Below are positions 1-64,000 of a stretch of 64,000 nt of DNA, one piece after another. Under the pieces are notes generated by a model. It was not told the DNA's origin, ran no database searches, and was given only the letters and a program-made list of their open reading frames with translations. Source of the DNA: an uncultured Candidatus Saccharibacteria bacterium (GTDB taxonomy: Bacteria; Patescibacteriota; Minisyncoccia; UBA6257; UBA11618); the NCBI GenBank assembly GCA_964436175.1, contig CAYTBX010000001.1, forward strand, positions 24,306 through 88,305, written 5' to 3'. A program made the position numbers and the translations under genes. Every line of letters begins with the position of its first letter. Positions within the stretch are counted from its first letter, which is position 1.

Positions 1-986
1 ATAAGCCTGCTTTGGGGCGCGGGCATTCCCAAGTGCGCGTAGCCTTCGGGCGTTACCACGCGGCCAGCGGATGTGCGGTGTAAAAACCCGAGCATGATAA
101 GAAACGGCTCGACTACTTCCTCGATATTTTCCGCATTGTCGTTCATTGCGGCCGCCACGGAATTAATACCAACCGGCCCGCCGTTGAATTTTTTAATAAT
201 CAATTCCATGTAGCGCCTATCGAGCAGCTCTAAGCCCAATGGATCAATATCCAACATATCGAACGTCTTTTTTACCACGTCATCCGTAATCGTTTTCGCG
301 CCGTGCACCTCGGCATAGTCGCGCACGCGCTTTAATAATCGGTTTGCCGCACGTGGGGTAAAGCGCGAAGCGAGGGCGACCCGCGCGATTGCCGCATCGT
401 CTAAATTCATTTCCAAAATCCCCGCCGAGCGGCGCACAATCTGCTCGATTGCCGGATTATCGTAATAGTCGAGCTTAAACGAAGCCCCAAAGCGGGACCG
501 TAATGGGCCAGAGATAAGATGTACGCGCGTGGTTGCCGCGATTACCGTAAACGCCGGTAAGTCGAGTGAAACCGTACGTGCGCCCGGCCCCTTGCCGATT
601 ATCAAGTTGAGCTTACGGCTTTCCATGGCGGGATATAAAACTTCTTCAATGTTTTTATTAATACGGTGCGCCTCGTCGATAAATAAAACATCACGCTCTT
701 CGAGGTTGCTAAGCACCGCCGCTAAGTCCCCCATCTTTTCGAGCGCGGGGCCGGACGTAACCTTTAGCCCGCACCCGAGTTCGTTCGTTACGAGGTGTGC
801 CAAAGTAGTCTTTCCTAAGCCAGCCTGCCCGTAAAAAAGAAGATGATCACACGCCTCGTTGCGGGCCTTAGCAGCCGCCAAAATGACGCGTAGATTCTCT
901 TTAATCTTGTCTTGGCCGACGTAATCACCCCACCCAGAGGGACGGAGGGCGGAGTCAACGGTAAGATGCTCTTTTTGGTTATCCAC
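1..986 (-). CDS. ruvB: Holliday junction branch-migration helicase RuvB; the 3' end runs off the window edge and the start is probably the GTG near 986
   Basis: My own minus-strand translation gives ...LRPSGWGDYVGQDKIKENL...HLLFYGQAGLGKTTLAHLVTNELG (Walker A) and ...VLFIDEAHRINK..., matching the RuvB AAA+ core. It is absent from the ORF track because the frame is open to the window edge. Confidence 0.85.
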   Translation of the reverse strand, partial: MDNQKEHLTVDSALRPSGWGDYVGQDKIKENLRVILAAAKARNEACDHLLFYGQAGLGKTTLAHLVTNELGCGLKVTSGPALEKMGDLAAVLSNLEERDVLFIDEAHRINKNIEEVLYPAMESRKLNLIIGKGPGARTVSLDLPAFTVIAATTRVHLISGPLRSRFGASFKLDYYDNPAIEQIVRRSAGILEMNLDDAAIARVALASRFTPRAANRLLKRVRDYAEVHGAKTITDDVVKKTFDMLDIDPLGLELLDRRYMELIIKKFNGGPVGINSVAAAMNDNAENIEEVVEPFLIMLGFLHRTSAGRVVTPEGYAHLGMPAPQSRL

Positions 987-994
987 GGTGGTGC

Positions 995-1024
995 TTGACA
1001 AATTGAAATTGGGTATGCTATACT
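995..1024 (+). promoter_or_regulatory. Near-consensus sigma70-type promoter TTGACA-N18-(TGc)TATACT, reading rightward into a non-coding region
   Basis: ttgaca at 995-1000 and tatact at 1019-1024 with a TG extended -10. No plus-strand ORF lies downstream. Confidence 0.5.
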
Positions 1025-1044
1025 GTTGGCTGTTCACCCTTGAG

Positions 1045-1218
1045 AATAGTGATCTGCGGGCGACCCAGACGCAAGTCTGGAAAGAACAATTTTTAGTATA
1101 CGGATGGTCTGGCTCCGGCTGGATCTCTCCTCGAAATCGTTCTAACCTTTTTCCCTCGTGAAAAAGATTTCTATAGTTCTCGGCTCAACGAGACAACGCC
1201 CGCAGATCACTATTTTTT
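1045..1218 (+). ncRNA. Candidate structured small RNA of about 175 nt whose 5' and 3' ends form a perfect 18-bp stem followed by a U-run; a 6S- or Y-like RNA is one possibility
   Basis: aatagtgatctgcgggcg (1045-1062) is the exact reverse complement of cgcccgcagatcactatt (1197-1214), which is followed by tttt. Internal hairpins include ccagac-GCAA-gtctgg (1065-1080, a GNRA loop), a nested gaaatc/tttttc..gaaaaa/gatttc hairpin (1133-1171) and tctcg-gctcaa-cgaga (1178-1193). It lies directly downstream of the promoter at 995-1024. Confidence 0.35.
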
Positions 1219-1231
1219 CGTTATAGTTTTC

Positions 1232-2635
1232 TTAGAAAGCAATTAACCCCGTCGCAGCCTCGATTTCGGCTACCGTCGTTATACCATGGAGGGCTTTTAT
1301 AATGCCATCCTGTTGCATTGTAACCATACCGCGTGCGACAGCGAAGGCGTATAAATCCCCCGCACCCGTACCGGCGGCTATTATTTTTTCCGCATCTGCA
1401 TTTACGGGAAAGAGCTCGAAGATAGCGATGCGGCCGCGATAACCCGCGCCGTCACATGCCGTGCACCCCACCGGGTCGCATAGCCCCTCAGCCGAAAGCC
1501 CTTCGCGGGAAACCCGCGCGGGAAGCAATGTTAAATAGTTTTTTATTTTTTCCACAAGCCCCGCGTCCACACCTGCGGGCTTTTTGCATTTTTCGCACAG
1601 TCGCCGTACCAAGCGCTGGCCCATTATAAGGTTAATAGCCGGACCGATAGTCTCTTTTTGCACACCCATGTCGCTTAGACGCGGTATTGCGCCCGCCGCG
1701 TCGTTGGCGTGTACCGTAGAAAAAACTTGGTGACCCGTAAGCGCGGCCTGCATGCCGATGCCAGCCGTTTCCGCATCGCGGATTTCGCCCACAAGGATAA
1801 TATCCGGATCCTGCCGCACGATGGCGCGGAGCCCCGTCGCGAAGGAATACCCCTTATCCTCGTCCACCTGCGTCTGCTCGATACCCGCGACCGCGTATTC
1901 TATGGGGTCTTCAATAGTGACGACCTTATTGCCCGGCTGCGCGACCTTCTTAAGGAACGAGTAGAGCGTCGTCGTCTTACCTGAGCCCGTAGGACCGGTG
2001 TTTAAGATCATGCCGTTCGGGACGCTGAGCTCACGCATGACGATAGCGAAGTCGTCTTGCCGCAACCCTAAGGAACCGATATCCGTTTGGAGCGCCGCAG
2101 GGTCTAAGAGACGCATAACAAGCGTTTCGCCGTACTGCGCAGGGACGGAAGAAACGCGCACTTCAATCTGGGCGTTTTCGGTGCGTACCGAGAACCGCCC
2201 ATCCTGCGGCTTGTCCGCATTCAGCTTCATGCGGGAAAGAAGCTTGATACGCGACGAAAGCATTTTGTAGTACGACAACGGCACCGAACCCGCATCGTTC
2301 ATTATGCCGTCGATGCGCAAGCGCATAAGAACCGAAGCTTCCTGCGGCTCCATGTGGATGTCCGAGGCGCGCAAGCGCACACCTGCGAGCAGAAGTAATT
2401 CCATAAACGAGGCGATGAGGCCGTTTTCGAAATCGAACGATGCGAAAGCGGCCTTCACGTCCGCAAATGTCGCCATGCTCGGCGCGAGTTCCTGCTCGCG
2501 TTCCGGTGAAACGCTTATCACACCCGCAACTTCTGCCTGTGGAGCCGATGCCGCACGGCGCTCGGCCTCGCGCTTCTCACCGCGCTCCTCGTGCTCGCGC
2601 GCAAGCCGCGCCAACTGTTCGTCTATAAGGGACAT
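1232..2635 (-). CDS. pilB: PilB/GspE-family secretion/pilus assembly ATPase
   Basis: 467 aa with Walker A LNTGPTGSGKTTTLYSFL, and typical GspE motifs including a C-terminal Cys tetrad (CEKC...CTAC). Confidence 0.85.
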   Translation of the reverse strand: MSLIDEQLARLAREHEERGEKREAERRAASAPQAEVAGVISVSPEREQELAPSMATFADVKAAFASFDFENGLIASFMELLLLAGVRLRASDIHMEPQEASVLMRLRIDGIMNDAGSVPLSYYKMLSSRIKLLSRMKLNADKPQDGRFSVRTENAQIEVRVSSVPAQYGETLVMRLLDPAALQTDIGSLGLRQDDFAIVMRELSVPNGMILNTGPTGSGKTTTLYSFLKKVAQPGNKVVTIEDPIEYAVAGIEQTQVDEDKGYSFATGLRAIVRQDPDIILVGEIRDAETAGIGMQAALTGHQVFSTVHANDAAGAIPRLSDMGVQKETIGPAINLIMGQRLVRRLCEKCKKPAGVDAGLVEKIKNYLTLLPARVSREGLSAEGLCDPVGCTACDGAGYRGRIAIFELFPVNADAEKIIAAGTGAGDLYAFAVARGMVTMQQDGIIKALHGITTVAEIEAATGLIAF

Positions 2636-2723
2636 ATATATGCATTACGGTAGCATTGCCAACTTCGATAATCCAGATCGAGGAGCTTTTTTTATATTTT
2701 TAAATGCCGTACCCTCCGTATAT

Positions 2724-3245
2724 ATGTCCGGACATAATAAGTGGTCCCAGATAAAACACCAGAAGGGCGCGACCGACAAGAAAAAGAGCGTTGTTTTCTC
2801 GAAGATACTAAAGGCTATTACGATAGCCGCGCGCGGCGAACCAAACCCCGCTTTTAATCCCCGCCTGCGGAGCCTTATAGAAGAAGCACGAGCAAACACG
2901 GTGCCGAACGAAAATATCGAACGTGCAATACAAAAAACACAGGATACCGACGCACTAGAAGAAATGACACTCGAAGCATACGGTCCGAACGGTATCGCAA
3001 TCCTTATCAATACAATCACTGACAGTACTACCCGCACGGTTAACGAAGTGCGCCACCTCCTTGAAAAGAACGGTGGCAAACTCGGCGAAATAGGCAGCGT
3101 ACGCTGGGCGTTCGACGGAACAGAAGCGAAGTTTCCTCTCGAGGGAAGTGATGAAGACCGTGCAGTAATGGAAAAACTGGAAGACCTTCTCGATGACCGC
3201 GACGATGTGCAGTCTGTTTTTACCAACCTAGCGCCTAGAGCCTAA
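2724..3245 (+). CDS. yebC: YebC/PmpR (TACO1) family protein, unusually short at 173 aa
   Basis: MSGHNKWSQIKHQKGATDKKKS...NPRLRSLIEEARANTVPNENIERAIQK. The long ORF from 2304 is an artefactual N-extension that overlaps pilB. Confidence 0.75.
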   Translation: MSGHNKWSQIKHQKGATDKKKSVVFSKILKAITIAARGEPNPAFNPRLRSLIEEARANTVPNENIERAIQKTQDTDALEEMTLEAYGPNGIAILINTITDSTTRTVNEVRHLLEKNGGKLGEIGSVRWAFDGTEAKFPLEGSDEDRAVMEKLEDLLDDRDDVQSVFTNLAPRA

Positions 3246-3739
3246 TGCCTAGCGCCTCCGTCCGCATCCTCGGCATCGACCCTGGTAGTTCGCGCATCGG
3301 TTTCGGCCTGATAGAAAAAAAGGGATCAGTACTCTCCCTTATTAAAACCGGAGTTGTCGAAATCCCCAAAGGCGAGGCGGCGGAAAAATTGAACGCGCTC
3401 GCAACCGAATTCAAAAAACTTATTGCGGAATCCAAGCCCGATGCTATCGGCATCGAAAAGCTATTTTTCTCTAAGAACGTGAAAACAGGCATCGAAGTAG
3501 CGCAAGCACGCGGACTCTTATTACATCTTTCAAGTGCGTGCGCGCCCGTTTACGAATTCACTCCCCAGCAGGTGAAAGTCGCGACGACGAATTACGGCGG
3601 TGCGGATAAAAAAGCGGTAGCGCGAATGGTCGCGATGATCCTTAACGTGCCCCCGCTCCGTATCCTCGACGACGCGACGGACGCGCTCGCTATAGCTATA
3701 GCCGCTGCAGGGATGCACCGCATAGATAAAACTTCTTGA
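3245..3739 (+). CDS. ruvC: Holliday junction resolvase RuvC
   Basis: ILGIDPGSSRIGFGLIE ... DATDALAIAIAAAG. Its start overlaps the yebC stop. Confidence 0.9.
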   Translation: MPSASVRILGIDPGSSRIGFGLIEKKGSVLSLIKTGVVEIPKGEAAEKLNALATEFKKLIAESKPDAIGIEKLFFSKNVKTGIEVAQARGLLLHLSSACAPVYEFTPQQVKVATTNYGGADKKAVARMVAMILNVPPLRILDDATDALAIAIAAAGMHRIDKTS

Positions 3740-3763
3740 CACTACAGAGTACTCGTATATACT
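3736..3763 (+). promoter_or_regulatory. sigma70-like promoter TTGACA-N16-TATACT for the small acidic ORF; the -35 element overlaps the ruvC stop
   Basis: ttgaca at 3736-3741 and tatact at 3758-3763. Confidence 0.4.
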
Positions 3764-3795
3764 TCCCCCAAAAGGTCGTTATAGAGCGTTATTTT

Positions 3796-3984
3796 ATGGA
3801 ATTTATTACTGGAATTACTACCCCTGTCTGCCCTACCGAATACTTCGTGAACGTGGACGGACTTGATGACGTTGACGGCCTCGAAGACGATTTGGAAAAC
3901 GACGATGATCTCGACGAAGCGGACGATGATCTCGACGAGACCGACGACGACGAGGATGATGATGACGACGAAGAGGAAATATAG
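3796..3984 (+). CDS. Small (62 aa) extremely acidic protein with its own promoter and terminator
   Basis: MEFITGITTPVCPTEYFVNVDGLDDVDGLEDDLENDDDLDEADDDLDETDDDEDDDDDEEEI. The C-terminal 40 aa are almost entirely D and E. Confidence 0.5.
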   Translation: MEFITGITTPVCPTEYFVNVDGLDDVDGLEDDLENDDDLDEADDDLDETDDDEDDDDDEEEI

Positions 3985-4007
3985 TCCCTCCTACAACGAT
4001 TAAGAAG

Positions 4008-4047
4008 CGTCCTGCATGCGGTATACTGGTATGCAGGACGTTTTGTT
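4008..4047 (+). terminator. Rho-independent terminator
   Basis: cgtcctgcat (4008-4017) pairs with atgcaggacg (4031-4040), followed by ttttgtt. Confidence 0.7.
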
Positions 4048-4052
4048 CGTGA

Positions 4053-6449
4053 TTGCGAAATACATATATGAATATGAAAATAAAATTCAAACCTTTTTTA
4101 AAGAAGGCATATAAGCCAGCTCTTATAGGAGCTGTCGCTGCCCTTTTTGCGGGCGCGCTTTATGCCGTAGCCGTCGTGCGATCCGTCCCCGACGTAACGC
4201 TCCTTTCGCAGAACCGTATCGCCGAATCGACAAAGCTCTACGACCGCACCGGTAAAGTACTTTTATACGAACTCTATGGCGAACAGCGCCGCACGGTCGT
4301 TACTCCCGACCAGATTCCCGACATAGTACGCAATGCAACGATCGCGGTCGAAGACCGTAATTTCTATAACCATGCCGCCATCGACTGGAAAGGTATCGCA
4401 CGGGCAATGCTCACAAATATACGGAACGTCGGCGTCGTGCAGGGAGGCTCGACGATTACCCAACAGCTTGCGAAGAAGGCGTTCCTTACGGACGACAGAA
4501 CTATATCCCGTAAGATTAAGGAACTCGTCATAGCGTACAACCTCGAAAGGCGGTATTCGAAAGACGAAATCTTAAACCTCTACCTTAACCAGATCCCCTA
4601 CGGCGCGAATGCGTACGGCATCGAGGCGGCATCGAAGACGTACTTCGGCAAGAGCGCCATGGAACTTACGGTGGCGGAAACCGCCCTCCTTGCGAGCCTC
4701 CCTAAGGCACCGAGTTATTACTCCCCCTGGGGAACGCACGTAGCGGACCTCATGGCACGCAAAGACCGCACGATAGGCCAGATGACGGAAGCAGGGTTCT
4801 TAACCGAGGAACAAAAAAATAAAGCCCTTAAGGAAGAAATTATATTCCTTCCGCAATTCACCAACATTAAGGCTCCGCACTTCGTAATGCTCGTGCAGGA
4901 ATACCTTTCGAACGCCTACGGCGATGACTTCATGCGTACGGGCGGTCTTAAAGTCACGACGACGCTCGACTGGGCGCTGCAGCAGGCGGCGGAAAAGGCA
5001 GTAGCGGACGGCGCGAGGCGTAATACCGAATTATATAAAGGAACGAATGCGGCGCTCGTGGCAGCCGACTCGGAAACCGGCCAAGTACTCGCGCTCGTGG
5101 GGTCGCGCGGCTATTTCGACGAAGCGATAGATGGCAACTTCGACGTCGCCTCGCAAGGACTCCGCCAACCCGGCTCGTCTATAAAGCCATTTGCATACCT
5201 CGCCGCCTTTAAAAAAGGGTTTTCTCCCGATACCGTCCTCTTCGACGCGGAGACGGAATTTGATACAACGGGCGTTGCCGACCGGAGCTACAAGCCGCAG
5301 AACTTCGACCACCAGTTCCGCGGGCCGGTATCGATGAGGAACTCACTCGCACAATCCGTAAACGTCACGTCCGTAAAAACGCTCTACCTCACGGGTATCG
5401 ACAACGTACTTACGCTCGTGCGTGCTATGGGTATATCGACATTAAGCGAACGCAACCGTTACGGCCTCACGCTTGCCTTGGGCGGCGGCGAAGTAAAGCT
5501 TATCGATATGATTAAGGCGTATTCCGTCTTAAGCCAAGACGGCGTATTGCACGAACAAGCGACAATACTCTCCGTGGAAGATAAGAATGGTAAAACGCTC
5601 GAGTCGTACAAGGACGCAAAAGAACAAGTCGTAAACAGCGGGTACGTCCGCATGGTGAACGATATACTCTCAGACACCGCCGCGCGGTCGCCGCTATTCC
5701 AAAGCAGTATGGGCCTTACTATATTCCCTAACCATGAAGTAGCGATGAAAACCGGTACTACGAACGACTACCGCGACGCGTGGACCTTCGGCTACACCCC
5801 ATCCCTCGTCGTCGGCGTCTGGGCCGGTAATAACGACAATACGCCCCTACAACAAAGCGGCGGCAGTATCTTAGCAGCCGTACCCATCTGGAGCGCCTTC
5901 ATGAAAGAAGCTTTGAAGAATGCCCCCTTCGAGCCATTCCCCCGCCCGAACGCGACGATTACCGATAAGCCAGTATTGAATGGCGAATATATGGTGAATA
6001 ACGAAGTGCATACCATCCTCTACTACGTAAACAAGAAGGATCCGCTAGGGGCCCCGCCGCAGAACCCGCAAGCCGACTCGCAATTCAAGAATTGGGAAGA
6101 GGGTATAATCAGCTGGCTTAACGCGCATCCGGATTTTCTTATGAATCGCGGCGGCATGAACACCCCGTCCGCGTCCGGAATCGAACTCATAAATATCAAA
6201 AACGGTGACTTCGTTATGCAATCCCCGTTTACGGTAAACGCGCGATTAACAGCGGCGGCGGATATTATGGGAATCGAAACATACTTAAACGACGTACTCG
6301 TACGGAAAGACGCCGTACCCCCGAACAAGAGCTACGACTACTCGGTAACGGTAGCCGCACCGCTGGAAGCCCAGAATAAGTTCGCGGTAAAAATCTTCGG
6401 TGCACAAGGAATACTCGAATCGAAAGAAATAGTTATTTTCAGGCGATAA
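4053..6449 (+). CDS. Class A penicillin-binding protein (transglycosylase + transpeptidase, PBP1A-type)
   Basis: 798 aa with an N-terminal TM segment; GT51 motifs (EDRNFYNHAAID, GGSTITQQLAKKAFL) and transpeptidase SxxK (GSSIKPF), KTG (AMKTGTT). Confidence 0.9.
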   Translation: MRNTYMNMKIKFKPFLKKAYKPALIGAVAALFAGALYAVAVVRSVPDVTLLSQNRIAESTKLYDRTGKVLLYELYGEQRRTVVTPDQIPDIVRNATIAVEDRNFYNHAAIDWKGIARAMLTNIRNVGVVQGGSTITQQLAKKAFLTDDRTISRKIKELVIAYNLERRYSKDEILNLYLNQIPYGANAYGIEAASKTYFGKSAMELTVAETALLASLPKAPSYYSPWGTHVADLMARKDRTIGQMTEAGFLTEEQKNKALKEEIIFLPQFTNIKAPHFVMLVQEYLSNAYGDDFMRTGGLKVTTTLDWALQQAAEKAVADGARRNTELYKGTNAALVAADSETGQVLALVGSRGYFDEAIDGNFDVASQGLRQPGSSIKPFAYLAAFKKGFSPDTVLFDAETEFDTTGVADRSYKPQNFDHQFRGPVSMRNSLAQSVNVTSVKTLYLTGIDNVLTLVRAMGISTLSERNRYGLTLALGGGEVKLIDMIKAYSVLSQDGVLHEQATILSVEDKNGKTLESYKDAKEQVVNSGYVRMVNDILSDTAARSPLFQSSMGLTIFPNHEVAMKTGTTNDYRDAWTFGYTPSLVVGVWAGNNDNTPLQQSGGSILAAVPIWSAFMKEALKNAPFEPFPRPNATITDKPVLNGEYMVNNEVHTILYYVNKKDPLGAPPQNPQADSQFKNWEEGIISWLNAHPDFLMNRGGMNTPSASGIELINIKNGDFVMQSPFTVNARLTAAADIMGIETYLNDVLVRKDAVPPNKSYDYSVTVAAPLEAQNKFAVKIFGAQGILESKEIVIFRR

Positions 6450-6465
6450 TGAAGCAGAGCTACGA

Positions 6466-7578
6466 TCAGACCCTGATCGGCATCACGATATAGAGGAACG
6501 AAGAATCGTCCGCAGGCCTAATCATCGCCGGACGGTTACTGCCGTTCAGTTTTAAGACAACGGACTCCCCCTGCATCGACTTCAAGCCATCTAAAAGATA
6601 CCGCCAGTTAAAGGGAATATCCGCTATCTGCGTACCCGTAACGCGCGCAGGGATGAGGTATTTGTTTTCGCCGAGGAATTGGTTAACCGAATGGACGGTA
6701 ACCGTCTTCCCCTCCGCATCGGTTGAAAGGCGCACGTCGTTCGTTTTACCGCTAAAATTACTTACTAATTTTACGGCGTTCATAAGGTGTGCGCGGTCGA
6801 GCGAGACCTCCGTCTCAGCGTCTTTCGGGATGATTTGTTCGTAATCGGGATACGTGCCGTCGATAAGGCGCGACATCACCTCCACGTCGTCGGATTTAAA
6901 GAGCATCTGGTTGCCGTCACAATGCACCAGGAGGGGCGCGGTGCGCGATATAACCCGTAAGAGCTCCTGCGCAGTACGGAGCGGCACTATGGCCCGAAAT
7001 CCGGCCTCGAACGTATGCTTGAATTTATTTCCGTCGACGATCTTCTCCGCTAAGCGGAAACTGTCGGTGGCGACGAGCTTTAATACCGTCATCTGGAAGT
7101 CGAACAGCACGCCGCTGATTTCCGGACGAATATCCGAGATATGCGCCGCGCTTATTACCTGCTGTAAGGCATCTTGAAAAACGACAGGATCTATTTCCAT
7201 ATATGCGCCCCCATCCGCCATGCGCGGAATAAGGGGGAAATCCTCGGCTGCCGCCCCCTGCATCTTCGCCTCGTAATTATCGGTCTTCACAACGAAGCTG
7301 GACCCCTCGCTTTCGAGATTAATGCGGTCGTGCGCCGTATTATTTACGATGCTGTAAAAAGTAGCGAATGGGACGGATAAGGCCCCCTCTTCCGTGATCT
7401 TCCCCGATATGAGCTTCGTTATAGCGAGCTCGAGGTTTGTGGTTGTAAGTTGGATCTTCGTACCTACCGTACGCACGAGTACGTTTTTCAATATCGGTAA
7501 GTTAGACGAATCAGCTACCGCTCGTTCGGCAGCTAACAGTCCGTTTTTTAGGTTGTCACGGAAGAGTATCAGTTTCAT
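6466..7578 (-). CDS. dnaN: DNA polymerase III beta sliding clamp
   Basis: 370 aa with the typical DnaN N-terminus MKLILFRDNLKNGLLAAERAV, located immediately downstream of dnaA. Confidence 0.9.
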   Translation of the reverse strand: MKLILFRDNLKNGLLAAERAVADSSNLPILKNVLVRTVGTKIQLTTTNLELAITKLISGKITEEGALSVPFATFYSIVNNTAHDRINLESEGSSFVVKTDNYEAKMQGAAAEDFPLIPRMADGGAYMEIDPVVFQDALQQVISAAHISDIRPEISGVLFDFQMTVLKLVATDSFRLAEKIVDGNKFKHTFEAGFRAIVPLRTAQELLRVISRTAPLLVHCDGNQMLFKSDDVEVMSRLIDGTYPDYEQIIPKDAETEVSLDRAHLMNAVKLVSNFSGKTNDVRLSTDAEGKTVTVHSVNQFLGENKYLIPARVTGTQIADIPFNWRYLLDGLKSMQGESVVLKLNGSNRPAMIRPADDSSFLYIVMPIRV

Positions 7579-7784
7579 ATATTCTCTTTATATATAGTTA
7601 GTAGTAGTAGTAAGCGAGTCGGATAGGTGGATAACTTCTTTTTCTCTTGTATATAGTGGTGTTATTCGCATAGTCTTCCTGTGGATTATTTCGCGGTTGC
7701 TGCGGGGATAACTTTTGCGGACTATGGTAATCATGCGAAGTATGTGGTTGTTTGGCAACATGTTATCCGTACATTATCCACAGG
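7579..7784. other. Candidate oriC: a DnaA-box cluster plus an AT-rich tract in the dnaA-dnaN spacer
   Basis: Perfect TTATCCACA at 7774-7782. Near-boxes ggTGGATAA at 7626-7634, TGTGGATtA at 7680-7688, gGgGGATAA at 7704-7712 and TTATCCgtA at 7763-7771. AT-rich atattctctttatatatagttagtagtagtag at 7580-7612. Confidence 0.6.
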
Positions 7785-9185
7785 TTATACATACGCTTTA
7801 TTCAGCATTTCCCTGATAGAAAGTATTTTTTGGCTAAGCGTCTGGTTGCGCGTCATTTCCTGCGATATTTTCTCGTACGCGTAGAGTACGGTCGTGTGGT
7901 CGCGCTTGCCTAGTTTTTCACCAATAAAGGGGTATGAGAGGTCGAGGATATCGCGCAGGAGATAAATGGCAATCTGGCGGGGCTCCACAACCTGTTGCTT
8001 GCGCGAATGGCTCATAATGTCCGCCGTCGGTACTTCGAAGAAATCCGAAACGGTTTGGATTATGACGTCGGGGTGGATATTTTTCTGCGGGGTCTTTATG
8101 ACTTCGGCGATAATTTGCTCGGCGAGTTTTGGCGTTATGATGAGATTTTTAACCTGCTGGTAAAAAAGTATCCGGTTTAATATTCCTTCGAGCTCGCGGA
8201 ATCCCTTTTTAACTTTATTTACGATTTCGGCGATTACTTCGTCAGATAGCTCGGCCTTTTTCTCCGCGAGCTTGGCACGGAGCACGGCCGCCTTAAGTTC
8301 GAAATCGGGGTAGCCGATATCGACTATCATCCCCCCTTCGAACCGCGAGCGCAGGCGTTCTTCGAGTATAGGGATAAACTTCGGCGAACGGTCCGATGAT
8401 ATGATGATCTGTTTACGCTCTTCGTAGAGTGCGTTGAATGTGTGAAAGAATTCTTCTTCGGTACGCGCCTTACCGGCGATGAACTGAATATCGTCGATGA
8501 TAAGGACGTCGATTGCGCGGTACTTTTCCTTAATCGAATCCATGCGCTTATTCTTCATCGCCCAGATGACATCGTTTGTGAATTTTTCTGACGTCACGTA
8601 CCGTGCGCGGACTTTGCTGTGGTAGAGCTTTACCACTTCGTTGCCTAAGGCCTGCATTAAGTGGGTTTTACCCACACCAACACCGCCATATATAAAGAGC
8701 GGATTGTATTTAGTACCTATTTCTTTAATGATTCCCGTCGCCGCGGCATACGCCATTTCGTTGGACGACCCCACGATGAAGGAATTAAGCGTGTGGTGCG
8801 GATTAAGGTTGGTGTTCGGGTCGATAATGAGCTCGTTGAACGCCAGCTGCGAAGAAGAGTCGGTGTACGGCCGGTCACCGCTCGCTTTTTTTGCGCCGTG
8901 AGCGAGCTTCGCGGAATCTTTCGTAAGAATATATTCTACTTTGCGTATACCACTGTCGATTGTACGGAGCGTACCGAAGATCGTGTTGTGATATTTATTT
9001 TCTACCCACTCGCGGGCGAAATTATTCGGCAGTCCGACGGTAACCGTGCCGTCTTTTTTTTCCAGAATAGAACTATTCTTAAACCACGTTATGAAATTAG
9101 GTCGCGATATTTGCAACTCGACTTCGCCGAGTACTTTCTGCCAAAGCTCGTTGCAATCCATGGTACTCATTGTAGAGTCGGGCAC
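7785..9185 (-). CDS. dnaA: Chromosomal replication initiator DnaA
   Basis: GGVGVGKTHLMQALGNE (Walker A), IDDIQFIAGK, and a C-terminal DNA-binding helix region KRDHTTVLYAYEKI. Confidence 0.95.
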   Translation of the reverse strand: MPDSTMSTMDCNELWQKVLGEVELQISRPNFITWFKNSSILEKKDGTVTVGLPNNFAREWVENKYHNTIFGTLRTIDSGIRKVEYILTKDSAKLAHGAKKASGDRPYTDSSSQLAFNELIIDPNTNLNPHHTLNSFIVGSSNEMAYAAATGIIKEIGTKYNPLFIYGGVGVGKTHLMQALGNEVVKLYHSKVRARYVTSEKFTNDVIWAMKNKRMDSIKEKYRAIDVLIIDDIQFIAGKARTEEEFFHTFNALYEERKQIIISSDRSPKFIPILEERLRSRFEGGMIVDIGYPDFELKAAVLRAKLAEKKAELSDEVIAEIVNKVKKGFRELEGILNRILFYQQVKNLIITPKLAEQIIAEVIKTPQKNIHPDVIIQTVSDFFEVPTADIMSHSRKQQVVEPRQIAIYLLRDILDLSYPFIGEKLGKRDHTTVLYAYEKISQEMTRNQTLSQKILSIREMLNKAYV

Positions 9186-9220
9186 TTCCCTGTCAATAAT
9201 GACGTAACGGAAAAAACGTG

Positions 9221-9249
9221 TTGATAAGCGGGTCCGAATCTGCTATAAT
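9221..9249 (+). promoter_or_regulatory. Consensus sigma70 promoter TTGATA-N17-TATAAT for the rpmH operon
   Basis: ttgata at 9221-9226 and tataat at 9244-9249, 6 nt before the rpmH ATG. Confidence 0.6.
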
Positions 9250-9255
9250 GGCCGC

Positions 9256-9408
9256 ATGAGTCAAACCTACAATCCGCACAAGAAAAAGCGCCGCAGGACG
9301 CACGGTTTTTTGAAGCGTATGTCTTCTTCTATGGGCGCGCGCGTTATAACCAAGCGCCGCCGTAAGGGAAGGAAATCTCTCGCGGTTACCGCGGTGCATG
9401 CTCGCTAA
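9256..9408 (+). CDS. rpmH: 50S ribosomal protein L34 (50 aa, below the ORF-track size cutoff)
   Basis: My own translation: MSQTYNPHKKKRRRTHGFLKRMSSSMGARVITKRRRKGRKSLAVTAVHAR. Confidence 0.9.
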   Translation: MSQTYNPHKKKRRRTHGFLKRMSSSMGARVITKRRRKGRKSLAVTAVHAR

Positions 9409-9712
9409 GAAGAACCGCCTGCCGGTGCAGGAGGCGCTTTTGCGCCACGGCCGCACGGTGCGCAAGCCCGCGTTTACGGTAAAAATCTTTAAGGCTTGTT
9501 TCCCCTACGCTCGTTTCGGCATAGTCGTCGGGCGGCGTGTTGCGAAGTCTGCCGTGGGCAGGAATAAAATCCGCCGCATGGCGTTTACGGCGGTGCAGCA
9601 AGCTATGGCCGCGTGGCCGGTTGCCGATTATCTCGTAATTGCGCATCCGGCGGCTGCGGCATACGAAGCTAAACAATGGCATGACGAACTTATTCCATCT
9701 TCTCTTAATTGA
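9398..9712 (+). CDS. rnpA: RNase P protein component
   Basis: 104 aa basic protein in the canonical rpmH-rnpA-yidC order; its start overlaps the rpmH stop. Confidence 0.8.
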   Translation: MLAKKNRLPVQEALLRHGRTVRKPAFTVKIFKACFPYARFGIVVGRRVAKSAVGRNKIRRMAFTAVQQAMAAWPVADYLVIAHPAAAAYEAKQWHDELIPSSLN

Positions 9713-10331
9713 TCCGCTCCTCGCGCTGCTGCTTTTTTTGCACGCGAACGTGACGTTCGGCGACCTCGGGTCCGCGATTATTTTACTTACCGTTATCGTG
9801 CGCTTGGTGCTCTACCCCCTCTTCTATAAGAGTCTTAAACAGCAGCACGTCTTAAAAAGGATCCAGCCGCATATTCAAGACATTCAGACGAAGTATAAAG
9901 GTAATCGCGAAGAGCAGGGTAAAGCCTTGATGGCGCTCTATAAGGAACATGGCGTAAACCCCTTGATGAGTCTTGGGCTTATCTTCGTCCAGTTGCCGAT
10001 ATTGATCGCCCTCTACCAAGTTTTTCTTATGCCTCTACCGGAGCTTTCGCAATCGTTTTTAGGATTGATAACGCTCGACGAGCGGAGTATCCTTTTGGTT
10101 GTCATTGCGGCGCTTCTGCAGTATTTACTGGGCGTAATGAGTATGGCTGGCAATAAGGACGATAAAAGTCCCGCGGCGCAGACGGCGCGCAATATGGTGA
10201 TGATCGGGCCCGTTATCACCGTCGCGGTCTTATGGTCGCTCCCTGCCGCTATCGGCATCTACTGGGTAACGACGACGCTTTTCTCGATAGCTCAGCAGCT
10301 GCACGTGGAACGGCGTTTTCCTAAATCCTGA
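9681..10331 (+). CDS. yidC: Membrane protein insertase YidC/Oxa1, short monoderm-type (an alternative start at 9639 is possible)
   Basis: LYPLFYKSLKQQHVLKRIQPHIQDIQTKYKG...ALMALYKEHGVNPLMSLGLIFVQLPILIALY. Confidence 0.85.
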   Translation: MTNLFHLLLIDPLLALLLFLHANVTFGDLGSAIILLTVIVRLVLYPLFYKSLKQQHVLKRIQPHIQDIQTKYKGNREEQGKALMALYKEHGVNPLMSLGLIFVQLPILIALYQVFLMPLPELSQSFLGLITLDERSILLVVIAALLQYLLGVMSMAGNKDDKSPAAQTARNMVMIGPVITVAVLWSLPAAIGIYWVTTTLFSIAQQLHVERRFPKS

Positions 10332-10338
10332 TTATCTT

Positions 10339-10773
10339 ATGGAACATATTAAACAAGCTCTTAACGAACTTTTGCGGGTAGCCGGATTTTCCGGCCCCGT
10401 TGTCGAGCTCGACCCCGCGGGCGCGCGATTTTCGATATTTTTGGATGAGGGCGAATGGCTTAAGGAGTGGATCCCCCGCCTCGTTGCCGACCTCGGCTTC
10501 ATTGCGCGTACCATCGGCCGCAAGGCGGGCGTGCACGGCATGGTATACGTGGACGTGAATAACTACCGTAAGGAGCGGGAGCATTTGATTGTGGAAATCG
10601 CGAAGGCGGCAGCCCGGAAAGTTTTAATAACGAAGGCGGACGTGCAGCTCCCCCCAATGAATGCCTACGAGCGCCGTTTGGTGCACACGGAGCTCGCCAC
10701 TCGCCCGGACGTAAAGACGGAAAGCTTGGGCGATAAGCGCGATAGGCGCGTGATTGTTAAGCCGCTACTTTAG
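10339..10773 (+). CDS. jag: Jag/KhpB-like RNA-binding protein (KH + R3H)
   Basis: The R3H motif MNAYERRLVHTELA; it follows yidC as in many genomes. Confidence 0.8.
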   Translation: MEHIKQALNELLRVAGFSGPVVELDPAGARFSIFLDEGEWLKEWIPRLVADLGFIARTIGRKAGVHGMVYVDVNNYRKEREHLIVEIAKAAARKVLITKADVQLPPMNAYERRLVHTELATRPDVKTESLGDKRDRRVIVKPLL

Positions 10774-10807
10774 CGAGTTATTAGTTTATAGTTTTTAGTG
10801 GTTAGTT

Positions 10808-10838
10808 AAAAAAACGGCGAACGCCGTTTTTTTGTTTT
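10808..10838. terminator. Bidirectional terminator hairpin
   Basis: aaaaaaacggcg-aa-cgccgtttttttg. Confidence 0.6.
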
Positions 10839-11044
10839 ATTCATGCAGTGCTTAGTAAGCCGGCGCGCACGTGCTTTTCGGAAACATGCTCTTTTTCTCC
10901 TGCGGAAAAAAGGCATTCGCTCTCACCCTAATAAATTCGCTAAAAGGCGAATTACCCTGAGCTATTAGGGCTCCGAGATGTTCCTCAAAACACGTCCACG
11001 CCGTCTTTCCCGAATGTCGATATTTTTCCAAAATTAAAAAAAAA

Positions 11045-11090
11045 GAAGCCCCGCACGCAAACGAAGCGGGGCTTCTTTTTGCGTGCGGGG
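11045..11090 (-). terminator. Rho-independent terminator for the Cys-rich gene (alternative pairings are possible)
   Basis: Minus-strand reading: gaagccccgc-ttcgtttgcgt-gcggggcttc followed by tttttttt. Confidence 0.6.
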
Positions 11091-11684
11091 CTAAGAGATT
11101 TCGAGGTTTCCGAACACTACTGCTCCGGGTAGGATTTTCCCGCCGAACGGGCCTAGTGGGGCCGGTGCGAGCCTGTCGGATACGCATGCCGGGCATGCGC
11201 AGATGCAATGCTTGTCGCAATGCGTTCCGAATTCAGCGCAGTAATGGAAGGTTTTGTGGCCGCAATCCACGGAGCAGTTTTCGGGAACGATTTCTCCCGA
11301 GGCTGCGCGTGCGGGCAAGTTTTGGAGAAATCTGCCGCTATAGGTGAACAGTTGCGGGGATTCGAACTTGGCCGACCAGTTGATGATCGCTTGCAGTTGG
11401 TCGTGCCGGCGCGGATATGCCACGCCGAAATACTTTCCCGCCGCGTCCTTGTGTAAGGCGATCTTGCACAGGAACGTACAGCCGTCCATTTCTTTCGGAT
11501 CGCTGAAAGTGAAGCAGACTTTGTACTCCGGCTGGAGGGGGCCGCCGACATACTGGTTCTGATACCAGATGACGCCGCCCATCTCTGCGCGTAGCCGGAA
11601 TTTCGGGTGCAACGGCGTGTGCCGCTTACGGTAGTCGAGTCGCCAAGCGGCGAACGACGCCATCCACTGTTTTAGCCATTTCAT
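11091..11684 (-). CDS. Hypothetical W- and Cys-rich protein with a C-terminal Cys cluster
   Basis: 197 aa with C-terminal ...CSVDCGHKTFHYCAEFGTHCDKHCICACPAC; it has its own promoter and terminator. Confidence 0.5.
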   Translation of the reverse strand: MKWLKQWMASFAAWRLDYRKRHTPLHPKFRLRAEMGGVIWYQNQYVGGPLQPEYKVCFTFSDPKEMDGCTFLCKIALHKDAAGKYFGVAYPRRHDQLQAIINWSAKFESPQLFTYSGRFLQNLPARAASGEIVPENCSVDCGHKTFHYCAEFGTHCDKHCICACPACVSDRLAPAPLGPFGGKILPGAVVFGNLEIS

Positions 11685-11754
11685 GGCAAGTCTCCCTTGA
11701 TTGGATTGTGCGGAAAATTATCCGCTTCAGACACAAGACAATCTTGTGAATGCT

Positions 11755-11790
11755 GAATATAATATAGCACTTTTAGTGCTATTATGTCAA
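11755..11790 (-). promoter_or_regulatory. Minus-strand promoter (TTGACA-N18-TATATT) with a palindromic candidate operator inside the spacer
   Basis: On the plus strand, tgtcaa lies at 11785-11790 and aatata at 11761-11766. The palindrome atagcac-tttt-agtgctat lies at 11763-11781. Confidence 0.4.
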
Positions 11791-11794
11791 GTAA

Positions 11795-12661
11795 TTATAA
11801 CGCCAGCTTCCAGACGGAGTCGTCGGTTTTGTTGGTGAAGAATAATACGTTTCCCATGAGGGCGGGGTTTTGGATGTCGAGGGATTCCGATGTTCCGCTC
11901 CAGAGTTCCGTTACCTTAGGGGTTTTAAAATCTATCTTCATGATGCGGTCGGTCGAGACGAACTTGTTTTTGAGGTAATCGTCCGGCAGGGTTACTCCCT
12001 CGGGCGCACCCTGCGGCACACCGCAGTACATTACGGGGCCAGTATCCATAATGAAACATTTGGACGGCAGCGTAGCTATGCGGAGCGGGGTCGTTGTCTT
12101 CGTTTTCGTATCAATAAAAGAAAGCGTGAGCGCTCCGGCTTGATCCGCGCTCATGGTAAAAACATAGCGGCCGTTTTTAGACCAGCGTGCCATAAGGCCG
12201 AAGGCCGGCCCTGCCACGCGCGAAACAGTCTTCGTTGCCGTATTGATAGTCCATAAAGATGTTCGCACGAGGTTCGACGGCCGCTCGATTATAAACGTAT
12301 CGTTTTTGCCGTAGGGGTATGAGCGACTATCTTTCGGCGCGAAAAAGAGTTTTTCGGGATTTAATTCACGGATCGTAGAAGTGGCGAGGTATGCGAGCTG
12401 TTCTTCGGTATTTAAAACTTTTACGGGGTCGGCTGAAATTTCATCCAAAGAAACGGGCATCGGTTTTTTCTCCGGTAGTCCGGGGAGGTTCGGTAAAGAA
12501 AGCGACGTAATAGGCGTGTTTGCCTCAGGTGTTTCAGTTACTGCTCCCTCCGTAGGTGGAACGTACGTATGCGGTTCGAGTGCCTGCATGCCGTAATACG
12601 CCACCGTGCCGAAAAGCGCCACGAGTACGACGGTTACGGATATGAAAAGCCACTTACTCAT
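11795..12661 (-). CDS. Membrane-anchored hypothetical protein; the last gene of the T4SS-like operon
   Basis: 288 aa with an N-terminal TM segment (WLFISVTVVLVALFGTVAYY) and a Thr/Lys-rich extracytoplasmic domain. Confidence 0.55.
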   Translation of the reverse strand: MSKWLFISVTVVLVALFGTVAYYGMQALEPHTYVPPTEGAVTETPEANTPITSLSLPNLPGLPEKKPMPVSLDEISADPVKVLNTEEQLAYLATSTIRELNPEKLFFAPKDSRSYPYGKNDTFIIERPSNLVRTSLWTINTATKTVSRVAGPAFGLMARWSKNGRYVFTMSADQAGALTLSFIDTKTKTTTPLRIATLPSKCFIMDTGPVMYCGVPQGAPEGVTLPDDYLKNKFVSTDRIMKIDFKTPKVTELWSGTSESLDIQNPALMGNVLFFTNKTDDSVWKLAL

Positions 12662-13656
12662 TGTTTATTTTTCGCGTTCAACTGCTCTATTAGACCACTC
12701 CTTTTTTGTTGGAGGTCTTGGAGTTGGAGTGCTTCCGATGTTCCAAATGTCGTATTACTAAACGAATACCAGCTCTTCGGCGCATCTGCAGCGGCCTTTT
12801 TCGTCTCTAGTTTTTTAATCTGGATATTCAGCGATTCTATTTCATAGGAAGATGTCGGTTTGCTTGCCGGCTTCATTTGATCCAGATTCATTTGGTACAT
12901 ATCACGAAGAAGATTGTCTCCGCTTCCCGGCTGGGGTTTCAGATTTTTTGATTGAGCCTCAAGTGAGGATAGGTTTTTTTTAAGCGTAGCAAGGCGCTTG
13001 TTTTCCTCCGCACTCCTTTTTTCTGCGGGCGTTTCTTCGATTGTGCTGATGATATCTTCGGTAAGAGTTCTATTGTTTTCGATATCGTCTAACATCTTTG
13101 TTTGTTCGGGGGAGAGATCATCTGTTGATGGCGCATAAGGATTTCTAGCAGTATTTGAAGGTGCTTGGTCCGCTGCTTTTTGCGGTCTTATCATCGTAAC
13201 GTTCGGCAGGGCGAGAATAGTGAGCGCGGGGTTAATAGTATTCAAAACTGCGTACGATCCCATAAGGAGCGCCATGCCAGTCGCGACGTTCCAGAATATC
13301 CCCATCGCCTTCTTTTTCTGGTCTATGACGCCGCTCCAGCTATAGAGTACTCCCCCGTAGACGATGCGCACGAAAGCTACGGTGCCGGCGAGAATGAAGG
13401 CGAGATTATACATCTCTTGAAGGAATGCGGCGAAGTTGGTTTGCCGTTGCTGTACGAGCCCGCCTAACGATTCACATAATATGTAATCGCCGTTGAATTG
13501 GGGGCCGCACCGTTCGGTCGCTGTGGATCCGTATTGCGTAAAGGGATCTTCTTGCCTTGGTCCGACAAAGTTGGAGTCATATTGCGACTGTGCGTAGGCT
13601 GTAGCCCCAATTACGAGGCCGTAGAATAGTAATAATGCCGTAAGTATCCGTTTCAT
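12658..13656 (-). CDS. Pilin-like/VirB2-like membrane protein with a long C-terminal coiled-coil tail; the assignment is speculative
   Basis: A signal peptide followed by two hydrophobic helices (FILAGTVAFVRIVYGGVLY; GIFWNVATGMALLMGSYAVL) and a roughly 180-aa charged coiled-coil tail. Confidence 0.45.
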   Translation of the reverse strand: MKRILTALLLFYGLVIGATAYAQSQYDSNFVGPRQEDPFTQYGSTATERCGPQFNGDYILCESLGGLVQQRQTNFAAFLQEMYNLAFILAGTVAFVRIVYGGVLYSWSGVIDQKKKAMGIFWNVATGMALLMGSYAVLNTINPALTILALPNVTMIRPQKAADQAPSNTARNPYAPSTDDLSPEQTKMLDDIENNRTLTEDIISTIEETPAEKRSAEENKRLATLKKNLSSLEAQSKNLKPQPGSGDNLLRDMYQMNLDQMKPASKPTSSYEIESLNIQIKKLETKKAAADAPKSWYSFSNTTFGTSEALQLQDLQQKRSGLIEQLNAKNKQ

Positions 13657-14219
13657 TATTTTGGTGCGGTCATGCGTGCGAATTCCATTGGATTTTTTTT
13701 ATTTTCCGCGCTCGCGGTTACGGTATCTCCGTTATCCTCCCATGTGACCGTAAGCCCGCTTTCGCTTAGGATATTCCAGAAATAGGGAATTATAGAAAAC
13801 TCTTGCGGTTTCGTGCCCTCCTTTTTTCGTATAAGGATTTCTGGGCGCACCACAGGGATAGTGATGAATGCGTCGAGCGGCTGATTTTCATACTTCCCTA
13901 CGTTTACGCGCAGCTCGAGAAAGTCTTGCCCCGTGACGGGCGCTGCCGTGCGCGCGCTTGCGACTCCCTTGCCGCCCGCGATGCGGTCTTCGCCCGCATA
14001 CCAATTGATGTCGTACGGGGCGAGGCTTATGACCTTGCCTTTATCCACGAGGATTGCCGAGAGGTTGATCGCGGTGCCCGCAACCGGCAGCGCCTTGCCG
14101 GCATACGCGACGGGGGCGTACGACGAGGCCTTCCACGTAACGATAAGCTCCGGCGTGGCATATGAGAACCCCGGCAGGAGTATCCCGAATACCAGTATCG
14201 TTTTTTGGATTATTTTCAT
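13656..14219 (-). CDS. Secreted hypothetical protein; start taken at the internal ATG (MKIIQKTILVFGILLPGFSYA)
   Basis: A signal peptide is present. The longer ORF reaching 14471 would overlap the upstream gene. Confidence 0.5.
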   Translation of the reverse strand: MKIIQKTILVFGILLPGFSYATPELIVTWKASSYAPVAYAGKALPVAGTAINLSAILVDKGKVISLAPYDINWYAGEDRIAGGKGVASARTAAPVTGQDFLELRVNVGKYENQPLDAFITIPVVRPEILIRKKEGTKPQEFSIIPYFWNILSESGLTVTWEDNGDTVTASAENKKNPMEFARMTAPK

Positions 14220-14227
14220 GGCGTAGT

Positions 14228-14647
14228 TTATACGGCCTGCGTTGTTTTTGCGGCTTTCGCGGCAAGCGCCCGTTTGCTCATGGCGCGTCTCGGATTTTTT
14301 ATTGCGGGTGTAATGCTTTCCGCTATGGCTGCCTGTTTGGGGTGTCGGTCGAGCCATATGGTCGCGAGCATCGCTATCGTCCGTATCGGGAGCGTATTCA
14401 TTATCGGAACGAATTCGAAGAGATTTCCCACGAGCGTACGTTCGGCGCCCACTCCTTTCATAGTAGCCCACAGCCAGAGCACTACGGAAGCAGCAATGTT
14501 AATAAAAAATTTAACGAGCTCCCCTACGCCGAACAGCGCGTCGAGAAATGTGGCAAAAAAGTCCGCGATGTCGAAGAGAATGCATACGCCGACCATAACG
14601 GCTCCTTCGATACCGTTTATTTTAGGTTGCTCCGTTATTTCTTCCAT
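14228..14647 (-). CDS. Small polytopic membrane protein of the T4SS-like locus
   Basis: 139 aa with 3-4 hydrophobic helices; it overlaps the VirB4 stop. Confidence 0.5.
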   Translation of the reverse strand: MEEITEQPKINGIEGAVMVGVCILFDIADFFATFLDALFGVGELVKFFINIAASVVLWLWATMKGVGAERTLVGNLFEFVPIMNTLPIRTIAMLATIWLDRHPKQAAIAESITPAIKNPRRAMSKRALAAKAAKTTQAV

Positions 14648-16335
14648 GCGGCGTCTTTCGGGTTCGTGGTTATTACTTTGTCTTCGGGTGATGACGCGAG
14701 CACTTGGATGACGGCATGCTTCGTGCCCGCGAAAAAGAGCCCCTGCCCCACAGGCGTTTCGAGAAGTAGGCTCTTCTCCCCTTCGGATAGGTTGAACGTC
14801 TTTTGGAGCACGTCCATCATCGCGGGCGATTGTTTAAGGAGTAGCTGGAGCGAGGAGTTCGTAATAATAGGGCGGCCGTAGGGCGATAAAAGAAAGTCTT
14901 CGACGTCCTGCGTGATGGTCGTTACGCCCAAGTAGTATTTACGTGCGCGCTTTACGAGCCCGAAGAGGAATAGGGCGCCCTCGGGGTAGCGCATGAGCCA
15001 CCACGCTTCGTCGACGATCATGACGCGTTTTTTTATCTTTCCGCGCACGACGTTCCATATGAAGTTGAGTACGAGGTACATAGCGATAGGCCGCAGGCCT
15101 TCTTCGAGGTCGCGAAGGGAAAAGACGATGAGCCGGTTACCGAGGTCAACGTTTGTGGGGAAATTCGTGAAGCCCGAATAGCTACCCTCCGTGAAGCGGT
15201 ACAGGCGTTCAGCGATGGACTTACCGCCCTCCATGCTTTCGAGGACGGTCTTCAGATCCGCGAGTACGGGTGCAGTTTTTTTGGAAAAGTCTTTACCAGG
15301 GACGATGTCTTTTAGTGCGTAGGTCTCTGTGATGCCGCGGTCGAGCATTGCCTCCTCTTCAGGCGTTATCTCCCCCACCATCATCTTTACGAGGCCGGCT
15401 ACAGTGACGACGTGCGACTTCAGGGCGTCGTCGTCGCTTTCGTCTTCGGGGACGTTCGGTATGTCGAACGGATTAATATGTTCGGTTGAGGCTAGAGAGA
15501 CATTCACGAAACTGCCGCCAACGGACTCGGCAAGCGCTTTGTATTCGTGTTCGGGGTCGATGATTATCACGTCCACCCCTGTCATCATTAAGCGGAGTGC
15601 CTCGAGTTTGGCGGCATACGACTTGCCGCCGCCGGACTTGGAGAATATAACCATGTTCGCATTCTCAAGGCTGAAGCGGTCGAATATCACGAGCGTGTTA
15701 TCCGTGCGGTTTACGCCGTAGAGTATCCCCGTGTCACCCGTAAGGTCGGTTGCGACGAATGGGAATAAAGACGACGCGGGGCCGGAGTTCATCGGCGTAT
15801 GTACTGCGAGCCGGTCCGCGGCTATGGGGAGCGTGGAGTTCCAGCCCTCCATTTGCTCGAAGGTTGCCTGCTTCGCATACACCAGCCGAGTTTCGAGCAT
15901 ATTCACGATACGGCCCTCGAGTATTTCTAGATCCTTTAGGGTGTCGGCATAGAACGTTATATAGAGGCCGACCATAAAGAGGCGTTCGCGCGCCTGCTGG
16001 AGCGAGTCGCGCAGACCTTCCACGTCTTGGTATGCGGTTTCGAGTAAGGGGTTACGCACTAACCCCTTTTCTTCTTGGTCCATCAGCTGTGCTTCGATCT
16101 GCGCAGTTTTTCTTTTCAGTTTTTTTAGGGTTTCTGCGGTATCTGCCGGATGCATGAAGATGCTTACGTCCATGAGTTCTGGTGCGTTAACGATTGGGCT
16201 GAGCCAGCCGGTAGAAAGGTAGCGCGGGTAGTTGGAAACGAAAACCGTGCGGGCGAACTTCTTCCCTACCTTCATGTGGTCCGGCGCTATCGTAATTTCC
16301 GGCGGGGCGATGATATCTGCGAGATCTTTTTTCAT
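14635..16335 (-). CDS. virB4: VirB4/TrbE/CagE-family type IV secretion ATPase (ATPase portion)
   Basis: Walker A VIFSKSGGGKSYAAKL, Walker B MIVDEAWWLM, and the conserved mid-region ARTVFVSNYPRYLSTGWLSPI. Confidence 0.85.
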   Translation of the reverse strand: MKKDLADIIAPPEITIAPDHMKVGKKFARTVFVSNYPRYLSTGWLSPIVNAPELMDVSIFMHPADTAETLKKLKRKTAQIEAQLMDQEEKGLVRNPLLETAYQDVEGLRDSLQQARERLFMVGLYITFYADTLKDLEILEGRIVNMLETRLVYAKQATFEQMEGWNSTLPIAADRLAVHTPMNSGPASSLFPFVATDLTGDTGILYGVNRTDNTLVIFDRFSLENANMVIFSKSGGGKSYAAKLEALRLMMTGVDVIIIDPEHEYKALAESVGGSFVNVSLASTEHINPFDIPNVPEDESDDDALKSHVVTVAGLVKMMVGEITPEEEAMLDRGITETYALKDIVPGKDFSKKTAPVLADLKTVLESMEGGKSIAERLYRFTEGSYSGFTNFPTNVDLGNRLIVFSLRDLEEGLRPIAMYLVLNFIWNVVRGKIKKRVMIVDEAWWLMRYPEGALFLFGLVKRARKYYLGVTTITQDVEDFLLSPYGRPIITNSSLQLLLKQSPAMMDVLQKTFNLSEGEKSLLLETPVGQGLFFAGTKHAVIQVLASSPEDKVITTNPKDAAWKK

Positions 16336-16339
16336 GATG

Positions 16340-17032
16340 TTATTCTTGCGGGATGACGTGGCGTTCTACTGTTTCGGGGTTGTAGAGGTTGTATAATAAT
16401 TCCGCGAGCTCGTCTTCTTCGAGCGGCACGGCGCGGAGGCCTATCTGGGACAGACCGCTCGCCACTTGTTCGGTGCGCTGTGCGAGTGCGGCGAAGGCGC
16501 TATCCCCCACTACGCTCTGCGAGCTTCGCGGGGCAGGCCCCACTTCGGTTTGTGGTGTTGCGGTATCTGTCGGGTCATCTACTTTTTTCCGCTTGAAGAA
16601 TCCGGCGATGGCGTCGAATATTGCGCGTTGGTTTGCGGGTAATACGGAGTCGTACGGCACGATCACGAAGAACGTTTTTTCCATAATCGGGTTGTCTGCT
16701 ACGAGGGACGCCACGAAGTCTTTATATCCACTCACGAGGCCTTTTAATAAGTCGTTGGTCTCCCCGCGCTCTATGCCCGCAAGTTCGTTTATATACCCGT
16801 CGATATTTATTTTGCGGGAGTGTATGAAAATCTGCACGGAGAAGTCGAGTCCGTTCAAAAAATTCTGGTACGCGCCTATCGCGGCGTTCTGTTCGTCCTC
16901 CGAGCGGAGCTCGAAGTTCATGCCGGATACGAGTATCACGGCACGCAGGCCGCCGTCCCGCAATACTATGCAGTTGCGCTCAATGCGTTCCGCTTCGAGA
17001 AGGTTTTGGGTTGCGAGGGATTCTTCTGCCAT
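16340..17032 (-). CDS. Probable N-terminal domain of VirB4, encoded as a separate ORF
   Basis: 230 aa. NCIVLRDGGLRAVILVSGMNFELRSEDEQNAAIGAYQNFLNGLDFSVQIFIHS resembles the CagE/TrbE N-terminal region. It is separated from the ATPase ORF by 4 nt in a different frame, and the two ORFs together total about 796 aa. Confidence 0.5.
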   Translation of the reverse strand: MAEESLATQNLLEAERIERNCIVLRDGGLRAVILVSGMNFELRSEDEQNAAIGAYQNFLNGLDFSVQIFIHSRKINIDGYINELAGIERGETNDLLKGLVSGYKDFVASLVADNPIMEKTFFVIVPYDSVLPANQRAIFDAIAGFFKRKKVDDPTDTATPQTEVGPAPRSSQSVVGDSAFAALAQRTEQVASGLSQIGLRAVPLEEDELAELLYNLYNPETVERHVIPQE

Positions 17033-17042
17033 ACCGTTAATT

Positions 17043-17519
17043 CTATCTGTAGTCTATCCGTTTAGCGACCGCGCGGTCGCCGTCCGTGCGGCGTACGATT
17101 TCCCCGCGGTCTTGCGCCGGCAGGCTGCGGCTAAAAAACCCGTTGACTGATGTTTCGCGCCCCGCGACCGGACGCGTCCCCGCTGTCATGCCGAGCCCGA
17201 GCCGAGCGAGTAATCCCGTAGGCGCCTGCTTCTTTACACCGTCCGTTTTTTGCCATGTATACGTGCGGCCGCCGGTATAGTAGCGGATAGCGGCAATCGT
17301 TACCGTCATGAGTGGCCTGCCGTTGTATTTTACGAGCGCGAATGCGAGCGCGGCAGTGCCTATAAAGACCGACGTTATAAGCCAAAGCCATGTCACGAGT
17401 ATGAAGAACGATACGAATATCGTGAGGAATCCCCCTGCGATATAAAAGAATTGTTTGAGCGTTAAGGGGCCTACGATGCGGTCCTCGACGTCTATGTATT
17501 GGGGTACTTGAAATTGCAT
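17043..17519 (-). CDS. PrgI/VirB3-like small membrane protein
   Basis: MQFQVPQYIDVEDRIVGPLTLKQFFYIAGGFLTIFVSFFILV, an N-terminal motif plus two TM helices, positioned immediately upstream of VirB4. Confidence 0.55.
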   Translation of the reverse strand: MQFQVPQYIDVEDRIVGPLTLKQFFYIAGGFLTIFVSFFILVTWLWLITSVFIGTAALAFALVKYNGRPLMTVTIAAIRYYTGGRTYTWQKTDGVKKQAPTGLLARLGLGMTAGTRPVAGRETSVNGFFSRSLPAQDRGEIVRRTDGDRAVAKRIDYR

Positions 17520-17523
17520 GGTA

Positions 17524-18246
17524 TCAGGTGAACCACTTCGATTGCGGGAGCTTCGGCTTTGTCCGATCCCCTTCGGGTGCGTTCCTTGTTGTACCCGCAA
17601 TGTTAAGCGGCGTGCGTAACTGGCTGTAGTGGACTACGCGCTCGATCACGACACGCGGAGAAGCGGCGCTCTCCACGCCCGTATCCGTCTGTGGCGAGTA
17701 GCTGAAGGATCTCGCCCCGCTTTGTGCGACTGCTGCGCGCGGCTCTTCGTGTAATATAAAGGGCTGCGCGGCTGCCGGTGCGGGGGTGGGTTCGGGCGCG
17801 TTTTCCGTGGCCGCTTGTACGGGGTTTGCGGGTATCGGTGGCTGTGGCGCTGGTATGGGGCGCGGCATTGCTTCGCTCGCCGGATGCGGCGCTGTTGCCG
17901 GGGCGTTGAATCCTAAAAGAGCCGTGTTCACGCCGCCATAACGAAGTGCCGGGGCAATGGGTTCTATTATTTCTTTCGCTATTGCCTCGGTAATATTTTT
18001 AGCCAGGTCTGCGTCCGCGTTCATTTCTTTCGCGAGCTCCGCCTTAAAGCTCTCCGGCGGCAGGTCTTGCGTCACGAGGCGCAGTACTAAGAGGGGTAGA
18101 ACGCGCTCCTGCTCGTCGGACAATATAAAGCGCGCGGCAATCGCTTTAATGATTGCACTCGTGTCGTCTGAAGCGATCCATTCCTTAATCTCCGGCTGGA
18201 GCGTTTTGAATATGACGTAGAGACGGGCGATTTGTTCAAGTGTCAT
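17524..18246 (-). CDS. Hypothetical soluble protein with a Pro/Ala-rich linker
   Basis: 240 aa with no TM segment; translationally coupled to its neighbours. Confidence 0.5.
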   Translation of the reverse strand: MTLEQIARLYVIFKTLQPEIKEWIASDDTSAIIKAIAARFILSDEQERVLPLLVLRLVTQDLPPESFKAELAKEMNADADLAKNITEAIAKEIIEPIAPALRYGGVNTALLGFNAPATAPHPASEAMPRPIPAPQPPIPANPVQAATENAPEPTPAPAAAQPFILHEEPRAAVAQSGARSFSYSPQTDTGVESAASPRVVIERVVHYSQLRTPLNIAGTTRNAPEGDRTKPKLPQSKWFT

Positions 18247-21200
18247 AGATTTTGTCCGTTAGTTCCGCGTGACTGCCCTGATTGATTATCGTTCTTATTC
18301 TTTTCGTCCCGCAAGAAGCTCCGTATCGGTTCGGGGATTACTGGTGTTGGTGGGGGCGTAAGAGGTCCTTGGTAGGCTATGCGTTTCGGTTGATCCGCCG
18401 GCATGAATTTCGGGATGACGCTGATTTGGTTTTCATTTACATTTCGTTCACGCTCCACCATGGTCTTTATCGGCTCTGGTATAGGCGTGGGCTTTTGTTC
18501 CGGTGGCACAAGAGGTCCTTTGTATTCTATTTTATTTTTCGGCTCCCATTCCGCATCGATCGGTTCTGGTGGCTGCCATCCCCTACCTTCGGTTTTAATC
18601 CGTTCATTTTCCTGTTTTACGAGGACATCGAGCTCGGGCGGCGTTACGGGTGTTCCTGCTGGCTTTGTCTCGGGTTGTGGATTAGTCGCAGCTTCCAGGC
18701 TCGCTAGATACTCCTCGCTTAGATCTGCGGCTTGGGGAGTTTTTGCCGTTTCCGGTGTTTCACTTTGGGTTTGCTTAGCCGATTTTCTGAACATTTCGTC
18801 TATCGTAGCTCCGATATCAGGGCCTTTTGAGTTCGCTGGCTCCGTTTCTTCGGGTTCCGTGTACTGAGGTTTATTAGCTGCCGGCTTCGGTTGCGGAGTG
18901 GCTGTGGGAGGTGGTGTTACTGGCTGTGCCGGTTGTTGTGGCGCCAACGTATATGTCGGTGCTGCCGCAGCCGCTCCTCCGGCAGCCGGATCGGGGGGTG
19001 CGGGCGGATTTTGAGGAGGCTTCTGCGGTCCGGCACTCGGCGGATTGCTCCCTCTGTCGTCGTCCTCCCACCATCCTTTTTCTTTTACTTTCGTTTCTTG
19101 CTTTTCCGTTTTCTCTTTCTGCTCTTTCTTCTCTTTTTGCTTTTCTTTGTCGGGGTTGCGCAAGCGATAATCCGTTTCGATTACGCGGAAGGCGTCTTTG
19201 CCTTCGGGCATTCTGACTATAGCCCAGCTTGAATTAGTTGTATTTTCTACGATAGGCTCTGCAAGTGTATCAAGGCGTGCAAGAGTTGCTGGGTCGGCGA
19301 ATGCGTTAAGGTATTCATCTCGTAAAGTCTCAAGAACAGCCCGTTGCTGTTCGGTGTCCGGTTCTTTTTGGAGTTGGCCGATATGTATTCCTTGGAGCTT
19401 GCCGAATATGCGCTTATTACGCAGGATATCCGGATGGATCAGAGATATATCTTTTTCCTTAGAAAAGTTTTTCTTTGCGAAGTCGCTAAGATCCTTTTCG
19501 GTAAATATATATTCACCGGTAATAGCATCCTTTTTATCGATGGTTTTAAGGAATTCATCCCGCTGTTTTCCCTTGTCGGCATCGCTGATGTATTTTAAGT
19601 GGTCATTCGTAAGATTGCGGACAACATCCTTATTACCAAGCAGTTGCGGGGTTAGTGCTGCTGCCGCTTCTTTTTTCGCAAACGTTTTCCCCATGTACTT
19701 ATCGAATTCCGCACTGCCTATTTTCTCCCGTAGGCGGATGATGGTGTCTGAAAACGCATCCCGATGCTCTTTGCTCTTCGGTAGTTTTGCTAGTTGATCG
19801 CCAGAAAGGCGCCTCACCACCTCAAGGTCCTCAAGTGCCTCCACTGGCAGGTCATCCCCATCTTCTGGCTTAAAGGCTTTAATAGCATCATCAAACTTCT
19901 TGCCGTCTTCTTTGTTGACGTATTCATCACCCTCCTTTTCTATATTCAAGCCGAATTTGCTGTAGAGGTGAGGCGCCTTCTTTAATATATCCGCGACAAA
20001 ACCGTAGCGTTTGAGGGCGGGAATGAATTCGTCTAATTTTTCCTGCGATACGTTTTTTTCGTCATCGCTGTTGTTCAGGAGTCCGCGCGCAACGCCTTCT
20101 TTCGCGAAGGCCGCCATGCGTTCGGAACTTAGCTTGATATCGGGATTATAAATAGCATTTCTTAGTTGTACATCGCCCATGCCCTTAGCTTCGGTTTCGA
20201 AGTTGCCGAGATTCTTACTCGTCCCTGCGGCGAATTTATTGATTTGCGGCGCAAAGCGGCTAATGAGAGGAATGCGTTGCAAGAATCCTGCAAGTTGGTT
20301 TCCGCGGTTATTTTCTTTCGTTCCGTCTCCGCCGCCGCTCAAGTACTTGCGGCCCGCCCATGCGGGGGCGCCCGTTGCCGCGCCTATTGCCCAGCCCTTT
20401 AATCCCTGCGCCCATTTGAGGGCGATTTCGCCGCCTGCGCAGCCGATGTTTCGCGATTCGGTGATTCCCAAAAAGAGCATGGTGAGGACGAGGACCATAT
20501 TCGTAATGGTTTGAAAGGGCGCTGCCATGAGCGAGAGCGTTCTCGTGGCGGTGAGCCCCCCTGGTAATCCCTTCGCCTGCTCGAATGAATTCAGTAGCGT
20601 ATTAATGTCGATAGCTTGCGAAGACCCGAACCCAACCTGCGCCTTGATCTGCACGAACATAATGACGATGTACATGGAAAACGTCGCGGCGGGCAGGTAT
20701 GTTAGCTGGCAGGTAAATTTTCCGTACCACTTGCCGTAGTAGCTCCGCGTATTGGGGAAGGAATAACAGAGGATGGCGAGGGGCATTACTATAATGAGCC
20801 CCGATAGCTGCGCGAAGCGCCATATGGTTGTGAGCCCCACCATGAGCATGCCGAGCGCGGCGAACGCGGTGAAGAGTGCGACGAAAAAGACGGAAAGTAT
20901 GCCTTCTAGTATGCCGTCGCCCTTGAGTGATTCGTATGCCTGTAGTCCGTCGCTCGTTACGAGGAGCTTTTGGGGGTTGAATGCCGAGGCGAGCGTTTCG
21001 GTAAATTGCTTCATACCCTCCCATGACCCCGCCACACCTCCTCCGCCGAGCGCGGCGTTCACGAAAAAGTTAGTGAGCATGTTCGATATGTCTATAAGGA
21101 ACCCCGCGATAGAGAAGCTGAAGTTAACGAGCACCGCTGCGAGGATGAAGTTCTTTATAAGGTTCTTCATGCCGTAGCTTTCGTAGCCGAGCATGGTGGC

Positions 21201-21692
21201 GTAGGCGATTACGACGATGCCTATCGTGAACCCGAGGTTCGCGAGGTCGCGGCAGAAGCGCCAGCCGAGCTGTACGACTTCGCTATCGAGGATAGTGGTA
21301 TTGAGATAGAGACCGAACGTAACGAGGACACTCGCAAGCGTGAAAGCCGTTGAGCCGATGAAGCCGGCGATATAGCTGACGGCAAAAAGCACGTAGCCGA
21401 TACCCTTGAGGCCGATCCAGCCGATGAACGACCCGCCGATGCCGGCAGCTGCCTCTGCGATCTTAGGGACTATACCGCTTATGAGCGGTCCGGTGCCGGA
21501 CCCGGTCACCGTTTGCGCGAGCGGGATAGCGATGCTTGAGGGGATGAGTCCGCCGGTAAATGCACTGATCGCTCCGCCAGCAGCTGCTTGTCCTATTGTC
21601 GGTGCTTGCGTTTGCGCATGCGTTGAAAGCGCCGCCCCGAAAAGAAGGGTGGTTGTCGTTATCGTAAGGATTGTTTTTAGGAACTTATGCAT
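18243..21692 (-). CDS. VirB6/TrbL-like polytopic membrane protein with a roughly 550-aa hydrophilic C-terminal extension
   Basis: 1149 aa. A signal peptide and many TM helices occupy the first ~600 aa. The C-terminus has a KE-rich block (KEKQKEKKEQKEKTEKQETKVKEK), a Pro-rich block, and a ~35-aa tandem repeat (YKGPLVPPEQKPTPIPEPIKTMVERERNVNENQ / YQGPLTPPPTPVIPEPIRSFLRDEKNKNDNQ). Confidence 0.65.
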   Translation of the reverse strand: MHKFLKTILTITTTTLLFGAALSTHAQTQAPTIGQAAAGGAISAFTGGLIPSSIAIPLAQTVTGSGTGPLISGIVPKIAEAAAGIGGSFIGWIGLKGIGYVLFAVSYIAGFIGSTAFTLASVLVTFGLYLNTTILDSEVVQLGWRFCRDLANLGFTIGIVVIAYATMLGYESYGMKNLIKNFILAAVLVNFSFSIAGFLIDISNMLTNFFVNAALGGGGVAGSWEGMKQFTETLASAFNPQKLLVTSDGLQAYESLKGDGILEGILSVFFVALFTAFAALGMLMVGLTTIWRFAQLSGLIIVMPLAILCYSFPNTRSYYGKWYGKFTCQLTYLPAATFSMYIVIMFVQIKAQVGFGSSQAIDINTLLNSFEQAKGLPGGLTATRTLSLMAAPFQTITNMVLVLTMLFLGITESRNIGCAGGEIALKWAQGLKGWAIGAATGAPAWAGRKYLSGGGDGTKENNRGNQLAGFLQRIPLISRFAPQINKFAAGTSKNLGNFETEAKGMGDVQLRNAIYNPDIKLSSERMAAFAKEGVARGLLNNSDDEKNVSQEKLDEFIPALKRYGFVADILKKAPHLYSKFGLNIEKEGDEYVNKEDGKKFDDAIKAFKPEDGDDLPVEALEDLEVVRRLSGDQLAKLPKSKEHRDAFSDTIIRLREKIGSAEFDKYMGKTFAKKEAAAALTPQLLGNKDVVRNLTNDHLKYISDADKGKQRDEFLKTIDKKDAITGEYIFTEKDLSDFAKKNFSKEKDISLIHPDILRNKRIFGKLQGIHIGQLQKEPDTEQQRAVLETLRDEYLNAFADPATLARLDTLAEPIVENTTNSSWAIVRMPEGKDAFRVIETDYRLRNPDKEKQKEKKEQKEKTEKQETKVKEKGWWEDDDRGSNPPSAGPQKPPQNPPAPPDPAAGGAAAAAPTYTLAPQQPAQPVTPPPTATPQPKPAANKPQYTEPEETEPANSKGPDIGATIDEMFRKSAKQTQSETPETAKTPQAADLSEEYLASLEAATNPQPETKPAGTPVTPPELDVLVKQENERIKTEGRGWQPPEPIDAEWEPKNKIEYKGPLVPPEQKPTPIPEPIKTMVERERNVNENQISVIPKFMPADQPKRIAYQGPLTPPPTPVIPEPIRSFLRDEKNKNDNQSGQSRGTNGQNL

Positions 21693-23053
21693 CTCTGTAA
21701 TAGCGTTTGCAGTTCGGGTAGGCGCGTTGCCGAACGGGCCGTAAGGCTAGCGCGGTCTGCCTTAGTTTTTGCGGCGTACGCCTCCGCTTGCGACTTATTG
21801 ATAAGGCGGCCTACGCCCGCGGGGCCTGTCATATAGCTCGCGAGCACATCGAGGTCGGTGCTCGTTTCGTTCATGAGCGTGTTTTTGGCGTTCGTGAGAG
21901 GTGTCGTATTTTGCTGTAATTGGCTAATTGCTGTCGTAATATCCTCAAGCGCCTTTTGTTCCACGGCGAGTGCGGTTATGGTGGTCTCCCTGCCGCTCGT
22001 TCCCCTGCCAGCTTGGCAATTATTAAGTTCACTCGTTTTGTTAACGAGGGTCTGCTGCGTCGTTTGCAGGGCGAGCAAGTCCGTCTGTGCGGCTAAGAGG
22101 GGCGTTAGGGTATCTTCGATTTGCGCCATGTAGCTCACCTTTACGGCGGTCGCGTTACCCGCCTTGTATCCTTCGAGTGCGCGGCAGGCGTTTAAGGCGT
22201 CGCCCGTAAGGCCTGAGCATGGCGCGGCGTTCGTCGGTTGCCTGGGCACGTAGCCGATTTGCGGGGCGTTCGCGGATACCACGCCCTGGAAGCCGTTTAC
22301 GCCTTCGCGTATGACGCGGTTTATAAGCGCGTCTGAAATCGCGGCGATATACGCCGCCATGCTCTTGGAATTAACGATATAGTCGAGGTCGGCGCCGATT
22401 ACTTTCGCGGCGGCGGCGCCAAGCTGCATACCCGGTGTCACGATATAGCAGCGGCCGAATTCGTCGCACTTCTGTTGGCCCAAAAAGCCGTTGTTGGCCT
22501 GCACCTGCTGGTTGGCGGCGAAGCGCTTATCGGCTATGCGCGTTTCTTTTTCGTCCATGGCAAGAAGAAGCCCCCCGTAGAAGTTGTTTCGCGGTTGCCA
22601 TTGCTCGCGGTACGCCACGAAGCCGCCGGTTGAAAAGTTGGCGTAGAAGCCCGCCATATTACGCACTATTTGGTCTAAGGTGCACCGTACTTGGCCGGAG
22701 AAACGCGGTGGCTGAAGCACGGCGATTTGGAGTTGTATGCCGAAGGGTTTGCAGATGCCGGCGAGTTTCATTTCCGCGAGGATATCCCCTGTTACGATGT
22801 TGCCGTATTGCGCGAGGAACGCGTTCCAGTCCTGTATGAATAATGGCTTTCCGCCACCTTGGATCCAGTTGACCATTTGGTCAACGACCATGTCGAAAAA
22901 GCGTTTTTTTATGGTTTCTTGTATAGCTTCGGCTGCTAAGGCGACGGCGGTTTCTGCGCCGAATTGGGCGTGCGCTTGTTGTACGGGAAGCGCGGGCAAG
23001 GCGCTTATAAGGGCGAGTGCTATAGCGAGTGGGGCGAGGAAGCGGCGTTTCAT
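21677..23053 (-). CDS. Secreted hypothetical protein of the T4SS-like locus
   Basis: 458 aa with a signal peptide (MKRRFLAPLAIALALISALPA), several Cys, and a Q/T-rich helical C-terminus. Confidence 0.55.
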   Translation of the reverse strand: MKRRFLAPLAIALALISALPALPVQQAHAQFGAETAVALAAEAIQETIKKRFFDMVVDQMVNWIQGGGKPLFIQDWNAFLAQYGNIVTGDILAEMKLAGICKPFGIQLQIAVLQPPRFSGQVRCTLDQIVRNMAGFYANFSTGGFVAYREQWQPRNNFYGGLLLAMDEKETRIADKRFAANQQVQANNGFLGQQKCDEFGRCYIVTPGMQLGAAAAKVIGADLDYIVNSKSMAAYIAAISDALINRVIREGVNGFQGVVSANAPQIGYVPRQPTNAAPCSGLTGDALNACRALEGYKAGNATAVKVSYMAQIEDTLTPLLAAQTDLLALQTTQQTLVNKTSELNNCQAGRGTSGRETTITALAVEQKALEDITTAISQLQQNTTPLTNAKNTLMNETSTDLDVLASYMTGPAGVGRLINKSQAEAYAAKTKADRASLTARSATRLPELQTLLQRCISS

Positions 23054-23799
23054 TTGATCGTTTCCAGTAACTTGAGCGCGAGCATGGCGTAGATCGGGTC
23101 ATTTTCATAATCCGCAACCGCCTCGAAAATACGCTGCTTGCCGAGCGCGCGGCGGATCGCCTGCGTATACTCCGTAATGAGCGCCGGCGGCACGGCGAGG
23201 GCGCGCAGGGATGTCGCTTCCGCCTCGTAACGCTTCGCAAATATTTTCATCTGGCTTGCGACGGGGTCGTCTATGGGCGGCGGAGGCTCCGATTCCGTTT
23301 TTCCCGTAATGCTCGCGGCTGCGGCGCGGTATGCGGTAGTGGATTGTGCGTCGTCCACCGTTAGCTCCGCTTGGGTTATTTCAGGAAAGAAGTAGGCGGT
23401 ATTAAAACTCTTCATGGACTCCGTGACTGCGGCTTCCGCCATGCCGTCCGCACCCATAACGGTAAGGTTGTCCCCCACGGGCCCTTCGGGGTTTTTATCG
23501 ACGATGTTTTTACCGATGAGGGAGGCGAGGTTTGCCGTAAGGTTAGTGCTCGCGCTCACATTCGCTTGTGGGGTTGCTATAGCCGTTGTTTCAACTGGCG
23601 CTTCTGCGGTGGTCGGCACTGGTTCGCCGATGGCGTTTTGTAATGGGTCTGGTTTGCGAGCGGCTTCTATAGAACCCTCTTTTTCCGCAGTGGAATGTAT
23701 TTTATCGCGCGCGACAGTATTGCCGAACACGACAACGCCGGTGAAAATGCCCGCGGATACGAAAAACAACAGGCCTGCTTTTGCTTTGAGCCCTAACAC
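23050..23799 (-). CDS. Bitopic membrane protein with VirB8-like topology (GTG start); the first gene of the operon
   Basis: 249 aa with an N-terminal TM segment (LLFFVSAGIFTGVVVFG) and an extracytoplasmic domain. Confidence 0.45.
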   Translation of the reverse strand: MLGLKAKAGLLFFVSAGIFTGVVVFGNTVARDKIHSTAEKEGSIEAARKPDPLQNAIGEPVPTTAEAPVETTAIATPQANVSASTNLTANLASLIGKNIVDKNPEGPVGDNLTVMGADGMAEAAVTESMKSFNTAYFFPEITQAELTVDDAQSTTAYRAAAASITGKTESEPPPPIDDPVASQMKIFAKRYEAEATSLRALAVPPALITEYTQAIRRALGKQRIFEAVADYENDPIYAMLALKLLETIK

Positions 23800-23835
23800 C
23801 CTCTTAGGATAGCGCAGAAAATACGATAGAAGTTA

Positions 23836-24255
23836 GTGGATAACTGGTCATGCGAGCGCCCCAGCCGTAATCTTTTCTCGTCGGACCGTAAGCACTGCGG
23901 CAACCCGCTGCACCGCATGCAAATGCAACCTCTATCGTCGTCTAAGGCGACAGTAAAAATCGAACTCGCCCTCCGCGCGAAGCGCTGCGGAACTCACACA
24001 GCGATTTTTACTCGCCTTATTCCGCCTCTTTCGGGCATTTGCTATGCGTCTCCGCTTAGGTTGCCTTAGTGCTCACGGTCCGCCTCGTAACGCCCTAAAA
24101 AGCCTCATTTTACTAGCTTTTCAGCCGCTATGCTTGACATTTTGATAAATAAGGTGGTATTATAATATCGTGCAGTAGAGACAGTTCTTCACATGGTTTT
24201 CGGCTTAATTGCCGACCCGCTCCCACGGGTTACTCGGGAAAAAAGGAACCTTGCT
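23836..24255 (+). repeat. Copy A of a ~400-bp diverged direct repeat, a bidirectional regulatory module
   Basis: Aligns with 31515-31919 in the same orientation with short indels. It has a conserved block 1 (23836-24075) and block 2 (24131-24255), the latter comprising a promoter plus a ~85-nt leader ending in an AAGGAA SD. Confidence 0.7.
24134..24166 (+). promoter_or_regulatory. Promoter TTGACA-N18-TATTAT(aat) inside repeat copy A
   Basis: ttgaca at 24134-24139 and tattat at 24158-24163, overlapping tataat at 24161-24166. Confidence 0.5.
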
Positions 24256-24714
24256 ATGGAATCGTATCCGCTACCCAATCAGGTTTTTGAGTTGTCGATC
24301 GAAGTCCCATTCCCTGGTATTGATGTGGCGCATGCTAATGGCCATATCCATACCACATGGCGATTCGTCGGGGACGAAATTACCCAAGCAGAAACGAGAT
24401 GCTTTAAGCTCGTTTCGATCGGCGCTCAAAAAGACTTTAGCACAGCAAAGCAAGAGCTTCGTGGTCACGGATATCTGCCCCCTGCTCAATATGTTGAGGC
24501 TTTTCGGGCGAGGTTTCCCAAGAACGACAAGAAGGGGTCGATCAACGTCGGTGATTCGGTGTTTATTGATCCATGCGGTCGACCTTGCTTCGCTACGATC
24601 AGGCAGGGTAACTACATCGATCTTCAAGAGATCCATGCGGGCCCCGTCGACAATCCGAAGCCTTACTGGTTTCCCGATAGCGATCGATATCTCGTAGAAG
24701 TGAGAGACGCCTAG
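24256..24714 (+). CDS. Hypothetical protein (152 aa) expressed from the conserved leader
   Basis: The SD aaggaa lies 7-8 nt upstream. The ORF-track start at 24193 is a conserved upstream ATG that lacks an SD. Confidence 0.55.
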   Translation: MESYPLPNQVFELSIEVPFPGIDVAHANGHIHTTWRFVGDEITQAETRCFKLVSIGAQKDFSTAKQELRGHGYLPPAQYVEAFRARFPKNDKKGSINVGDSVFIDPCGRPCFATIRQGNYIDLQEIHAGPVDNPKPYWFPDSDRYLVEVRDA

Positions 24715-24764
24715 GGGGTCTAGGCACGCGAACAATCTCACGCGTAACAAAAATGAGAAACAAT

Positions 24765-24800
24765 AACCCCTTGCCGGTTTCGGCGAGGGGCTTTTCTTTT
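24765..24800. terminator. Terminator hairpin between two convergent genes
   Basis: aacccc-ttgccg-gtttc-ggcgaggggcttttcttttttt. Confidence 0.5.
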
Positions 24801-24801
24801 T

Positions 24802-25617
24802 TTAATGCGTTAGCGCGGAGATTTTTTGGATTGTTTCGATGGCGAGGTTTTCGGGGCGTTCGGTGCCGAGGAGACCAGCTTGGGTTAAGAGGGTGAGGGC
24901 TTTTTCTTTAGGGATGTTGAAGCCGTCTGCAAGGTTATTGAGAATTGTTTTGCGGGGTTGTTGAAAAAGGATGCCGACCGTTTCGTAGTAGTTCGCGAGG
25001 GCTATGCCCGTAAGTGAGTCGGCTTTGGTTTCGATTGCGATGATTGCGGAGTCGATTGAGGGTGGTGGGTTGAAGTCCGTTGGTTTTAATTTCATTGCTA
25101 TGTGCGGCGTGCCCCAGATTTGCACGCATGCGGAGAGCCTATTCATGTCTGGGGCTGTAGAGCAGATGCGCAGGGCAACTTCTTTTTGGATGGTGAAGAC
25201 GGTGCGGAGGGGTTTGTTTTGCATATCGCCTACTATGCGGAGTAAATAACCCGTGATGTAGTACGGGATGTTGCCGGCGAGGACGTAGGGCGTTTTAAGA
25301 TCCGCGATGATGGGCGCGAGGTCTTTGAGTGCGTCCCCTTCCGTGACGGTAAGGCGATCAGCTAATTCTTGGGTCGTTCCGACACTGCGGTATTTTTCTT
25401 TAAGTAGTTCTGCGAGCTCGCGATCTTTTTCTATGACGATAATTTTTTTCGCGGGCGATGCGATAAGTAAATCAGTGAGCTCCCCGTGGCCCGGACCTAC
25501 TTCAATGACGGTGTCTTCCTCGGTAATCTTTAGTGATTCAACAACTGTTAAGAGCGCCTTTTTGTTTATCAAAAAATGCTGCCCGAGGGATTTTTTTGCT
25601 TTAGGTTCGGAGTTCAT
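24802..25617 (-). CDS. rsmA: 16S rRNA (adenine1518/1519-N6)-dimethyltransferase
   Basis: LGQHFLINKKALLTVVESL...IEVGPGHGELTDLL. Confidence 0.9.
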   Translation of the reverse strand: MNSEPKAKKSLGQHFLINKKALLTVVESLKITEEDTVIEVGPGHGELTDLLIASPAKKIIVIEKDRELAELLKEKYRSVGTTQELADRLTVTEGDALKDLAPIIADLKTPYVLAGNIPYYITGYLLRIVGDMQNKPLRTVFTIQKEVALRICSTAPDMNRLSACVQIWGTPHIAMKLKPTDFNPPPSIDSAIIAIETKADSLTGIALANYYETVGILFQQPRKTILNNLADGFNIPKEKALTLLTQAGLLGTERPENLAIETIQKISALTH

Positions 25618-25776
25618 CTTTAAAATAGGCCGCAGGCGGTTTCGCGGTATTTACGAGCGAGAAACGGGATCTTTCGACGAGGAATACCGAGGTATTCCGA
25701 GGAGAAAATCGCGGTTCGCAGCCGGAAATAACCGGAAGCGGCGCGGATTTTTCCTAAGCTATTTTTAAGATGAGCT

Positions 25777-27576
25777 CTAGTCATAGTCGAGCCACATTTC
25801 TTCTTCGTCGGGCATGCCTTGGCGGTTAGCTCGATTGGACGAAACTTTATTATTTACGAATTCTACCAAGTCGCCGGATATCTCGTAGAGGAATCTTGAC
25901 GGGACGTTTGAGAACGACATATGCAAATGCTTCGCCGCGCGGGTGATGGCTACGTACATAAGCCGCCGTTCTTCCTCCATTTCACCGCCACTTGATAATG
26001 CGCGGTGGTGCGGCAAGGTGCCCTCGCCTACGCCCGCAACGAACACGCTTTCGAATTCGAGCCCCTTCGACATGTGGATGCTCATGAGGTTTACGCCCGT
26101 CTTCCCGCTCGGGTTGTCGTGGCTCTGCGCTAAGGTTGCTTGCTCTAAAAACGCAGCAAGGCCGTCTTTAGCGAAGTCGCGCGCGAAGGTGAGGAGTCCT
26201 TGTACGTTTTCAATGCGCTCCTGCGAATTCTTGTAATTGTTCTTTAAGTAATCGAGGTAGTTGGTATTCGATACGAAGTAGTCGATGATTTCGCTTGGCG
26301 ACGCGGAGCCCATTTTAGGGAGAGCGTCTATAAGGAGGCGGCTTTTGCCTTTGGAAAAGTTCTTGTCGAGCCTATCGGCACTTACGCTATCTAGCGGATT
26401 CGCCGCCAAGCGCAAGCCCGCCACGATATCTTTAATTTCTTTACGTTCGTAAAAGCGGATGCCGCCGAACATGCGGTATGGCACGCCTGCGGATATGAGC
26501 GCTTGTTCTATTGGCCGTGACTGGGCATTCGTGCGGTAGATAACAGCCATGGATTCGAGCGACTTACCCTTTCTCCAGTTCGTGATCGCCGTTTTTACTA
26601 TCCACTCCGCTTCCATATATTCGTTTTCCGCGGCGAAGACTTGTATCTTTTCGCCCTGCGCGTTTTTCGTCCAGAGGTTTTTCTTGCGCTGGGTTTTGTT
26701 GTGACCTATTACGTCGTTTGCGGCTTCCAAGATTAACGGCGTCGAGCGGTAGTTTTCTTCGAGCATGACGATCTTTGCGGCCGGCCAGTCGCGTTCGAAG
26801 TTAAGGAAGTTGCGGAAGTCCGCGCCGCGGAAGGCGTAGATGGACTGCGCGTCGTCCCCCACTACGCTTAAGTTGCCGTGGCCGCCGGCGAGGCAACGCA
26901 CGAGCTCGTACTGCGCGGCGTTGATGTCTTGGTATTCGTCGATTAGTACGTGGTCGTATTTGCCGCGGTAGAGTTCGAGTACCTCGGGGTAATTACGGAA
27001 TAATTGTACGGGCTTTTCGATGAGGTCATCGAAGTCGAACGCGTTATTTTCCTTAAGGAGGTTTTCGTAGTCCTCGTAGCAGGCGCGGGCGGTATCGGGG
27101 TCTAGGTCGCGCGTCCCTTTAGCCGCCATTTCGGGTGCTATGAATTCGCTCTTCACTTTACCCATGAGTCGCGACAATACGGCGGGGCCGCACGTCTCTT
27201 TAGGCAGGTTGCGGTTCTTGCCGATTTTTTTAAGGAGCGAGCCAGTATCGTCTTCGTCGAAGATGGTAAAGCCTACGCTGCGGCCTAAGCGGCGCGCTTC
27301 GGCGCGCAGGAGGCGTGCGCCGAACGAGTGGAACGTGCCGATGAAAAGTTCTTTCGGGGCGCCTGCGCGTTTCTTCATTTCTTCCGCCGCCTTGTTCGTA
27401 AAGGTGATAGCGAGGATGCGCGCCGGCGGCACCTTCAAGTCGTTCAAAAGATAGTGGAGACGCTGCGTAAGGGTATGCGTTTTGCCGCTTCCGGCGCCCG
27501 CAGCAATAAGGAGTGGCCCTCCCTTGTGGTAGGCCGCTTCTGCTTGCCGGTCGTTCATATTTTTGCTAGTATTCAT
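25777..27576 (-). CDS. uvrD: UvrD/PcrA-family SF1 DNA helicase (short form, 599 aa)
   Basis: AGAGSGKTHTLTQR, ILAITFTNKAAEEMKKR, VLIDEYQDIN. Confidence 0.85.
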   Translation of the reverse strand: MNTSKNMNDRQAEAAYHKGGPLLIAAGAGSGKTHTLTQRLHYLLNDLKVPPARILAITFTNKAAEEMKKRAGAPKELFIGTFHSFGARLLRAEARRLGRSVGFTIFDEDDTGSLLKKIGKNRNLPKETCGPAVLSRLMGKVKSEFIAPEMAAKGTRDLDPDTARACYEDYENLLKENNAFDFDDLIEKPVQLFRNYPEVLELYRGKYDHVLIDEYQDINAAQYELVRCLAGGHGNLSVVGDDAQSIYAFRGADFRNFLNFERDWPAAKIVMLEENYRSTPLILEAANDVIGHNKTQRKKNLWTKNAQGEKIQVFAAENEYMEAEWIVKTAITNWRKGKSLESMAVIYRTNAQSRPIEQALISAGVPYRMFGGIRFYERKEIKDIVAGLRLAANPLDSVSADRLDKNFSKGKSRLLIDALPKMGSASPSEIIDYFVSNTNYLDYLKNNYKNSQERIENVQGLLTFARDFAKDGLAAFLEQATLAQSHDNPSGKTGVNLMSIHMSKGLEFESVFVAGVGEGTLPHHRALSSGGEMEEERRLMYVAITRAAKHLHMSFSNVPSRFLYEISGDLVEFVNNKVSSNRANRQGMPDEEEMWLDYD

Positions 27577-27623
27577 GTATTAATAGCTTACGCGGAAAAC
27601 TGAATTTTTTAAGAAATAAGACC

Positions 27624-28238
27624 GTGATAACGGTTCTTTTCTTGTTGCTCGTGACCGTCACGAACGCCGTTCTTCCCGCGGCCGCGGCGCTTCAAGTTGC
27701 AGGAGCTGCGGGGCTTGGTGGTCCGTCCGCGGATTCCCCGCTTTCGAGCGCTTTCGTCGGCGCGGATTTTATTCCGTACGATGATGCTCCGCTACGTGCC
27801 GAGTCCGTAATGCATGATGCATTGGCGGAGAGTTCTGGTCAAACGGTGTATGTGGGTAACGGCATGGATATGCAAGATTTCGTGCATAGATTCTCCTTGC
27901 CCGCGCGCGGCATCAACTGGGGTATCCTCCATCAGCATAATGGGGTGGATATCGCGGGCGTCTGCGGGTCTGGCGTATATGCGGCGGCCGCGGGGCAGGT
28001 TATCGAAGTAAAGAACGGCTGGGGTGGTGGCTACGGCAACTACGTCGACATCGACCATGGTAACGGCGTTATAACACGCTATGCCCATGCCGAGTCCGTT
28101 CTCGTAAAGACGGGGCAAATGGTCGCGGGCGGCGACATGGTTGCGCGTATGGGCAATACCGGCAACTCTACCGGATGCCATGTGCATTTCGAGGTGCTTG
28201 GGCAGGCGGCGGTAACGAATCCTTTCGCAGTGAAATGA
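27624..28238 (+). CDS. Secreted M23 (LytM) family peptidoglycan endopeptidase
   Basis: A signal peptide; HNGVDIAG...GYGNYVDIDHGNGVITRYAHAES...GNTGNSTGCHVHFEV. Confidence 0.85.
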   Translation: MITVLFLLLVTVTNAVLPAAAALQVAGAAGLGGPSADSPLSSAFVGADFIPYDDAPLRAESVMHDALAESSGQTVYVGNGMDMQDFVHRFSLPARGINWGILHQHNGVDIAGVCGSGVYAAAAGQVIEVKNGWGGGYGNYVDIDHGNGVITRYAHAESVLVKTGQMVAGGDMVARMGNTGNSTGCHVHFEVLGQAAVTNPFAVK

Positions 28239-28378
28239 TGGAGACGGCTACCGGCGTTTCGCGCGGCGTCGTCTTAACGGTAGTCCTTCTTGCCTCTCTT
28301 TCGTTCGCGCTTGGCTACCTCTGGGGCAAGAGCGGGTCCGTGGTGCCTATCGTGATTGAGAAGTGCTCGGATGCGTGA
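28235..28378 (+). CDS. Possible small (47 aa) single-TM protein translationally coupled to the peptidase (ATGA overlap)
   Basis: MMETATGVSRGVVLTVVLLASLSFALGYLWGKSGSVVPIVIEKCSDA. Confidence 0.3.
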   Translation: MMETATGVSRGVVLTVVLLASLSFALGYLWGKSGSVVPIVIEKCSDA

Positions 28379-28721
28379 TAGGCTTGAATCTATATTTATG
28401 ACACACGACGATTCTAAAAAATACGAAGCTATTTTGCTTGAGTTGCAGGCTACTTTATCGAAAGAGATAAAAGACGTAATACGCGGCGGTAACGATATGG
28501 GTGAGATGGGTAACCGCGACGAGGAGGCAGACGAGACGGAAGAATCGGGAATCGCCCATGCTGAGCAGATTGCGCTGAAGGGGCGGCTGCATGCAGTGCT
28601 CGACGCCTTAGAGCGAATAAAGGTGGGAACGTATGGTACATGTCTTAAGTGTCATGCGGTAATCGGCCACGATGTGCTCGACGCCGCGCCAGAGTCCTTA
28701 TATTGTGCGGAGTGTAAATAA
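28356..28721 (+). CDS. DksA/TraR-family C4 zinc-finger protein
   Basis: C-terminal GTYGTCLKCHAVIGHDVLDAAPESLYCAECK (a CxxC-x17-CxxC arrangement) preceded by a coiled-coil region. Confidence 0.6.
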   Translation: MRSARMRDRLESIFMTHDDSKKYEAILLELQATLSKEIKDVIRGGNDMGEMGNRDEEADETEESGIAHAEQIALKGRLHAVLDALERIKVGTYGTCLKCHAVIGHDVLDAAPESLYCAECK

Positions 28722-30259
28722 TGAACGCGCGCTTTTCCCGTGTGTATTCGGGAGAACTTGCAGGTATTGATGCGCGGTGCGTGGAGGTGGAGGTCGACTT
28801 ACATGTCGGCCTCCATTCTTTTTCCATAGTCGGTTTGGCGGATAAGGCCTTGAGTGAGGCGCGTGAGCGCGTGGGTGCGGCTATTAAGAATAGCGGTGCG
28901 AAGCCCCCGTCGCAGGAGAACCGGAAGATCGTCGTAAATTTGGCGCCGGCGGATGTTAAGAAAACCGGATCCCAATACGACCTCGCAATCGCCATAGGCT
29001 ATTTAGTGGCAACGGAACAGGTGGGGAAATTTGAAACTAAAGATAAGGTTTTTTTGGGCGAGCTTGCGCTCGACGGTGGGGTGCGTGCTGTTACGGGTGT
29101 TTTGAACGTTGCATGCATGGCACGCGATAAGGGGTTTAAGGAACTTTACGTGCCGGCCGCGAATGCAGAGGAGGCGGCGCTTGCGCATGGTATCGCAGTA
29201 TTTCCCGTACGCACTCTTACGGAACTTATGGCGCACCTCGAGGGCCGCGCGCGTATATCCCCCGCAACCCACTCCGTAGATTTTTCTGCACCTGTTGTAA
29301 GCGTGGATATTGCGGACGTGCGCGGGCAGGCTTCTGCAAAACGCGCTTTGCTTATCGCCGCGTGCGGCGGCCACCATATTTTAATGAGCGGCTCCCCGGG
29401 TAGTGGGAAGACCATGCTCGCGCAAGCGTTTGCCGGGCTCTTGCCCGCGCTCACGCACGCGGAGGCGGTGGAGGTGACGCGTATTTATTCTGCCTCCGGC
29501 GCATTAGCCGGTAGGCATGCCGTAACCGAACGGCCGTTCCGTGCCCCGCACCATACGGCGTCCGCCGCTGCGGTGGTTGGTGGTGGCTCCCATCCCCGCC
29601 CTGGCGAGATTAGCTTGGCCCATAAGGGCGTGCTTTTTCTCGACGAGTTGCCGGAGTTCCGGCGCGATGTTTTGGAATCCCTACGCGAGCCGCTCGAAGG
29701 CGGGCGGGTGACTATCGCGCGCTCGACAGGTTCCTTAACGCTCCCCGCCCGCTTTATCCTCGTTGCCGCTATGAACCCGTGCCCGTGCGGTTATTACGGC
29801 GATACGCGTAAGGACTGCGCGTGCGGCGCGCATGAGATAGCGCGATACAAAAAGAAAGTTTCAGGGCCGATACTCGACCGTATCGACCTGCAAGTGCAGG
29901 TGCCGCATATAGAGCTTGCGGACTTGTCCCGCGCGCCTGTCTCACAAAGCCCAAGGGCTAGCGTGGGAGGAGATACGAAGAGTATGCGCGAAACCGTCAC
30001 GCGCGTACGTGCCGCGCAAACGGCGCGGCAGGGTGTATTGAATGGCGCACTTTCCTCTAAAAACGTTTCTGAGGGCGTCACGCTCGATGCGCTTGCGCAG
30101 GCGTTTTTCGCGAAGGTGTGGAAAAGCGCCACGCTCTCCGCGCGCGGGTATTACCGCCTGCTCAAAGTCGCGCGCACGATAGCGGATATAGAAAGCGCCC
30201 CGTCCGTTTCCGAAGCCCACGTCGCCGAAGCCTTTGCTTACCGTCTTCGTGAAAAGTAG
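28721..30259 (+). CDS. comM: ComM/YifB Mg-chelatase-like AAA+ protein
   Basis: Lon-like N-terminus IVVNLAPADVKKTGSQYDLAIAIGYL, Walker A ILMSGSPGSGKTMLA, Walker B VLFLDELPEF. Confidence 0.9.
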   Translation: MNARFSRVYSGELAGIDARCVEVEVDLHVGLHSFSIVGLADKALSEARERVGAAIKNSGAKPPSQENRKIVVNLAPADVKKTGSQYDLAIAIGYLVATEQVGKFETKDKVFLGELALDGGVRAVTGVLNVACMARDKGFKELYVPAANAEEAALAHGIAVFPVRTLTELMAHLEGRARISPATHSVDFSAPVVSVDIADVRGQASAKRALLIAACGGHHILMSGSPGSGKTMLAQAFAGLLPALTHAEAVEVTRIYSASGALAGRHAVTERPFRAPHHTASAAAVVGGGSHPRPGEISLAHKGVLFLDELPEFRRDVLESLREPLEGGRVTIARSTGSLTLPARFILVAAMNPCPCGYYGDTRKDCACGAHEIARYKKKVSGPILDRIDLQVQVPHIELADLSRAPVSQSPRASVGGDTKSMRETVTRVRAAQTARQGVLNGALSSKNVSEGVTLDALAQAFFAKVWKSATLSARGYYRLLKVARTIADIESAPSVSEAHVAEAFAYRLREK

Positions 30260-30260
30260 C

Positions 30261-30357
30261 GTGAGTGGGTAGTGAGTAGTGGGTAGTTTAAAAAACCGGC
30301 AAAAGCCGGTTTTTTAACGTCGTCGTTTCTACTCACTAACCACTACCCACTACTCAC
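30261..30357. repeat. Compound inverted repeat (about 97 nt) built from short GTGAGT/GGGTAGT-type units, enclosing a terminator core
   Basis: gtgagtagtgggtag (30272-30286) is the exact reverse complement of ctacccactactcac (30343-30357); the outer arms extend imperfectly. Confidence 0.6.
30291..30315. terminator. Perfect bidirectional terminator core
   Basis: aaaaaa-ccggc-aaaa-gccgg-tttttt. Confidence 0.7.
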
Positions 30358-30361
30358 TCGA

Positions 30362-31510
30362 TTACAATTTCAGTAGATCGAGAGCCTTCACTAATCCGTT
30401 ATTGGAAGTATTAATGATGACGTAGTCGCCGAAGATGCCGTAGCTGAAGAGCGCTCCGTCGGTTGCAAGCGAAACGAAGCGGTCGATGTATTTGTCGCGC
30501 GCTTGGCCGGTGCGGAACGTTGCGGGGGCACCAGGGTCAGCGAGAAAGAGGTTTTTGTAGGAGCTCGTCTCGACGGCTTGCAAACGGCTGGCGAGAGTCG
30601 CTGCGTCTATTTGTGAGGCAGGGTTAATTTTGGCTATATAGCCGGGCCATGCGCCGCGGTCGTCGTAAAAGAGATACGCGGAAAAGACGGGGTCGAATGC
30701 GGCGGTGAGTATTCCGTCTAAGCCGTTCGTCTTCGCTTCCGGCATAAGGGCTTCCATTACGGTAGCGAAGCTCATTGGCGCACCAGCGTTAAGTATCGAG
30801 ACTTCCGTAAGTGTGCCGCTTGCGGATTTCGTTTTTGCCGCCTCAGCTGCAAGCGCTGCAGTGATGGAGGTTGCAGTGCCATCGGTTTCAATCTTTAGTA
30901 AGCTCGCTTGCGCTCCCCCGAGCGGGGTTATCGCGGGCGCTACGGGTGTGGGTGGTGTTACTGGCGCGACGAGGCCTGCGGAGCTTGGCTCAGGTGTTAC
31001 AGCTTCTGCCGCTGCTTCTTGTACGGGCTCACTCGGCATCATGGCGCGGTATGCGGGTAGGCCGTATTTGTACGTTACCCAGCCAATGCCGACCACGAGG
31101 ATAAGCATAAAGAGCCAGAGTAAAAGCCTGCCGGATTTCATTTCGCGCACGTCGGGCATGGGCGCAGGGGCCGGCGCTGTTTGCACGGGGAACTGTACGG
31201 GTGCGGCTATGGGTGCGGATTGCACTGGTTGCGGTGGCGTTGCCATCGGCGGCGGTGGCGTAATCGGTTGCGCTACGGCTTCGCCCGTGGCTTGCATGGA
31301 GCGTATATCGCTTTCCATGGTGCGCACCATAACTTCCGGCGTAGTCGGCGGCGGCGGTACGGTGTTCGACTGGGGCGCTGCCTGCGCCTGCCCCTCGAAG
31401 CCCGAAGGGCGAAGTGGGGGCATTGGCACGCTCGGCGGTACGCTATTGTTCTGCGGCAATGTTGCGGGGTTTAATTCATCCATAGTTTTTAAAAGTATAG
31501 CATTATGCAT
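30362..31510 (-). CDS. Bitopic membrane protein with a Pro-rich cytoplasmic N-terminal region
   Basis: 382 aa with a P/Q/A-rich first ~130 aa, a single TM segment (LLLWLFMLILVVGIGWV), then an extracytoplasmic domain. It is transcribed divergently from repeat copy B. Confidence 0.55.
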   Translation of the reverse strand: MHNAILLKTMDELNPATLPQNNSVPPSVPMPPLRPSGFEGQAQAAPQSNTVPPPPTTPEVMVRTMESDIRSMQATGEAVAQPITPPPPMATPPQPVQSAPIAAPVQFPVQTAPAPAPMPDVREMKSGRLLLWLFMLILVVGIGWVTYKYGLPAYRAMMPSEPVQEAAAEAVTPEPSSAGLVAPVTPPTPVAPAITPLGGAQASLLKIETDGTATSITAALAAEAAKTKSASGTLTEVSILNAGAPMSFATVMEALMPEAKTNGLDGILTAAFDPVFSAYLFYDDRGAWPGYIAKINPASQIDAATLASRLQAVETSSYKNLFLADPGAPATFRTGQARDKYIDRFVSLATDGALFSYGIFGDYVIINTSNNGLVKALDLLKL

Positions 31511-31514
31511 GGCT

Positions 31515-31919
31515 GTGGATAACTAAATTGCTCGCAAACCCTTCGTGCCGCGGCAACCCGTTGCGGCGTATGCAAATCCGGCCTCTCTCGTCGTAAAAGC
31601 CGACAGAAAAAATAGAACTCGCCCTTGTCCGCCTGCGGGCGGACTGCGGAACTCAAACAACAATTTTTTCTCGGCTTTTATCTCCTCCTTCGGGGATTTG
31701 CTATCCGCCTCCACTCAGGTTGCCTTAGCACGAAGGGCTTGCTTCACCCCATCCAAAACTTTCAAAAAAAGCTTTATTTAAAGGCATTTCAGTGCATTTA
31801 CTTGACAAAGTAGTACTTAGGGTGGTATTATAATAACGTGCAGTTGAGACAGTTCTTCACATGGTTTTCGGCTTTTGCCGACCCGCTCCCACGGGCTACT
31901 CTGGAAAAAGGAATGTAAG
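31515..31919 (+). repeat. Copy B of the ~400-bp diverged direct repeat, a bidirectional regulatory module
   Basis: Block 1 at 31515-31745 and block 2 at 31800-31919 match copy A; see the main finding. Confidence 0.7.
31802..31834 (+). promoter_or_regulatory. Promoter TTGACA-N18-TATTAT(aat) inside repeat copy B
   Basis: ttgaca at 31802-31807 and tattat at 31826-31831. Confidence 0.5.
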
Positions 31920-32183
31920 ATGAATCTCCAAGAAGTGCTTGCGTTTCTCGTTCAGTGCGTTGCCTCCAAAACGAACATTGATGTTACTCTCAGTAATGAC
32001 AAGGTGTTCTCGGGTCTGTATTTAGGACGAGATGAGATTGGACTTGTCATAATTCACCGCAATGACAACCTGTCGAAGCTCTTATTTGCGGACATTAGAG
32101 CTTTGACCATTTCACGTCCGCTGCCGCGAGTCGAAAAGCGCGTCCGAAGTTTTTGTATCTTACCTTTTTCGAATAGTTTCTGA
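31920..32183 (+). CDS. Small protein (87 aa) with a possible Sm-like/Hfq-like fold; a tentative call
   Basis: N-terminal helix LQEVLAFLVQCVASK followed by a beta-rich segment NIDVTLSNDKVFSGLYLGRDEIGLVIIHRNDNLSKLLFADIRALTIS (compare Hfq [25 protein letters not shown]). A conserved leader and SD lie upstream. Confidence 0.35.
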   Translation: MNLQEVLAFLVQCVASKTNIDVTLSNDKVFSGLYLGRDEIGLVIIHRNDNLSKLLFADIRALTISRPLPRVEKRVRSFCILPFSNSF

Positions 32184-32238
32184 GAAAAAGAAAAAGAACG
32201 CACGATAACTCGCCGTGCAACAAGAGCGAGATTATATA

Positions 32239-32275
32239 TATGGCCATCCCTAGCGGAAGGCCATATTTTTTTAGA
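32239..32275 (+). terminator. Terminator hairpin
   Basis: tatggcc-atccctagcggaa-ggccata-ttttttt. Confidence 0.5.
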
Positions 32276-32481
32276 AAAATTATGACACGCAAAAAAAGCC
32301 GGCGTGGATATGCTTATCGGGAACATCTCGGAGGCGGCGTAGCTCTGGGCACCGCCTTTTTAGGCGGTTGCGCCGCTGAGAGCGAGGGAAGTTTTTTCGC
32401 AGGAAAAAAACTATCCCGTTTCCCGAGAAGTATATGCGCGCCGGCTTTTAAATATCCCCTACGGATAATCCGTAACGCTTT

Positions 32482-34536
32482 TTATAATCCCTTTAAACTC
32501 AACCCCACTTTGCCGTCTTCGAGGCGGATTATCTTCGCCTGTACCACGTCGCCTAAGTGGACGACTTCTTCCACGCTCTTTACGTAGCCGTTCTTGAGCT
32601 CTGAGACATGGATCATGCCGCTCCTGCCGTTGCCCCATTCGACGATCGCGCCGAATTCCAAAATGCGTTCAACCGTACCTTCGATGATATCCCCTACCTT
32701 ATACTCGTGGGCAATGTCGTCTACGCAGTTCTTGGCCGCGAGCGCGGAATCTTTATCGTGCGCGTAGATGAAGACGTCGCCCGTCTGGCGGATATCCATA
32801 TTGATAATACCCGTGGCCTCGATAATGCCTTTGATGATTTTACCGCCGGGGCCGATAATGTCGCCAATCTGCTCGGGGTTAATCATGACCTTCATTACGA
32901 CCGGTGCGTATTTCGAAATGTCCGTGCGTGGAGCGGTGATCGCCTTTTCCATCGCCGTCATTATGTGGAGTCGTGCGCGCTTTGCTTGCTCGAGCGTGCG
33001 GCCAATAATTTCGGGCGTTACGCCGTCTACCTTTACGTCCATCTGCACGGCGTTTACGCCGTCTTTAGTACCCGCTACTTTAAAGTCCATGTCGCCGTAG
33101 TGATCTTCCGGCCCTTGGATGTCGGTCAAGATTTTATAAATGCCGTTCTTTTCGTCGCTCATCATGCCCATGGCGATGCCGGCCGCCATTTTCTTAATAG
33201 GTACGCCCGCGTCCATGAGCGCTAAGCAGCCGCCGCAGACGGATGCCATGGAAGACGATCCGTTAGACGACAAAATTTCAGAAACGATACGCACAGTGTA
33301 CGGGAATTCGTCTTGTGTGGGGATTAGCCGCCACAGTGCTTTTTCCGCCAAGTTGCCGTGGCCTATTTCGCGGCGTCCCGGCCCGCGGAAACTCCCCGTC
33401 TCCCCCGTGCAGTACGGCGGGAAGTTGTAGTGGAGCATAAAATTCTTCTCACCTGTAAAGAAGATGTTTTCTACGAGTTGGTTCGTGTCCGGCGGGGCGA
33501 GTGTCACGGTTGCGAGTGCTTGCGTGTTGCCGCGGATGAATAGTGCCGAACCGTGGATGCGCTCCAAGACGCCCACTTCGGCGTGCAAGTCGCGCACTTC
33601 GTCGAGCTTGCGGTGGTCGGGGCGTTTTTCTTCGCCGTCTTTTGCGCCGCAGATATTTTTGTGCACGAGCTCGTCCACGTAGTCTTCGAATACGCGACCG
33701 GCGTCGTTCAAGTCATCCGAAGACGCTTCGGATTCCTTTAAGAAAGTCATCAAGTCTTTTTGGATATGCGACACATTCGCCACGCGGTCTATTTTAGAGA
33801 CGACGTACATTGCAGGCTCCAGCTTATCCGCGAGAAAACCGCGTACTTTTGCCACGAGTTCCGGTGCGGGGGTTTTAAGCAGTACCTCCGCCTTCGGCTT
33901 ACCGATTTGCGCTACGATCGTTTTTTGGAATTCTACGAGCTTCTTGATCTCCGCCATCGCGGCAGTGAAATCGCCGACGATTTCCGCTTCGGGTACGTCG
34001 AGCCCTTCGAGCTCGATCATGTTTATCTTATCTGCCGTGCCTGCGACGAATGCCGTCCAGTTATCTTTTTTAATTTGCACGCCTGCTACCGGCCCGTTCC
34101 ACGGAATGTCAGACATGGCGAGCGCCGCGGAGGCGGCTACGAGTCCCAGCGTTACGGGGCTGGAATCCTCTTCGTACGAAAGTACGGTGATGACTACCTG
34201 TATGTCGCGGCGTACGCGCTGGTCGAAAAGCGGGCGTATCGTGCGGTCGATAATGCGGGCGGAAAGAATCGCGTTTTCGCTCGCTCTCCCCTCGCGGCGC
34301 ATGTAGCGGCCACCGAGTATTTTACCCGCAGCGTAAAAACGCTCCTCGAATTCTACGGAGAGCGGCAAGTAGTCGCGCGGCGAATCTTCACCCGTCATGA
34401 CGGCCGTTGCAAGTACTGTGGTGCCGCCCCATGTGCCGATCACCGCCGCGTTCGCCTGCTCGGCAAGACGCGAGGTTTCGATGACGAGCTTCTTTCCGTC
34501 TATTTCTGTTTCGAATTTCTTCCGGTTCAGATCCAT
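32482..34536 (-). CDS. pnp: Polyribonucleotide nucleotidyltransferase (PNPase)
   Basis: 684 aa with two RNase PH-like domains plus C-terminal KH and S1 domains (IIGPGGKIIKGI; GDIIEGTVERILEFGAIVEW). Confidence 0.95.
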   Translation of the reverse strand: MDLNRKKFETEIDGKKLVIETSRLAEQANAAVIGTWGGTTVLATAVMTGEDSPRDYLPLSVEFEERFYAAGKILGGRYMRREGRASENAILSARIIDRTIRPLFDQRVRRDIQVVITVLSYEEDSSPVTLGLVAASAALAMSDIPWNGPVAGVQIKKDNWTAFVAGTADKINMIELEGLDVPEAEIVGDFTAAMAEIKKLVEFQKTIVAQIGKPKAEVLLKTPAPELVAKVRGFLADKLEPAMYVVSKIDRVANVSHIQKDLMTFLKESEASSDDLNDAGRVFEDYVDELVHKNICGAKDGEEKRPDHRKLDEVRDLHAEVGVLERIHGSALFIRGNTQALATVTLAPPDTNQLVENIFFTGEKNFMLHYNFPPYCTGETGSFRGPGRREIGHGNLAEKALWRLIPTQDEFPYTVRIVSEILSSNGSSSMASVCGGCLALMDAGVPIKKMAAGIAMGMMSDEKNGIYKILTDIQGPEDHYGDMDFKVAGTKDGVNAVQMDVKVDGVTPEIIGRTLEQAKRARLHIMTAMEKAITAPRTDISKYAPVVMKVMINPEQIGDIIGPGGKIIKGIIEATGIINMDIRQTGDVFIYAHDKDSALAAKNCVDDIAHEYKVGDIIEGTVERILEFGAIVEWGNGRSGMIHVSELKNGYVKSVEEVVHLGDVVQAKIIRLEDGKVGLSLKGL

Positions 34537-34554
34537 GTAGTTTTTATTTAAAAA

Positions 34555-35175
34555 TTATTCTCCGTAGGTTTCGCGGTCTTCGGGCGAGGTGGGCGTAGTA
34601 GGCGCTTCCCCTGCGGGCATCGGCATACCCGCGCGCTTCGCGGATGTACGCGCTGTAGTGCGTCGTACGCGGCCGGCTCCTAGTATTACGCCGGGGAATT
34701 CGTCGAGCGTGACGAACGTATCAGCGACTTCCTTTAGCTTGCTTGAGGTGCTGCGCGAGAACGCCGCTACTTCTACTGTCTTTCCTAGCCCCCACTTCAA
34801 GTACTCCACGAGCGGACAGAAGTCTCCATCGCCTGTCACAAGTACAATAGCGTCGAACGAATCCGCCATGCGGATAGCGTCTACCGCCATGCCTACGTCC
34901 CAATCCGCTTTCTTCGCGCCACCGGCGAATATCTGAATGTCTTTTACGCGAAGTTCTACACCCGCCTTTATAAGTGCATCGAAAAATGCTGCCTCCCCTT
35001 CGGTGGTTTCCGTTTTAACAACGTAGCCAATAACGCGGATAAGCTTGCGGCCTGCCGTTACTTCTTTTACGAGTTCCTTGTAGTTAACGCGGGACTGGAA
35101 GAGGTTCTTAGCGGAGTGGTACAGGTTCTGTACGTCTATAAAAATACCGACGCGGTGTTCTTTATTGCGCGTCAT
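34555..35175 (-). CDS. NYN-domain (LabA-like) protein
   Basis: [18 protein letters not shown] ... [31 protein letters not shown]. Confidence 0.7.
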
Positions 35176-35389
35176 GGCGTGCTGCGTACTTTATGAGACG
35201 GCGGCGCTTGCCGACCATCTGTAGGAGGCCGCGGCGCGAGTGGTGATCCTTTGCGTGCTTCTTCAAGTGCGCGGTAAGTTCTTCGATCTGCTTCGTAAGG
35301 AGCGCGATCTGTACTTTAGTCGAGCCGGTGTCCGTTTCGTGCTTCTTCGTTGCGTTGACTACGGTTTTTTTCTGTCTGACTGTGAGCAT
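35162..35389 (-). CDS. rpsO: 30S ribosomal protein S15
   Basis: ...[19 protein letters not shown]. The pnp-rpsO adjacency is canonical. Confidence 0.85.
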
Positions 35390-35394
35390 ATGTT

Positions 35395-36489
35395 TTATTT
35401 TTTTAATTCCGCCATTTTAAGCATAATCCGCTTTTCCGCGGGCTTGATCGCTTCGATAATGAACGTGCCTGCTTGACCTACGGTCACTGCCTTTTCCATT
35501 TCGTCCGTTCCCCCGAAGTCGGCGGCGCGGATCAACCCTTGGAAGTCGGCATCGATCTTAACGACGGCGCCGAGCTGGTTGAAGCGGTGTACCGTCCCCT
35601 GCACTTCTTGCCCTTCTTTGTACTTCGCTTCAACGCTGTCCCATGGGTTGGCTTTGAGCGCCTTCAGCGAAAGGGACACGCGCCCGTCTTTTATTTCGAC
35701 GATCTGCGCTTTGAGCACGTCGCCTACCGCGACCGCTTCGCGCGGGTCTTCGATGAGGCGGTGGTCGAGCTCCGAGATGTGGATTAAGCCCTCGACGTTC
35801 ATATTATCCTCGAACTTAACGAATACGCCGAAGTCCGCGACGCCCGAGACGACAACCTGTACAGTCTGCCCTGGTGTGTACTTAGCGAGCTGCTCCTTCA
35901 TGTTTTCGTCGAGTACGCCGCGTTCGGAGACGATGAGCTTGCTGGTGCGGGCGTTGAAGTCGATAACCTTAACGGTAATTTCCTGCCCGACGAATTTCTT
36001 AAGTTCGTCTAAGATCTTCAAGCGGTCGCCGTCCGTCACGCGCGGGTAGTGGTCCGGCGTAAGCTGGGAGACGGGCAAGAAGGCCTTGATGTCGTTTAAC
36101 ATGCCAACAAGGCCGCCGGTGTTCGCGCTCACGATCATGAGCTTGATAGGCAACCCTTGATCCTGCATGTCTTGGATCTCCTGCCATGCCTTGTGCTTGC
36201 TCGTTTCGTTGATAGAAAGCTCGGCATACCCCTCTTCGTTTTCGGCGTCCACGATCTTCGCGAGGATGGTGTCGCCGGGCTTAATGACCTTGATTACGTC
36301 GTACGCGTTCATCAATTCTAGGCCGTACACGATACCCGTGCCCGCGCGGCCGAGGTCGAAGAAGTGCGCGTGCTGGGTTTTGCCGATGTAAGCGGCGTTG
36401 ATAAGCTCCCCGTTTTTTAAGGGTGCGAATGCTCCTGGCTCCTTAAAAAGGGCCGTGAGCGGCGAATTTGCTTTTACGATATGCGGCAT
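35395..36489 (-). CDS. rpsA: 30S ribosomal protein S1 (short four-S1-domain form)
   Basis: 364 aa with repeated S1 domains ([21 protein letters not shown]; [20 protein letters not shown]; [21 protein letters not shown]). Confidence 0.9.
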
Positions 36490-36572
36490 AAGTGTTGGTT
36501 AATTATATGTGCCTCGTATGATTAAGACCCCTTTATAATAGCAGGGTTTCCCTAAAATGGCAAGATTTTGGC

Positions 36573-37055
36573 TTATGCCAAAAATAATATAAGGATGGTC
36601 GTTACGATGGAGGTTGCCGTAAGGGCGAGGGCTACGCGGAGGGCGTGGTATTTGTTGTGCGCCACTTTCGCTAAGTTGTAGGCGTTGTTATAGAGGGCTT
36701 TCGCGACATCGTCGTCCGTAAGCGCCATGCCGGTTTTGATATACGTTTCTTTTTTATACGCCGCAATGCTTTCGAAATACGTCATATCCCCCTTCTCCGG
36801 CTTGCCGCCGCGCGGGTAGATAACGGTAATGACGCTTTTGAGCGCTACGAGTATTAAAAGTACGGCGACGGCGAATACTGCACCCCACATCGGTGTTGCT
36901 CCCCCGCTCGCCTTGATAGTGTTGATGCGTGTAAGAAGCGCAGCGGTCGAGATACCTAAAACATACAACGTGGATACCGCCTTCGCGTCCGCCTGCTTTA
37001 TCAAGTCCGCAATCTGCCCCGCAGAGAATTTAGCGAAATCATTTTGTGCTGCCAT
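36573..37055 (-). CDS. Small 2-TM (plus a C-terminal hydrophobic helix) membrane protein, SLATT-like effector architecture; a speculative assignment
   Basis: Start taken at the internal ATG (MAAQNDFAKF...). An N-terminal amphipathic helix; TM1 STLYVLGISTAALLTRI; TM2 MWGAVFAVAVLLILVALKSVITVIY; a ~70-aa soluble segment; then a terminal hydrophobic helix ALRVALALTATSIVTTILILFLA. Confidence 0.45.
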   Translation of the reverse strand: MAAQNDFAKFSAGQIADLIKQADAKAVSTLYVLGISTAALLTRINTIKASGGATPMWGAVFAVAVLLILVALKSVITVIYPRGGKPEKGDMTYFESIAAYKKETYIKTGMALTDDDVAKALYNNAYNLAKVAHNKYHALRVALALTATSIVTTILILFLA

Positions 37056-37061
37056 ATATGT

Positions 37062-37090
37062 AGTATAACAAACTCGAAAATCGAAATCCG
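37062..37090. repeat. Four tandem 7-bp TCGAAA-type direct repeats in the divergent promoter region
   Basis: actcgaaa-atcgaaa-tccgaaa-ctcgaaa, lying between the starts of the two divergent unknown genes. Confidence 0.45.
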
Positions 37091-37187
37091 AAACTCGAAA
37101 CAAAAATATGGACAATTTATAAAAAACAGCGTATTGTAGTGACGGCTCTTGCCTATCATCAATCACACGTATTTCAGGAGATTTGTC

Positions 37188-37892
37188 ATGGCGCGTTCAG
37201 TTCCCCTTACCGAGGGTCGGGCAACTATGCTTATGTATCAGTTGCTCGATATGCTTACGGATATCGGCGATGGCAATGAGATCGGCGATCGCTTCGTTTC
37301 CTGTCTTTACGGGCATAAGCCGGCATTCCTTTCTTTATGCGGGGCTTCTACCGATCGATCCCAAAAGATCATTACTGAGCACGCGCGTCGGGATATCATT
37401 GCGGAATTTCTGCCGGTTGTTGGTTCCCTTATGGGATTTAATTCCCAACTGAGCGATTCGTACTACCTAGACGTCCGTTCCGGATGGCTGGATAACGAAA
37501 TCGGCTGCGCCGGTAATCGGTCTAACCGATTCGTTATGCGCAAATTGCCGTACGTCGCATACCGTTCTTTGCGGCGTACGCGCCTTATCCATTTGGTCCG
37601 GCGCATCAATCAGGAAGTTGATTTTCCGGATGCCACGGTTTGGGACGTACTTGCCATCCTACGTTCGTGTAGGCAACGCTTGCCGAGCAAGTGCGCGATT
37701 TGCGTTATGCCTGAATGTTCGTGGTTCTGCCCGAAGTACGAGCGTTATGACAGAGACGCACCGCGTTCGTGCATGATGTTTTTCTTGGACGGCAGAAAGC
37801 TCGATATCCGTAACGTGAGCGAGAACGCATTCGTTCCGAAGCAGACGCTCTTCTTGAGTTACGTCACTTCGACCGTCGACTTGCTCGCGTAA
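37188..37892 (+). CDS. Hypothetical Cys-rich soluble protein (234 aa)
   Basis: A C-terminal Cys cluster SCRQRLPSKCAICVMPECSWFCPKY; I recognise no family. Start taken at the internal ATG (MARSVPLTEG). Confidence 0.5.
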   Translation: MARSVPLTEGRATMLMYQLLDMLTDIGDGNEIGDRFVSCLYGHKPAFLSLCGASTDRSQKIITEHARRDIIAEFLPVVGSLMGFNSQLSDSYYLDVRSGWLDNEIGCAGNRSNRFVMRKLPYVAYRSLRRTRLIHLVRRINQEVDFPDATVWDVLAILRSCRQRLPSKCAICVMPECSWFCPKYERYDRDAPRSCMMFFLDGRKLDIRNVSENAFVPKQTLFLSYVTSTVDLLA

Positions 37893-37908
37893 GCAGTCCG
37901 GCTTTCGT

Positions 37909-37939
37909 GGCCGTATCCCGATCGGGATACGGCCGTTTT
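37909..37939. terminator. Perfect palindromic bidirectional terminator
   Basis: ggccgtatccc-gatc-gggatacggcc followed by gtttt. Confidence 0.6.
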
Positions 37940-37944
37940 CATAT

Positions 37945-38796
37945 TTAAAAAAGCGTGGGCGGGATTATTTTCTTTTTCGGCGAAGAAGTCTTGCGTTCCG
38001 GTAGGCCGCTTACGGTTATATGTGAAACGGCATCTGGCGCTGGATGAGTGTCTTTTTCAACGGCCGCTACGTATGCGCAGTAGTCGCAGGCGGCGTCCGC
38101 CTTCGGGATTTCGTTTTTATCGAGGCAGGCTTTGGCGTCTATGAGCGCCTTGTCTACCCAGTCGGAATTGCCCGTATAGGCGATGAGTGTTATATCGAAG
38201 TCGAGTTTGCCGTCGAAAGCCTTTCTATCAGTCTTCCCGTTGCAGTACACGAAGTAGCCGGTGTTAGACACCGTAAAGCCGTTTTGCCGCAGGAGCCATT
38301 GGTATATTTCCATTTGGCGCTTGTAGCCGTCGTGCCAGTCCTTATCCAGGGCATTAATCTCTTCTTCTTTCGCCGTCGCCTTGTAGTCCACCACCATGTA
38401 CTCCCCTGCGGCGTTCAGCCATAAATCGTCTATCGCGCCGAAGACGTAAAAATTAGTGGGGGCGTGGAGCGTGCCCACGCCTGTGAAGTTATGCCGCCAC
38501 TCGTCGAGCTTTTCGTGCTTAGCCGGTACGGCATCGATTCCGTACTTTTCCATAAGCGGGTGTTTCACGCCCGTCGCGCGGTGTATGTCGAATTCCTTTT
38601 TAAGTAAGTGGTCTACGGCGGAGTTCAAGGCGAACGGGAATCCGGGCGGCCGGCCGATGCCGATGCGCCTATCAAGATAGAAGCACCGCGGGCATTGCAT
38701 GAAGAGGTCAATCTTCGAGCGTGATAATTTGAAGGCTTCGCGTGAAGCCGGCTCGTATGTCCCTTTCGTGCGCTTGGCGGTGTAATATATCGACAC
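37945..38796 (-). CDS. PD-(D/E)XK nuclease, Cas4/RecB-like with a four-Cys cluster
   Basis: An N-terminal CPRC; a GAIDDL...MVVDYKAT core consistent with a D...D/ExK active site; a C-terminal C-x13-CDYC. Confidence 0.6.
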   Translation of the reverse strand: MSIYYTAKRTKGTYEPASREAFKLSRSKIDLFMQCPRCFYLDRRIGIGRPPGFPFALNSAVDHLLKKEFDIHRATGVKHPLMEKYGIDAVPAKHEKLDEWRHNFTGVGTLHAPTNFYVFGAIDDLWLNAAGEYMVVDYKATAKEEEINALDKDWHDGYKRQMEIYQWLLRQNGFTVSNTGYFVYCNGKTDRKAFDGKLDFDITLIAYTGNSDWVDKALIDAKACLDKNEIPKADAACDYCAYVAAVEKDTHPAPDAVSHITVSGLPERKTSSPKKKIIPPTLF

Positions 38797-39189
38797 TTAA
38801 TTAAATGTAATTAAGAAATTATACATACCCATGCCGCAGAGGCCTTGGAGTTCCGCTCCCGCCGCTTGGGGTGGCACGGGGATGTCCGTCATGCCAGTCA
38901 TTGGTAGATTGCTGCGGTAGCCGATAGCAGGGATTATAAGTGACGACGAGCAGTCGAATGTGCCTTTAGTGTTCATGCGGATGATCGTTGGCACGCCGGC
39001 TTTGGCTAATGTTGTTTGTGGTGCGTAGCCGCCCTTCGCGCTGATTTCGATTATTTGTGTGCCGTCTACGACGCTTACGTTATTTAATCCTGCTAAAAGG
39101 TCATTTGGATTATTTGTTGTGCGTGCGAAAAGAATTGTGCCTACAATAAGGACAATAGCGATGCCGATAGAAAGAAGAATTGTTTTCAT
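38797..39189 (-). CDS. Membrane-anchored cupredoxin-like domain protein
   Basis: N-terminal TM segment, then IIEISAKGGYAPQ...TFDCSSSLIIP...LCGMGMYNFLITF (the CGMGM-type C-terminal motif seen in copper-locus cupredoxin-like proteins). Confidence 0.55.
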   Translation of the reverse strand: MKTILLSIGIAIVLIVGTILFARTTNNPNDLLAGLNNVSVVDGTQIIEISAKGGYAPQTTLAKAGVPTIIRMNTKGTFDCSSSLIIPAIGYRSNLPMTGMTDIPVPPQAAGAELQGLCGMGMYNFLITFN

Positions 39190-40205
39190 ATAGTAAGAAT
39201 AGGCGGAATGACGCCGAATGCAACGAGGGCGCTTATCAGGTTGAAAATAGCGAAGAATATAACAATAAGCCCCGCGGTTTTAAAGAATATTCCTGATTGC
39301 GCTTTTGTGTGCAGCCCCAGTGCGCCAAAAGAGAGAAGTGCGAGTACGGGTAACGTGCCGAGCGCGAACGAGAGCATGGTAAGCGAACCCGCCCAAAAGC
39401 TGCCAGTCGAAAGCGAATAGAGTTGCATCGATTGCGTGAATCCGCAGGGTAAAAAAAACGTGGCGGTGCCGAGGAGTGCGGGTGTTAATGAGTGGTTAAT
39501 GTCTTTAAGTGCATGGGCGCGCCTACTTATAAAGCGTGGCGTGACAAGTTGAAATTTTTTTATCCACGGGAAGATATCGAGCAGATTTATACCGAGAATT
39601 AATAAGACGATTGCGACGGCGATTCCCATGGCGAATGCGCCGGTTGGGCCGATTTGGAACGTTGCGCCGAGCGTGCCGATTATGCCGCCTAAGACGAAGA
39701 ACGATACGAGGCGTGCGGCATGGAAGAGGATTTGCGGCCGGATACGGTCCCCTGCCTTCGCGAAGTTGGCGCTTATGGAAAGCGTGAGCCCGCCCACGAC
39801 CGCCATGCAGGTGGAGACGGATGCGACGAGCCCGATTGCGAACGCCGTGCCGTACGTTACCTGCGACGCGGTGATGAGGTTAACGATACCGAGTTTTTGA
39901 AGGGCAATGAAGATCGCGATGAAGGCGCCGGCGGCGGGTGCGGCGATTATAAAGTCGCGCCACCGCGCACCGTGCTTTTGCCGTTCTATCGAAACCGAAT
40001 AGCCGTGGGGCGCGAGTATGGTAGTAAGTTCACGTGCAAGCTCTTCTGGTTTTGTGTCCCCGAAGTCACCCGTAACTTCGAGGGTGTGCGTGGCGAGCGA
40101 TGCCCGTGCTTTTACTACCCCCCGTACGCCCGTTAGCTCGCTTTCCGTGAGCAGTACGCACGAGGCGCAGTGCATACCGCTTATGTGGAATAGGTATGTT
40201 TTCAT
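39186..40205 (-). CDS. HMA (heavy-metal-associated) domain fused to a polytopic DsbD/CcdA-like membrane domain
   Basis: N-terminal GMHCASC metal-binding motif, then roughly 8 TM helices with membrane-embedded Cys (STCMAVVGG; FFLPCGF). Confidence 0.5.
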   Translation of the reverse strand: MKTYLFHISGMHCASCVLLTESELTGVRGVVKARASLATHTLEVTGDFGDTKPEELARELTTILAPHGYSVSIERQKHGARWRDFIIAAPAAGAFIAIFIALQKLGIVNLITASQVTYGTAFAIGLVASVSTCMAVVGGLTLSISANFAKAGDRIRPQILFHAARLVSFFVLGGIIGTLGATFQIGPTGAFAMGIAVAIVLLILGINLLDIFPWIKKFQLVTPRFISRRAHALKDINHSLTPALLGTATFFLPCGFTQSMQLYSLSTGSFWAGSLTMLSFALGTLPVLALLSFGALGLHTKAQSGIFFKTAGLIVIFFAIFNLISALVAFGVIPPILTI

Positions 40206-40209
40206 GGGT

Positions 40210-42510
40210 TTATATTTTCTTGGCTTTCAATCGAAGCGAGTTAGCGACCACGGAGACGGAGGAAAGCGCCATGGCTGCGCCGGCGAATACCGGCGAGAGC
40301 GTTAACCCGAAAGCGGGGTATAAGGCGCCCGCGGCAAGCGGAATGCCTACTACGTTGTACGCGAATGCCCAGAAGAGGTTTTGGCGGATGCCGCGCATAG
40401 TGAGCCGCGAAAGACGAATTGCCTTTACGAGTTTGCTAATGTCGCCATGCAGGAGGGTGATGCCGGCCGTCTCGATTGCCACGTCCGTGCCCGTTCCCAT
40501 GGCGATACCGACGTTCGCTTGCGCGAGTGCTGGTGCGTCGTTTACGCCATCCCCTACCATAGCGACAATACGCCCTGCTTTTTGCAACTCTCTTATTTTT
40601 TTAAGCTTTTCATCCGGAAGGACTTCAGCGATCACTTCGTCTATTCCTACTGCGCGGGCAATTGCGTTTGCAGTATTTTCAGTATCGCCGGTAAGTATGA
40701 TGGTTTTTATGCCCATCTCGTGGAGGCTGCGCACTGCCTCAACCGCCTCTGCTTTTACGCTATCCGCAATCATTACAATTGCGAGTACTTCTTTTTCGTT
40801 TGCGAGTAGTATTGGCGTTGATCCTTTTTGCGTTTCCGTTTCGATATGGCTCACATCGAAAGAAATTGCACGCTCGTTCATAAGGGCGGCATTGCCGGCA
40901 AAGTAGCGCGTGCCATTAATGCTTCCCGTGAGCCCTTTGCCTTTTAAGGCTTCGAAATTCGTAGCGGCTCGTAGCTGGATACCGTTCGTTTTCGCGTATT
41001 CCGTTATGGCGTGAGCTATCGGGTGTTCGGACTTCGCTTCAAGCGATGCGAGGATAGCGATTAATTCATTTTTTTCAACGTTCCCATACGTGCGGATATC
41101 CGTGAGTTCCGGTTTGCCTTTCGTGATGGTGCCGGTCTTATCCATGACGACGGTGTTTGCCTTGTGGAGCGTTTCGAGCGTTGCCGCGTCTTTTATTAGG
41201 ATGCCTTCTTCTGCTCCCTTGCCTACGCCCACGATTATTGCGGTCGGTGTCGCGAGCCCCAAAGCGCAGGGGCAGGCAATAACGAGAACGCCAACGAATG
41301 AGGCGAGGCCGTACGAAAGTGCGAGCGCTCCGCCGAGTGCAGGCGTGCCGATAATAATCCATGCGGCGAGCGATACGAATGCTATGCCGAGAGTTATCGG
41401 TACGAAGACGGCTGATAGTTTGTCTGCAAGCGCCTGAATGGGCGCGCGGCTCCCCTGCGCCTCTTGCACCATAAGGACGATGCGGGCGAGTAAAGTCTCC
41501 TTACCAACCTTAGTTGCCGTAAACGTAAAAGACCCCGTGGTATTAATAGTGCCGGCAACGACCGCGTCGCCCGCGCCTTTTTTGACGGGCATTGGCTCGC
41601 CGGTCACCATCGACTCGTCGACGAACGATTCCCCTTCCGTAACCGTACCGTCTACAGGAATACGCGCGCCTGGTTTTACGATTATACGGTCGCCGTGCAC
41701 TACTTCGCCTACGGGCAGTTCTATTTCTTTGCCGCCACGGATTACGAGCGCGGTTTTTGCTTGGAGGTTAAGTAGTTTTTCGAGTGCTGCGCCGGTTTTT
41801 AATTTTGCCCGCGCCTCGAGATATTTGCCGAGAGTTATAAAAGCGATAACAACGATAGTGACGTCATAGTAGGTTTGGTCCGTATCGATAAGGCCCTTAA
41901 GCGGCTCTTCGAATGCGGAGAGGATAAAGCTGTATAGGTATGCGACGGACGTGCCGATGCCGATAAGCGTATCCATGTTCGCGGCTCCGTAGCGCAGGAA
42001 GCGATAGACACCCATAAGATATGGCGTGCCGATCACAAACATCATGTACGTCGCCATCAAGGGCAAGAGGTGGTGAAAGAATTCTTTTGTGATTTCTGCG
42101 GGTGGGGCGATGAACCCGAATGCGGCGAGCATATCCCACCCCATAACGAAGATACTAAATAGGGTGAGCGGAATAGACGCAATCACCATATTTTTCATAC
42201 TCCTGAGTTCGGCAATCTTTTCACTTTTCGATTGGCCGAGTCCCGTATGCGCTGCATGCTCGCTTGCAGACATACCCATAGACTCTGCGGATTGCGCTGC
42301 GGGGCTTACGAGCGAATAACCGAGCGGTTCTAGCAGTTTTGAAAGGTCTGCGGTAGTTACCTTCGATTCGTCGAACGAGATTTTCGCCGTTTCGGTGGCG
42401 TAGCTGACTTCTGCCGACGCTACCCCTTCGGCCTTTTTGAGCGTTTTTTCGATAATCGCCGAACACGATGCGCAGTGCATCCCCTTTACTTTGTATGTTT
42501 CCGTGTGCAT
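40210..42510 (-). CDS. copA: Copper-translocating P1B-type ATPase
   Basis: HMA GMHCASC, the TM6 CPC motif ([11 protein letters not shown]), phosphorylation site DKTGTIT, and [10 protein letters not shown]. Confidence 0.9.
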
Positions 42511-42511
42511 A

Positions 42512-42778
42512 TTATTTGCGCTTAAGACGATACACCGTGAGTATCTCTTCCCGTGCCTTAGCTCCATCACCTTTTTTTATTTGGTCGAGGGCGCATGTAC
42601 TTAAATGATTTTCCATCAGTACGTCCTCAATGCCGGAAAGAGCCTGTTTTACGGCGGACGTCTGGGTAATAACATCGATGCAATATGCCCCCTTTTCGAC
42701 CATATCCTGCAACCCGCGTACCTGCCCCCCCACAATCTTCAGGCGCCGCATTATTTTGCTTTTCGATTTTTCGAGCAT
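42512..42778 (-). CDS. csoR: CsoR/RcnR-family metal-sensing transcriptional repressor
   Basis: 88 aa: ...[35 protein letters not shown]...HLSTCA. It sits immediately upstream of copA. Confidence 0.8.
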
Positions 42779-42787
42779 GCTTTATTA

Positions 42788-42804
42788 ATACCCTCTAGGG
42801 GTAT
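42788..42804. promoter_or_regulatory. Candidate CsoR operator, a GC-core inverted repeat
   Basis: ATACCC-tctag-GGGTAT, about 10 bp upstream of the csoR start. Confidence 0.4.
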
Positions 42805-42826
42805 ATCTCGTCAAGTGAGAGGATAT

Positions 42827-44374
42827 TTATCGTACCGTAAAGCTAAACATCATACCCGTTTCTAGATGCTCGGAAATATGGCAATGCGCCATCCATGTGC
42901 CAGGGTTTGAAGTATCAAGTACGATATCAACTGTTTCGCCGGCGGGGACAAGTACCGTGTCTTTCCATGCGAGATTCGTTTCTTGTATACCGTTACGATT
43001 TACGATAAGAAATCGTTGGCCGTGAAAATGGATCGGGTGTTGCATCGGGTGCATGGAATTCGGGTCGTTAAATATCCGGATTTTCACCGGTATATCTTTT
43101 TTGAATGTCCAGTCGATAGCATTGTTTTCCTTGCTGGTTGCTTGGTCAATAATTTTCCATTTAACCATAGCCGTATTCGACATGGCATTCATCATTTGAT
43201 TCGTGTCATCCCACTCAATGCCGTCAGGAGATGTTCTCATCATCGATCCGCCCATCATCCCACCCGACATCATTCCCCCGCCGCCCATCATCCCTCGCAT
43301 GCCTCCATCGAGAGTGAGGGTTATTCGCTTTGTCGGCTCTGCTATAAAGAACGTGCGAAACGGATTGATGCTTGTTATCGTTTCTTGGTTAGTTTGTAAC
43401 GTATTAAACATTTGCTCGTATGAGGTGCGTGCCCGATCGCTCGTGACGGTAATAGTTCCTAATGCGTATGTCTTCTCTGGCGTTCTGTTTTCGATAGCGT
43501 ATATTCCGGCTTGTGGCACAAAAATATCCACAATAGCCCTTTCTGAAGGGCTGAGAATGACGCTTTCAACAAACATAGCTTTTTCGTACGCTCCGTTATC
43601 ACCTCCGACAAGTTTTAATTTCAGGCCATTGATCGTGAAATTGAACGGGCGAGCATTCGCGGCATTTATAACATACAGGCGGATTACCTCCCCTGCTTTT
43701 GCCATAAGATCAAATTTTTCTTTTCCATTTACAAGCATCACATTGCCGTAATGGCCCATAAGCGAATGGCTGATTATATTTTTATCGAGTGCAATTTTTC
43801 CGTTTTCAAGAGGTATGTCAGAAAGAAACAGAGGCACTTCTCGATTTACCGGTGGAAAAGAAGCGGGGTTGGTAGGCGTAACGATAAACGCACCGTAGAG
43901 CCCCAGCCCTTGTCCATACACCTCCTTCGCATGCGGATGGTACCAGTACACACCCGCGTCGGGGAATGCGAGTTTGTATGAAAATGACTCGCCCGGCTTC
44001 ATTTCTTTTTGCTGTAGTTGTGATCCGTCAAAGGCATTTTCCATGCGCACGCCATGAGAATGAAGGAGCGCGGGCATATCCGTGGCGTTTTTAAAATTAA
44101 TGGTAATTTCTGCGCCTTGGACAACTTTAATGGTCGGTCCGGGGATCGATCCGTTATAGGCAAGCATAGTTTGTTCTCTGCCATCTATAACTTTAACGAT
44201 GTAGTCTGCGGTAAGGTTGTAGATAGCGCCATTTTTAAGTTCAACAACAGCACTTTCTGTTGCAATAGATGCGGGATCGCTGGGTTGGCCTGCAAATAGA
44301 TAATATCCTCCGCCTAAAAGGAGTGCGCCAATGATTGGGTATAGAATCGTCTTATTTTTCATTTTTGTTTTCAT
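42827..44374 (-). CDS. Multicopper oxidase (CueO/laccase-like) with a Met-rich segment
   Basis: HWHG-type copper sites (HPIHFHGQRF; WMAHCHISEHLETGMM) and a Met/Gly-rich insert MRGMMGGGGMMSGGMMGGSMM. Confidence 0.85.
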   Translation of the reverse strand: MKTKMKNKTILYPIIGALLLGGGYYLFAGQPSDPASIATESAVVELKNGAIYNLTADYIVKVIDGREQTMLAYNGSIPGPTIKVVQGAEITINFKNATDMPALLHSHGVRMENAFDGSQLQQKEMKPGESFSYKLAFPDAGVYWYHPHAKEVYGQGLGLYGAFIVTPTNPASFPPVNREVPLFLSDIPLENGKIALDKNIISHSLMGHYGNVMLVNGKEKFDLMAKAGEVIRLYVINAANARPFNFTINGLKLKLVGGDNGAYEKAMFVESVILSPSERAIVDIFVPQAGIYAIENRTPEKTYALGTITVTSDRARTSYEQMFNTLQTNQETITSINPFRTFFIAEPTKRITLTLDGGMRGMMGGGGMMSGGMMGGSMMRTSPDGIEWDDTNQMMNAMSNTAMVKWKIIDQATSKENNAIDWTFKKDIPVKIRIFNDPNSMHPMQHPIHFHGQRFLIVNRNGIQETNLAWKDTVLVPAGETVDIVLDTSNPGTWMAHCHISEHLETGMMFSFTVR

Positions 44375-46431
44375 ATTTTCAATTTCGGTTCCACTCGTTT
44401 TAGGAGTACGGCGTTCGTCGCGACTATGATGGACGACACGGACATAAGCAGTGCGGCGATTTCTGGACGGAGCGACCAGCCGAGGGATGTGTAGAAAACA
44501 CCAGCGGCAACGGGGATGGCAAGCACATTATAGATCGCCGCCCAAAAGAGATTCTGTTTCATTTTTTGCACGGTCGATTTGCTTAAGCGGATTGCCGCGA
44601 CGATGTCGTACGGGTCGGATTTCATGAGTACGATACTCGCCGTTTCTATCGCCACGTCCGTTCCCGCGCCTATCGCGATGCCGATATTCGCTTGCGCAAG
44701 CGCGGGCGCGTCGTTTACGCCATCCCCCACCATAGCGACGAACTTGCCTTCGTCTTGCAATTTTTTAACATAACTCGCTTTGTCTTCGGGCATGACTTCC
44801 GCAAATACGCGATCAATGCCGAGCTCCTTGCCAACGGCCTCTGCTGTTTTTTTATTGTCCCCGGTGATCATCGCGGTTTCTATGCCGAGCTTTTTCAATT
44901 CCATAATTGTTTTTGCTGATGAGGTGCGCACTTCGTCAGAAATACCGATAATACCCACGGCAACGCCATCAACCGCGATAATGCTTAATGTTTTTCCCCC
45001 TGCGAGCAATGTTTCAATTTCTTTTTGGATGTCCGTGGTTGCGATGCCCTTGTCGCGTAATAACCGCTCTGTCCCGACAAGAACTGTTTTTCCACCGATA
45101 ACCGCTTCAAGTCCCAGTCCCGCAAGCGAAGCAAAGTTGCTGATAACGGATATTTGGACACTCCTTTTTTCCGCTTCCGCAAGTATCGCCGCCGAAAGCG
45201 GGTGGCTTGATTTCGTTTCAACGCTTGCGGCATAGCGCAGGATATCTTCTTCTTTCAGCGCGTCGGTCGCAATCACATCCGTCACTTTCGGCTTGCCTTC
45301 TGTGAGCGTTCCCGTCTTATCAAGTACGATGGCGTTTATTTTTGATGCGCCCTCGAGCGTCGCGGCATCTTTTATAAGAATATTATGTTTTGCACCCAGA
45401 CCGGTCCCCACCGCAACCGCTGTCGGCGTGGCAAGCCCCAATGCATCAGGGCAGGCAATAACAATCGTTGCAATAGCAAAGGTGAGAGCCACGGTGAATG
45501 TTGCGCCCGCAATAATATACCAACCGAAAAAGGCAAGAATGCCCGAAGCAACCGCAACCACGACAAGATAAGCAGCCGCTTTGTCCGCAATCCGCTGGCC
45601 AGGCGCTTTGGAATTTTGCGCCGTTTCTACCATCTTAATAATCGAGGCCAGTACGGTATCCGACCCGACTTTCGTGGCGCGAAATTGCACCGAGCCGCTT
45701 TGGTTGATGGAACCGCCAATGACTCTATCGCCCATGCCTTTTGAAACTGGTAATGATTCGCCGGTAACGAGCGCTTCGTCAATTGACGTCTCGCCTTCTG
45801 TTATTTCGCCATCAACGGGAACTTTGTCGCCGGGCTTTAGTATCACGATATCATTCAAGATTACTTCCGCGCTCGCGATAAGCATTTCTTTGCCGTTGCG
45901 CATCACGCGCGCTTGCGGGGGCACAAGGTCAAATAATGCGCGAAGGGACTCCGATGTGCCACGACGTGACTTCATTTCCATCCAATGTCCGAAGAGCACA
46001 AAGGTAACGAGAAGCGCCGCGGCTTCATAAAACACTTCGCCACCGCCAATCATAGCAAGCGTGATACTGCCAAGATATGCCGCCAAAACGCCCGTCGCCA
46101 CTAAAACCGCCATATTAAGCTTTTTCGCTTTAAGTGAATAATAAGTACCGGTAATGAAAATAGATCCCGTCCAAAAAACAATCGGGGTAGTGAGAATGAA
46201 AAGAAGTAGATTAATCGGAATAGGCGACCAAAGAGAAAGCCCAAATACATTTACCCCTACCGGCGAATAAAGAAAAATCGGGATAGAAAGCACAAAAGAA
46301 ATCCAAAACCGGCGGCGCATATCCGCCTCCATCTGCTTTGCCATGGCGGGGTCCGTCATCGCGCTTTCGTGATCCATAGCCGACATTGCAGACATAGAGC
46401 GGTTTTTTGGATTGTGGTTTTCGTGATTCAT
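44371..46431 (-). CDS. P1B-type heavy-metal ATPase without an HMA domain; it has a His/Met-rich N-terminus and an unusual CPD TM motif
   Basis: [17 protein letters not shown], and TM6 VIACPDALGLATP (CPD rather than CPC/CPH). The N-terminus reads MNHENHNPKNRSMSAMSAMDHESAM. Confidence 0.85.
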   Translation of the reverse strand: MNHENHNPKNRSMSAMSAMDHESAMTDPAMAKQMEADMRRRFWISFVLSIPIFLYSPVGVNVFGLSLWSPIPINLLLFILTTPIVFWTGSIFITGTYYSLKAKKLNMAVLVATGVLAAYLGSITLAMIGGGEVFYEAAALLVTFVLFGHWMEMKSRRGTSESLRALFDLVPPQARVMRNGKEMLIASAEVILNDIVILKPGDKVPVDGEITEGETSIDEALVTGESLPVSKGMGDRVIGGSINQSGSVQFRATKVGSDTVLASIIKMVETAQNSKAPGQRIADKAAAYLVVVAVASGILAFFGWYIIAGATFTVALTFAIATIVIACPDALGLATPTAVAVGTGLGAKHNILIKDAATLEGASKINAIVLDKTGTLTEGKPKVTDVIATDALKEEDILRYAASVETKSSHPLSAAILAEAEKRSVQISVISNFASLAGLGLEAVIGGKTVLVGTERLLRDKGIATTDIQKEIETLLAGGKTLSIIAVDGVAVGIIGISDEVRTSSAKTIMELKKLGIETAMITGDNKKTAEAVGKELGIDRVFAEVMPEDKASYVKKLQDEGKFVAMVGDGVNDAPALAQANIGIAIGAGTDVAIETASIVLMKSDPYDIVAAIRLSKSTVQKMKQNLFWAAIYNVLAIPVAAGVFYTSLGWSLRPEIAALLMSVSSIIVATNAVLLKRVEPKLKI

Positions 46432-46435
46432 AGAA

Positions 46436-47098
46436 TTATGCGTGGTCGTTAGTAATGCGTGAAAGTTTAATAAAATTATGCCACTCCCGCCGGCCGGGAA
46501 AAAACATCGGCGTACGCTTTTTGTATATGCGATACTCTTCCCCGAACTGCGCGAGCACGCGTTTTTCTTCCCGATATGCCAATGCCGTATAGGCGATTAC
46601 GATAATCGGAAACAGCGCGACTGAAAAAACAGTAGGCCAATGCACGACGCCTTCCCCAAAAAGCCCGATAAAAAGTCCGGTATATTGCGGATGCCTCACG
46701 AATCCGTATAAGCCATCTGTCGCGAGCATATTTTTCTCTCGTGCCTGATAGATTTCGCGCCACCCTTCGGCAAATAAGCCGATGCCGAAAAATAAGAGTG
46801 CGTAGCCGATGACCATGAATATCAGCATACCGGCCTCCCCTTGGCCGAGAAGCGTTGACCAGAGATTGGCGTTTAACACCGTACGGTCCAGCCCAAAGAA
46901 ACGGACGAGCAGGTAAATCGTCAAGGGGAAGCCGTACATTTCGGCATAGAGGGCTATGATGAATGCCTGCACGAGCCCTGCCCCCGCCCATTCGCGCCAT
47001 GTTTTTGGGGCGAAGTAACGGTACAAAAACCATGACGCGACGACAATCATGACGATCGCTATGACCCATGTTCCCGAGTGCGCAATAGATTCTGTCAT
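46436..47098 (-). CDS. Membrane methyltransferase of the ICMT/PEMT family
   Basis: GLYGFVRHPQYTGLFIG...AYREEKRVLAQFGEEYRIYKKRTPMF. Confidence 0.65.
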   Translation of the reverse strand: MTESIAHSGTWVIAIVMIVVASWFLYRYFAPKTWREWAGAGLVQAFIIALYAEMYGFPLTIYLLVRFFGLDRTVLNANLWSTLLGQGEAGMLIFMVIGYALLFFGIGLFAEGWREIYQAREKNMLATDGLYGFVRHPQYTGLFIGLFGEGVVHWPTVFSVALFPIIVIAYTALAYREEKRVLAQFGEEYRIYKKRTPMFFPGRREWHNFIKLSRITNDHA

Positions 47099-47123
47099 AT
47101 ATGCCGGTTACAGGCTGTTATTA

Positions 47124-47321
47124 TTACTTCTTTTCATGATTATTATGGCCACCATGCATGAATGTGTGCATAAAGAAACATCCAAGCAGGAATGCGAACG
47201 GCAGGTACGGCACAAGATGCTGCCCATGATCAAGGGCAATATACAGCCCCGCGACTGCTAAAAGGATGATGATAAGGTACCGCATTTTTGAATGATTATT
47301 ATTACCCTCATGATTGTGCAT
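47124..47321 (-). CDS. Small His-rich membrane protein
   Basis: MHNHEGNNNHSK... with a TM segment and a C-terminal HGGHNNHEKK. Confidence 0.4.
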   Translation of the reverse strand: MHNHEGNNNHSKMRYLIIILLAVAGLYIALDHGQHLVPYLPFAFLLGCFFMHTFMHGGHNNHEKK

Positions 47322-47325
47322 GGTT

Positions 47326-47592
47326 TTATTTTCTTATTAAGCTGGAGTTATGCATCCAGACGATATACCACGCGAATACCCACGCGAACGCAAACATATA
47401 GACTGCGCCGAGAATTACGCTTCCGGCATTGATCCATGCAAAACCGGGCATGGTTTCAAATAATGCATGATGCAATGCCACCCCTGCTTCTGTTCGCCAC
47501 GGAATAAATCCTCCGAGAAGGCAGAGCGCATAGGAAACTTCCGCACCTAATACGCATTTCCACCCGTATGATCGTAGTGATAATTGATTCAT
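47326..47592 (-). CDS. Small polytopic membrane protein
   Basis: 88 aa with three hydrophobic segments. Confidence 0.4.
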   Translation of the reverse strand: MNQLSLRSYGWKCVLGAEVSYALCLLGGFIPWRTEAGVALHHALFETMPGFAWINAGSVILGAVYMFAFAWVFAWYIVWMHNSSLIRK

Positions 47593-47599
47593 TTTTATA

Positions 47600-47854
47600 T
47601 TAGTTGGTTAAGTCTTTTTTCTTTTCCTCAAATTCACCCTTATTTATTTCCCCTTTTGCATACCGCTCTTGCAGGATTTCGAGTGCAGATGCCTTATGAT
47701 GCGGTTTTTCATGGCGGCCGCTTCCGCCAGCTATTGTTCGGACTACCCACACGAAGGCGTATATGACGAGTGCCCACCAGGCGATCATGAATAGAAAACC
47801 CCCGAAACCGAACATTCCCGCTACTCCGTCGTACCCGTATGTCCAATTCATCAT
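47600..47854 (-). CDS. SHOCT-domain membrane protein (paralog 1)
   Basis: A TM segment followed by ASALEILQERYAKGEINKGEFEEKKKDL. Confidence 0.6.
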   Translation of the reverse strand: MMNWTYGYDGVAGMFGFGGFLFMIAWWALVIYAFVWVVRTIAGGSGRHEKPHHKASALEILQERYAKGEINKGEFEEKKKDLTN

Positions 47855-47867
47855 ATGATTCAGTTTT

Positions 47868-48296
47868 TTATTTGTTTTGTTTTATCGCGACTTTTACAAC
47901 TTTTTCTTTCGTTCCCGCGATAACCGGCATAGTGACAATAAGCACGCCGTCCTCGTACTTCGCCTCGGTTTTTTTGGCATCAACCGACTGCGGCAAGCGC
48001 ACGGAGCGGGAAAACGAGCCGCGACGGATCTCCTTGCTATAATAATCTTTTTTATCTGTTTCTTTTTCTTCCTCGCGCCTGCCCGAAATAGTGAGTATTT
48101 CGCCCTCCAGTGATATTTCGATATCTTCCGGCTTAATCCCTGGCAAGCTCATTTTAGCCATAACCGTATCCTTTTCTTCGTATACGTCGATGGCGAGATC
48201 CCATCCCAACTTGCGAAACGCCGGCAGGGACGGAAACGAATGATCGCCAAAGAATTTTTCTATTTCGTTAAACGGTTCCCATTTAATAAGTGTCAT
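47868..48296 (-). CDS. Hsp20/alpha-crystallin small heat-shock protein
   Basis: AIDVYEEKDTVMAKMSLPGIKPEDIEISLEGEILTISGRR...GVLIVTMPV. Confidence 0.9.
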   Translation of the reverse strand: MTLIKWEPFNEIEKFFGDHSFPSLPAFRKLGWDLAIDVYEEKDTVMAKMSLPGIKPEDIEISLEGEILTISGRREEEKETDKKDYYSKEIRRGSFSRSVRLPQSVDAKKTEAKYEDGVLIVTMPVIAGTKEKVVKVAIKQNK

Positions 48297-48478
48297 AGAG
48301 CGTATATATAATTAGTTGTTAGTTGCTATGAATGCGCGTAATCGACCTTTTATATATACAGCATCCTCCTGCTTGCGGGTGCGTGTCTATATAATGCAGG
48401 TATTATGCCCGATACAGGTAAAAATACCGCTTGCAATGCGGGTTATTATGACTGCTCCGCACGACAGAATTATCGTCG

Positions 48479-49204
48479 TTACAGGAACTTCTTTCGTATT
48501 TCTTCCGCCCGCTTCTTTTCCGTAATGTCCGCAAGCACTTGGATCCAAAAAAGCATGCCGTCCCGCCGCACGGGAAAGATCGTGGTGAGAAGATTAAATA
48601 CCGAACCGTCTTTTTTCTTATCGATAATCTCGTCCGACTGGAACATATGTTCTGCGTCGAGCGCTAGCCGCATACGGCGATATACTTCGGCGGACGTTTC
48701 GCCGCTTTGGAATATGCGCGGATTCTCTCCGCGCACTTCATGGAGTGCGTAGCCAAACTGTTTTTCCCATGGCATATTTACGTATATGATTTCCCGTGCG
48801 GCGTTTGCAATAAGAATCGGCTCTGCGGAAGCATCCGCAACCATACGCATAAATTCGCTGCCGCGTGCAGTGTCAGTAGCACGCGCCCCTTTCGGGGCGC
48901 GCTTTAAGGCAAGCAGGCGGGGTAGGGCATCTTGCATCGCCGCTTCGCGCTGCTTGAAACGCTCTAAAAGCCGTTCGGGATTTTCAGCAATCCAATACTT
49001 GTACCGGCGCATCACGTAAAAATTCATTAAGCCTTCGATTCGTAGCTTTTCAACGATCACCTCAACACTTGTCCGGGGCAATTGTACCTTTTCCGCGATA
49101 TCGGAAACATGACACTCACCCAAAGCCAAAGCCGCAAGGTATACTCGGGCTTCTTTTGCCGAAAATCCCAAGCCCTCAAGAACTGTCTGTAGATGCATTG
49201 CCAT
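48479..49204 (-). CDS. TrmB-type HTH regulator with a C-terminal PAS domain
   Basis: VLEGLGFSAKEARVYLAALALGECHVSDIAEKVQLPRTSV, then a PAS-like ILIANAAREIIYVNMPWEKQFGY... Confidence 0.6.
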   Translation of the reverse strand: MAMHLQTVLEGLGFSAKEARVYLAALALGECHVSDIAEKVQLPRTSVEVIVEKLRIEGLMNFYVMRRYKYWIAENPERLLERFKQREAAMQDALPRLLALKRAPKGARATDTARGSEFMRMVADASAEPILIANAAREIIYVNMPWEKQFGYALHEVRGENPRIFQSGETSAEVYRRMRLALDAEHMFQSDEIIDKKKDGSVFNLLTTIFPVRRDGMLFWIQVLADITEKKRAEEIRKKFL

Positions 49205-49234
49205 GCGCGTATAGTACTCCGTATTAGGCGCTTT

Positions 49235-52200
49235 TTATAGCCGTATCTTCCGCGCCGTTTTGCTTAAGAGTATCGGCATGAAGAAGAGCGATGTGATGGT
49301 TGAGGTGGCGAGCCCGCCTAATGTGACAATAGCGAGTGGATTAAGGAATTCTTTGCCCGGGGCGTTGCCGTTTATCACGAGCGGAATAAGGCCGAGTGCC
49401 GTGGTTGCCGAAGTCATAAGTATCGGCACGACACGCTCCCGCACTGCTTCGATGATTATCTCGTCGGTTAAATACCGTTCTCCGGCGCGAGTTATGTCGA
49501 GCATTCTTGTAAGGAGGATGATGCCGTTACGGGATACGATGCCGGCAAGAGATACGAAGCCGACAAGATGCCCGAGGTTAATGCTTTCACCCGTAAGCCA
49601 TACAGCGATAAGCCCCCCGAAGAGCGCGGTGGGGATGTTAACCATAATCTGCCCGACGAGGATCCATGACGGGAAGGAGCGATAAAGCATGAGCCCGATA
49701 AGCACGATGACGATAGCAAATAAGATCATGAGTCGCGTGCTATTTTCCTTTTGGCTTTTGTATGTCCCTTCATACGACAGAGTTGTATTTTCAGGAAGCG
49801 GGGTTTCTGCGAGGGACTTTTTAAGCGCATCGATGGCTCCCACGATATCCCCGCCTTCGTAGTTTGCGCTCACGACGACGACTCGTTTGCCGCCTTCGTG
49901 GCTTACCCGCGTTCTCCCTTCGTTGAATTCTATGGTTCCTACGGAGCCGATTGACCCGCCTAATTCTTCGAATGGCGTGTCTCGAAAACCCGAAAACGAA
50001 TTCCTGCTTTCATTATCGAGTTTCGTGACAACGGGAATGCGTCGCAGACCGTCGAGCATTTCCCCAACTTTATTACCAAGGAACCCCGATTCTATTTCTT
50101 CACCAAGCGTGCCGGGCGATGCGCCAATGGCCGCGAGCGCCTGCATGTCGGGATATACGCGAATCTCCGGCACTTTTACATCGCGTGACAGTTGCGGATT
50201 CGTGACGCCGGAAATTTTTTGGAGCGCGGCAACAACATCTGCGCCGTACGACCGTATGGTTTCGATATCTGTCCCGTATACTTTTATAACGATCGGCGCC
50301 CGCACGCCGGAAAGCAGTTCTTCGACGCGGTGCGTAATCGGCTTACCAATCGAAAATTGCGCGCCAGAATACGCATCGAGCACGTTTTGTATGCGCGGCA
50401 CATATTCGTCTATTTTTTCCGCGCTACCTGCCACGAGCACGACCTGTATCTCGCTCGTATTCGACCCGCTATCATGCGGATCGGCGCCCGCGCGCCCTGT
50501 AATATGGCTTACGCGCGCTACGAACGGCAGGGATTTTATAGCGTCTCCTACCGTCTGCGCATATAAGCTTGTCGTTTCAAGGCCCGTGCCGGTCGGCAAT
50601 ACGGCGCTGATTGTAAGGGAGTCTTCATTGAACGAAGGTATACCCTCTTTTCCCATGAATCCATACAGTACGCCCGTTACGGCAAGTAGCAGGGCAAGGA
50701 GCGTCCCGATTATTTTCCATTCCCCTATGATGCGTCGCAATATGCGGTCAATGCCGAGTTCGAACCAGAGCGCTACGCGGGCGGGTTTTTCCTCATATTC
50801 GTTTTTGCTTCCTAATAAAGAAGCAAGCGCCGGAACCACGGTGAAAGATGCTAATAAGGATGCGATGAGGGATATGGTGTAGGCGAGTGCGAGCGAAGAT
50901 AAGAGGCGCCCTTCAACCCCCGGCAGGAAAAAAACCGGAGCGAATACGAGCAGGATGAGAATCGTCGCCTCGATTACCGACCCTTGGATTTCTTGCATGG
51001 CGTGGGTAATGACCGATATTCTCGTTTCGCCTTCGCGCCGTTTTTCGCGTAATCGCTTACCGATATTTTCAACGCCTATGATGCCGTCATCGACCAGTCC
51101 CCCGATGGCTATCGCGATACCGCCTAAGGTCATAACATTCACTGACAGTCCGAGAGCGTAGAACACGATTGCGGTGAGGAGTACGGATGTGGGGATAGTG
51201 AGGAGGATTATGATCGTCGGGCGGATTTTTGCCAGAAAAAGGAAGACGATGATGCCGACGATGATAAATGCGTCGCGCAACGATCCTTCTACATTTTTTA
51301 ATCCGGCAGAGATAAACCATTCTTGGCGGAATAAATCGGTGTTTATGGCGATGCCTTGCGGCGCACTGGCACGCATTTCCGCTACGAGATCGTCTATTGC
51401 TTCCGTAACTTTTAAGGTTTCAGCGTCTGGCTGTTTGAATACGCGCATGACAACGCCCTGCGCACCGTCAATTGCTGCTGTGCCGCGCACGGTACTCGCC
51501 CCTTGTACAAACGATGCAATTTCGCCGAGGCGCACGTGCGCACCATTCTTGGCGAGTATAGGCAGTGCCGCCAAATCTTCAAATGATTCTGGCGTCACAA
51601 AAATACGGATCGGGTATTCGCGGTCTTTCTGTACTAAGAGTCCCCCTGATGTATTTGCCAGATTTATCCGCATAAGGTCATTGACCATTTCTTGCGTGAT
51701 TCCTAAGCGCGTCATCATGTCGGCATTCAGTCGTACCTGCCACTCGGCAACATCCCCGCCCATTACGATGACATCGGAAACGCCTTTTGTTCTGAGTAGG
51801 TTGGGCCGTAGTGTCCAATCTGCATAGGTGCGCAGGTTGGTGCTGCTCACGCCCGATCCTGTTACGCCTATCCATACGATTTCGCCCATCACCGAGCTTA
51901 TAGGGCCCAGAGAAACTTTTGCCTTGTCAGGAAGCGCGACACGCGTAATGCGTTCTTGTATTAGTTGGCGGTTGCGGTAAATATCTGCCCCCCATGAGAA
52001 TTCGATATTCACGATAGCGAGGCCGAACGATGCGACGCCGCGCACGCGGTCGACGCCCGGCGTGCCGAGCACCGCGCTTTCAAGCGGCGTGAGTACTAAG
52101 CGCTCGATTTCTTCGGGCGCTAAGCCGTCTGCTTCGGCAAAAATGGCAACGGTCGGCTTATTGATGTCGGGAAGAACATCAACCTTCATTGCCGTTATGG

Positions 52201-52288
52201 CAAAAACTCCCCCGATTGCAATGCATGAGGCAAGCGCAATGGTTGTCCATGCGTTAAACACGGCCCATTCTATGATTTTCTTGAACAT
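49235..52288 (-). CDS. cusA: RND efflux pump, heavy-metal CusA/CzcA type
   Basis: 1017 aa with 12 TM helices and two large loops; the N-terminus MFKKIIEWAVFNAWTTIALA is typical of the HME-RND family. Confidence 0.85.
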   Translation of the reverse strand: MFKKIIEWAVFNAWTTIALASCIAIGGVFAITAMKVDVLPDINKPTVAIFAEADGLAPEEIERLVLTPLESAVLGTPGVDRVRGVASFGLAIVNIEFSWGADIYRNRQLIQERITRVALPDKAKVSLGPISSVMGEIVWIGVTGSGVSSTNLRTYADWTLRPNLLRTKGVSDVIVMGGDVAEWQVRLNADMMTRLGITQEMVNDLMRINLANTSGGLLVQKDREYPIRIFVTPESFEDLAALPILAKNGAHVRLGEIASFVQGASTVRGTAAIDGAQGVVMRVFKQPDAETLKVTEAIDDLVAEMRASAPQGIAINTDLFRQEWFISAGLKNVEGSLRDAFIIVGIIVFLFLAKIRPTIIILLTIPTSVLLTAIVFYALGLSVNVMTLGGIAIAIGGLVDDGIIGVENIGKRLREKRREGETRISVITHAMQEIQGSVIEATILILLVFAPVFFLPGVEGRLLSSLALAYTISLIASLLASFTVVPALASLLGSKNEYEEKPARVALWFELGIDRILRRIIGEWKIIGTLLALLLAVTGVLYGFMGKEGIPSFNEDSLTISAVLPTGTGLETTSLYAQTVGDAIKSLPFVARVSHITGRAGADPHDSGSNTSEIQVVLVAGSAEKIDEYVPRIQNVLDAYSGAQFSIGKPITHRVEELLSGVRAPIVIKVYGTDIETIRSYGADVVAALQKISGVTNPQLSRDVKVPEIRVYPDMQALAAIGASPGTLGEEIESGFLGNKVGEMLDGLRRIPVVTKLDNESRNSFSGFRDTPFEELGGSIGSVGTIEFNEGRTRVSHEGGKRVVVVSANYEGGDIVGAIDALKKSLAETPLPENTTLSYEGTYKSQKENSTRLMILFAIVIVLIGLMLYRSFPSWILVGQIMVNIPTALFGGLIAVWLTGESINLGHLVGFVSLAGIVSRNGIILLTRMLDITRAGERYLTDEIIIEAVRERVVPILMTSATTALGLIPLVINGNAPGKEFLNPLAIVTLGGLATSTITSLFFMPILLSKTARKIRL

Positions 52289-52299
52289 GGGTTATGGTG

Positions 52300-54069
52300 T
52301 TATTCGTCGTGCGAATGGGGTTGCGACTCGTTTTGTACTGTACTGCCGGATTGCGGCGGCGGGGATGCGGCCGGTGCGCCCGCTCCCGTAATCGCGTCGA
52401 GTTTCATCCCCGGCGTTAGTGCCGTGTTCGTACCCGTTATCACGAGATAGCGGAACCCGCGCTCGAGACCGCTCCGAATCTCCACATATTCTCCAAGCTG
52501 CCTGCCCGGCACTATCGTTTGCTTCCGTACGGTATTTTCTTCGGTAACGATCCATACGAACGGCTTTGCTTCTGCAAATTGCACCGCCCGCCGTTCTACG
52601 AAAACGCCTTTTTTCGATGCCGTGGGGATGATGCGTACAGAAGCGCCTATAGGGAACGGCGTTTCGTACGGCAGGGATATTTCCGCTTGATATCCCCCCT
52701 TCTCGTCGATTACCGGACTTATGCCACGCAACGTCCCTTCGACGGAAGCTGATTCCGGCCGCCATGCAACCGTGAGCGGATCGCCCGCTTTCAAATCTTT
52801 CCATGCGGAGGGGACGGTAAAGAAAATAAGCTTTTCGGGATTGGAACTAGATACCGAGCCAATTTCGTCCTCGATCGTCACATACGATCCGGGCGTTTTG
52901 CGTATAGTAGCCATAACGCCGTTCCGGGGCGCGAATATCGGTATGATGCCGCCTGCCGATATGGCAAGTTTTTTTGCGAGCAGCTGTGCGCCTGCCGCCT
53001 CGTTTTGCGCTACGGCACTCGCTTTTTGCAATTCGAGATTTTGGCGTGCGAGGTCGTTATCGAGTTCTGCCATTTGACGCGCCAAATCGATTTCGATTTG
53101 ATACCGCTCGCGATCCTTCCCCGCTTTTTCAATGGCAATTTGGGTTGCCACATCTGACAATTCCTTGAATTCAACGCCTAAGGCGGAACTATCTCGAATG
53201 ATATCCGTCAGTTGATCGGCTGTAATTCCTTCCGTAGATGTAAGCGTCGCTGAAAGCAGAGCATTTGTCTTACTGAAAAATTCTTGGATGTCTTGCAATG
53301 AAGCCGTTCGTTCGCGCACTTTCCGCGCATAGGCAAGAAAGTAGCTTTCATAATTAATGAGCAGTTGGGAATCGCTTGCTCCTATGCCTGGCCGAAGATA
53401 GAGCGTGCTAAAAAACGGCGACAAGGGATTGGAAGACCCGAGACTTATTAATTGGTAGGTTTCCGTAAGCGACGAGGCGGCAAAATCCTGTATTTTCGCG
53501 TCGAATAGTTTCTTTTTGGCGTCGATTGCCACTATCTCGCTTATGAACGATGCGGATGCCGTTCCGCCGCCCGCGCCGAAAAATGCCTGTTGTTTTTCGG
53601 TAATCTTTTTCGTGCGTTCGGTGATATCCGCAAACGTCAGTTTCGTTTTTTGGGCGATTTCGCGCGCAGTCTGGAGGTCGAGCTCGGCTTTGAGCGCTGC
53701 CGCTTCTTGCGCGGCAAGCTGTTGCTGCTGTTCGGCGGAGATGCCGACGACCCGCACGTAGCCCAAAACATCCCCTGCGGCTACTTCTTGCCCGATACGC
53801 GCGTTCCACGAACTTATAACGCCCTCGCGCGAGGCGTGCACGGATGCGATATCGTTCGAGGCGACTACGCCGTAAAAACTACCAAGTCCTTCCTGCGCGA
53901 TGCCGTCCGGATCGGTATCGCCTACGGCGCGTACTACGATACCCGCGGGCGTATTTGCGGTAACGGCAGGCGCTTCGTCGTGCGCCGCATCGGCGAGCAC
54001 GACGGATGTTACACCGATAGCAGATCCTGATAAGGCGATCCCCACAAAAATAATACGCTGGTATATCAT
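52300..54069 (-). CDS. RND periplasmic adaptor (membrane fusion protein) with a long coiled-coil
   Basis: An N-terminal TM segment, the biotinyl/lipoyl-like hairpin GVISSWNARIGQEVAAGDVLGYV, and a beta-barrel C-terminus. Start taken at the internal ATG (MIYQRIIFVG). Confidence 0.7.
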   Translation of the reverse strand: MIYQRIIFVGIALSGSAIGVTSVVLADAAHDEAPAVTANTPAGIVVRAVGDTDPDGIAQEGLGSFYGVVASNDIASVHASREGVISSWNARIGQEVAAGDVLGYVRVVGISAEQQQQLAAQEAAALKAELDLQTAREIAQKTKLTFADITERTKKITEKQQAFFGAGGGTASASFISEIVAIDAKKKLFDAKIQDFAASSLTETYQLISLGSSNPLSPFFSTLYLRPGIGASDSQLLINYESYFLAYARKVRERTASLQDIQEFFSKTNALLSATLTSTEGITADQLTDIIRDSSALGVEFKELSDVATQIAIEKAGKDRERYQIEIDLARQMAELDNDLARQNLELQKASAVAQNEAAGAQLLAKKLAISAGGIIPIFAPRNGVMATIRKTPGSYVTIEDEIGSVSSSNPEKLIFFTVPSAWKDLKAGDPLTVAWRPESASVEGTLRGISPVIDEKGGYQAEISLPYETPFPIGASVRIIPTASKKGVFVERRAVQFAEAKPFVWIVTEENTVRKQTIVPGRQLGEYVEIRSGLERGFRYLVITGTNTALTPGMKLDAITGAGAPAASPPPQSGSTVQNESQPHSHDE

Positions 54070-54137
54070 GCGCCTATTCCACCAATGCGCCACAAAAATA
54101 ACACTTTTTTGAAGAAAGGATATTGTCATACGGAAGT

Positions 54138-55025
54138 TTATTGGCTCGTTTCGCCGTGCATTCCTCCCACCGCATCCGTCTCCGCATGAGTATCCGTATT
54201 CTCCGCCGCGTTCGCATCACGGACTACTGCAAGGGTGAAAGGAAACATCCGTACAACGCCATTCGTTTTGAATTGCGCGAATAAAGTGTATGTTCCGGAT
54301 ACGGGCACATCTAGGCTAAAATCAACATCCGTATCCACGCCTTCATGGGTTACTGGATGTACGTGCACGAAGTTATCCGGATCGGCGTGGGAAATGGCAA
54401 CGACATGCCCTCGCGCACCAAGATACGGCTCTGCGATAAGCGGCTTATTGCCACGCATCAAGGAGAATGCGAGAGCGGCGCCAGACATAATAGGCCGTTT
54501 TACGGCTAGGGATGCCGTTACGTCGGAAACGGCAATTATATCTTTTTCTTGGGAGACTTTATTAGCGGGTGCGGGTGTTCCGATACTAAGCGGCATGCGC
54601 ACTACCTGTGGTTCTTCTTCAACCGGATCGCTGTCGAAATATGCCTGATACGCCGTGTTATTTTTGAATTCAACATCCGTCTCCCATGTGCCGTTAGCGT
54701 ATGAAGGATGCACATGTTGGTACGAGGAAAAATCATCGCTTACGATAATCAAGTGGATTTTTTTCTCATGCGCTATTTTGATATCGTTTTCCCCAAACGG
54801 ATGTCCGTCTTTGCCGTAGAATTCGAACGATATCTTCTGCGTTCCGGGCGCAAGGAGCGGATTTTTGATCACGATGCGGGTTCCGGCGAGGCGGGCGCCA
54901 AGCGATGGCGTTGTTTCGGGTGCTGTGTGGGCAGTTTCGTCCGGCACGGCGCTGGTTATAAGGTACTGATATGCTCCAAATGCGATAAGCGCTATTACTA
55001 TAACGACAAATACTATTTTTTTCAT
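54138..55025 (-). CDS. Secreted protein with two tandem domains, each carrying an H-V-H-P motif; putative periplasmic metal binding
   Basis: A signal/anchor; SSYQHVHPSYANGTWETDVEF and DNFVHVHPVTHEGVDTDVDF. Confidence 0.5.
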   Translation of the reverse strand: MKKIVFVVIVIALIAFGAYQYLITSAVPDETAHTAPETTPSLGARLAGTRIVIKNPLLAPGTQKISFEFYGKDGHPFGENDIKIAHEKKIHLIIVSDDFSSYQHVHPSYANGTWETDVEFKNNTAYQAYFDSDPVEEEPQVVRMPLSIGTPAPANKVSQEKDIIAVSDVTASLAVKRPIMSGAALAFSLMRGNKPLIAEPYLGARGHVVAISHADPDNFVHVHPVTHEGVDTDVDFSLDVPVSGTYTLFAQFKTNGVVRMFPFTLAVVRDANAAENTDTHAETDAVGGMHGETSQ

Positions 55026-55074
55026 ACGGATTGAATACGATTAAGGGTTAATAAGCAACGCCTATAATCCCTTT

Positions 55075-55461
55075 TTATATCCGTATGTTATTGTCCCTAA
55101 TAAAAATAAGCCGTTCGGGTAAAAGCCCGATTATGGAAAACGGAGGGATATCGTTCCCTTCATATACGAATGCTGGTATCGAATAAGCGATGGGCGCCGG
55201 CATTGTCGCGGGCAATAATGCTGTATGAACGGCGTCATCGTTATGGCTCCGAATTACGCTGTGATCAATGCATCGCGCGGAATGCGTGCCTGACTCTGTA
55301 TGTGAAGAAGGTGTGGAATCGCCTGCGGCATAGACTACGGAAGGCGTGATATGGAGCACGCAGAAAAATAAGACGAATAGAACGCCGGAGGAAAAAAACC
55401 TAAGTAATCCATGCATATGGCTCTGACGAAACATTTGCCTGATATGGTACTGCATCCGCAT
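55075..55461 (-). CDS. Hypothetical His-rich small membrane protein; low support
   Basis: One TM segment; HTESGTHSARCIDHSVIRSH. Confidence 0.3.
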   Translation of the reverse strand: MRMQYHIRQMFRQSHMHGLLRFFSSGVLFVLFFCVLHITPSVVYAAGDSTPSSHTESGTHSARCIDHSVIRSHNDDAVHTALLPATMPAPIAYSIPAFVYEGNDIPPFSIIGLLPERLIFIRDNNIRI

Positions 55462-55557
55462 ATAATACGCAATTGTTGTGGAAACTCTATAACATCCTTG
55501 CTTCGCTTAGATATCAAATAAAAATATCCCTGACAGGATGTTAGGGATATTTTTATC

Positions 55558-55788
55558 TTAGGATTCGAGGTCGTGCTTTCGCGACTTAAATTCTTCTTTG
55601 TCTATCTCTCCTTTAGCATACCGTTCCTCGAGGATGCGGATAGCGGACTTTCCTTTCCTGTGTCCACCCGATGCTTCTTGTACTATCCGGACGATTACCC
55701 ATATGACCGCCGCCCAAAAAGCGATCATAATGATAAATCCTAAAAATCCCGAGCCCATAAAGTTGTCTCCGTAGAAGCCGTACATCAT
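55558..55788 (-). CDS. SHOCT-domain membrane protein (paralog 2)
   Basis: SAIRILEERYAKGEIDKEEFKSRKHDL; a paralog of the gene at 47600-47854. Confidence 0.6.
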   Translation of the reverse strand: MMYGFYGDNFMGSGFLGFIIMIAFWAAVIWVIVRIVQEASGGHRKGKSAIRILEERYAKGEIDKEEFKSRKHDLES

Positions 55789-55827
55789 ATGATTAATGTA
55801 TCTGCTGTTGGCTCTTGCTTGTCAATT

Positions 55828-56304
55828 CTATACTTCGCCGTGGCGGCCACCGCGGCCGAATCCTTTATCCTTACTGCCGCCCATCCCCCATCCCCTGCCT
55901 TCGTTATCAGTATCCTTTTTTACGTGTTTCGGTTTTACAACCTGCGCCTCCATGAAGGCTATCCGCTTGTCCGCCTGCGCTTGGGTAATAACGCCTTGCG
56001 TTACGAGCGCTTGCAGTTTAGCTTTCGCCTCCTGTATGCGCGCGGTCTTCATTTTTTTTGCTAAGTCTTCCTTCGTGATGCCGTGCGCGGTCGCCACGTC
56101 GAAGAGGCTTTTACCTTCGGCCCATGCGGCCTTTACTTCGTCGACGCCTACGCCGAGGAGCAAGGCTTCTTTGGCGAAGCGGGCGCTAATGGCCTCCGGC
56201 GTACCTTTCAGGCCCGCGTTTACGCCGTGCGCCGAGGCGACTCCGGCGGTGAATATGCCCGCGCTAAGCAGCGGGAAGAACGAATATATAAGTGCTCTTT
56301 TCAT
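55828..56304 (-). CDS. Secreted helical hypothetical protein
   Basis: A signal peptide followed by a Lys/Ala-rich helical body. Confidence 0.45.
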   Translation of the reverse strand: MKRALIYSFFPLLSAGIFTAGVASAHGVNAGLKGTPEAISARFAKEALLLGVGVDEVKAAWAEGKSLFDVATAHGITKEDLAKKMKTARIQEAKAKLQALVTQGVITQAQADKRIAFMEAQVVKPKHVKKDTDNEGRGWGMGGSKDKGFGRGGRHGEV

Positions 56305-56387
56305 AATAAATATAGCTTTGCGTTAATTATATGCTGTGCGGTGACTGGCCTCACATGTATTGTTACGGGTATATCATTCGATATATT

Positions 56388-57086
56388 TCAAAAACCATTC
56401 GCGCGTACGCCGCGTGCCTTGATAGATTCTTTTTCTTCGATACCGAAAACGGTTATCGTGTCCCCTATTTTAAAGGTCATGCCCGCGGGTAGATGTGTTT
56501 CGGGCGCTACGAGAACTAAGGATGTTGCGTCTTCGATGTTCCGTAATACAAAGCCGCCTTCGACGAGGCTGTCTATAGTTCCGTGCCGCACGTTTCGCGC
56601 CCTACCCACGCTGAACTGGCGGTAGAGCTGGCCACCCATGCGCAGGCCGCCATGGCGTGCCGCGCGGAACGGGGCACGGTGGAAGGGCGCTACGAATACG
56701 CTTGCCGTGATAACCATAACGAGTACGGCGATAAGCGAATACAAAAGCGGCGCACGATACGCAAACGAATAGCGGCGTACGAGCGTTTCGAGGATGGCGA
56801 TAAAAAGGAGGGAGAGCGCCGCAAGCGCCACGGGGATGGCGCGGAGAAACGGCATGAGTCCGCGCGTGCCGTAGAGGGGTGCTGTCCATGCGCCTGTTTC
56901 GCGCATGGAAAATACGGCGAAGCTCGCGAGGTAGAGCGTGACGCAGAATACGATAAGGACGCCGATGGCGAAGAGCACGCCGGTAAGTACGAAGTGCCAC
57001 TTAGGACGCATGGCGGTTTTGCCGCTACGTATCGCTTCGAGTACCGTATTGCGTATCTCTTCGTTTTCTTTATGCATATGAAACAT
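56388..57086 (-). CDS. Membrane protein overlapping the ECF sigma gene; a candidate anti-sigma factor
   Basis: Its start overlaps the sigma stop by 17 nt; 4-5 TM helices. Confidence 0.45.
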   Translation of the reverse strand: MFHMHKENEEIRNTVLEAIRSGKTAMRPKWHFVLTGVLFAIGVLIVFCVTLYLASFAVFSMRETGAWTAPLYGTRGLMPFLRAIPVALAALSLLFIAILETLVRRYSFAYRAPLLYSLIAVLVMVITASVFVAPFHRAPFRAARHGGLRMGGQLYRQFSVGRARNVRHGTIDSLVEGGFVLRNIEDATSLVLVAPETHLPAGMTFKIGDTITVFGIEEKESIKARGVRANGF

Positions 57087-57633
57087 TTTTCGCCTCCGCT
57101 ATTTTTTTAAGCGCGGCTTTACCCCGCGCGATGCGCACGCCGACGGTGGAGATGGGTATTTGGAGGATCTCCGCGATCTCCGCGTACGCAAGCTCTTCGT
57201 AATAATAGAGTACCAGCGGCTCGCGATATTTGGCGTCGAGTTCGCCAAGACAGGTATCGAGCGCGTGCGTGAGTTCCTTTTCGCGTGCCTGCCTATCCGC
57301 GGTTTCGGGTGAGGTGAGGTGTGGGAAGAGCACGTCGAAGTCGAATACGGGTATGGTGATTTTGCCCGTGCGTCGCCTGATTTCGCTTATGAATTCGTTG
57401 TGCGCTATGCGGTAGATCCACGGGGAAAAAGTGCGACTAGCGTCGAACGCGCGCAGGTTCATGTAGGCCTTTATAAAAACGTCCTGCACGAGATCACGTA
57501 CGTCTTCTCGGTCGCGCAGAAATTTCCGGCCGTACCGCAAAAGCTTTGGTTCGAAGCGGTCAACGAGTATCCCGAAAGCGTCCGTATCTCCGTTTTGGGC
57601 GGCGCGCGCAAGCTCTTCGTCCGTATGGCTCAT
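57070..57633 (-). CDS. ECF-type sigma-70 family factor
   Basis: Region 2 (DLVQDVFIKAYMNLRAFD...PWIYRIAHNEFISEIRRR) and a region 4 HTH (LAYAEIAEILQIPISTVGVRIARG). Confidence 0.85.
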   Translation of the reverse strand: MSHTDEELARAAQNGDTDAFGILVDRFEPKLLRYGRKFLRDREDVRDLVQDVFIKAYMNLRAFDASRTFSPWIYRIAHNEFISEIRRRTGKITIPVFDFDVLFPHLTSPETADRQAREKELTHALDTCLGELDAKYREPLVLYYYEELAYAEIAEILQIPISTVGVRIARGKAALKKIAEAKNVSYA

Positions 57634-57677
57634 AAGTATAGTACGGTTACCGTACCCCTTTTATTACAACTGCCGTT

Positions 57678-58067
57678 TTATGCGCGAGTTAAATACGCGG
57701 CTACGGTTGCTGCGGCACCTGAGGCAAAGGCGCCCCATGCGAGGTCTGCGAGTGTGGCGATTACTGGCCAGCCTTCTATCGTCGCTTGGTTTGTAAGGTC
57801 ATAGGCGGCATAGGCACAGAGCCCGAACAGGGCGCCGGTTAGGAATATTTTAAAGAGCGGCTCCCCTGCCGTAGGGCGTACTACGAAGTAAACGAGACCT
57901 ACGGCATATAAGAGGTAGAAGATAATTGCCGGACCTGGCTTCACTGCATTAAAAAGAAAGCCGAGTTTTTCTGCATAGAATCCGCGAGCTAAATAACCGA
58001 GCCAAACGGCATCGAGCGCTACGAGCGGCACAAGCGCCGCAAAATACATTTTTATAAATAATTGCAT
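57678..58067 (-). CDS. Hypothetical polytopic membrane protein
   Basis: 129 aa with four hydrophobic segments. Confidence 0.45.
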   Translation of the reverse strand: MQLFIKMYFAALVPLVALDAVWLGYLARGFYAEKLGFLFNAVKPGPAIIFYLLYAVGLVYFVVRPTAGEPLFKIFLTGALFGLCAYAAYDLTNQATIEGWPVIATLADLAWGAFASGAAATVAAYLTRA

Positions 58068-58145
58068 ATGGTTGGAGCATACAACAAAAACGCCGGCCAG
58101 TGGTACTGGTCGGCGTGGTTCGGCGTTTTAGCGGGGACTTCCGGA

Positions 58146-58631
58146 TTATTCGTGTTCTGTGGGTGGCTCGTACGCCATGTTTTTTCTCAGTACGGATTTA
58201 CTCTTGTTTCCAAAAGCGACGAGGGATCGAGCAACGAACAAGGCGATCGTTTCGCTCTGTGTGAGTGGCTTGCTTCGTTTTGATTTTGCGCCGATGCGAA
58301 TGAGTCGTTTTTTGGAAAATGTGCGCTTTATTCCGATTTCGCGTGGCGGTCTGATACTGAGACAACCCCATTCGCACGGGCGATTACTCGCGATACGAAC
58401 AGTCGTCTCCCAATGCCATTCCGTCCATTTTTCCCCGACGCTCAGAATGCCATTGAGAGCGCGGGTATTTTTAGGTGTGGGCGCCCATCCGATTGTCCGT
58501 ATATTCATGAAGCGCACGAGTCCTCCTGTATCACGGTTGATTACAGGGTCTGGAAATTTCGATCGTTTAGCCTTTCTTCCGTTGGTTTTTGATTTGTAAC
58601 CTGAGCGGATCGGGTGCAGCCCGATTGCCAT
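58146..58631 (-). CDS. Hypothetical basic protein; it is uncertain which strand is coding here
   Basis: 161 aa, K/R-rich, containing CEWGC; I recognise no family. Confidence 0.25.
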   Translation of the reverse strand: MAIGLHPIRSGYKSKTNGRKAKRSKFPDPVINRDTGGLVRFMNIRTIGWAPTPKNTRALNGILSVGEKWTEWHWETTVRIASNRPCEWGCLSIRPPREIGIKRTFSKKRLIRIGAKSKRSKPLTQSETIALFVARSLVAFGNKSKSVLRKNMAYEPPTEHE

Positions 58632-58718
58632 GGGCGTACTCCTTTATGTGTGTGGGTAAATCAACGAGCTGATTGTGACTGGGTCAGCATAGCCGAATAG
58701 CCCCGCTCAATCAAGTCG

Positions 58719-59318
58719 TTATTCCGCCTTCATGCGCACCATGCCGTGCGGCTCCATTTTGTACGTTACGATTTCACCCGTTGCTACTTCCACGCCCGCT
58801 ACGTCGTTTTCATGGATATTCTCGATATGCTTCATAAGGGCGCGGATAGTGTTGCCGTGGCCGACGACGAGCACGTTCTTACCCGCTGCAAGTTCCGGCA
58901 GGATTTCGCGCTTGTAGTACGGTACGGCGCGGTCATGTACGGCCTTTAGGGTTTCGCCGTCAGGGATCGGTACGTCCCAGCCGCGGCGGATGGCGGTAAA
59001 GGCTTCGTCCCCTATCTCCTCTTTTATCTGCCATTTGTTCTTGCCGGTATAGACGCCGTAGTGCCGTTCGTTTAATTCGCGCGAAGAACGCGCGGGGATT
59101 TTTTTGCCGTACGTTTCTTCTATTCCACTGAGCGTTTCGTGCGTGCGCTTTAAAAGTGATGTGTGGGCGGAATGTATTTCGTGCTCTGTGAGCTTGGCTC
59201 CCGTCGCCTTAGCTTCTTCCTTGCCCTTAGGGCTAAGAGAAATATCCGTCCAGCCGGTCCACTGCCCCGTGCTGTTCCATTCACTCTCTCCATGCCGTAC
59301 AAAAAAGAGATGGCTCAT
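58719..59318 (-). CDS. gpmA: Histidine-phosphatase family phosphoglycerate mutase
   Basis: LFFVRHGESEWN (catalytic RHG). Start taken at the internal ATG (MSHLFF), which leaves the eno stop 1 nt upstream. Confidence 0.8.
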   Translation of the reverse strand: MSHLFFVRHGESEWNSTGQWTGWTDISLSPKGKEEAKATGAKLTEHEIHSAHTSLLKRTHETLSGIEETYGKKIPARSSRELNERHYGVYTGKNKWQIKEEIGDEAFTAIRRGWDVPIPDGETLKAVHDRAVPYYKREILPELAAGKNVLVVGHGNTIRALMKHIENIHENDVAGVEVATGEIVTYKMEPHGMVRMKAE

Positions 59319-59319
59319 G

Positions 59320-60597
59320 TTAGGAAAAAAGCGCGGATGGGTACTGAGCGCGACCATCTAATTCTTCTTCTATGCGGAGCAGTTCGTTGTATTTCGCCAC
59401 GCGGTCCGTGCGGCAGAGGGACCCCGTCTTTATCTGGCCGGCGCCGAGGGCAACCGCGAGGTGCGCGATGGTCGTATCTTCAGTTTCGCCCGAGCGGTGC
59501 GATATGATCGAGCGCCATCCGGCGGCTTTCGCCATGCAGACGGTTTCCATGGTTTCCGTAAGCGTGCCGATCTGGTTAACCTTTACGAGTACGGCGTTCG
59601 CCGCTTTTTGCTCGATACCCTTCTTTACGAACGCAGGGTTCGTTACGAGGAGATCATCCCCTACGATTTGTATAGGGAGTGTCTTCGTCATCTCTATCCA
59701 TCCTACCCAGTCGTCTTCGGCGAGGCCGTCTTCTATCGAGATGACGTGGTGCCGCTCTATGAGGCCTTTGTACCACGCGATCATTTCGCCGGAGGATAAG
59801 GTTTTATTTTCCGTCGCTAGGCGGTATTTGCCGTCTTTATATAATTCGGATGCCGCTACGTCGAGCGCAAGGCCGATGTCCTTACCCAGTTCGTATCCGG
59901 CTTTCGCAACGGCCTCGCCCACGAGCGTGAGCGCCTCTTCGTTGCCGTTTTTAACGGCCGGTGCGTAGCCGCCTTCGTCCCCCACTGTCGTGCCGTATCC
60001 TTTTTCGTGCAGGATCTTCCCGAGGGCGTGGAAGATTGCCGTGCCCATATGGAGCGCTTCGGAAAAGGACTTTGCGCCTATCGGCACCACCATGAATTCT
60101 TGGATGTCCGTGGAGCCTGCTGCGTGCTTGCCGCCGTTAATAATGTTCATCATCGGCATAGGTAAAAGGCGCGGGTCCGTAATTCCTTCGAGTTCGCCTA
60201 CGTAGCGGAAGAGCGATACACCTTGGGAGGCCGCCGCCGCTTTGGCCGTTGCAAGCGAAACGGCGAGTATGGCGTTTGCGCCGAGTTTCGATTTGTTCGC
60301 GGTGCCGTCCAAAGCCATGAGTGCCGTGTCGATTCCTTTTTGGTCCATCGCGTTCATGCCAGCGAGGGCTTTCGCGATTTCGTTATTGATATGGCTTACG
60401 GCTTTTAATACTCCCTTGCCGCCGTATATTTTTTTATCGCCATCGCGCAGTTCTATCGCTTCGTGGCTGCCGGTCGAGGCGCCGCTTGGCACCGCCGCGC
60501 GGCCCATAGCGCCGTTTTCGAGGGTTACGTCGGCTTCAACCGTGGGGTTGCCGCGTGAGTCGATTATCTGCCTGCCTTTTATGGATGAGATTTTCAT
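59320..60597 (-). CDS. eno: Enolase
   Basis: [24 protein letters not shown]...[15 protein letters not shown]. Start taken at the internal ATG. Confidence 0.95.
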
Positions 60598-60642
60598 AGG
60601 TAACGGAAATAGTACTCCCCTCAACGGGATTTGTGAAGAAAG

Positions 60643-60685
60643 AAAAAGCGGCACGTGGAGTTCCGTGCCGCTTCGGGTTTTTGCT
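60643..60685. terminator. Terminator hairpin (gcggcacg/cgtgccgc stem), member 1 of a two-copy motif
   Basis: aaaaagcggcacg-tggagttc-cgtgccgc-ttcgggttttt. Confidence 0.5.
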
Positions 60686-60698
60686 TGAGAAGTGATGG

Positions 60699-61220
60699 CT
60701 ACACTTCGCCGAATGGAATTGATGAGACGGGTCGCCAATCCTTAACTGCTCCGCTCGTATTCCATAGCTGGATGCGGCTTGCGGTGAAACCGGCCTTGCT
60801 CGCGAGGCCTTCGGGGATGTATCCGTCTTTGATTTCGGTAATTTCCGAAGGCACGAGATCTCCGTACGCGAGACTGCAGTGCGGTAGATATGGGCCTTGC
60901 CGCACCCCGAGCATTTCTTGCGCGATCGCGTTCGCTTTCATGACCCGCTGACTTTGCGCGATGCTAAAGAACAGCTTTCGGTGGTAGCCGGTTTCCGAGC
61001 CGATGATACCGAATTGGATTTCGTACGGAGTAAGCCGTGCCGCGATCGCCGCTGTTTTTTCCGTGATGTCCGGCACGACTCCTTCGATTCCCCCGACGAG
61101 CGTGACGTGCGGCGGGAAGGTGGGCGTTCCGTAGATTTCCACGATTTTTGCCATTGTCGTGCGTAGCGCTTTATCTGCGGGTGATCCGCGCGGAGGCACG
61201 AGCCATAAGGAAAATTGCAT
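60699..61220 (-). CDS. 2H phosphoesterase (RNA 2',3'-cyclic phosphodiesterase ThpR/LigT-like)
   Basis: Two H-x-T/S-x motifs: PHVTLVGG and PHCSLAYG. Confidence 0.7.
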
Positions 61221-61313
61221 GACGAGCCCTTTTTCAGTTGGAGGTGTGCGGTTGGGTTAAAACGTTATATATATAGCTTATTTTTTGGGTTTACGTCAAG
61301 CTCTATTGGTATT

Positions 61314-61343
61314 TAAAAAACGGCACGGGAATTCCCGTGCCGC
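61314..61343 (-). terminator. Terminator hairpin (cggcacggg/cccgtgccg stem), member 2 of the motif
   Basis: Minus-strand reading: cggcacggg-aatt-cccgtgccg followed by tttttt. Confidence 0.5.
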
Positions 61344-61357
61344 TTCGCGTTTCCTGA

Positions 61358-62188
61358 TTAGGCTTTGAAGAGTTTTGCGAATTCTCCGTGCGGCATGCCG
61401 TAGTTGAAGCCGGGTTCGCGCTCCTGCAGCCTACCGCAGCGATCCTTGTCGTATTTCGGGGTTTTCTTTAATTGCACGAAGCATACGGCAGAATACCTTC
61501 CTTCGCGCGCCGTTTCCTCCGTTGCTACGACGCGGTGGCAGAGTGCTGTAAGCGCGCTATGCGAACGGAGCTGTAGCTGCATGGCGGGGATGATTACGGT
61601 TTCGCCCGATGATACGGGCATGTCGATCCATTCTTTGCCGAATGTAAGGCATTGAAGTCCTGCGGCACTTTCAAAGAGATGAAGCGTAAACCCGCTTTGG
61701 TCCGCGTGTGCTGTTGCCGTTTCGTCCCCTACCGTGCGGTTGCCGAAATAATGGATGAAGCGGATGAAAAAGGCGTCTTCGCCCGCATCCGTTTCTTCCG
61801 CCAAGTCTCCGATGCCGAACGCGGCTTCCGCATTACTGGCAAAATCGAGGATTATCGGTTTCATGATGTGGGCGAGAGCCTCTGCATCCCGTACGAATTC
61901 AGCGGCGGCATTACCCGTTCGTTCGGCGCGTTCTTCGAGCCACGCTCTCCCTCCAGCGGATACGTCGAAATTTTCCTTATGGTCGGCTTTATTACCGACG
62001 CCTTCTTTCAGCTCGTACCCTACCCCTGCCCCTGTATTGCTGTACGGAAGTCGTTGTTTGGTAGCGGGCGGCAATGCGCAGAAATCTTTCCATGAGGCGA
62101 CTGCTCGTTCTACGGCCTGCCGCAGGTCGGGCGGGTACGTTACGGCAACGAAGCCTTTTGTTTGTAGGTCGGTAATGGAACTGTCCAT
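61358..62188 (-). CDS. Fe(II)/2-oxoglutarate-dependent oxygenase superfamily protein (IPNS-like); a tentative call
   Basis: 276 aa with an HxD (HADQSG) and a distal His. Start taken at the internal ATG (MDSSITDL). Confidence 0.4.
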   Translation of the reverse strand: MDSSITDLQTKGFVAVTYPPDLRQAVERAVASWKDFCALPPATKQRLPYSNTGAGVGYELKEGVGNKADHKENFDVSAGGRAWLEERAERTGNAAAEFVRDAEALAHIMKPIILDFASNAEAAFGIGDLAEETDAGEDAFFIRFIHYFGNRTVGDETATAHADQSGFTLHLFESAAGLQCLTFGKEWIDMPVSSGETVIIPAMQLQLRSHSALTALCHRVVATEETAREGRYSAVCFVQLKKTPKYDKDRCGRLQEREPGFNYGMPHGEFAKLFKA

Positions 62189-62291
62189 GGTTTTCCTTGT
62201 GATAGGTTGTTTTCGAGTTTTGTTCTGCGGCAATCCTACCAGTCTGGAAAAATAAAAAAAGCGAGGATATCCTCGGTAAAAAAGGCCTCTT

Positions 62292-63005
62292 TTATAATGC
62301 GTCGCTTTGAATACTTTCCTCGAAAAAGAACGGCAGGTCTGGGGTGGAACCGTCCTTAATGGCACGTAAGACTGTCGCTATGCTTTTAATAGAATCGAAT
62401 TCCGCCGATTCGTTCTTGATGGCTTCGTCCACGGGTAACCACATGTTGTGGCCGAAGTCGGTATCCGGCAGCAGCTCCCCCGCCGAAGAATCGGCATAGG
62501 CTATGGGGAACATTACGTCCGAAAAAAGTTCGCCGGATTTGTACATGATGCGCCGTTCGCACCCGACGATACGGAACTGCGCATCGAGCCCCGTTTCTTG
62601 CTTAAGCTTCCTCGTCGCCGCTTCTTCGATAGGTTCGCCTTTGAAGACCACGCCGCCCATCACGCCGACTTTGCCGTACGAGGGGTTGGATGTGCGTAAT
62701 TGGTTTAAAATTTCCAGCGTGCCATCCGTTACGCGCGATACGATGGTGATGACGTTTATCTTAAAGAGGCTCGTTATTGCGTCGTTTTGCGGGTAGGGGT
62801 CGGCGACGTGCTTTATGCCCGTTTCCGAAAGCGCGTAGCCTTCGTCTGACTTCGTGACGAGTCCTTTTTTAACAAGGAATTGGAGGTGGTAATTGAAGAG
62901 GTCGTTTGGCACCTTGTCCGGCTGCATTTCGGCGTAGCGGAGCGTCTTCGCATTCTTCAGTTTCGCAATGATATGGTTTTGTATCGGGGAGAAATCTTGG
63001 AGCAT
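62292..63005 (-). CDS. Winged-helix HTH fused to a NUDIX hydrolase (NrtR-like architecture)
   Basis: Nudix box GGVVFKGEPIEEAATRKLKQETGL; an N-terminal wHTH IIAKLKNAKTLRYAEM...LQFLVKKGLV. Confidence 0.7.
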   Translation of the reverse strand: MLQDFSPIQNHIIAKLKNAKTLRYAEMQPDKVPNDLFNYHLQFLVKKGLVTKSDEGYALSETGIKHVADPYPQNDAITSLFKINVITIVSRVTDGTLEILNQLRTSNPSYGKVGVMGGVVFKGEPIEEAATRKLKQETGLDAQFRIVGCERRIMYKSGELFSDVMFPIAYADSSAGELLPDTDFGHNMWLPVDEAIKNESAEFDSIKSIATVLRAIKDGSTPDLPFFFEESIQSDAL

Positions 63006-63008
63006 GGG

Positions 63009-63245
63009 TTATTTATACGTCCCTTCATTCCTTCGCTCAATGGAGAGAATAAAAATGCCAGAGGAATCTTTGCGATATATGATTCGGATGTCGCCTTTTC
63101 GCACCCGAAAGATATCATCCCTGCCTTTTAATTTCTTGCTATCTAGTCCGCGCGTAGTTCCGGAAGACAGTTGTAGTAAAAGCTCCCGTATCCAACCCCG
63201 CTCTTTTTCCGTGAGTTTCGCGAGGGCTTTTTCGATTGCATCCAT
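63009..63245 (-). CDS. RelE/ParE-family type II toxin
   Basis: 78 aa: ...DDIFRVRKGDIRIIYRKDSSGIFILSIERRNEGTYK. Confidence 0.65.
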   Translation of the reverse strand: MDAIEKALAKLTEKERGWIRELLLQLSSGTTRGLDSKKLKGRDDIFRVRKGDIRIIYRKDSSGIFILSIERRNEGTYK

Positions 63246-63248
63246 TTT

Positions 63249-63467
63249 CTAAATACGGGACAGTAAGTCGGCGATGGCGACCCCTCCTTTCTTGATTTTC
63301 GTAAAATCAACAACAGGCTCCCACGCGTCATCGTCCCCTACGGGAGAAATTGTAAATACTGGCTTCGACTTTCTGATTATCGTAAACGATTCACCTTTCT
63401 CTACTTGGGAAATATATTTTTCGATATTCTCCCGTAATTCCTTAAGGCCGACGATTGGATGTTTCAT
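63249..63467 (-). CDS. Phd/YefM-family antitoxin
   Basis: 72 aa: IVGLKELRENIEKYISQVEKGESFTIIRKSKPVFTISPV. It lies 3 nt upstream of the toxin. Confidence 0.6.
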   Translation of the reverse strand: MKHPIVGLKELRENIEKYISQVEKGESFTIIRKSKPVFTISPVGDDDAWEPVVDFTKIKKGGVAIADLLSRI

Positions 63468-63516
63468 AGAGTAAGTTTATCTTAAGATAAACGTATGTCA
63501 AGGTGCGTTATAAGGT

Positions 63517-63948
63517 TTATCTCATGATATCGTCCAGCATCTCCCGCGTTGACGTATAACTTTTCCCGTTCTTAAGCGCTTCAGCGACTTCCCTGTCCCA
63601 GCGGGCGCGGATTTTTTTAGCGGTTTCTGGATTAAAAGTTTTGAGATATTTTTTAATAATTTCAGCAACTGTTTGATTATTAATATTCTTTTTTAGACAG
63701 TAAGGTGACCCGATCCAATCGGATAAGTTCTTAGTCCCCTTACTCGCATTGCATGCGGCACAGCAGAGCGCGATATTTTCTTCCGTCGGCGGACCGTCGT
63801 TATCGATATGCTCGAACGTTGCTTTGTCGGCGGGAGTGCCTTTGGCGTGTATATGAGATTGCATTTTGATGTCGCAATAAACGCAGTTTGTATCGCGCAG
63901 GCGGACTTTATTTTCAAGCCATTCGGGGATGTTGTAGTTATTTGCCAT
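63517..63948 (-). CDS. HNH endonuclease
   Basis: CVYCDIKMQSHIHAKG...FEHIDNDGPPTEENIALCCAACNASKG. Confidence 0.7.
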   Translation of the reverse strand: MANNYNIPEWLENKVRLRDTNCVYCDIKMQSHIHAKGTPADKATFEHIDNDGPPTEENIALCCAACNASKGTKNLSDWIGSPYCLKKNINNQTVAEIIKKYLKTFNPETAKKIRARWDREVAEALKNGKSYTSTREMLDDIMR

Positions 63949-64000
63949 TAAGGGAATTTTATTTTCCGGGGATCCAGTTTTTAATAATCATCGTATATGG

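Follow-up and report, generated by a model that had tools for sequence, protein, structure and literature searches.

A probable three-part composite, resident operon, recombined accessory cluster and independent ECF sigma unit, in the copper-homeostasis region of an ultra-small Parcubacteria bacterium

The copper-homeostasis region analysed here, within a 64,000-nucleotide stretch of DNA (the window), is probably a composite of a resident operon, an accessory cluster brought in by recombination and an independent ECF sigma unit. The initial annotation had described positions 38,797-57,633 as a single 19-kb copper island of 20 co-directional minus-strand genes. The inventory and the copper-homeostasis assignment were borne out, all 20 listed ORFs being confirmed at their coordinates (ORF list, Pfam and NCBIfam). 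The single unit was not: relatives place its boundaries at 42,489-58,731, and since the minus strand carries almost all genes between about 30 and 64 kb, co-directionality delimits nothing.

Gene inventory and resident operon

Family support in the summary of the analysis is clear (Pfam/NCBIfam) for 15 of the 20 ORFs, weak for two and absent for three. Clear matches include the ECF sigma factor, two SHOCT proteins, the HlyD-type adaptor, the ACR_tran RND pump, the TrmB+PAS regulator, Hsp20, DUF2933, ICMT/PEMT, an HMA-less P1B ATPase, a three-domain multicopper oxidase, CsoR, CopA with an HMA domain and CPC motif, and an HMA+DsbD_2 protein. The cupredoxin-like protein (E 3e-4) and a DUF2680-like protein (E 1.6e-3) fall below the cut-offs. 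The Pfam/NCBIfam search was empty for the 'anti-sigma' protein (56388-57086) and for the 128-aa, 295-aa ('HVHP') and 88-aa membrane proteins. The ORFs with a weak family match or none are genuine all the same, since other genomes conserve them.

The closest genome is a Parcubacteria MAG (L002), with an enolase 93% identical at the amino acid level and the gene order enolase-gpm-[different csoR]-copA-HMA/DsbD-cupredoxin-nuclease. Window positions 60680-58731 and then directly 42489-37944 align to it, with an unrelated csoR in between; 42,489-58,731 is missing from L002 at this locus. The features at the two ends of this alignment are:

58146..58631, minus strand: basic 161-aa protein of no assigned family, first gene in the segment missing from L002
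57678..58067, minus strand: DUF2177 membrane protein (PF09945, E 2e-36), absent from L002 at the locus
40210..42510, minus strand: CopA (HMA, CPC), mosaic
39186..40205, minus strand: HMA-fused DsbD_2 (CcdA-like) membrane protein, resident, 92% aa identity to L002
38797..39189, minus strand: cupredoxin-like secreted protein (weak PF13473 match), resident, 89% aa identity to L002

As L002 has the enolase-gpm-csoR-copA order without 42,489-58,731, copA and the genes downstream of it appear to be resident, and the operon csoR-copA-(HMA-DsbD_2)-cupredoxin-like can be regarded as common to both genomes. In locus L085 the HMA-DsbD_2 protein and the cupredoxin domain are joined in one polypeptide (a Rosetta-stone fusion). 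Two blocks had been proposed as acquired flanks of the island. For one, the side of the Cas4-like nuclease, this comparison does not support acquisition: the nuclease, like copA, HMA-DsbD and the cupredoxin-like gene, occupies the same place in L002 at about 90% aa identity. The other, at 57.7-58.6 kb, consists of the DUF2177 and 161-aa genes and falls inside the variable segment. The 161-aa protein has no match in Pfam or PADLOC, and a hairpin with a T-run (58086-58115) lies directly 3' of its gene.

The RND module and its metal

The 5' part of the copper cluster is an RND module followed by a regulator:

55075..55461, minus strand: g5, small membrane-anchored or secreted Ser/His-rich protein of 128 aa with a C-[IL]-D-H motif, no family match
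54138..55025, minus strand: g6, 295-aa membrane-anchored protein with two CopC/CrdA-fold beta-sandwich domains (structure model, fold match)
52300..54129, minus strand: RND periplasmic adaptor, unusually long (HlyD_3, HlyD_D23)
49235..52288, minus strand: RND permease of the heavy-metal (HME) family (PF00873, 672 bits)
48479..49204, minus strand: TrmB-HTH plus PAS regulator, directly after the pump also in L082 and L084

Upstream of the RND module g5 is conserved, as an intact ORF in L082 (75% aa) and L084 and as an analogous 126-aa ORF in L083. Both domains of g6 carry invariant His triads, H91/H104/H106 plus D131 in one and H207/H221/H223 in the other, and the folds closest to the model are those of CrdA, a copper determinant, and of the CopC family. 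We regard g6 as a candidate extracytoplasmic metal chaperone of the pump. CrdA of Helicobacter pylori is soluble, consists of one Met-rich domain and contains no His (PMC9182242), whereas g6 is anchored at its N terminus and has His3 sites in two domains. The copper resistance determinant crdA-crdB-czcB-czcA of H. pylori also includes the outer-membrane protein CrdB, and the window locus has no outer-membrane factor.

Counted from the first ATG the adaptor has 609 aa, and from the gene-caller start at 54069 it has 589; it scores 94.8 bits against TIGR01730 (cut-off 94.9). Adaptors measure 589-640 aa in six CPR loci versus 377-388 aa in two OEP-encoding (diderm-type) loci. The pump is always accompanied by the 589-640-aa adaptor and usually by the tandem CopC/CrdA-fold His-triad protein, and g6-adaptor-RND linkage is seen in CPR and OEP-encoding loci alike. 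That no outer-membrane factor accompanies the pump, as first noted, holds in all six CPR loci, while both OEP-encoding relatives have one.

The label 'CusA-type' proved too specific for the pump. Its best NCBIfam match, TIGR00914 (CusA/CzcA), reaches 540 bits against a cut-off of 701, and the Met triad of CusA is absent (M573/M623/M672 are replaced by I/T/E); its metal site is not of the CusA type. Residues D603/H605/E613/H653/E656/E657 are invariant across the 119 sequences. The best PDB matches are ZneA (347 bits) and then CusA (320 bits).

Like the Cu(I)/Ag(I) tripartite RND efflux system CusCFBA of E. coli, the window locus combines a full-length homologous HME permease (CusA, 320 bits), a membrane-fusion adaptor and a co-encoded small extracytoplasmic metal-binding partner in a copper-homeostasis context. 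Unlike it, the locus has no CusC-type outer-membrane factor, the adaptor is about 200 residues longer, and the partner, where CusF is a small Met2His barrel, is anchored in the membrane and has tandem CopC/CrdA-fold domains with His triads. Of the divalent-cation HME-RND systems ZneCAB/CzcCBA of Cupriavidus, ZneA is the best solved-structure match of the pump (347 bits), and an acidic or His-containing periplasmic site is retained; the pump differs in its TM4 motif (AIG-x-LVDD-x4-VEN, not DFG-DGA-VEN), in lacking an outer-membrane factor and in a gene context of copper rather than Zn/Co/Cd. In czcNICBA the pump is accompanied by an ICMT-family membrane protein (czcN) and a small secreted protein (czcI), and proteins of both kinds accompany the window pump too.

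Copper is suggested as the metal of the pump and g6 by their context, and His/Asp/Glu ligands also suit Zn, Ni and Co. The g5-g6-adaptor-pump module could therefore export a divalent metal (e.g. Zn, Co or Ni) and merely be clustered with copper genes, a reading we consider doubtful. It agrees with the higher score of ZneA than of CusA, with the missing Met triad and the Asp/His/Glu residues conserved at positions aligned with the acidic site of ZneA, with the hard or borderline ligands of the g6 sites (His3, with Asp in one), and with the occurrence of the triad alone, without copper genes, in L179. However, CopA, CsoR or a multicopper oxidase lies next to the module in both OEP-encoding loci and in five of the six CPR ones, the nearest fold of g6 is that of the copper determinant CrdA/CopC family, and Cu(II) from the adjacent oxidase also prefers His/carboxylate ligands. 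On the copper reading, the oxidase would turn Cu(I) into Cu(II) outside the membrane, g6 would take the ion on its His triads and pass it to the pump, and the His/Asp/Glu site of the pump, with the long adaptor, would expel it through the wall of a cell without an outer membrane.

Acquisition of the copper cluster

The remainder of the cluster comprises:

47868..48296, minus strand: Hsp20 small heat-shock protein (PF00011, E 2e-21), first gene past a 182-nt gap
47600-47854, minus strand: SHOCT paralogue 1, small membrane protein, syntenic in L082 and L084
47326-47592, minus strand: 88-aa two-TM protein, syntenic in L082 and L084
47124-47321, minus strand: His-rich DUF2933 small membrane protein, syntenic in L082 and L084
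46436..47098, minus strand: ICMT/PEMT-family membrane methyltransferase (PF04140, PF04191)
44371..46431, minus strand: second P1B ATPase, CopB-like (TIGR01511, 569 bits, cut-off 397)
42827..44374, minus strand: three-domain multicopper oxidase, membrane-anchored (Cu-oxidase_3, Cu-oxidase, Cu-oxidase_2)
42788..42804, no strand: CsoR-operator-like palindrome ATACCC-N5-GGGTAT, overlapping a -10-like TATTAAT
42512..42778, minus strand: CsoR-family Cu(I) repressor with C-H-C signature (PF02583, E 3e-23)

The methyltransferase is 72% identical (aa) to its orthologue in L083 and 36% to the version in L082. The CopB-like ATPase has the motifs CPD (in the metal-binding transmembrane helix), YN and MSVSS, and an in-frame deletion of 126 nt, evident against L084 and L082, removed the N-terminal HMBD of its orthologues; a CPD subtype of P1B ATPases has been described (PMC5552934). 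The Met/Gly-rich insert of the oxidase was read directly in the sequence. A similar pair is found in the mobile copB-mco copper-hypertolerance operon of Staphylococcus aureus (PMC6191537): there too the gene of a CopB-type ATPase is translationally coupled to that of a multicopper oxidase, and the accessory genome that carries them is that of a monoderm; the window ATPase carries CPD rather than CPH, its pair is embedded in a larger cluster, and that cluster has no plasmid or phage match.

The perfect ATACCC-N5-GGGTAT palindrome occurs once in the window. As in the CsoR-regulated copZA/copA systems of Firmicutes and Actinobacteria, an 88-aa CsoR with C-H-C is associated with a GC-rich palindrome overlapping the promoter, and translation of csoR is coupled to that of copA, whose product is of the CPC type and has an HMA domain; unlike in those systems, there is no separate CopZ, and the operon runs on into the HMA-DsbD_2 and cupredoxin-like genes. 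The window CsoR is 95% identical (aa) to the L082 copy. The csoR genes of the window and L002 could not be aligned as nucleotide sequences, and the L002 gene, in front of copA, has its own operator.

Horizontal acquisition, proposed for the whole island, very probably applies to part of the region, with other boundaries. L084 matches window 55387-44263 at 94.9-97.2% nucleotide identity, this shared block of 95% identity beginning at 55387 within g5, whereas for core DNA identity to the nearest relative reaches only about 85-87%. L082 and L084 have the internal gene order of the window; the flanks of the L084 cluster are those of L082 and unrelated to those in the window. The window and L084 organisms may belong to the same species, and the difference would then be a rearrangement rather than a transfer. 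Within copA, the part 5' of about 42,078 resembles the accessory-cluster type (L082) and the 3' part the resident type (L002), informative sites dividing 88:26 before and 49:110 after the breakpoint 42081/42076, a partition reached by none of 2000 permutations. Two comparisons with the flanks had been proposed. Tetranucleotide usage was not distinctive, falling inside the spread seen elsewhere in the window; skew was, the third-position composition of 42.5-55.5 kb deviating from that of core minus-strand genes in GC3 (0.52 versus 0.61, p = 1.6e-4) and in GC3 skew (-0.02 versus -0.19, p = 2.7e-4). Because the L082 and L084 clusters are likewise lower in GC3 than their flanks, the signal points to an 'accessory gene pool' and does not single out one donor. 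Screening of the segment for an integrase, a transposase, a tRNA or direct repeats at its flanks gave no match.

These observations suggest that an accessory copper cluster some 13 kb long (about 42.1 to 55.4 kb) came in by homologous recombination and took the place of the resident csoR and of the 5' end of copA, with one crossover some 430 nt into copA. It would have carried the RND module without an outer-membrane factor (g5, g6, the adaptor of about 600 aa and the HME pump), the TrmB-PAS regulator, the block of Hsp20, small membrane proteins and ICMT, the CopB-like CPD ATPase, the Met-rich oxidase, and its own csoR with operator. The comparison at this locus rests on one close relative, and gain here versus replacement or loss there may be read in either direction.

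Vertical inheritance of the whole region, with loss of about 16 kb and replacement of csoR in the closest relative, seems unlikely. It would fit the unremarkable tetranucleotide usage, the missing mobility genes, tRNA and att-like repeats, the arrangement fixed in all assemblies of this population, the high frequency of HME-RND pumps and copA across CPR genomes, and the host-like codon composition of the ECF part. Since L002 carries a different csoR with its own operator before copA, simple deletion cannot yield its state; the mosaic copA, the 95-97% identical cluster in an unrelated context and the deviant GC3 and GC3 skew also speak against this scenario.

The ECF sigma unit

The third component would be an adjacent, independent ECF sigma unit together with the DUF2177 and 161-aa genes (55.5-58.7 kb), missing from L002 yet core-like in third-codon-position composition. 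The unit contains:

57637..57669, minus strand: ECF-type promoter P1, TTGTAATAAA-N14-CGTACTATA, directly upstream of sigma (22.2 bits, best in the window)
57070..57633, minus strand: ECF (group 4) sigma factor (Sigma70_r2 plus Sigma70_r4_2; TIGR02937, 108 bits against 42.9)
56388..57086, minus strand: three-TM membrane partner, candidate anti-sigma, with a 17-nt overlap with the sigma gene
56359..56391, minus strand: ECF-type promoter P2, TTGAAATATA-N14-CGTAACAAT, upstream of the DUF2680-like gene (18.1 bits, second-best)
55828..56304, minus strand: DUF2680-like secreted protein (g3), weak PF10925 match
55558..55788, minus strand: SHOCT membrane protein, paralogue 2 (PF09851, E 4e-9), last gene of the unit
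55518..55556, minus strand: intrinsic-terminator-like hairpin with 18-nt arms, 3-nt loop and T-run (inverted repeat I6)

In the partner, only about 27 cytoplasmic residues precede the three TM helices. Of 59 loci with enough sequence, 55 have a homologue of it directly after the sigma gene. Homologues of g3 follow the pair in 13 loci; SHOCT paralogue 2 was not found among 80 ECF loci. Of 72 regions upstream of orthologous sigma genes, 48 contain the promoter motif (TGAAATAAA-N13/14-TGTAnTA); the PWM was derived from 47 sites in such regions. In all 13 other loci with a g3 homologue, a motif of 22-30 bits occupies the same position before it, and g3 is a predicted direct target of the sigma factor.

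ECF sigma/anti-sigma modules with single- or multi-pass partners include SigW-RsiW and CnrH-CnrY. The window unit resembles them in its two-domain sigma (regions 2 and 4), in the translational coupling of the sigma gene to that of a membrane partner, in autoregulation from a promoter with an AAC/AAT-type -35 and in a small envelope-protein regulon; it differs in that the partner has no recognisable anti-sigma domain and the consensus is specific to this CPR group.

That this pair heads the island, as master regulator of one set of copper genes transcribed or regulated together, is very improbable. The pair adjoins the copper genes in the same orientation, ECF control of metal RND systems has a precedent in CnrYXH of Cupriavidus, and a weak PWM match (17.9 bits) begins at the start codon of g6. 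Yet this match lies inside coding sequence, and the search for ECF target promoters upstream of island genes, suggested at the outset, found the motif in the window only before the sigma gene and g3 and before no copper gene. The terminator-like hairpin separates the unit from g5 and the other copper genes, which have regulators of their own, CsoR and TrmB-PAS. The homologous clusters of L082, L083 and L084 have no ECF unit, and among 21 ECF loci that extend 5 kb or more in each direction only one has a copper gene nearby. The sigma factor and its partner thus appear to form a conserved, independent CPR module that is not the regulator of the cluster and would drive only its own gene, the partner and the DUF2680-like and SHOCT genes.

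A chimera of assembly or binning, joining a foreign cluster to a Parcubacteria backbone, might be suspected in a metagenomic source of which one sample's assembly breaks between pump and oxidase, but is extremely improbable: the junction of gpm, 161-aa gene, DUF2177, ECF...g6 and adaptor recurs in seven independent ENA/Logan contigs, that of MCO, csoR, copA and HMA-DsbD in three and adaptor-pump-TrmB-Hsp20 in another contig (99.98% identity), and L082 and L084 keep the same internal order.

In the composite that we favour, CsoR would sense cytoplasmic Cu(I) and derepress copA, and CopA and the CopB-like pump would export copper. The function of the region is ordinary and its architecture moderately unusual, acquisition being supported with boundaries other than those first proposed; the large copper-defence gene set in this ultra-small CPR/Parcubacteria bacterium is real.

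Extent and movement of the copper cluster

The initial annotation described a single copper-resistance island of about 19 kb (38797–57633) headed by an ECF sigma/anti-sigma pair. ORF calling recovered all 20 of its minus-strand ORFs as listed; the finding is real, but it was mis-delimited and partly mis-interpreted. The window is a segment of a CPR/Patescibacteria chromosome, and this clade is regarded as monoderm (bioRxiv 10.1101/2021.05.31.446380). The flanks consist of ordinary core genes, with PNPase, an NYN protein and an S1 protein on one side and phosphoglycerate mutase (gpm), enolase and others on the opposite side. The enolase (59.3–60.7 kb) shares 93% identity with its counterpart in a MAG named ‘Parcubacteria group bacterium’ (CALRGO010000001.1, locus L002, the closest relative), the next matches reaching at most 68%, and homologues of the RND pump and of CopA carry the labels Patescibacteria, Paceibacterota, Magasanikbacteria, Andersenbacteria and similar. 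Several contigs with a CPR-like enolase (61–67% identity; L004, L006, L008) are labelled as Burkholderiaceae, Pseudomonadales or Gammaproteobacteria MAGs, and one CPR-type pump (63%; P0021) carries the label Niabella; mis-binning in public MAGs is the probable explanation.

Aligned with L002 by blastn, the window shows three collinear blocks of 85–87% nucleotide identity.

Blocks shared with L002, in window coordinates read along the minus strand
60680–58731, block 1: enolase and gpm
42489–37944, block 2, directly after block 1 in L002: copA, HMA-DsbD gene, cupredoxin-like gene and PD-(D/E)XK nuclease gene
36567–32193, block 3: S1, NYN and PNPase genes

The region 42,489–58,731 is missing from L002, the one close relative compared. 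The sole gene in the gpm–copA interval of L002 encodes a 95-aa CsoR-family protein; it has its own palindromic operator and, as DNA, does not align with csoR of the window. Since L002 is collinear there and the proteins are 89–92% identical, copA and the three genes downstream of it are resident, including the nuclease previously described as Cas4-like. The DUF2177 gene and the unknown gene next to it (57.7–58.6 kb), formerly placed outside the island, lie inside the segment missing from L002. The island genes are indeed co-oriented, but this is no distinguishing trait, almost everything from ~30 to 64 kb being on the minus strand. A second indel relative to L002 (1.4 kb, 36,567–37,944) carries a PycTM-type gene (Pycsar effector, 2TM; 36573–37166) and, on the plus strand, a divergent 247-aa ORF without a family match (37149–37892). 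No recognisable cyclase lies near the PycTM-type gene, which is therefore an orphan defence-type effector.

The cluster is found in other genomic contexts. Window positions 55,387–44,263 align at 94.9–97.2% nucleotide identity with a locus of GCA_021731525.1 (L084), up to the end of that contig, and the upstream flank of L084 (GIY-YIG, TfoX_N, VIT1 and DUF1761 genes) has no counterpart in the window. The loci L082/L085 of GCA_021733325.1 have the same flank as L084 and keep the gene order of the window at ~77% nucleotide identity: a small C-[IL]-D-H protein (g5, 55075–55461), a tandem CopC/CrdA-fold protein (g6, 54138–55025), adaptor (52300–54129), pump (49235–52288), TrmB/PAS, Hsp20, SHOCT, an 88-aa protein, DUF2933, ICMT, P1B ATPase, multicopper oxidase (MCO), csoR and copA, with an extra beta-propeller gene between the ATPase and the MCO in L082/L085. 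Past copA, L082/L085 has different copper and redox genes and then a prophage-like block with a terminase, which is a possible vehicle; in L085 (17259–21771), two N6/N4 DNA methyltransferase genes, an HTH_Tnp-like gene and a large-terminase-like gene adjoin the copper cluster. A further CPR locus, L083, holds a compact, rearranged copper cluster in another context again.

The copA gene itself is a mosaic. Its first ~430 nt are closer to L082 and the remainder to L002, the informative sites (L082:L002) changing from 88:26 to 49:110 at a maximum-chi-square breakpoint (42081/42076) whose value was reached by none of 2000 permutations; the csoR product shares 95% amino acid identity with that of L082. 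According to the simplest reading, incoming DNA comprising the cluster, csoR and the 5′ end of copA would have recombined with the resident copA, the direction of the event being our interpretation of this pattern. An assembly chimera is ruled out by independent contigs across both junctions, seven for gpm–unknown gene–DUF2177–ECF and three for MCO–csoR–copA–HMA-DsbD. The only exact matches to the pump sequence were fragments from the same population.

Composition marks the segment at third codon positions only. Its bulk GC (0.503 versus 0.531) does not set it apart, and the tetranucleotide comparison suggested earlier as a check of acquisition was not distinctive, the segment (r = 0.91) falling inside the range of 5-kb core windows (0.83–0.94). 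Between 42.5 and 55.5 kb, GC3 is 0.52 versus 0.61 in core minus-strand genes (p = 1.6e-4) and GC3 skew −0.02 versus −0.19 (p = 2.7e-4); the ECF/DUF2177 part (55.5–58.7 kb), copA and the genes downstream of copA have core-like third positions. The copper clusters of L082 and L084 likewise have a GC3 below that of their flanks, which argues that the signal reflects accessory-pool DNA and not a particular donor; comparison with the flanks in these two loci identified no ‘native’ donor. On the coding strand of core genes (6400–64000), third positions are strongly biased, C exceeding G (GC3 skew ~−0.19) and A exceeding T (~+0.19), which may reflect either codon preference or replication-strand skew.

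No integrase or transposase domains were detected in the genes scanned, the window contains no tRNA target and no tRNA or Rfam family, and no flanking direct repeats bound the segment. A megablast search of plasmid and phage sequences with the 16.2-kb segment gave no match, nor did a viral_contigs scan with the pump. The proposal of horizontal acquisition is thus supported by the absence of the segment from the L002 locus and its presence in other contexts (L084, L082/L085), but not by any mobility hallmark. The region illustrates cleanly how a cluster can be swapped through recombination.

A separate ECF sigma unit

The ECF sigma factor consists of regions 2 and 4 only and scores above the family cut-off. 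Its reading frame overlaps that of g2 (56388–57086), which encodes a membrane protein with three TM helices, a ~90-aa domain on the outside and a cytoplasmic part of only ~27 residues. Family searches found no known anti-sigma domain (e.g. zf-HC2/RsrA-like) in g2, and a metagenome scan with g2 alone gave no match. We surveyed 80 metagenomic loci (L090–L169) with sigma orthologues of 44–61% identity. Where the downstream sequence is long enough (59 loci), a g2 homologue directly follows the sigma gene in 55 cases, and 13 loci have a DUF2680-like gene as well. Given this adjacency and the overlapping frames, the identification of g2 as the cognate partner of the sigma factor is well supported, and g2 may act as its anti-sigma factor.

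In 48 of 72 loci, the region ahead of the sigma gene contains the motif TGAAATAAA-N13/14-TGTAnTA. Both strands of the window were scanned with a weight matrix derived from these occurrences.

Matches to the ECF promoter motif, in order of score, in window coordinates read along the minus strand
57669–57637, directly before the sigma gene: best match, 22.2 bits
56391–56359, before the DUF2680-like gene (g3, 55828–56304): second match, 18.1 bits
From the g6 start codon, inside the coding sequence: third match, probably due to chance

Three matches of at least 16 bits were observed, against 0.25 in shuffled sequence. As an independent check, a motif of 22–30 bits was found between g2 and the DUF2680-like homologue in 13/13 loci. 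A strong hairpin followed by a T-run (55518–55556) closes the unit. A generic scan for sigma-70 promoters and terminators showed no enrichment over shuffles.

That the ECF pair heads the island is consequently not supported: the conserved motif precedes the sigma gene and g3 only, and a copper gene lies near the sigma gene in just one of the 21 surveyed loci that extend 5 kb or more on each side. The ECF targets that had been expected upstream of the copper genes did not appear either, the matrix scan of the window yielding no motif before g5, TrmB, Hsp20 or csoR. The ECF unit is separate from the copper cluster, and we infer that it is functionally independent of copper. This sigma group is widespread in CPR bacteria, with a minimal regulon comprising the sigma gene along with the genes for its membrane partner and a secreted DUF2680-like protein.

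Most genes with start sites in the intergenic regions of 42779–58718 (e.g. 57634–57645, 55462–55475, 49205–49220 and 48297–48310) lack a Shine-Dalgarno sequence. The same regions contain a TATA(C/A/T)T-like −10 element ending 5–10 nt ahead of the ATG, which together with the missing Shine-Dalgarno suggests leaderless or near-leaderless mRNAs.

Copper genes and the RND module

Pfam and NCBIfam searches support the assignments of the ECF sigma factor, two SHOCT proteins, adaptor, RND permease, TrmB+PAS protein, Hsp20, DUF2933, ICMT, CsoR, the HMA+DsbD_2 protein, two P1B ATPases (one without HMA) and a three-domain multicopper oxidase with a Met/Gly-rich insert. The cupredoxin-like and DUF2680-like assignments are weak, and four of the island proteins have no family match, yet are conserved in other genomes.

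CsoR has the Trns_repr_metal fold (PF02583, E 3e-23) and Cys-His-Cys ligands in a YC...H-x3-C pattern; its best NCBIfam match, RicR, is below cut-off. A GC-rich inverted repeat, ATACCC-N5-GGGTAT (42788–42804), overlaps the csoR promoter and is the only perfect copy in the 64 kb. It is the predicted CsoR operator, with ATACCCCTAGAGGGTAT as the candidate target sequence. CopA belongs to type P1B-1, as indicated by its N-terminal HMA domain (E 2e-15), a TIGR01511 score of 604 bits (cut-off 397) and the motifs CPC, YN and MALSS. The second ATPase (44371–46431) shares the motifs CPD, YN(X)4P and MSVSS with its orthologues in L082 and L084. Its CPD, in place of CPH, rules out a canonical CopB (P1B-3); it fits the atypical CPD CopB-like subtype described in Rhizobiales (PMC5552934). 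Compared with the 97%-identical L084 orthologue, it has lost a 42-residue HMBD (PF19335) through an in-frame 126-nt deletion in the N-terminus (near 46394–46397). In L085 (14457–16190), a single 577-aa protein combines HMA, DsbD_2 and Cupredoxin_1. In view of this Rosetta-stone fusion, the HMA-DsbD_2 (39186–40205) and cupredoxin-like (38797–39189) proteins probably act together.

The best NCBIfam match of the pump, TIGR00914, reaches 540 bits, below the cut-off of 701, and in the PDB it is closest to ZneA (347 bits), then CusA (320 bits), with multidrug pumps scoring far lower. Residues M573/M623/M672 of CusA align with I560/T611/E657 of the pump, and across 119 CPR-type homologues the Met-triad positions are occupied by I/V, T/S and E; D603, H605, E613, H653, E656 and E657 are invariant or almost so. 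The missing Met triad rules out a CusA-type Cu(I) pump, and the earlier ‘CusA-type’ label is too specific. The TM4 motif, AIG-x-LVDD-x4-VEN, is intermediate between the CusA-type and Czc-type motifs. Residue 397 in TM4, one turn ahead of the invariant Asp400, is Glu in 115 of the 119 family members; it is Gly in the window pump and L084, Asp in L082 and Glu in L083.

The adaptor scores 94.8 bits against TIGR01730 (cut-off 94.9); HlyD_3 and HlyD_D23 match both of its halves, leaving a segment of ~220 aa between them. Because a single-sequence AlphaFold model was unusable (pLDDT 38), the idea of a long helical duct is drawn from length alone; the extra residues might replace the outer-membrane channel as an exit duct. 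The observation that no outer-membrane factor accompanies the pump was confirmed: OEP (PF02321) is absent from the 40 window proteins scanned, as well as from L082/L085, L083, L084 and two further CPR loci, L179 and L180. Six CPR loci lack OEP and have an adaptor of 589–640 aa, with g6 ahead of it in five. OEP is present in two diderm-type relatives, L177 and L178, in which a g6 homologue with an N-terminal HMBD is encoded upstream of the whole series OEP, 210-aa protein, adaptor of 377–388 aa and RND pump; homologues of this sub-family are labelled Bacteroidota. L180, a complete 1.3-Mb CPR genome from Hainich groundwater, carries csoR-YHS-copA (1–2742) and, a few kb away (6058–11105), a 640-aa adaptor and RND pair without a g6 homologue or OEP. 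The adaptor–pump pair is therefore the minimal conserved unit.

No CusF-like protein accompanies the pump. The partner protein g6 has the CopC/CrdA fold; at E ≤ 1e-3 its family, which has no Pfam match, numbers ~7,000 representative clusters. The module departs from defining features of both Cus and Czc systems, and literature searches yielded nothing on heavy-metal RND systems of CPR bacteria. We tentatively propose, while considering it somewhat less than an even bet, that the CPR heavy-metal RND machine is a distinct version, independent of a second membrane and exchanged between Parcubacteria. It would comprise an HME pump with a His/Asp/Glu site in place of the Met triad and a ~600-aa adaptor whose ~220-residue extra segment would form an exit duct through the wall, replacing the outer-membrane factor. 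A membrane-tethered tandem CopC/CrdA-fold His-triad protein and the small C-[IL]-D-H protein would feed the pump, and the module would be swapped through homologous recombination, with the ubiquitous copA as the anchor.

Copper is the likely substrate of the pump and g6, judging from their gene neighbourhood. A plausible order of copper handling would begin with CsoR derepression, followed by export through CopA and the CopB-like ATPase; the MCO would then oxidise the copper, g6 would capture it, and the pump and adaptor would finally expel it.

Implications for gene flow in CPR bacteria

Copper defence as such is ordinary, and systems of this kind, with clustered copper homeostasis genes in the flexible genome, are already known; the lineage is unusual. 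A streamlined CPR genome without visible mobile-element genes can exchange a 13-kb accessory block, which recombines within the conserved, resident copA. The ECF promoter consensus and minimal regulon can be used for the annotation of other genomes. The RND module, with its long adaptor, lack of an outer-membrane factor, different metal site and large unannotated partner family, provides a testable case of a normally tripartite, outer-membrane-spanning pump in a one-membrane cell. Recombination within copA offers a concrete model of gene flow for uncultured CPR bacteria.
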